This document shows, piece by piece, positions 1-64,000 of a stretch of 64,000 nucleotides of DNA. The notes under the pieces are model-generated. The model had not been told where the DNA came from and did no database searches. It saw only the letters and a list, made by a program, of their open reading frames with translations. This stretch comes from Eledone cirrhosa (lineage: Eukaryota), in contig OZ024749.1 of assembly GCA_964016885.1 (NCBI GenBank), forward strand, positions 10,912,001-10,976,000, written 5' to 3'. Made by a program: the position numbers and the translations under genes. The number at the start of each line of letters is the position of its first letter. The first letter of the stretch is position 1.

Positions 1-290
1 AATAAAAAATGCAAAAATACAGGGGTAATAAAATAGATAAATATAAAAATACAAAACAATAAAGGAACAAAAAGCCTGGAGACCCCAAAGAAATATAAAA
101 CAAAGCAAAGCATAGATGCATTAAAGCACAAGCAGTGCAAAAAGAGGGTGTACAGGCAGATCAATAGAGTTTGCAAGCATGAATCTGTGAAAAGAATAGT
201 TGGTTAGCAGCGGTGTAGCCTTACATGTATGATAGTCCATATAAGTGATGGTGTACTCATATATATATATATATATATATATCTATATAT

Positions 291-677
291 GTAGGAGGTG
301 AGTTTTATTGTAGTACAATAAAGCAATGCAGATATCGGATAAGAAGCACTCTACAATTTGTGGGACTGGAGTATGCATAATATAAGATCAAAAGATGGTT
401 AAAGGAGTTCCATATATTTTATTATGCGCATTTCAAAAACAAACATCATCAAGCAATAATATTTGTGTTTTCATCAGATAAAACAGGAGAACATGATATG
501 AAGGCTAAAAAAAGACTTGTTGATAGTGCAGTTTTAAATCAACATATGTTGATTTAAAACTGCACTATCAACAAGTGTTTTTTTAGCCTTCATATCATGT
601 TCTCCTGATGTTTGTTTTTGAAATGCGCATAATAAAATATATGGAACTCCTTTAACCATCTTTTGATCTTATATTAT
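291..677 (-). mobile_element. Fold-back PLE 3'-end unit (family P1): palindrome 377-545/546-677 plus tail 291-376, flanked by TA repeats
   Basis: Arms are reverse complements around AACAT|ATGTT with no spacer. The left arm has 37 extra nt and contains a hammerhead motif. Confidence 0.7.
417..483 (-). ncRNA. Type I hammerhead ribozyme motif
   Basis: Minus strand reads UUUUAU-CUGAUGA-(about 16 bp stem II)-GAAA-UGCGCA-UA-AUAAAA. Stem I is 6 bp and stem III is the palindrome AUGCGCAU. Confidence 0.8.
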
Positions 678-1138
678 ATATCTATATATATATATACATA
701 TATGTGTGTATATATAGATAGATACATATATATGTGTATATATAGATAGATACATATATATGTGTATATATAGATAGATACATATATATGTGTATATATA
801 GATAGATACATATATATGTGTATATATAGATAGATACATATATATGTGTATATATAGATAGATACATATATATGTGTATATATAGATAGATACATATATA
901 TGTGTATATATAGATAGATACATATATATGTGTATATATAGATAGATACATATATATGTGTATATATAGATATATACATATATATGTGTATATATAGATA
1001 TATACATATATGTGTATATATAGATATATACATATATATGTGTATATATAGATAGATAGATACATATATATGTGTATATATAGATAGATACATATATATG
1101 TGTATATATAGATAGATACATATATATGTGTATATATA
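678..1138. repeat. 28-bp TA-derived minisatellite (gatacatatatatgtgtatatatagata)n
   Basis: Period of 28 visible, e.g. units starting at 721 and 749. Confidence 0.95.
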
Positions 1139-2775
1139 GCATAATTCAGCAGTAGGTCCCGATAGGTTCCCTGCTTGTGTCTTGAAGGCGTGTCAACACC
1201 AACTTGCATCTCCTCTTGCCAATCTGTGGCGGAACTCACTGGATGCTGGATATGTGCCAGAAAACCTTCTATCCCAGTCTGTTGTCCCAGTTTTCAAAAA
1301 GGGAAACAAATCCCTTGCCGTGAATTACCGTCCAATCTCACTCACCTCTCATATCATTAAGGTATTTGAGAGAGTGGTGAGATCGCGAATGACCCACTTC
1401 CTTGAGAGTAACAATATGCTGAACTCCAACCAGCATGGATTCCGTAATGGAAGGGATTGCCTGATGCAGCTACTGCATCACTTTGATGACATTTTGAGAA
1501 CCTTGGGAGAGGGTTCCAACACTGATGTTATCTACCTTGATTTCAGCAAGGCCTTTGACAGGGTTGATCATAACATTCTACTGAGAAAGCTGTCCAATAT
1601 TGGTGTCACTGGAAAGCTGCTGCAGTGGATCAAGAGCTTCCTGTCAAACAGAACCCAACATGTTGTAGTTGAGGGAGTCAAATCCAGCCCAGCCAAAGTC
1701 AGTAGTGGGGTCCCACAAGGCACTGTGTTGGGCCCACTTCTCTTCATCATCTATATTAATGACATCACTGACATCATCAAACACAGCAACATTAAAATTT
1801 TCGCTGATGATTCCAAGCTCCAAAAGGTCATCAATGGCGTGGATGACCGGATAAGCCTTCAGTCAGACCTACTGGCTGTTACCCAATGGGCGGAAAAGAA
1901 CAACATGTTACTGAACGAAGACAAATTCGAACTGATCCACTTTGGAAAAGAGGATGCTCTGAAACTCCCGTACTCCCTTCCCTCCGGGGAAACTCTCGTG
2001 GCATCTAACAACATCAGAGACTTGGGAGTAACCGTGGACAGCAACATAAGCTGGACCACGCATATAAGCAGCAAAGTTGACATGGCCCGCAGAATGTGTT
2101 CCTGGATCCTCAGAACCTTCCAGTCGAGAGATTCCCGCACCATTATCCTTCTCTTCTCTACTTTTGCCCGACCACACCTTGAATACTGTTGTCCACTGTG
2201 GTCTCCCCACACGAAACAAAGTATCATGAAACTTGAAGCTCCTCAAAGGGCAATCACGAAAAAGATAGATGGCATGTCAGACCTTGACTACTGGGGTCGA
2301 TTAGAAAACCTGAAACTTTACTCACTCCAACGTCGCCGTGAGCGTTATATTATCTGCATGATGTGGAAAATGTTCCATCATCACTGCCCAAATGATGTTG
2401 GCATCGCCTTCAAGATACACCCAAGGCTTGGGCCCCGTGCTATCCGTCCCATTCAAAAATCTAAATCGCAACTCATAACAACAATACGGCACAATTATTT
2501 CACCTCAATCGGCCCTGCTCTCTTCAACATCACACCAGGACACGTCAAAACAGAAACTGACCACACAAAATTCAAGAAGTCTTTGGACAAATTCCTCCAA
2601 GTAATCCCGGACAAACCACCCACACCCGGATATGTCTCCGCAAACAGTAATTCTCTTCTCGAATGGGCCATGGTGCCCAAATCCTGAATTGAAAGACTTC
2701 GCCAGGTGGTGCTATTAAGTTAGACATGGCCTGGGCCAATACTGGCCAAAACATTTCAAAGTTATTCAAAGTTAT
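1139..2775 (+). mobile_element. 5'-truncated CR1-like LINE
   Basis: RT ORF, short 3' UTR and (TTCAAAGTTA)2 tail. Near-identical copies at 22343 and 48727. Confidence 0.9.
1182..2687 (+). CDS. Reverse transcriptase of CR1-like LINE (ORF2 C-terminal part, uninterrupted, no native start)
   Basis: Motifs [51 protein letters not shown]. Confidence 0.9.
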
Positions 2776-4049
2776 ACATATATATGTGTATATATAGATA
2801 TATACATATATATAGATAGATACATATATACGTATATATAGATAGATACATATATATGTATATATAGAAAGATTTTAAGAAAAAATATATTAAAGCTACT
2901 AACAGAATATTTATAGGAATGTATGTATATAATTGTATTTGCAAGGGTGTAGAGAGAATGAAATAATTATATTTAATTATATATTTTGGAAGTATTTATA
3001 ATATAATGTGTGAATTAAATGTGTTAAAGTGAGAGAATATTAATTTAAAATGTGAAAGGTATCTTGCATTTGTATATATGATTGGGTCTATTCCACTGGT
3101 GTGTTTTAATGTTATGAAGATTGTAGTTATAAGTATATTTTATTATAAGAGGTTAGTTGTATATATATAAATAGTTTACCAATATATATAAATAATTTAC
3201 CAATCCTAATTCGACTCATTTGCAATTATGCAAACAAGCCTCATTTTTAAAGCCATGTCAGTAGAATGAGGCCCTCATTCTTGCTCTTGTGTTGGCATGT
3301 TTGTAAAGTTGGTTAATTTTTTTATGTTATATTTTTCATATTGACTGTTAACGTGCGTTTTAGGCGTTCGGCTTGTGTTTTGTTTAGTAGTAAATTATTT
3401 ACTTGTTTTAATATGTTTACCGTATATATTTTGAAGGAAACAGTGTTTTAGGAAGTGAATTTGTTCTGTTGTTATTGAAGTTTTTATATAACAGAAAACT
3501 GAAAAAAAAAAAAAGAAAATCAACGATCTTTACATACAGAAACTCGTTAATATTAAGGAAATTCAAAATCTCACCACACCAAACGAGATAAATAAACTCA
3601 TGAACATCATTCGACATGAAACAAAATATGCTGAAAACGAATGCAATAAACATTTCAATAAGAAATTAAGATGGATGAAGGAGAAAAAACAACAAGAAAA
3701 GAGAAAAGAAAACTTACAAAAATATCCTGACAAAATCGACAATATCTGTATGACAGATGTCATATTACCTACAGAACTTACCAAAGACCAGACACTAAAT
3801 ATCTATGGTAACACTATAACCAGTGAACAAGAACAACAAATTCTACAACTTTCACCAAAATTCACAATTTATAACAAGATAAATTCAGTAGAATGCATGA
3901 GAGATAGAAAAATCTTTTACGAAAATACGTTGGAATGCGAAAATAAATAACAACAATAATAACAAAAGTAGTAATATAAACAATAACTTTGACTATAGAA
4001 ATAACAGCTATAACAATAATAGTCATAACAATAGCAGGAGAGAGGAAAA

Positions 4050-4232
4050 TAATAATTGTTTCTACTTTTGGCACAAGGCCAGCAATAACCCAGTGTATTA
4101 CTGGTACTTTATTTTATCGACCCCGTAAGGATGAAAGGCAAAGTTAACCTCGGTGGGATTTGAACTCAGACCATCAAGGGCCGTAACTCTATGCGTCAAA
4201 GCATAGCGTCCGATCCTCTACCGATACTAGCC
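4050..4232 (-). mobile_element. tRNA-derived SINE family S2 (Nin/Deu-like domain)
   Basis: B-box GAGTTCAAATC and body GCCTTTCATCCTTACGGGGTCGATAAAA. Many copies in the window. Confidence 0.8.
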
Positions 4233-4942
4233 ACAAGGGCCGACATGTAGGGTACAATACAAAGACAGGGACAGTGGGGTTTACAGTAAGGTCGAGTAAA
4301 AGTGCACAATGGCAAGACTAATTTAACAATGAAGATATAAAAAATATAAAATAAACTATGCATAAATTTAACAAAATAAATTCCCCTATAGGGGGTGGAT
4401 GACCCATGGATGACTCAGGTACCCCACCAATCCTGAACCACCCTACACTTCTAGGGCACCCAGGGAGAGCACCCCTCTCCTCAAGTTAGCTAGCCTATAG
4501 GCGCATGGTCAGAGTAGGCCCATTCACACAGGCCATTCTCGCCACATTCATCCACCTTTTAGCAAATGTACTGGGGAGCAGCACTTCTCTCTCCACCCTC
4601 ACCTTCCTTTCCAGGTGAAACTTGAAGAAATTGATGAGAAAAGTGTCCATCTTCAGTCCTTTTAATCTGGTCCACCATATAACCTCTTTCGCAACGGCCA
4701 CCAGACAGAGGAAAATTACCTGCTCTTCCTGACCTAAGGAAGGCGGCGGGTCGATCTTCACTATGGACTCAGCCGGATCCGTTCCACACACGACAGTAGC
4801 TGTTTGACATAACTCCACAAGTCAGTAATGCATGGACATTGGACAAGTGCATGCAGAACGGTTTCATTGCTCTGTGCGCATCTTGGGCAGGTCCGTCTAA
4901 CAGCACTTGCATGCCTGTAGAGTTTATCCCGAACCGGCAGCA
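4229..4942 (-). mobile_element. Tx1/L1-clade LINE 3' fragment
   Basis: LPVRDKL..CPRC..ETVLHALVQC (CCHC knuckle). Homologous to 51460-52925 and 10165-10480. Confidence 0.8.
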
Positions 4943-6876
4943 ACTACAGGATCTCCTACTTCCTCTCTATGATTATGCGCCCCATAATTAAGATGTCCCC
5001 AGATATATGTGACAGCACAGAGGTCCTCCTCAGCCTAATCAATGAATGCAACAAAAACAAAACTAACTGCATAATAGGCAGTATGGATGTAGTATCACTG
5101 TACCCATCCATTAACATTGATTTTGCTGTGGAAAAATGTGTGGAAATAATCACTGAAAGCCAAGTGGAGTTCTGCGACGTCGACACAGATGAACTGGGCC
5201 TCCTACTTAGACTTACTTATGACACCGAGTACCTAGATAACCATGACCTTAGCTGTTTATGCCCCAGTAAACCCATAAGAGGTAGACCCCCCACCATAAC
5301 CACAATGGCTAAACAGACTCCCATGGGAAGATGGAATAGATAGACCAAGCCATACGGACACCCAAAAACAATGATGAGGTGAGAAAAATGGTTGCACATA
5401 GGGGCTAATATTAAAACTACCCTAAAGGGCCATATGTTTAAATTTAATGAAAAGATCTACATCCAGAATGAGGGAGCAGCCATTGGCATAGCTGGTGATG
5501 TTGCCAATCTATTTATGGTATGGTGGGAGAGGAGACTCAGAACTCCTTGAAGAGAGCTCCATAGACCTCGTCATGTACTCTCGTTATGTAGACGATATTT
5601 ATATAGTTATAAGAACACCCCCACAAGAGAGGACTAATAAACATGATTTAGAAAATAGCACAATGGAGAGCATCCAGCAGAAAGCTAACTCCATACACCA
5701 GAGTATAACTGTAACTGTTGACTACCCTTCCAAACACCCTAAGAATAGACTACCTGTATTAGATATGGAACTCTGGATTTACACTATAGACGAGAGGGCC
5801 CAAATTCTCCACTCATACTATACTAAACCCATGGCCTTCAATTACCTGATACTCAAAAACTCAGCAATGTCCAATAGTGCTAAGTTTAATATTCTGATCG
5901 CAGACTTGGTAAGAGTAATGAAGAATGTGTCCCGCATGTGCGACCCAACTGAACTGGAAAGACACATCCAACACTTCATCAACCACATGTAGTTCTCTGG
6001 CTACAACCAAAGAGACAGATTCAGAGTATACAAAGGAGCCACGGAGAAGTATAAGACCCTCATAGAAATGGACATGAAAGGAATTTGCCCATTATACAGG
6101 AGCAAATCATGGAATAGCTTAGATAGGACTAAACATAAGATAGGGTAAGCCACTTCATGGTATGACAACCAAAGATACCAGAGTGTCATGTTCGTGGATG
6201 CTACTCCTGGAGGGAAATTCACTAACCTATGTAGAAAGACCCATTTAAAGATTAAAGTGGGAGAAAAACCAGGAACTACCATAAAATCCCTGATCAGCAA
6301 AACATACCCCATTTAAGAAATGTGTTATATGTAAAATGAACCTCCAGATAAACTGTAACACTAGAAATGTAGTCTGACATAAGATGTACCGAGGGTACTT
6401 GCAGAAACATGACAATAACATACATAGGTGAGACAGCTCAAAGCATAGGAGAAAGAATAGACCAACACTGGTTCGGTACTATATGAACACACCAGCCAAA
6501 GACATGATGGTAAAATAGACAACATGGAAATGACTAAACAGGTAGGCAAGTCAGAGCAGCAACTGAGATAGAGCTAAGAAGACCAAAGTTAAACAGAAAA
6601 AATGAATGGAATAACAACCATAACCAAACAAACAATACTGACTTAAGGGAAATATAAATAAATAAATAAATACACAAGTCCAATAACAACAAACACATAT
6701 AAACACACACTAGTAAACAAAGATAAAATACAAAAACAAAAACACATACACTCAGACGCGAACACACACTCCAAACATTATACACTAACGCAGAGACGGA
6801 GACAAGAAGAAATAAATAAATAAAATTAAAATGCCGTAGACATTACAATACAATACAATAGGAGGAAACATAATAG

Positions 6877-6920
6877 TACCACTGATGATGTTGCAGATGT
6901 GCAACGAAAGAACTTTGATA
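6877..6920 (+). ncRNA. Type I hammerhead ribozyme motif in PLE 3' UTR
   Basis: UACCA-CUGAUGA-U-GUUGCA(GAUG)UGCAAC-GAAA-GAAC-UU-UGAUA. One mismatch in stem I. Confidence 0.7.
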
Positions 6921-7152
6921 GACTATATATATATATATCTGTATTTTTAACCGTTGGTCAATCAATGATGAACATTGATTGCCAAATATATTAACTATGG
7001 AGATATAAAAGATACAGAAGCGAAAACCAACCAAACAGTGAGTGTGTTCTGTTATTATTTCTGGCAATATTATTACAACAATATGACCCTCCCCAAGTAT
7101 AACAATATTTGTTTTGACACACGATTTCATATCAAAGACCTTGCATAACAAG

Positions 7153-7374
7153 TATATATATATATATGTGTGTCTGTGTATATATATATGTGTGTATATA
7201 TATATACATATATATATATATGTATATACATATATGTGTGTATATATATATATATATATGTGTGTATATATATATGTGTGTGTGTATATATATATGTGTA
7301 TATATATATGTGTGTGTGTATATATATATGTGTGTATATATATATATATATGTGTGTATATATATATATATGTG

Positions 7375-7405
<31 letters not shown>

Positions 7406-7467
7406 ATATATATATGTGTGTGTGTGTATATATATATGTGTGTATATATGTGTGTATATATATTTAT
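7153..7467. repeat. (TA)n(TG)m compound microsatellite
   Basis: Direct inspection. Confidence 0.95.
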
Positions 7468-8072
7468 GTCAGGTCACCAGTTGGTGCTACTGGTAACATG
7501 TACCCCAGTACAAACTGTCTCATGGTCGGGTCGTTGGCGACTAAACTGGCAACCCCACCAAGGTTTCTTGGTGAGGAGGGTGACTTTGGACATCCTGCAC
7601 GACTAAAAACAAAACCTGTCAAAGGGCAAAGGAGCTGTTAAGAGTCAATGGCCATCCAAAATCACCGGGAGAGATGACCCCTTAGCCTTTGTCAAGGCAG
7701 AATTCTAGGAGAAGGAAAACTCTGATATAACACCTGCAACCCTGATGGTATCCAATGATGTTGACTTGTTCTTCTTTTTGGTAAATATCATCTTGGTTAA
7801 GAGAGTGGGACTGGCTTTGTGCAGTGCCTTTGCTCACTATAAAAGCTTCACGGCACAGGCATTGCTTTATATCTGGAGATCTCTCTGCACTTGTCGTCAC
7901 ATGGTACCATGGGCCCAGCACTATGTGTCAATAATTGTCACAAGTGTAGTGTTTGTACCAGAGTTTTCAAGTCGCTGGCTGGACTAAAAAGTCACACTCG
8001 TTCAGCGCATCGGTAAGGGTTCTACATGGATATAAAGGGTGGCCGTACTCGAAAACGAGTTGGCAGCCACCA
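7468..8072 (+). mobile_element. Probable internally deleted (bipartite) RTE derivative
   Basis: The 5' part resembles RTE 5' UTRs (CTAGGAGAAGGAAAACTCTGA) and recurs at 32034. The 3' part encodes a C2H2 finger [23 protein letters not shown] (7945-8016) and an RTE-type terminus. Confidence 0.55.
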
Positions 8073-8126
8073 TATATATATATATATGTATGTATATATA
8101 TATATATATATATGTGTGTATATATA

Positions 8127-8169
<43 letters not shown>

Positions 8170-8564
8170 ATATATATGTGTATATATGTGTGTGTATATA
8201 TATGTGTGTGTATATATATGTGTGAGTATATGTGTGTATATATATGTGTATATATGTGTATATGTATATATGTGTGTGTATATGTATATATGTGTGTATA
8301 TATATATATGTATATATGTGTGTATATATGTGTGTATATATGTGTGTGTATATATGTGTGTATATATATATGTATATATGTGTGTATATATATATATGTG
8401 TATATATATATATATATGTATATATGTGTGTATATATATATATGTGTATATATATATATATATGTATATATGTGTGTATATATATATATATGTATATATG
8501 TGTGTATATATATATGTATATATGTGTGTATATATATATGTATATATGTGTGTATATATATATA

Positions 8565-8597
<33 letters not shown>

Positions 8598-8632
8598 GTG
8601 TGTATATATATATGTGTGTATATATATATATA

Positions 8633-8663
<31 letters not shown>

Positions 8664-9816
8664 GTGTATATATATGTGTATATATATATATATATATGTG
8701 TGTATATATGTGTATATATATATATATATGTGTATATATATGTGTATATATATATATATATATGTGTGTATATATGTGTATATATATATATATATGTGTA
8801 TATATATGTGTATATATATATATATATGTGTATATATATGTGTATATATATATATATATATGTGTATATATATGTGTATATATATATATATATATGTGTA
8901 TATATATATATATATATGTGTATATATATGTGTATATATATATATATATATGTGTATATATATATATATATATATGTGTATATATATGTGTATATATATA
9001 TATATATGTGTGTATATATATATGTGTATATATATATGTGTGTATATATATATATGTGTATATATATATGTGTGTGTATATATATGTGTGTGTATATATA
9101 TATATGTGTGTATATATATATGTGTGTATATATATTTGTGTATTTTTTTATTTTTTTTATTTTATTATTATTATTATTATTTTTTTTTTTTTCTCTTCTC
9201 GTGCAATGGCCATACTCGATAACGAGGGGGCAGCCATCATATATATGTGTATATATACGTGTATATATATATACATATGTGTGTATATATACATATGTGT
9301 GTATATATATATATGTATATATATGTGTATGTATATATATGTGTGTGTATATATATATATGTGTATCTATATATACATATATATATATGTGTGTGTGTGT
9401 ATATATATATAAATGTGTGTATATATATATGTATATATGTGTGTGTATATGTATATAAATGTGTGTATGTATATATGTGTGTGTATATGTATATATATGT
9501 GTGTGTATATATATGTGTGTGTATATATATATGTATATATATGTGTGTGTATATATATATTTGTGTGTGTATGTATATAAATGTGTATATATGTGTATGC
9601 ATATGTGTGTGTATATGTGTATGCATATGTGTATATGTGTATGCATATGTGTATCTATATATATATGTATATATATGTGTATCTATATATACATATATAT
9701 GTGTGTGTGTATGTATATATATGTATATATATGTGTGTATGTATATATATGTATATATATGTGTATATGTATATATATGTGTATATGTATATATATGTGT
9801 ATATATATATATAGGT

Positions 9817-9856
<40 letters not shown>

Positions 9857-9860
9857 GTAT
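8073..9860. repeat. Two (TA)n(TG)m arrays separated by a T-rich tract and a 40-bp RTE 3' tip (9200-9241)
   Basis: Direct inspection. The tip TGGCCATACTCGATAACGAGGGGCAGCCATCA matches 8040-8072. Confidence 0.9.
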
Positions 9861-10164
9861 AAAGAAGGTTTTGTCTTTGCGTTTAATTGTTCTCATCGCT
9901 CCACATAACGACGTATTATCTTCTCTTTATTCCGTTCATTCCGTTCAGGGAACGTCTTCACAATCCAAAATATAATTTTCCTGTTTTCCTTCGGTTGCAA
10001 CGTTTTTCGAAATATTTACTTCTGCGTTCTCAGATTGATTTTTTTGTTAGTTTCAGAAGATCCCTTTAAGGGTGAAAGCAGCGATTCTTTGCTGAAACTT
10101 TAATCTGTTATTTTATATATTTGATATATATATTTATCCTTATCGAGCCGACTTTGGACTTTAG

Positions 10165-10480
10165 CATTTTGTTGAAAGATGGGTGAGAGAAGCAAGTATG
10201 GCCCGAATGAATGGGCCTTCTCTGAGTATGTGTCTGTAAATTAAAGGTGGAAAACTGGGAGAGGGCACTTGCCCTGGTGGTCAGGGTCACTGTGGTCTTT
10301 TAATGGGCTTTCTCCACAAATGTCCCTCGGAAGCCTCCCCCCTATTGGGGAATTTTTCTTTGTTATTTTATTACATCCTCTGTTTTTTACACGCAGAAAT
10401 GCCCATTTGTACCGTCCTGTATTGTCCTGTACTGTCCTTAATGTCTACTTTATGTAAACCCTTGTGGTTAATAAAGAAAA
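10165..10480 (+). mobile_element. Tx1/L1-clade LINE 3' end
   Basis: Aligns to the reverse complement of 4495-4560. Ends CCCTTGTGGTTAATAAAG followed by (TTA)n. Confidence 0.65.
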
Positions 10481-10547
10481 CATTATTTATTACTATTACT
10501 ATATATTATTATTATTACTATTATTACTATTTATTATTATTACTATA

Positions 10548-10677
10548 TGGAGGCACATGGCTTAGTGGTTAGAGCATTGGCCTTGCAATCGAAAGGTTGT
10601 GAGTTCAATTCTCAGACCGGGTGATGTGTTGTTTCCTTGAGCAAGGCACTTTATTTCACATTGCTCCAGTTTACTCA
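10548..10677 (+). mobile_element. tRNA-derived CORE-like SINE family S1, 5' half
   Basis: A-box TGGCTTAGTGG, B-box GAGTTCAATTC, core CCTTGAGCAAGGCACTT. Confidence 0.8.
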
Positions 10678-10908
10678 AATCTGGTTTCAGGAGCCACAGT
10701 CACAGCCATGTTCAAAGAGAACCAGTGAACTATGATCTCCACGGTGTTGTGAGGGGTCACGGGCAACTCCAAGCCAGAGAGATCCATAGTTGTCGTCAGT
10801 GTGTGAAGGAGTGCAAGTCTCTAGCAGGCGTGAAAAGCCATATCAGAGCGTCACACATCTGAATGTGACAAGCGATTGCAATACTCTTGGCAAAGTTTGC
10901 AGCCATCA
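10678..10908 (+). mobile_element. RTE 3' fragment with C2H2 zinc finger
   Basis: HSCRQCVKECKSLAGVKSHIRASHI* (10785-10862). Terminus GCAGCCATCA like 8072 and 9241. Confidence 0.6.
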
Positions 10909-10936
10909 TATATATGTATGTATATATATATGTATG

Positions 10937-10970
<34 letters not shown>

Positions 10971-10971
<1 letters not shown>

Positions 10972-11108
10972 CATCATCATCATCATTTTACGTCTGCTTT
11001 TCCCTGCTTGCAGGGTTGGGATAGGACCTATTCAGCACAGCATCTCCACTTGTCACGATCCTTCATCATTTCCACCGTGAGCTTCAGCGATCTGAGTTCT
11101 TCTCTCAC
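10971..11108 (-). mobile_element. RTE family C 3' tip
   Basis: (GAT)n tail. Matches 20026-20165. Confidence 0.85.
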
Positions 11109-42765: not shown

Positions 42766-43335
42766 CTAATGGATACGGTTTAAACTACCAGAACTTTTAG
42801 GTCTATAATAGAAGAAAGAATTAGAAATGGCATGTGGACAGAAAGAAAATATTTCAGATTTTCTATTAAGCAATATGTTCCTAGAGAAAATTATAGAGTG
42901 GGTCTCTAGGATACAAAGATTACAGAATTTAGTGTGTGTTGATAGGTGATTAGATTGTGCTACCATACGCCAATTTAGGCTATATGGTATACCAGCCCCT
43001 TTTAAATCCCAGATATGGTGTGCCAAAGAAGTAGAGTTCTTAAACTTGATATGCTTAAAATTAGAAATATGTGAATTAAACCTAGTTTTAAAAGTATTAG
43101 ATGTGGAGCCTATATATGTTCTACAAGAAGAATTAGTCTTAACTTCACATGCATAAACAATATTCCTAGAGAGGCAGTGACCATTTAAAGGGCAGTTATT
43201 ACTTAATCTACAGTTACACTTCCATGTACTAGTGACTAGCTGATTACGCGATGCATTATTCCTAGGGTTATTATAAGATAAGATCTGCTCGGGTGGTAAG
43301 TTATTAATAGAGCTATCTAGATTAGTGGTACGCAA
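42766..43335 (-). CDS. GIY-YIG endonuclease domain of a PLE (5'-truncated)
   Basis: CNCR..CPL..CL..NIVY..TYIGST..FKTRF..H..HIW..CNLC..E..LLN. Confidence 0.8.
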   Translation of the reverse strand: MRTTNLDSSINNLPPEQILSYNNPRNNASRNQLVTSTWKCNCRLSNNCPLNGHCLSRNIVYACEVKTNSSCRTYIGSTSNTFKTRFNSHISNFKHIKFKNSTSLAHHIWDLKGAGIPYSLNWRMVAQSNHLSTHTKFCNLCILETHSIIFSRNILLNRKSEIFSFCPHAISNSFFYYRPKSSGSLNRIH

Positions 43336-43407
43336 AGAGGAGTATATCTATATATATGTATATATATATATCTATATATATGTTATTAATAGAGCTATCT
43401 AGATTAA

Positions 43408-45208
43408 TTAAAATTAATCGACCAGGTCATGAAGGTCACGGAAAAAGTAATAGCGCAACTAATCAGAGAGAGAATTGACCTAGATGAAATGCAGTTCGGG
43501 TTTGTGTCAGGCAAAAGTACCACAGACGCTCTTTTCATAGTACGACAACTACAGGAGAAGTACCTAGCTAAAAGTAAACCCCTCTACTTAGCTTTTGTCG
43601 ACTTGGAGAAAGCCTTCGACAGAGTCCCCCGCTCCATTATCTGGTGGGCTCTTAGAAAACTAGGCGTTGACGAATGGCTTGTGAGGGCTATACAAGCGAT
43701 GTATAAAGAAACAGTCAGCAAGGTTAGAATTAACAACGAATATAGTGAAGAGTTTAACGTAAAAGTTGGCGTCCATCAGGGCTCTGTTCTCAGCCCACTA
43801 CTATTTATTATTGCCCTTCAGGCTATAACAGAGGAGTTCAAGACAGGCTGCCCATGGGAACTCCTATACGCAGACGACCTGACACTCATAGCGGAATCAA
43901 TGGCCGAGCTAGAGAAGAAATTCCAAACATGGAAGCACGGCCTAGAGTCAAAAGGACTTAAAATTAACCTGGCTAAGACCAAAGTACTAGTTTGTAGGAA
44001 AGAAAACAAGGCGGCGGTCCCTTCTGGGAAATGGTCGTGCTCGGTGTGTAGGAAAGGCGTAGGTAGAAACTCCATTTTATGTCCTAAATGCAAAGTATGG
44101 GTGCATAAAAGATGTAGTGGGATCACAGGTAAGCTAACTAAGAACATAGATTTTACATGTGGCCGGTGCTCTGGTGCAATAAGTAGCAGCAAGTGCCCAC
44201 AAACTACTAGCTCTTTCAATTGCGCAGAGGGTTCTATAGAAATAGTGGACAGCTTCCGTTACCTGGGCGATAAAATCAGCAGTGGGGGAGGGTGCTCTGA
44301 AAGTACTGTAGCTAGAGTCAGAACTGGTTGGAAAAAGTTCAGAGAGCTTATACCACTATTAGCTGCTAAAGGGTTCTCACTAAAAATGAAAGGCAGGTTG
44401 TACGATGCCTGCATACGAACAGCAATGCTGCATGGCAGTGAGACCTGGGCATTGTGTGCAGAGGATATACGCAGACTAGAGAGGAACGAAGCTTGCATGC
44501 TCCGCTGGATGTGTAACAGTAATATACGTGAACGGCAAAGCATAAACGAACTAAGGAAAAAATTAGAGATAAGAGGGATCAGATGTTGTTTACTCGAGAG
44601 AAGGCTACGTTGGTATGGACACGTGATGCGCATGAAAGTCGATAGCTGTATAACAAAGTGCAGGGCAATAAAGATAGACGGTAGTCACGGAATAGGCAGA
44701 CCTAGAAAAACCTGGGACGAGCTGATAAACTCCGACATCACACACTTACACCTCTCCAAGACAATGTCACTGGACCGAGACCTTTGGCGGTACTCAGTAA
44801 CAGAGAAGACCCGCCTTACCTAAATATATAGTAAAACCTACTCCAGCCAGTAGGCATCTCTAACAAAATACACCCCGTCCCACCACCCCCACCCCCACCC
44901 CATCCACACCACCCCGTTCTATGTAAAGTTATGTTGGTGCCGCGCCATCGAGGCCAAAACAAATGAGATCGTGTAGGTGTCACGACAAAAAAACACACAG
45001 TCCACGCTGTAATGTGGCCGTGTAGGCAACACGGTAAAAACCTCCCAGACCCACACTGTAAATGTGGTTGGTGTTAGGAAGGGCATCCAACTGTAGAAAA
45101 CCTGCCAGACAGTCCTATGCGAGCAAGACAATCACTCTTGCCTCAAGTGGGACTACCCCCGTCCAAACCCATGCAAGCGTGGAACACGGACGTTAAACGT
45201 TGATGATG

Positions 45209-45212
<4 letters not shown>
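43408..45212 (+). mobile_element. Young 5'-truncated RTE family B
   Basis: Uninterrupted ORF, full 3' UTR and (GAT)n tail. Confidence 0.92.
43429..44823 (+). CDS. RTE reverse transcriptase with C4HC3 Cys-rich insert
   Basis: QFGF, FVDLEKAFD, GVHQGSVLSP, YADD, CSVC..CPKC..HKRC..CGRC, FRYLG. Confidence 0.9.
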   Translation: MKVTEKVIAQLIRERIDLDEMQFGFVSGKSTTDALFIVRQLQEKYLAKSKPLYLAFVDLEKAFDRVPRSIIWWALRKLGVDEWLVRAIQAMYKETVSKVRINNEYSEEFNVKVGVHQGSVLSPLLFIIALQAITEEFKTGCPWELLYADDLTLIAESMAELEKKFQTWKHGLESKGLKINLAKTKVLVCRKENKAAVPSGKWSCSVCRKGVGRNSILCPKCKVWVHKRCSGITGKLTKNIDFTCGRCSGAISSSKCPQTTSSFNCAEGSIEIVDSFRYLGDKISSGGGCSESTVARVRTGWKKFRELIPLLAAKGFSLKMKGRLYDACIRTAMLHGSETWALCAEDIRRLERNEACMLRWMCNSNIRERQSINELRKKLEIRGIRCCLLERRLRWYGHVMRMKVDSCITKCRAIKIDGSHGIGRPRKTWDELINSDITHLHLSKTMSLDRDLWRYSVTEKTRLT

Positions 45213-45253
<41 letters not shown>

Positions 45254-45414
45254 CTATATATATGTATATATATCTATATATATGTATATATATATCTATA
45301 TATATGTATATATATCTATATATATGTATATATATCTATATATATGTATATATATCTATATATATGTGTATATATATATATATGTGTATATATATATATA
45401 TGTGTATATATATG

Positions 45415-45451
<37 letters not shown>

Positions 45452-45596
45452 GTGTATACATATATATATGTATATATATCTATATATGTATATATCTATA
45501 TATATGTATATATAAATGTATATATATCTATATATATCTATATATATATGTATATATATCTATATATATGTATATATATATGTATATATATCTATA

Positions 45597-45639
<43 letters not shown>

Positions 45640-45719
45640 ATATCTATATATATATATATATATATATCTATATATATATATATATATATATATATTTAGA
45701 TATATATATATATATTTAG

Positions 45720-45769
<50 letters not shown>

Positions 45770-45855
45770 CTATATATATGTATATATCTATATATATACA
45801 TATATAGATATATACATATATAGATATATACATATATAGATATATACATATATAG

Positions 45856-45887
<32 letters not shown>

Positions 45888-45952
45888 CTATATATATGTA
45901 TATATCTATATATATACATATATAGATATATACATATATAGATATATATATA

Positions 45953-45983
<31 letters not shown>

Positions 45984-46055
45984 CTATATATATGTATATA
46001 TCTATATATATACATATATAGATATATACATATATAGATATATATATATATATAG

Positions 46056-46087
<32 letters not shown>

Positions 46088-46292
46088 CTATATATATGTA
46101 TATATCTATATATATACATATATAGATATATACATAGATAGATATATATATATATGTATATATATATCTATATATATGTATATATCTATATATATACATA
46201 TATAGATATATACATATATAGATATATATATATACATATATATATATCTATATATATGTATATATCTATATATATGTATATATATCTATATA
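45213..46292. repeat. TA-derived array with mixed CTAT/GATA polarity
   Basis: Direct inspection. Confidence 0.95.
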
Positions 46293-46840
46293 TCATCATC
46301 ATCATCATCATCATCAACGTATAACGTCCGTGTTCCACGCTTGCATGGGTTTGGACGGGGGTAGTCCCACTTGAGGCAAGAGTGATTGTCTTGCTCGCTT
46401 AGGACTGTCTGGCAGATTTTCTACAGTTGGATGCCCTTCCTAACACCAACCATATTTACAGTGTGGGTCTGGGAGGTTTTTACCGTGTTGCCTACACGGC
46501 CACATTACAGCGTGGACTGTGTGTTTTTTTGTCGTGACACCTACACGATCTCATTTGTTTCGGCCTGGATGGCGCGGCACCAACATAACTTTACATAGAA
46601 CGGGGTGATGGCGGGACGGGGTGTATTTTGTTAGAGATGCCTACTGGCAAGGCGGGTCTTCTCTGTTACTGAGTACCGCCAAAGGTCTCGGTCCAGTGAC
46701 ATTGTCTTGGAGAGGTGTAAGTGTGTGAGGTCGGAGTTTATCAGCTCGTCCCAGGTTTTTCTAGGTCTGCCTATTCCGTGGCTACCGTCTATCTTTATTG
46801 CCCTGCACTTTGTTATACAGCTATCGACTTTCATGCGCAT
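46293..46840 (-). mobile_element. RTE family B 3' fragment
   Basis: Reverse complement of 44626-45212 with a small UTR deletion. Confidence 0.9.
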
Positions 46841-48726
<1,886 letters not shown>

Positions 48727-49668
48727 ATAACTTTGAAATGTTTTGGCCAGTATTGGCCCAGGCCATGTCTAACTTAATAGCACCACCTGGCGAAGTCTTT
48801 CAATTCAGGATTTGGGCACCATGGCCCATTCGAGAAGAGAATTACTGTTTGCGGAGACATATCCGGGTGTGGGTGGTTTGTCCGGGATTACTTGGAGGAA
48901 TTTGTCCAAAGACTTCTTGAATTTTGTGTGGTCAGTTTCTGTTTTGACGTGTCCTGGTGTGATGTTGAAGAGAGCAGGGCCGATTGAGGTGAAATAATTG
49001 TGCCGTATTGTTGTTATGAGTTGCGATTTAGATTTTTGAATGGGACGGATAGCACGGGGCCCAAGCCTTGGGTGTATCTTGAAGGCGATGCCAACATCAT
49101 TTGGGCAGTGATGATGGAACATTTTCCACATCATGCAGATAATATAACGCTCACGGCGACGTTGGAGTGAGTAAAGTTTCAGGTTTTCTAATCGACCCCA
49201 GTAGTCAAGGTCTGACATGCCATCTATCTTTTTCGTGATTGCCCTTTGAGGAGCTTCAAGTTTCATGATACTTTGTTTCGTGTGGGGAGACCACAGTAGA
49301 CAACAGTATTCAAGGTGTGGTCGGGCGAAAGTAGAGAAGAGAAGGATAATGGTGCGGGAATCTCTCGACTGGAAGGTTCTGAGGATCCAGGAACACATTC
49401 TGCGGGCCATGTCAACTTTGCTGCTTATATGCGTGGTCCAGCTTATGTTGCTGTCCACGGTTACTCCCAAGTCTCTGATGTTGTTAGATGCCACGAGAGT
49501 TTCCCCGGAGGGAAGGGAGTACGGGAGTTTCAGAGCATCCGCTTTTCCAAAGTGGATCAGTTCGAATTTGTCTTCGTTCAGTAACATGTTGTTCTTTTCT
49601 GCCCATTGGGTAACAACCAGTAGGTCTGACTGAAGGCTTATCCGGTCATCCACGCCATTGATGACCTT
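48727..49668 (-). mobile_element. CR1-like LINE 3' fragment (ORF 48805-49653)
   Basis: Nearly identical to 1824-2765. Confidence 0.92.
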
Positions 49669-50416
49669 ATATATATCTATATATATCTATATATATGTAT
49701 ATATATCTATATATATGTATATATATCTATATATATGTATATATATCTATATATATGTATATATATCTATATATATCTATATATATGTATATATATCTAT
49801 ATATATCTATATATATGTATATATATCTATATATATCTATATATATGTATATATATCTATATATATCTATATATATGTATATATATCTATATATATCTAT
49901 ATATATCTATATATATCTATATATATGTATATATATCTATATATATGTATATATCTTTATCTATATATATATATGTATATATGTATATATCTTTATCTAT
50001 ATATATATATGTATATATGTATATATCTTTATCTATATATATATATATGTATATATGTATATATCTTTATCTATATATATATATATATATATGTATATAT
50101 CTTTATCTATATATATATATGTATATATGTATATATTTTTATCTATATATATATATGTATATATGTAGATATTTTTATCTATATATATGTATATATGTAT
50201 ATATCTTTATATATATATGTATATATGTATATATCTTTATCTATATATATATATGTATATATGTATATATCTTTATCTATATGTATATATGTATATATTT
50301 TTATCTATATATATATATGTATATATGTATATATTTTTATCTATATATATATATGTATATATGTATATATCTTTATCTATATATATATATGTATATATGT
50401 ATATATCTTTATCTAT

Positions 50417-50472
<56 letters not shown>

Positions 50473-50552
50473 CATATGTATATATATATATATATCTATA
50501 TATATATATGTATATATATATGTATATATATATATATCTATATATATATATG

Positions 50553-50586
<34 letters not shown>

Positions 50587-50598
50587 TCTATATATATG

Positions 50599-50637
<39 letters not shown>
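49669..50637. repeat. TA-derived minisatellite (CTAT/GTAT/CTTT)
   Basis: Direct inspection. Confidence 0.95.
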
Positions 50638-50638
<1 letters not shown>

Positions 50639-50939
50639 AGCATTAACTTTGGACGGTCTTTCTTTCTGACTCTGTCCTTCACTTATTGTTTTTAAGAGAA
50701 CTTTTGATTGCTTCATATGACAAATAGTTCATACATTATGAAGCTTTTGATATTTTGCTTTTGATCACTTTGAAACATGCAGCTTCTTATTGAAGAACAG
50801 AAGGCATGTTTTTCTCCTTTATAAATGCCCAGTCGGCAACTGTACCTTGTGATTCTTGTGATTCTAGTGATTGCAGCTTTAGTGGAATCATCATTAAGTC
50901 TATTCTATTCTATCACATTTGCACATAAAGTTAATGCAG

Positions 50940-51240
50940 ATGGAAAGGAAAAGATGGAAAGAATTAAATGAAAAAGAAAATAAATGAAAGAAAGATTGAT
51001 GGAAAGAAAGAAAGATTGAAAGAGTATTTGAAAGAAAGGGAAGAAAGAAATTTTGAAGTAAAGATTGAAAGAAAGTTATAAAGAATAAGGAAGGAATGAC
51101 TGAAAGAAAACTATAAAATAGAAAGTTATACAGAAAGAATGAAAGAAAGAAAGTTTGAAATAAGGTTTTAAAGAAAGAAACAAAAAAGCAACATTGAAAG
51201 AAACATTAAAAAAAATAAAGAAAGACTAATAAAAATCTAG
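50940..51240. repeat. Degenerate (GAAA)n polypurine tract
   Basis: Direct inspection. Confidence 0.8.
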
Positions 51241-51247
51241 AGATAAA

Positions 51248-51430
51248 TAATAATTGTTTCTACTTTAGGCACAATTACCCAGTGCATTACTGGTACTTTA
51301 TTTTATCGACCCCGTAAGGATGAAAGGCAAAGTCAACCTTGGCGGGATTTGAACTCAGACCATACAGGGAGGTAACTCTATGCTTCAAAGCATGGCATCC
51401 AACCCTCTACCGATACTGTCAATCCACCAC
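51248..51430 (-). mobile_element. S2 SINE
   Basis: Matches other S2 copies. Confidence 0.8.
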
Positions 51431-51459
51431 CCTAGAGATAAATAATAATAGTAATAATT

Positions 51460-52925
51460 ATTATTTCTTTTTTGGCCACAAGGGCCGACATCATCATCAT
51501 CATCATCATTTTACGTCCGCTTTTCCCTGCTTGCAAGGGTGGGAGGGGTCCTATTCAGCACAGCATCTCTCCACTTATCACGGTCCTTCATCATCTCCTC
51601 GGTGAGCTTCAGCGATCTGAGGTCTACTCTCACCACCTCCGTGCATGTTTTCCATGGTCTTCCTCTACTGCGTCTTCCTTCTACTGGGATTTCTTGGCAC
51701 TTCTTTACCATATAGGGGGCAATACAATAGACAGGGACAGTGAGGCTTTACCTATATAATGTATAAACAATATAAATAACAATAAAAATGCAAACAACAG
51801 AGTTCTCCAGAGGTGACTCAGGTACCACACCAATACTAAACCACCTGATGCACTTCTCTCTCCACCCTCACCTTCCTTTGCAAGTGAAACTTGAAAAAGT
51901 TGAGGAATTGGCTGAAGAGAAAAGTGTTAGTCTTCAGTCCTTTCCACCTGGTCCACTTTACAACTTCTTTCACTACTGCCACCAAACACAGGAAAATTGC
52001 CCGCCCTTCCCGCCCAAAAGAAGGTGGCGGGGCAGTCTTCACTATGGACTCGCTGTTTGACATAATTCCATTAGTCAGTAATGCATGGACACTGGACGAG
52101 TGCATGCAGAACAGTTTTGTTGTTCTGTGTGCATCTTGGGCAGATCCGTCTGACAGCATTTCCATGCCTGTAGAGTTTATCTTGAATGTGCAGTGCCTCT
52201 TGGAAGCACTGCCAAGCAAGGGATTTCTGGAGGTTGTCCATAGTTCCTGACTCAAAATTCCTCCTGGTCAGTTCAACTTGGTCAGTTCAACTTGGTCAAT
52301 TCAACTGGTCAGTTCAACTTGGTCAATGCTCAGAGCCTCTCTAAGTGCGTTATCGCACTTGCCCACCACTAATCCTCTATAGAACTCAAGAGTGGAAGTT
52401 CCACTGACTGCATTGACTGCCTGGTAGAGGGCAGTGAGTGCCTGGCAACATTCCAGATGCCAGTCACCCAGTTTCAGTCTCTTCTTGACCCACGACTCCA
52501 GCTCAGTCAAAGAGATGAGCTGTGGAAAGGCCTGCCTGACAGACAGTGACCGCACCTGTTCACCGTTTAAGCAGAATATCTTGAGATGCTGCAGCCTCAG
52601 CACATGTTTGTGCATCATTAGCCACGGCATGCCTAGCCCTCTGTGAAGAGGGTGCTGGCAGCAGATGAACCACCTCACCAATGGAACTTGTCCCCTCCAC
52701 AAGAAGTTGAAGAGAGGAGCCATTCCAATTTGACGAAGCGCAAATGGAGGCAAGGCTCGACGGTCAGGCAGTAGTAGAGGACGAACACGGTGTACGCATT
52801 CACCACCTCCACCTGACCTTTCAGAGACAGCTTACTCTTGGTCCATTTCTGGGTGAGTGTGGCTACCCTGATTGTACCCTCTTCCCAATTCTTATCCACA
52901 ATGGACGACACAAAAAGACAGTGAC
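51460..52925 (-). mobile_element. Tx1/L1-clade fragment with an RTE family C insert (51489-51710) in its 3' UTR
   Basis: LSLKGQVEVVN, FNFLWRG, GLGMP motifs. Homologous to 4229-4942. Confidence 0.8.
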
Positions 52926-53075
52926 AGAACAATAATTATAGCAAAGGCAACATGACCCAAACCAGTAATGACCACAACTATGTTATAATAATTTCTCTAC
53001 TGTCCAATCAAAGTAACATAAGGACTTCCCTCAAAGTAGTAGATATATTTTCTCCAAAGGAAAAGTTGTTTATAA

Positions 53076-53803
53076 TAATGATGGTGGTGATGGTGATGGT
53101 GGTGATGATGGTGATGGTGGTGATGGTGATGGTGATGGTGGTGATGGTGGTAGTGATGGTGGTGGTGGTGGTAGTGATGATGGTGGTGGTGGAGGTAGTG
53201 ATGATTGTGATTGTGATGGTGGTGATGATGGTGATGGTGGTGGTAGTGATGATGGTGATGGTGATAGTGATGGTGGTGATGGTGGTGATGATGATGATGG
53301 TGGTGGTGATAGTGATGGTGGTGGTGATAGTGATGGTGGTGGTAGTGATGATGGTGATGGTGATAGTGATGGTGGTGATGATGGTGGTGATGGTGATGGT
53401 GGTGATAGTGATGGTGGTGGTAGTGATGATAGTGATGGTGATAGTGGTGGTGGTGGTGGTGGTAGTGGTGATGGTGATGGTGATGGTGATGGTGGTGGTA
53501 GTGATGATGGTGATGGTGGTGGTGGTGGTGGTGGTGGTAGTGATGATGGTGATGGTGGTGGTGGTGATGATGGTGATGATGGTGGTGGTGGTGGTGATGG
53601 TGATGGTGATGATGGTGATGATGGTGGTGGTAGTGATGATGGTGATGGTGGTGATGGTGGTGGTGATGGTGATGGTGGTGGTGGTGGTAGTGATGGTGGT
53701 GATGGTGGTGGTGATGATGGTGATGATGGTGGTGGTGATGGTGATGGTGGTGGTGGTGGTAGTGATGGTGGTGATGAGTTCAATAGTGATGATGGTGATA
53801 ATG
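53076..53803. repeat. (GGT/GAT/AGT)n trinucleotide array
   Basis: Direct inspection. Confidence 0.95.
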
Positions 53804-53811
53804 ATTTCTTT

Positions 53812-54007
53812 ATAATAATTGTTTCTACTTTTGGCACAAGGCCAGCAATTACCCCAGTGCATTACTGGTACTTTATTTTATTGACCCCCGTAAGGATGAA
53901 AGGCAAAGTTAACCTCGGCGGGATTTGAACTCAGACCATAAAGGGCCGTAACTCTATGCTGCAAAGCATGGCGTCTGACCCTCTGCCGATACTGCCAATC
54001 CACCGCC
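53812..54007 (-). mobile_element. S2 SINE, full length
   Basis: tRNA-like head GGCGGTGGATTGGCAG, B-box and Nin-like body. Confidence 0.85.
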
Positions 54008-54202
54008 ATAATAATAACAGTAGTGTCAACATTTAAATACTAGGTTTGAATACTTTACTTCATATCTGTCCTTTCATGGAATCCAGTTGACCTTTTCATC
54101 CCTTTGGTGTTGATAAATAATACTGGGGTTTGATTCCTCTTCTATTTCTGTCTTTTTCTGGAGTCCACTTTAGGAAAAACTGCCTTTGAAATTTTCTAAT
54201 AT

Positions 54203-55482
54203 TAGAGAAGAATAAGCCACTATACTTAGCTTTTGTTGACCTAGAGAAGGCCTTTGATAGGGTACCCTGATCTGTCATCTGGTGGTCCTTAAGGAAACTA
54301 GAGGTAGAGGAATGGCTTGTGAGGACAGTGCAAGCTATGTACAGGGGTGCTGTCAGTAAAGTGAGAATAGGAATGGAGTTTAGTGAGGAATTCCAGATAC
54401 AAGTAGGTGTACATCAAGGTTCGGTCCTCAGCCCACTCTTGTTCATTTGTTCTTATAGTCCTCCAAGCCATAACGGAGGAGTTTAAGACTGGATGCCCAT
54501 GGGAACTTCTCTATGCTGACGATCTGGTTCTTATAGCAGAATCAGTAGAGGAGCTAGAGAATAAATTCTTGCTATGAAAACTGCAGTTGGAATCAAGAGG
54601 CCTGAGAGTGAACATAGCTAAAACAAGTGTTGATAAGTAGAAGAGAGGACAATACTCTGATTCCATCAGGGAAATGGCCATGTTTGATATGTAGGAAAGG
54701 AACTGGCATAAATTCCATAAAATGTACGCAATGCAGATCTTGGGTACAAAAGAGATGTAGTGGAATAGCAGGCAAACTAACAGGTAGGGAAAACTAGCAG
54801 TAGTAATCGATGTGATAGACTCATTTTTCCAATGCAGGTGGGTTCTATAGAAGTGGTTGATAGCTTCCAGTACCTAGGTGATCAGATTAGCATGGGAGGG
54901 GGGTGTTCCGAGGCCATAGTATCTAGAAGAAGGATGGGTTGGAAGAAGTTTAGGGAGATGTTTCCTCTGTTGACAAAGAAGGGTTTCTCCCTGCATACGA
55001 AAGGACAGTTATATGATGCCTGTGTGAGATACGTGATGCTGCATCATAATGAGACATGGGCAGCAACTGCAGAAGATATGCGATGGCTGGAAAGAAATGA
55101 AGCAAGTATGTTCCGTTGGATGTGCAATGTCAATGTGCATGAATGACCAAGCATAGACGAGTTGAGAAAGAAACTGGGTATAAGAGGGATAAGTTGTGGT
55201 GTGCAGGTGAGAAGGCTGAGATGGTATGGACATGTGATGCGCATAGAGGGTGACCGATGGACGAAGAAGTGCCAGGAAGTCCCAGTTGAGGGAAGATGCA
55301 ATAGAGGTAGACCACGAAAAATATGGGCGGAGGTGGTGAAAGCAGACCTCAGATCGTTGAAACTCACCGAGGAGATGACGAAGGACTGTGACGGGTGGAG
55401 AGATGCTGTGCTGAATAGGACCCATCCAACCCTTGCAAGCAGGGAAAAGCAGACGTAAAATGAGGATGATGATGATGATGAT
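54203..55482 (+). mobile_element. RTE family C, decayed
   Basis: [25 protein letters not shown]. Tail present. Confidence 0.9.
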
Positions 55483-56540
55483 GGTTCATTTTAACTCAAC
55501 AGAAAGACTCTATATTGTGGTTGGTGTGTATAAAGGGAGGAGGTGATGTTTCTCCCCAAATTAGTGGAAGTGATATAATCTCAATCAGGGATTTAACCCT
55601 TTCATTATATTTCTAATGGAAGGCACTGATTATGATTTTCAATCATTTTGAAAATAATCAAGAATTGGTCATGGTGGGGGTCATTTAGTAATTTAACCAA
55701 AATTATAATTAGCATGGTTATGTTTGGAACATAACTTAAGAAAGATTCTTGCATAAAATTATGATGTAAGATTTTTAGATAAATATAAACATTTTATGAT
55801 AAAGAGTTTTGTATTTGCGAATGAGGGTCAGCTTCAAGTAATATAATACAGTTTGGTATGTGAGAACCATTGTCAGGTAGTATAAGGCAGTCTTGTAATA
55901 TCATGAGCTCATTGAGGGTTGTGTTGAACATGACTCACTTTCAATATTTAGCAATATCACTGAGAGTGTTCTTCAGTTAAATTTAATAACTGATTTAATA
56001 TAACATCTTATTTTTTAATATTTATAATTCTATTTTCTGGATGCTGGAACTGTGTGACATAAATGGTAAGAAGACAACAACATCAAAATATGACAAAATT
56101 TTGAGAAATCGAAATATTTCAATATTTAAATAAATATTAACGATTTATATTTACATTTGATGAAGAGAAATATGAAAAAAAGAAAGTCAAAATGAAACAA
56201 AAACAAAATTATATTTTATTTTAAAATATTAATTTCTGAATAAAGTAGTTTCAGTTGAAAGATGAAATAGGATTGAGAGAGAAGAGAATTAATGAGATAG
56301 TGACAATGAAACAATAAAGAAATCAGAGAGGTGTGAGAAAATGAGAGAGGGATGAGAGAATTGGTGATAGAGAGAATAGAGATAAATAGATAGGTAAACA
56401 GATAGATGGATAGATAAGAGGGTGAGAGAAATAAAGATCAGTGACATTCAGAAATAAGAGATTGATTGTTAGGGGAGATTGTATATGTATGTGTGTATAT
56501 ATATATTTGTATGTATGTATAAATAAATATATATATATAT

Positions 56541-56737
56541 ATAGGAACCAGTAAGACCCCGACAGCTGAGCTCAAGCCGTTTCGACGGCTAATTCTGGAC
56601 TCCAGAATTAGCCGTCGAAACGGCTTGAGCTCAGCTGTCGGGGTCTTACTGGTTCCTATTACCCACTCTACTACCCCAAGTATTGAGTACTTTGGTGCGT
56701 TATGGTCCACCTGGTTCCTTACCACATTTCCTTCGTT
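56541..56737 (+). mobile_element. Fold-back unit family P4, copy 2 (59-bp arms 56541-56599/56601-56659, tail 56660-56737)
   Basis: Perfect hairpin. Reverse complement of 14764-14960. Confidence 0.75.
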
Positions 56738-56760
56738 ATATATATATATATATATATATA

Positions 56761-56899
56761 AACAAAGAAGGTGTAGTAAGATACCAGGTGGACCATAACA
56801 CACCAGAGTACTCGATACTTAGGGTAGTAGAGTGGGTAATAGGAAAAGAGTCAGGACCCCAACGACTGAGCTCCATCTGTTTCAACAGCTAGATTCCTA
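56761..56899 (-). mobile_element. Diverged P4 relative without inverted arm
   Basis: Shares CCAGGTGGACCATAAC and GGTAGTAGAGTGGGTAATAGGAA. Confidence 0.65.
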
Positions 56900-57039
56900 T
56901 GTATGTATGTATGTATGTATGTATGTATGTATGTATGTATGTATGTATGTATGTATGTATGTATAAATATGTATGTATGTATGTATGTATAAATATGTAT
57001 ATATGTATGTATAAATATGTATGTATGTGTATGTATAAA

Positions 57040-58010
57040 CACATATTTGGTGCTAAAACTGGATACATAAGAAATGAACTTGCGTGTACCCGGAATAAAT
57101 GTAGCAAGAGAGAGGACCAGATCACCCACACTGCACACTTTATAGATGTACTGAAGACGAACGGATACCCAACATCCACAATGAATCAACTTAAGAATCA
57201 AAGGTGCTGCAGACATAAGACCTCCTCTAACACCTACTTCATGAAATTACCACATTTCAGCAAAAGCATAGCCATAGCTATCCGCAAAGAAGGACTGGAC
57301 ATACAGTTAGCACACTCTGGCCCTTCACTGCGTGGGTACCTGTCTAAAAAGCAATCCAGAGACAACAACATTCAGTGCTTGTTGACTAACTGCTCTATCC
57401 GCGATACAGCTATGTGCCAGCGGACACATGTGGTATACCGGATTGAATGCAACAAATGTAAGGAGTTCTACATTGGTAGCACGTCTCGAGCACTCCACAC
57501 TCGCATTAAAGAAAACATCAACACACGCGTATCCTCATTAAAAAAAAAAAAAATTGACAAATGTAGAAACATCAACCAACATATTACCGTTACCATTAAA
57601 GCCAATGATAGAAATGTGGGCAACTTAAGAATTAAGGAAGCCTTGCTCATATGTACACTCAACCCACAAATAATAATAGATTAGAACTCAGCACACAGTA
57701 CTTGACATAAGAAGACACACCCACAGGCACACAAACTAAACATCTTATACAAAAAGGAAAATTGATTTCGTGAAATACTATATTGGCAATTGACGCCATT
57801 CACGTAGAAAGCGAAGTAACCATCGAAAAAACGCTTGAAAACAAACTTAGAAAAAATTTAAATCAAAATCAAAGTTTTATCCCAAAGGGAGGAAATTGAA
57901 AACCACTGAAGGTTTCTTAAATCCTGATGAAGGGACTTTTAGGCCCCGCAATATTGGACAGATAAAAGAACAACAAACCAAAGATTTCCCGGTAACTTTT
58001 ACTTTTTGTT
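57040..58010 (+). mobile_element. Penelope-like element 3' fragment (GIY-YIG) with degenerate hammerhead at about 57921-57957
   Basis: LKTNGYP..C..C..VVYRIECNKCKEFYIGSTSRALHTRIKE..IKEALLI..NPQI. CTGATGA...GCAA downstream. Confidence 0.8.
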
Positions 58011-58237
58011 ACCTCATCTTACAGTCCATTTTGCATTGTTTAGCCTTCTATCTCTTTCAACGTTATATATTACTAGACCACTCATGAACCGTTGGGTCTC
58101 GTTCACTTCAAAATATTTTTTTTAAATCATGTTAACTTAAAAATAATTTTTAAATAATTAAAATATACACAGACATGTTTATAATGTGAAATGAAACTCG
58201 AAGGCCATATATATATTTATATATATATATATTTATA

Positions 58238-58601
58238 TGGAGGAAGTTATAGTTCACTTGAAGCATTGTGTAATGAAGTATAAACGTTTGTATTTGTAAA
58301 GCCAAAACAATGCAGGTATGGACATAGAATAAAAATGCAAATGCAAAAGATATTGTTGACAATTATTCTTTTACCTTAGATTTATTTAAATGTCCTTAAT
58401 TTTCGAGATAATATCTCTTCTTCGGAGGGAAGTAAAGTGGTTAAACCAGTGTTCACGAAGAAGAGATATTATCTAGAAAATTAAGGACATTTAAATAAAT
58501 CTAAGGTAAAAGAATAATTGTCAACAATATCTTTTGCATTTGCATTTTTATTCTATGTCCATACCTGCATTGTTTTGGCTTTACAAATACAAACATTTAT
58601 A
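58238..58601 (-). mobile_element. Fold-back PLE-type unit family P6 (146-bp arms 58279-58424/58456-58601, tail 58238-58278)
   Basis: Inverted arms with about 2 mismatches. Degenerate hammerhead 58393-58430. Confidence 0.65.
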
Positions 58602-59227
58602 TATATAGTAATAATAGTAATAATAATAAATTTGAAGACTAAAATCCAAAGAGGGCTCGATGAGGATAAATATATATAAAATATATAAGAACCCTAGAGC
58701 AAATATTTATTAAAATAACAGATTAAAGTTTAAGCAAAGAATCGCAGAAGGGTGGTTTTCTGCTAGCATGTGTAGTGTGTATATTGATATTATACGCAAG
58801 TATATATACATGTAGATATGATACGTCAAATAAAATCGTAATTGACAATATATAATACATAGAAATTGAACGAAGACTGTGTTACACTGTCTTATTTAAT
58901 CAGTACCATAATCCATGATACATTAAAAAAGACATTATTATATATAAACTGCATTAGGAGAAAATTAGTTACAGAAAATTAGTATGTTTATTTAAGCGAT
59001 GGCCAACCGGAAGTGTTGACCTTTCAAAAATTTTAAAGAAGTGAATCTTTAAATAAACAAAATATATTTAATCAATAGCCACGAAATTTAGTAGATAAAT
59101 TATGTAATATTCATTCATTATTTATCCAAAGTAATCCAACTTATTTTACTAATGGGATAAAAAAAATTATAAACCATACACAGTCCCGCGCTCCTTACTT
59201 TATTATAGTTTAGATTGGTTGGTAGTG

Positions 59228-59430
59228 AGGGAACACATGTGGCTTAGTGGGTTCAGCTCAGGTTGCATGAGTATAACACTGTGTTTTATGTTGTTCAACA
59301 TAAGGATGAAATGATCTGTGACGTCACTGGTGCCAAACTGAATCAGTCTTTGTCTTTCTCTGGACAACATCGGTGGTATGGAGAGAGGAGACTGGTATAT
59401 ACATGAGCAACTGATAGTCATCCTCAAACA
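59228..59430 (+). mobile_element. Old tRNA-derived SINE remnant
   Basis: CACATGTGGCTTAGTGG A-box head. Body degraded. Confidence 0.4.
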
Positions 59431-59774
59431 CATAGTGACTGGGTTCAGGGTCTTGGAAATGAAGTTTCCAGGTGCAAACATGTGTTCAGTGATGGCCAGA
59501 GAGGATGATGTTGAGTGGGGTGGGGTACTGTTTAGTAGTTAGTAGTACTTCTAAGATTTGTAAACAACAGATATTATCAGAAATTGAAAGACCAATGGAA
59601 ACATTTCATTTGGCTTCAGCTGATGATCAGTTTTACTTCAGATCTGATTGTCATGCTGAATCTCCCTGAGACATATGTTAAGGTTACACATGTCTGGAAT
59701 GCTCGGCCACTTGCAGGCTGTTCCGTTGTTTCAACAGCTAGTCAGAGGGTCCAACAACAAGAAAAAGTATATAT

Positions 59775-62700
59775 GTGTTTGTGTGAGTGTGTGTGTGTGT
59801 ATTATTGTCTGTGTGTGTATTATTGTCTGTGTGTATGTATTATTGTCTGTATATGTGTATTATTGTCTGTATATCTGTGTGTATGTATTATTGTCTGTGT
59901 GTGTGTATTATTGTCTGACTGTGTGTGTGTGTGTATTATTGTCTGTGTGTGTATTATTGTCTGTGTGTGTGTATTATTGTCTGACTGTGTGTGTATTATT
60001 GTCTGTGTGTGTGTATTATTGTCTGACTGTGTGTGTATTATTGTCTGTATGTGTGTATTATTGTCTGTGTGTGTGTATTATTGTCTGACTGTGTGTGTAT
60101 GTATTATTGTCTGTATGTGTGTATTATTGTCTGACTGTGTGTGTATTATTGTCTGACTGTGTGTGTATTGTTGTCTGTGTATGTATTATTGTCTGTGTGT
60201 ATGTATTATTGTCTGTATGTGTGTATTATTGTCTGTGTGTGTGTATTATTGTCTCTGTGTGTGTATTATTGTCTGTGTGTGTGTATTATTGTCTGACTGT
60301 GTGTGTGTATTATTGTCTGTGTGTGTGTATTATTGTCTCTGTGTGTGTATTATTGTCTGTGTGTGTGTATTATTGTCTGACTGTGTATGTATTATTGTCT
60401 GTGTGTATGTATTATTGTCTCTGTGTGTGTATTATTGTCTGTGTGTGTGTATTATTGTCTGACTGTGTATGTATTATTGTCTGTGTGTATGTATTATTGT
60501 CTGTGTGTGTGTATTATTGTCTGTGTGTGTGCATTATTGTCTGACTGTCTGTGTATGTATTATTGTCTGTATGTGTGTATTATTGTCTGTGTGTGTGTAT
60601 TATTGTCTCTGTGTGTGTATTATTGTCTGTGTGTGTGTGTATTATTGTCTCTGTGTGTGTATTATTGTCTGTGTGTGTGTATTATTGTCTGTGTGTGTGT
60701 ATTATTGTCTGTATGTGTGTATTATTGTCTGTGTGTATGTATTATTGTCTGACTGTGTGTGTATTATTGTCTGTGTGTGTATTATTGTCTGACTGTGTGT
60801 GTATTGTTGTCTGTGTGTATGTATTATTGTCTGTGTGTGTGCATTATTGTCTGACTGTGTGTGTATTATTGTCTGTGTGTGTATTATTGTCTGACTGTGT
60901 GTGTATTATTGTCTGTGTTGTATGTATTATTGTCTGTGTGTGTGTATTATTGTCTGTGTATGTATTATTGTCTGACTGTGTGTATTATTGTCTGTGTTGT
61001 ATGTATTATTGTCTGTGTGTGTGTATTACTGTCTGACTGTGTGTGTATTATTGTCTGTATGTGTGTGTATTATTGTCTGTGTATGTATTATTGTCTGTGT
61101 GTATGTATTATTGTCTGACTGTGTGTGTATTATTGTCTGTGTGTGTGTATTATTGTCTGACTGTGTGTGTATTATTGTCTGTGTGTGTGTATTATTGTCT
61201 CTGTGTGTGTATTATTGTCTCTGTGTGTGTATTATTGTCTCTGTGTGTGTATTATTGTCTGTGTGTGTGTATTATTGTCTGTGTATGTATTATTGTCTGA
61301 CTGTGTGTATTATTGTCTGTGTTGTATGTATTATTGTCTGTGTGTGTGTATTACTGTCTGACTGTGTGTGTATTATTGTCTGTATGTGTGTGTATTATTG
61401 TCTGTGTATGTATTATTGTCTGTGTGTATGTATTATTGTCTGACTGTGTGTGTATTATTGTCTGTGTGTGTGTATTATTGTCTGACTGTGTGTGTGTATT
61501 ATTGTCTGTGTGTGTGTATTATTGTCTCTGTGTGTGTATTATTGTCTCTGTGTGTGTATTATTGTCTGTGTGTGTGTATTATTGTCTGACTGTGTATGTA
61601 TTATTGTCTGTGTATGTATTATTGTCTGACTGTGTGTATTATTGTCTGTGTTGTATGTATTATTGTCTGTGTGTGTGTATTACTGTCTGACTGTGTGTGT
61701 ATTATTGTCTGTATGTGTGTGTATTATTGTCTGTGTATGTATTATTGTCTGTGTGTATGTATTATTGTCTGACTGTGTGTGTATTATTGTCTGTGTGTGT
61801 ATTATTGTCTGACTGTGTGTGTATTATTGTCTGTGTGTGTATTATTGTCTGACTGTGTGTGTATTATTGTCTGTGTTGTATGTATTATTGTCTGTGTGTG
61901 TGTATTATTGTCTGACTGTGTGTGTATTGTTGTCTGTGTATGTATTATTGTCTGTGTGTATGTATTATTGTCTGTGTGTGTGTATTATTGTCTGACTGTG
62001 TGTGTATTGTTGTCTGTGTATGTATTATTGTCTGTGTGTATGTATTCTTGTCTGACTGTGTGTGTATTATTGTCTGTGTGTGTATTATTGTCTGACTGTG
62101 TGTGTATTGTTGTCTGTGTATGTATTATTGTCTGTGTGTATGTATTCTTGTCTGACTGTGTGTGTATTATTGTCTGTGTGTGTATTATTGTCTGACTGTG
62201 TGTGTATTATTGTCTGTGTGTGTGTATTATTGTCTGACTGTGTGTGTATTATTGTCTGACTGTGTATGTATTATTGTCTGTGTGTGTGTATTATTGTCTG
62301 ACTGTGTGTGTATTGTTGTCTGTGTATGTTTTATTGTCTGTGTGTATGTATTCTTGTCTGACTGTGTGTGTATTATTGTCTGTGTATGTATTATTGTCTG
62401 TGTATGTATTATTGTCTGTGTGTATGTATTCTTGTCTGACTGTGTATGTATTATTGTCTGTGTGTGTATTATTGTCTGTGTGTGTGTATTATTGTCTCTG
62501 TGTGTGTATTATTGTCTGTGTGTGTGTATTATTGTCTGACTGTGTATGTATTATTGTCTGTGTGTGTATTATTGTCTGACTGTGTATGTATTATTGTCTG
62601 TGTGTGTGTATTATTGTCTGTGTGTGTGTATTATTGTCTGACTGTGTGTGTATTATTGTCTGTGTGTGTGTATTATTGTCTGTGTGTGTGTATTATTGTC

Positions 62701-64000
62701 TCTGTGTGTGTATTATTGTCTGTGTGTGTGTATTATTGTCTGACTGTGTATGTATTATTGTCTGTATGTGTGTATTATTGTCTGTGTGTGTGTATTATTG
62801 TCTGTGTATGTATTATTGTCTGTGTGTATGTATTATTGTCTGACTGTGTGTGTATTATTGTGTGACTGTGTGTGTATTATTGTCTGTGTGTGTGTATTAT
62901 TGTCTGACTGTGTATGTATTATTGTCTGTATGTGTGTATTATTGTCTGTGTGTGTGTATTATTGTCTGTGTATGTATTATTGTCTGTGTGTATGTATTAT
63001 TGTCTGACTGTGTGTGTATTATTGTCTGTATGTGTGTATTATTGTCTGACTGTGTGTGTATTATTGTCTGTGTATGTATTATTGTCTGTGTGTATGTATT
63101 ATTGTCTGACTGTGTGTGTATTATTGTCTGTGTGTGTATTATTGTCTGACTGTGTGTGTATTATTGTCTGTGTATGTATTATTGTCTGTGTGTATGTATT
63201 ATTGTCTGACTGTGTGTGTATTATTGTCTGTGTGTGTATTATTGTCTGACTGTGTGTGTATTATTGTCTGACTGTGTGTGTATTATTGTCTGACTGTGTG
63301 TGTATTATTGTCTGACTGTGTGTGTATTATTGTCTGTGTGTGTATTATTGTCTGACTGTGTGTGTATTATTGTCTGACTGTGTGTGTATTATTGTCTGTG
63401 TGTATGTATTATTGTCTGACTGTGTGTGTATTATTGTCTGTGTGTGTATTATTGTCTGACTGTGTGTGTATTATTGTCTGTGTGTGTATTATTGTGTGTG
63501 TGTGTGTATTATTGTCTCTGTGTGTGTATTATTGTCTGTGTTGTATGTATTATTGTCTGACTGTGTGTGTATTATTGTCTGTATGTGTGTATTATTGTCT
63601 GTGTGTGTGTATTGTTGTCTGTGTGTATGTATTATTGTCTGTGTGTGTGTATTATTGTCTGTGTGTGTGTATTATTGTCTGACTGTCTGTGTATGTATTA
63701 TTGTCTGTGTGTATGTATTATTGTCTGACTGTGTGTGTATTATTGTCTGTGTGTGTATTATTGTCTGACTGTGTGTGTATTATTGTCTGACTGTGTGTGT
63801 ATTATTGTCTGTGTATGTATTATTGTCTGACTGTGTGTGTATTATTGTCTGTGTGTGTATTATTGTCTGACTGTGTGTATTAGTGTCTGTGTGTGTGTAT
63901 TATTGTCTGTGTGTGTATTATTGTGTGTGTGTGTGTATTATTGTCTCTGTGTGTGTATTATTGTCTGTGTGTGTATTATTGTGTGTGTGTGTGTATTATT
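59775..64000. repeat. Minisatellite: constant core GTATTATTGTCT with variable (GT)n / GACT linker, about 18-26 bp units, runs off the window
   Basis: Direct inspection. Confidence 0.97.

What the first reader, a model, noticed from the sequence alone, without database searches (positions are those of the whole stretch)
291..58601. Recurring fold-back + single tail + hammerhead architecture in TA repeats, from five sequence families
Seen: six units (291-677, 14764-14960, 21939-22320, 23105-23510, 56541-56737, 58238-58601) share one layout of TA repeat, tail-less arm, turn, inverted arm, 40-100 nt tail, TA repeat. Four contain hammerhead cores, and two families are tied in this window to PLE coding sequence (P2 at 3490-7152, P5 at 40977-43338). 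Established: PLEs carry minimal type I hammerheads in their pseudo-LTRs and can form inverted, 5'-truncated upstream copies with a tail on one copy. Inference: these 200-400 bp non-coding hairpins are either the standard short integration product of TA-targeting PLEs or a class of non-autonomous ribozyme-bearing hairpin retroelements.
Basis: partly seen in the sequence, partly recalled or inferred. Interest (0 to 1): 0.78.

Follow-up and report, generated by a model that had tools for sequence, protein, structure and literature searches.

The report
Twin-primed stub insertions of Penelope-like retroelements
These hairpins are short stubs of five ordinary Penelope-like jumping genes, thousands per genome, likely made when two DNA copies start at two fixed points on the element's RNA, run off its front end and are joined, and their joints likely record where the RNA begins and where its hammerhead ribozyme cuts.

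Summary
The six hairpins are real. They are short insertions of Penelope-like elements (PLEs), not a mobile hairpin class. All five families lead to RT + GIY-YIG coding sequence elsewhere in the genome (three Hydra-type). In 219 copies sampled without regard to shape, arm end and tail end are fixed per family. Joints differ from copy to copy (48 distinct of 51 in family F2). The layout is published PLE anatomy, and this scan noted it in another genome. Three points I did not find in print. (1) In 29 of 97 joints the tail-less arm is the longer, and in 6 the arms do not overlap: this fits two separately primed cDNAs, not self-copying. (2) Turns cluster against a TCA initiator-like motif in three families, a likely transcription start. 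(3) In F2 hairpins with very short arms and untemplated joint bases, 30 of 42 arm ends lie exactly at the predicted hammerhead cut (about 3 expected), likely a genomic record of cleavage in vivo. No RNA data were available, and no raw read was shown to span a symmetric apex.

The parts
291..677 (-). U1, family F1 (Hydra-type PLE): tail 291-376, tail-bearing arm 377-545, turn at CATATG (543-548, the F1 hot spot), tail-less inverted arm 546-677 with a 37-nt deletion that removes that arm's hammerhead core
417..483 (-). F1 minimal type I hammerhead; core 477-471, palindromic loop III, predicted cut AUA^ between 423 and 422
   Evidence: motif scan, fold; activity untested
14764..14960 (-). U2, family F2 (Hydra-type PLE): tail 14764-14841, arm 14842-14901, tail-less arm 14902-14960; only the 3' half of the hammerhead
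21939..22320 (+). U3, family F3 (Hydra-type PLE): tail-less arm 21939-22073, 11-nt loop, arm 22085-22219, tail 22220-22320
22129..22173 (+). F3 minimal hammerhead (core 22135, predicted cut GUU^ before 22167); mirror copy on the - strand 21985-22029
   Evidence: activity untested
23105..23510 (+). U4, family F4 (Neptune-like PLE by motifs): inverted tail 23105-23158 and 46-nt arm 23159-23204, then a 5'-truncated sense copy 23205-23510 ending at the tail-less end; hammerhead 23308-23352
56541..56737 (+). U5, family F2: tail-less arm 56541-56600, arm 56601-56659, tail 56660-56737; predicted hammerhead cut GUC^GGGG between 56639 and 56640; 5' half of the core absent
58238..58601 (-). U6, family F6 (PLE with DKG and CCHH motifs): tail 58238-58278, tail-bearing arm from 58279, asymmetric turn near 58425-58456, tail-less arm 58456-58601; hammerhead variant 58394-58428
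3490..7152 (+). P2: decayed, interrupted PLE related to F4 (coding about 68%), hammerhead core at 6882, ends with tail then (TA)n
40975..43347 (-). P5: 5'-truncated Hydra-type PLE related to F3; GIY-YIG frame 42769-43347, pLTR ending at the tail-less end at 40975
56761..56896 (-). solo arm + tail of an F2-related subfamily (81%)

Best explanation
The units are short, non-coding insertions of five Penelope-like retroelement families, likely made by twin priming: two cDNAs would start at two fixed sites on the element's RNA, run off its 5' end and be joined head to head. Steps: (1, inferred; shown in vitro for another PLE) the RT-endonuclease nicks both strands of a (TA)n tract. (2, ends shown, priming inferred) one strand is extended from site A (the tail-less end), the other from site B, 40-100 nt further 3' (the tail end); in the three Hydra-type families each site is followed 5-9 nt later by the same RCTC-N10-17-GAGY motif, a likely binding site for each enzyme copy. 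(3, clustering shown, cause inferred) because A and B lie only 60-300 nt from the RNA's 5' end, both cDNAs often run off there, at the transcription start (F1 -170, F2 -64 to -54, F6 -204, numbered from A) or, in a few percent of F2 copies, at the hammerhead cut (-19). (4, joints shown, pathway inferred) the cDNA ends are joined blunt, by short microhomology or with a few untemplated bases. Long copies would need a read-through template or a template jump. The stubs end at B and lack the second motif, so they are likely dead ends.
For: Full-length parents with the same pLTR and tail running on into the ORF: F1 L063/L064, F3 L061/L062, F2 L139; coding sequence upstream of the F4 and F6 pLTRs. 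Fixed ends in unbiased samples: outer arm end at 0 or -3 in 24 of 27 (F1), at 0 in 50 of 52 (F2), 12 of 12 (F4), 13 of 14 (F6), within 0 to -3 in 12 of 15 (F3). F2 tail-less ends 7,065 vs tail-joined 7,996 genome-wide, close to one of each per insertion. Tail-less arm more than 10 nt longer in 29 of 97 direct joints, and sense arm starting inside the tail in 6 of 97. In L139/L140 the tail-less side is the full-length one. A subfamily variant at F2 -23 is shared by both arms in 7 hairpins and discordant in 1, so both arms come from one template or subfamily. F1 tail-less arm stops at -170/-171 in 14 of 22 joints, 6 of them asymmetric; F2 both arms within -53 to -64 in 33 of 49 and none of the 49 beyond -64; F6 both arms at -193 to -203 in 5 of 11; each limit abuts TCA. 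F2 cut class: 30 of 42 arm ends at -19 against 3.1 expected. Frangieh 2024 (PMC11167929): both strands nicked and extended, two internal RT starts bound the tail.
Against: No RNA evidence for the start sites or the cut. F3 and F4 show no sharp turn cluster (6 and 9 joints, scattered). The F1 cut class is blurred: in the first 50 of 160 short-loop loci about 14 have an arm at -45/-46 and 10 join at the loop III palindrome (hand count; AT-rich, so ambiguous). 27 of the 48 parsed F2 short-loop loci have no inserted base, 25 of them with microhomology, and cannot be placed exactly. A cap-derived extra base at F1 -170 was only suggestive. The TCA and RCTC/GAGY motifs were noticed after the fact, and F1-F3 are related. 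21 of 30 variant sites in F2 arms differ between the arms; I read these as later mutation. Frangieh 2024 found cleavage unnecessary in vitro and no RNA-seq ends at the cut in their element.
Confidence: 0.8

Rival explanations
1. Same PLE origin, but one cDNA (or an antisense template) folds back and copies itself, as proposed from palindromic joints in rotifer PLEs.
For: Perfect palindromic joints are common (F1 CATATG 15 of 44 stopped arms; F2 CCCCGGGG and GAGCTC). Arms share subfamily variants. Proposed in Arkhipova 2013 (PMC3846280, Discussion).
Against: A self-copy cannot extend beyond its template, yet the tail-less arm is longer in 29 of 97 joints and the arms do not overlap in 6. It does not explain why the copy stops at A.
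Confidence: 0.08
2. The insertions began as long inverted copies and shrank later by deletion at the hairpin apex, so the turn clusters reflect DNA instability, not RNA ends.
For: Joints at internal palindromes (F1 TGCGCA 10 of 50; F2 GAGCTC 6 of 48) and the 37-nt deletion in U1 show later deletion or microhomology bias.
Against: F1 arms stop at -170 even when the partner arm starts elsewhere (6 cases). The F2 -19 class carries untemplated bases, not microhomology (12 loci). The copies are young: tails 73-78 of 78 identical in 42 of 48.
Confidence: 0.06
3. A class of non-autonomous, ribozyme-bearing hairpin retroelements that move as units (retrozyme-like).
For: Very high copy number and near-uniform length in F2 (49 of 68 are 500 nt or less); a few F1 joints recur.
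Against: 48 distinct joints in 51 F2 hairpins. The commonest form has lost half of its ribozyme. Each family has a coding parent. Only 2 of 68 F2 loci run past the tail; the sampled units are not head-to-tail arrays.
Confidence: 0.04
4. Assembly or library chimeras (palindromic reads).
For: No raw read was shown to span a symmetric apex: reads in runs X22 and X23 begin at 856, an AATT site within the F2 turn cluster (restriction cut inferred).
Against: Chimeras would not give family-specific fixed ends with a tail on one side only, (TA)n on both flanks and mutations that differ between arms. Raw reads of other samples show both ends followed by TA (909: 2,907 and 2,596 reads; 989: 7,398 and 8,050). 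One contig of organism B turns into the inverted arm at 845.
Confidence: 0.02

Closest known systems
Insertion units of endonuclease-positive PLEs (Craig et al. 2021, PMC8557442, passages and the Hydra section read; Arkhipova et al. 2013, PMC3846280, passages and Discussion read)
   Same: 5'-truncated copy, adjacent inverted 5'-truncated copy, tail on one end, (TA)n targets, hammerhead in the pLTR, TATA/Inr-like motifs in the pLTR.
   Different: Here the stub is the majority form in F2. Tails are 41-100 nt rather than 30-40. Joints argue for two primed cDNAs rather than self-priming or endonuclease resolution.
Hydra clade of PLEs (Craig et al. 2021)
   Same: F1, F2, F3 and P5 have the DKT, RW, CxCX5C, CxxC and CxH motifs, hammerheads and (TA)n insertion.
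   Different: RWR/RWT rather than RWK; units 3.1-4.7 kb rather than under 3 kb; thousands of copies. No tree against reference elements was built.
PAc Poseidon element in vitro (Frangieh et al. 2024, PMC11167929, parts 1-2 of 4 read, supplements not seen)
   Same: Two internal RT start sites bound the tail; both strands cut and extended; AT-rich target; predicted dimer.
   Different: The parts read do not treat the inverted joint or turn points. They found no RNA ends at the ribozyme cut; here genomic joints pile up at it in F2.
Minimal hammerheads of metazoan PLEs (Cervera and de la Pena 2014, PMC4209133, parts 1-2 of 4 read)
   Same: Minimal type I motifs, extra base before stem II, palindromic loop III, U3-A8 core variant, opposite-strand pairs 100-700 bp apart in Schistosoma.
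   Different: That paper states an absence of in vivo evidence for cleavage; it does not map joints.
L1 twin priming (described in Meyer et al. 2010, PMC2837659, passages read)
   Same: Two RT priming events on the two target strands give an inverted insertion joined internally.
   Different: L1's second priming site is variable and gives inversion with deletion; here both starts are fixed and close, giving an inverted duplication plus tail.
R2 retrotransposon ribozyme (PMC3774820, start of abstract seen only)
   Same: Ribozyme cut coincides with a 5' junction of the inserted copy.
   Different: HDV-like ribozyme, site-specific rDNA target, full-length product rather than a stub.
Non-LTR retrozymes (Li et al. 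2026 preprint 10.64898/2026.07.22.740005, part 1 of 5 and passages read; supplements closed)
   Same: Small, non-coding, type I hammerhead, derived from PLE pLTRs.
   Different: Defined as head-to-tail tandem repeats with a complete hammerhead in each unit; these are head-to-head single units, often with a broken ribozyme.

Membership tests
Endonuclease-positive PLE insertion | Parent ORF with RT and GIY-YIG endonuclease beside the same pLTR | tested here: met
   Pfam RVT_1 and GIY-YIG hits for F6, weaker for F4, GIY-YIG only for F3, none for the F1 and F2 ORFs, which align to F3 at about 40%
Endonuclease-positive PLE insertion | pLTR with minimal hammerhead | tested here: met
   motif and fold; catalysis not testable here
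Endonuclease-positive PLE insertion | Tail on one end, equal to the sequence that follows the pLTR in full-length copies | tested here: met
Endonuclease-positive PLE insertion | Inverted 5'-truncated upstream copy | tested here: met
   120 of 219 sampled copies have one within 1.5 kb
Endonuclease-positive PLE insertion | Target site duplication | not testable with these tools
   (TA)n flanks hide it; no empty alleles at hand
Hydra clade (F1, F2, F3) | DKT, CxCX5C linker, CxxC and CxH around E and N, no CCHH | tested here: met
   against the description
Hydra clade (F1, F2, F3) | RWK motif; generally under 3 kb | tested here: inconclusive
   RWR or RWT; pLTR-to-pLTR 3.1, 3.7 and 4.7 kb
Hydra clade (F1, F2, F3) | RT phylogeny with reference Hydra elements | not tested
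Neptune/Nematis clades (F4, F6) | Linker zinc finger plus CCHH in the endonuclease | tested here: inconclusive
   F4 CX4CxxC and CCHH; F6 CX4C, DKG and CCHH; clade not placed by tree
Non-LTR retrozyme | Head-to-tail tandem units each with a complete hammerhead | tested here: not met
Non-LTR retrozyme | Circular RNA | not testable with these tools
   no RNA run served
MITE / foldback DNA transposon | Terminal inverted repeats at both ends, fixed structure, transposase partner | tested here: not met
   one-sided tail, variable joints, RT partner

The most novel reading that the evidence does not exclude
The hairpins are strong-stop-like dead ends that expose the PLE cycle: a dimeric enzyme docks on two copies of one RNA motif, primes both target strands, and runs off RNA 5' ends made by the promoter or by the minimal hammerhead; full-length copies arise only after a template jump. 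The F2 joints at -19 would then be direct genomic evidence that a metazoan PLE minimal hammerhead cuts in vivo and that the cut RNA is used as template.
Probability: 0.5. Interest if true: 0.75.

Novelty: new member of a known kind. Interest (0 to 1): 0.55.

Why it matters
How PLEs make their inverted repeats and tails, and what their hammerheads do, are stated as open in the papers read (PMC8557442, PMC4209133, PMC11167929). Thousands of independent joints give base-exact predictions: RNA 5' ends, a cut site, and two protein-binding motifs in an intact 786-residue frame (L139). The joints also speak against self-priming. For annotation, such stubs are easily mislabelled as MITEs, miRNA hairpins or retrozymes.

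Tried and rejected
Rfam scan: only sub-threshold matches in the rows shown. DNA search with the F2 arm and tail returned nothing (common words are skipped), so exact patterns were used. The first F3 and F1 DNA searches rank hairpin-shaped or full-span copies first and were left out of all counts. Cap signature at F1 -170: C follows in 13 of 29 non-palindromic stopped arms (hand count), but many are explained by microhomology with internal TATC sites or by the genomic C at -171, so it is not used as evidence. Splice acceptor as cause of the F2 cluster: ends do not peak at -58. CpG decay as source of the single A/T inserts at -19: no undecayed 9-nt form among 48 loci. Palindrome alone as cause of the F1 cluster: asymmetric joints stop there too. 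Sequencing-run search: no RNA holder listed, no evidence either way. A raw-read check of the F1 apex was not obtained. The local aligner clipped inverted arms and was dropped for BLAST. [quoted passage not shown]
Full report
Setting. The window is G000:C9:10912001-10976000 of a 3.0-Gb animal assembly, 32% GC, about 30% (TA)n-type repeat. Positions below are numbered in element sense from A, the last base of the tail-less arm (0); B is the tail end.

Observation. All six hairpins are present with the layout described. U4 is asymmetric (46-nt arms, 260-nt loop, tail on the short arm). Hammerhead cores are in U1, U3, U4 and U6; U2 and U5 keep only the 3' half. Exact family patterns occur 11,100 (F1), 7,996 (F2), 1,532 (F3), 6,173 (F4) and 21 (F6; pattern from one copy, likely an undercount) times, with 0 for reversed controls.

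Parents. Every family leads to PLE coding sequence. F1: 821-residue stop-to-stop frame between two pLTRs in L064. F2: 786-residue frame in L139. F3: frameshifted copies in L061 and L062. These three align at about 40% and carry DKT, RW, CxCX5C, CxxC and CxH motifs, matching the Hydra clade description. Pfam did not hit the F1 and F2 frames. F4 sits behind an endonuclease with CX4CxxC and CCHH, F6 behind an RT with DKG and an endonuclease with CCHH. In full-length F1, F2, F3, F6 and run-on F4 copies the tail continues into the element body. P2 and P5 in the window are relatives of F4 and F3.

Sampling. I took the first pattern hits in genome order (F1 50, F2 68, F3 50, F4 30, all on contig C1; all 21 for F6), 219 loci, a small part of the totals. 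120 have a tail-less inverted arm within 1.5 kb; 90 are 500 nt or shorter (F1 22, F2 49, F3 6, F4 2, F6 11). A and B are fixed: outer arm end at 0 in 50 of 52 F2, 12 of 12 F4, 13 of 14 F6, at 0 or -3 in 24 of 27 F1; tail end within a few bases in 47 of 50 F1, 65 of 68 F2, 46 of 50 F3, 28 of 30 F4, 19 of 21 F6. Genome-wide F2 has 7,065 tail-less ends on TA against 7,996 tail-joined copies. Joints are copy-specific: 48 distinct among 51 F2 hairpins.

Two cDNAs, not a self-copy. A cDNA folding back can copy only what it holds. The tail-less arm is more than 10 nt longer than its partner in 29 of 97 direct joints, and in 6 the partner starts inside the tail, so the arms do not overlap (the F2, F4 and F6 patterns lie at or next to A and largely cannot show this class). 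Both arms share a subfamily variant in 7 F2 hairpins against 1 discordant, although 21 of 30 variant sites overall differ between arms. Read on each target strand, each arm is the cDNA that would be primed from that flank, from A or from B. This matches the in vitro behaviour of the anole PLE (both strands extended, two internal starts bounding the tail; PMC11167929) and resembles L1 twin priming (PMC2837659). In F1, F2 and F3 an RCTC-N-GAGY motif begins 5-9 nt after both A and B (six of six ends; one of two L062 copies has a variant; background about 1 per kb). It was noticed after the fact, and only some copies fold as the minimum-energy stem.

Turns. F1: tail-less arm stops at -170/-171 in 14 of 22 joints, 6 asymmetric; of the first 100 of 10,870 genome-wide matches reaching -170, 44 stop there and 56 run on (hand count). 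F2: both arms within -53 to -64 in 33 of 49, none beyond -64. F6: both arms at -193 to -203 in 5 of 11. F3 and F4: scattered. The three limits abut the A of a TCA (-170, -64, -204); such motifs number 9, 4 and 2 in the 330 nt examined. I read these as transcription starts (initiator consensus recalled; Inr-like motifs in pLTRs are noted in PMC3846280). Summed contig depth in run X1 drops about tenfold upstream of F2 -64 and a few hundredfold past B (the tool warns this is no copy number).

Ribozyme cut. The F2 hammerhead has a U3-A8 core, a variant reported in PMC4209133, and folds with stems I, II and III; the predicted cut leaves -19 as first base. 327 loci have both arms ending close to it. 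I fetched the first 49; the script parsed 48 (L346 missed, a perfect palindrome by eye). Among 21 with untemplated bases at the joint, 30 of 42 arm ends are at -19 (neighbours -17, -18, -20, -21: 2, 4, 1, 3), against 3.1 expected under a uniform null; 12 loci have both arms at -19, 7 with a single A or T. The other 27 are blunt (2) or joined by microhomology (25), 12 of these at perfect palindromes. The class is minor: 2 of 68 in the unbiased sample. F1 shows a blurred version. The F2 start cluster lies inside the hammerhead's loop II, so most F2 transcripts would lack the full ribozyme, which fits a small cut class (inference). Cervera and de la Pena noted no in vivo evidence of cleavage, and Frangieh et al. 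found no RNA ends at the cut.

Artefact check. Raw reads of two other samples show both F2 ends followed by TA in thousands of reads, and a contig of a second organism turns into the inverted arm at -64. The reads begin at an AATT site inside the turn cluster, so a symmetric apex was not spanned; the opposite-strand joints listed there come from 1 to 3 read starts and are weak. No RNA holder was listed.

What is known. The inverted truncated copy, one-sided tail and (TA)n bias are described for PLEs (PMC8557442), and opposite-strand hammerhead pairs 100-700 bp apart in Schistosoma. My eight searches listed no paper mapping turns to RNA ends or arguing twin priming for PLEs; several older subscription papers and all supplements were not seen.

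Verdict. Real; a new, abundant member of a known kind. The added value is mechanistic: joints that favour twin priming and likely mark a start site and an in vivo ribozyme cut. Interest 0.55.

Noticed in passing
L039 (G000:C12:31410540-31413793), F1 joint: About 46 nt of antisense F2 tail sequence sits between the two F1 arms: capture from another family's cDNA or DNA at the joint.
   Followed up: no
L119 (F2) and L250/L251 (F4): Partial tandems in which a copy running about 190 nt past A is followed directly by a fresh pLTR start (F2 at -63): looks like a template jump from the RNA 5' end.
   Followed up: partly
L065, L066, L068, L293, L296: Further Hydra-type PLE frames unrelated to the five families; the genome holds more such families.
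   Followed up: no
L008, L022, L080, L097, L203, L234: Different PLE families sit in one another's (TA)n flanks, making chains of stubs.
   Followed up: no
window 15212-18680, 19926-21438, 32238-36880, 43343-46840, 54202-55480: Several copies of LINE-type elements with RT followed by a PHD finger (Pfam); 44626-46840 is itself a fold-back at 87%.
   Followed up: no
window 4041-4233, 12402-12638, 39742-40166, 41783-41997, 51243-51451, 53812-54010: A 200-nt interspersed repeat, 80-92% alike, inserted in P2 and P5 among other places.
   Followed up: no
window 1140-2873 and 48621-49668: RT frame of 515 residues (PF00078) with a 97% inverted partial copy 46 kb away and 3'-end fragments at 22322-22464.
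   Followed up: no
F4 ends, window 23152-23165 and L250: Both fixed ends of F4 lie at the same short motif (AATATCG), a possible counterpart of the repeated motif in F1-F3.
   Followed up: no
L180, L246, L239: A few insertions have a tail on both arms or an inverted arm running past the tail, exceptions to one A end and one B end.
   Followed up: no
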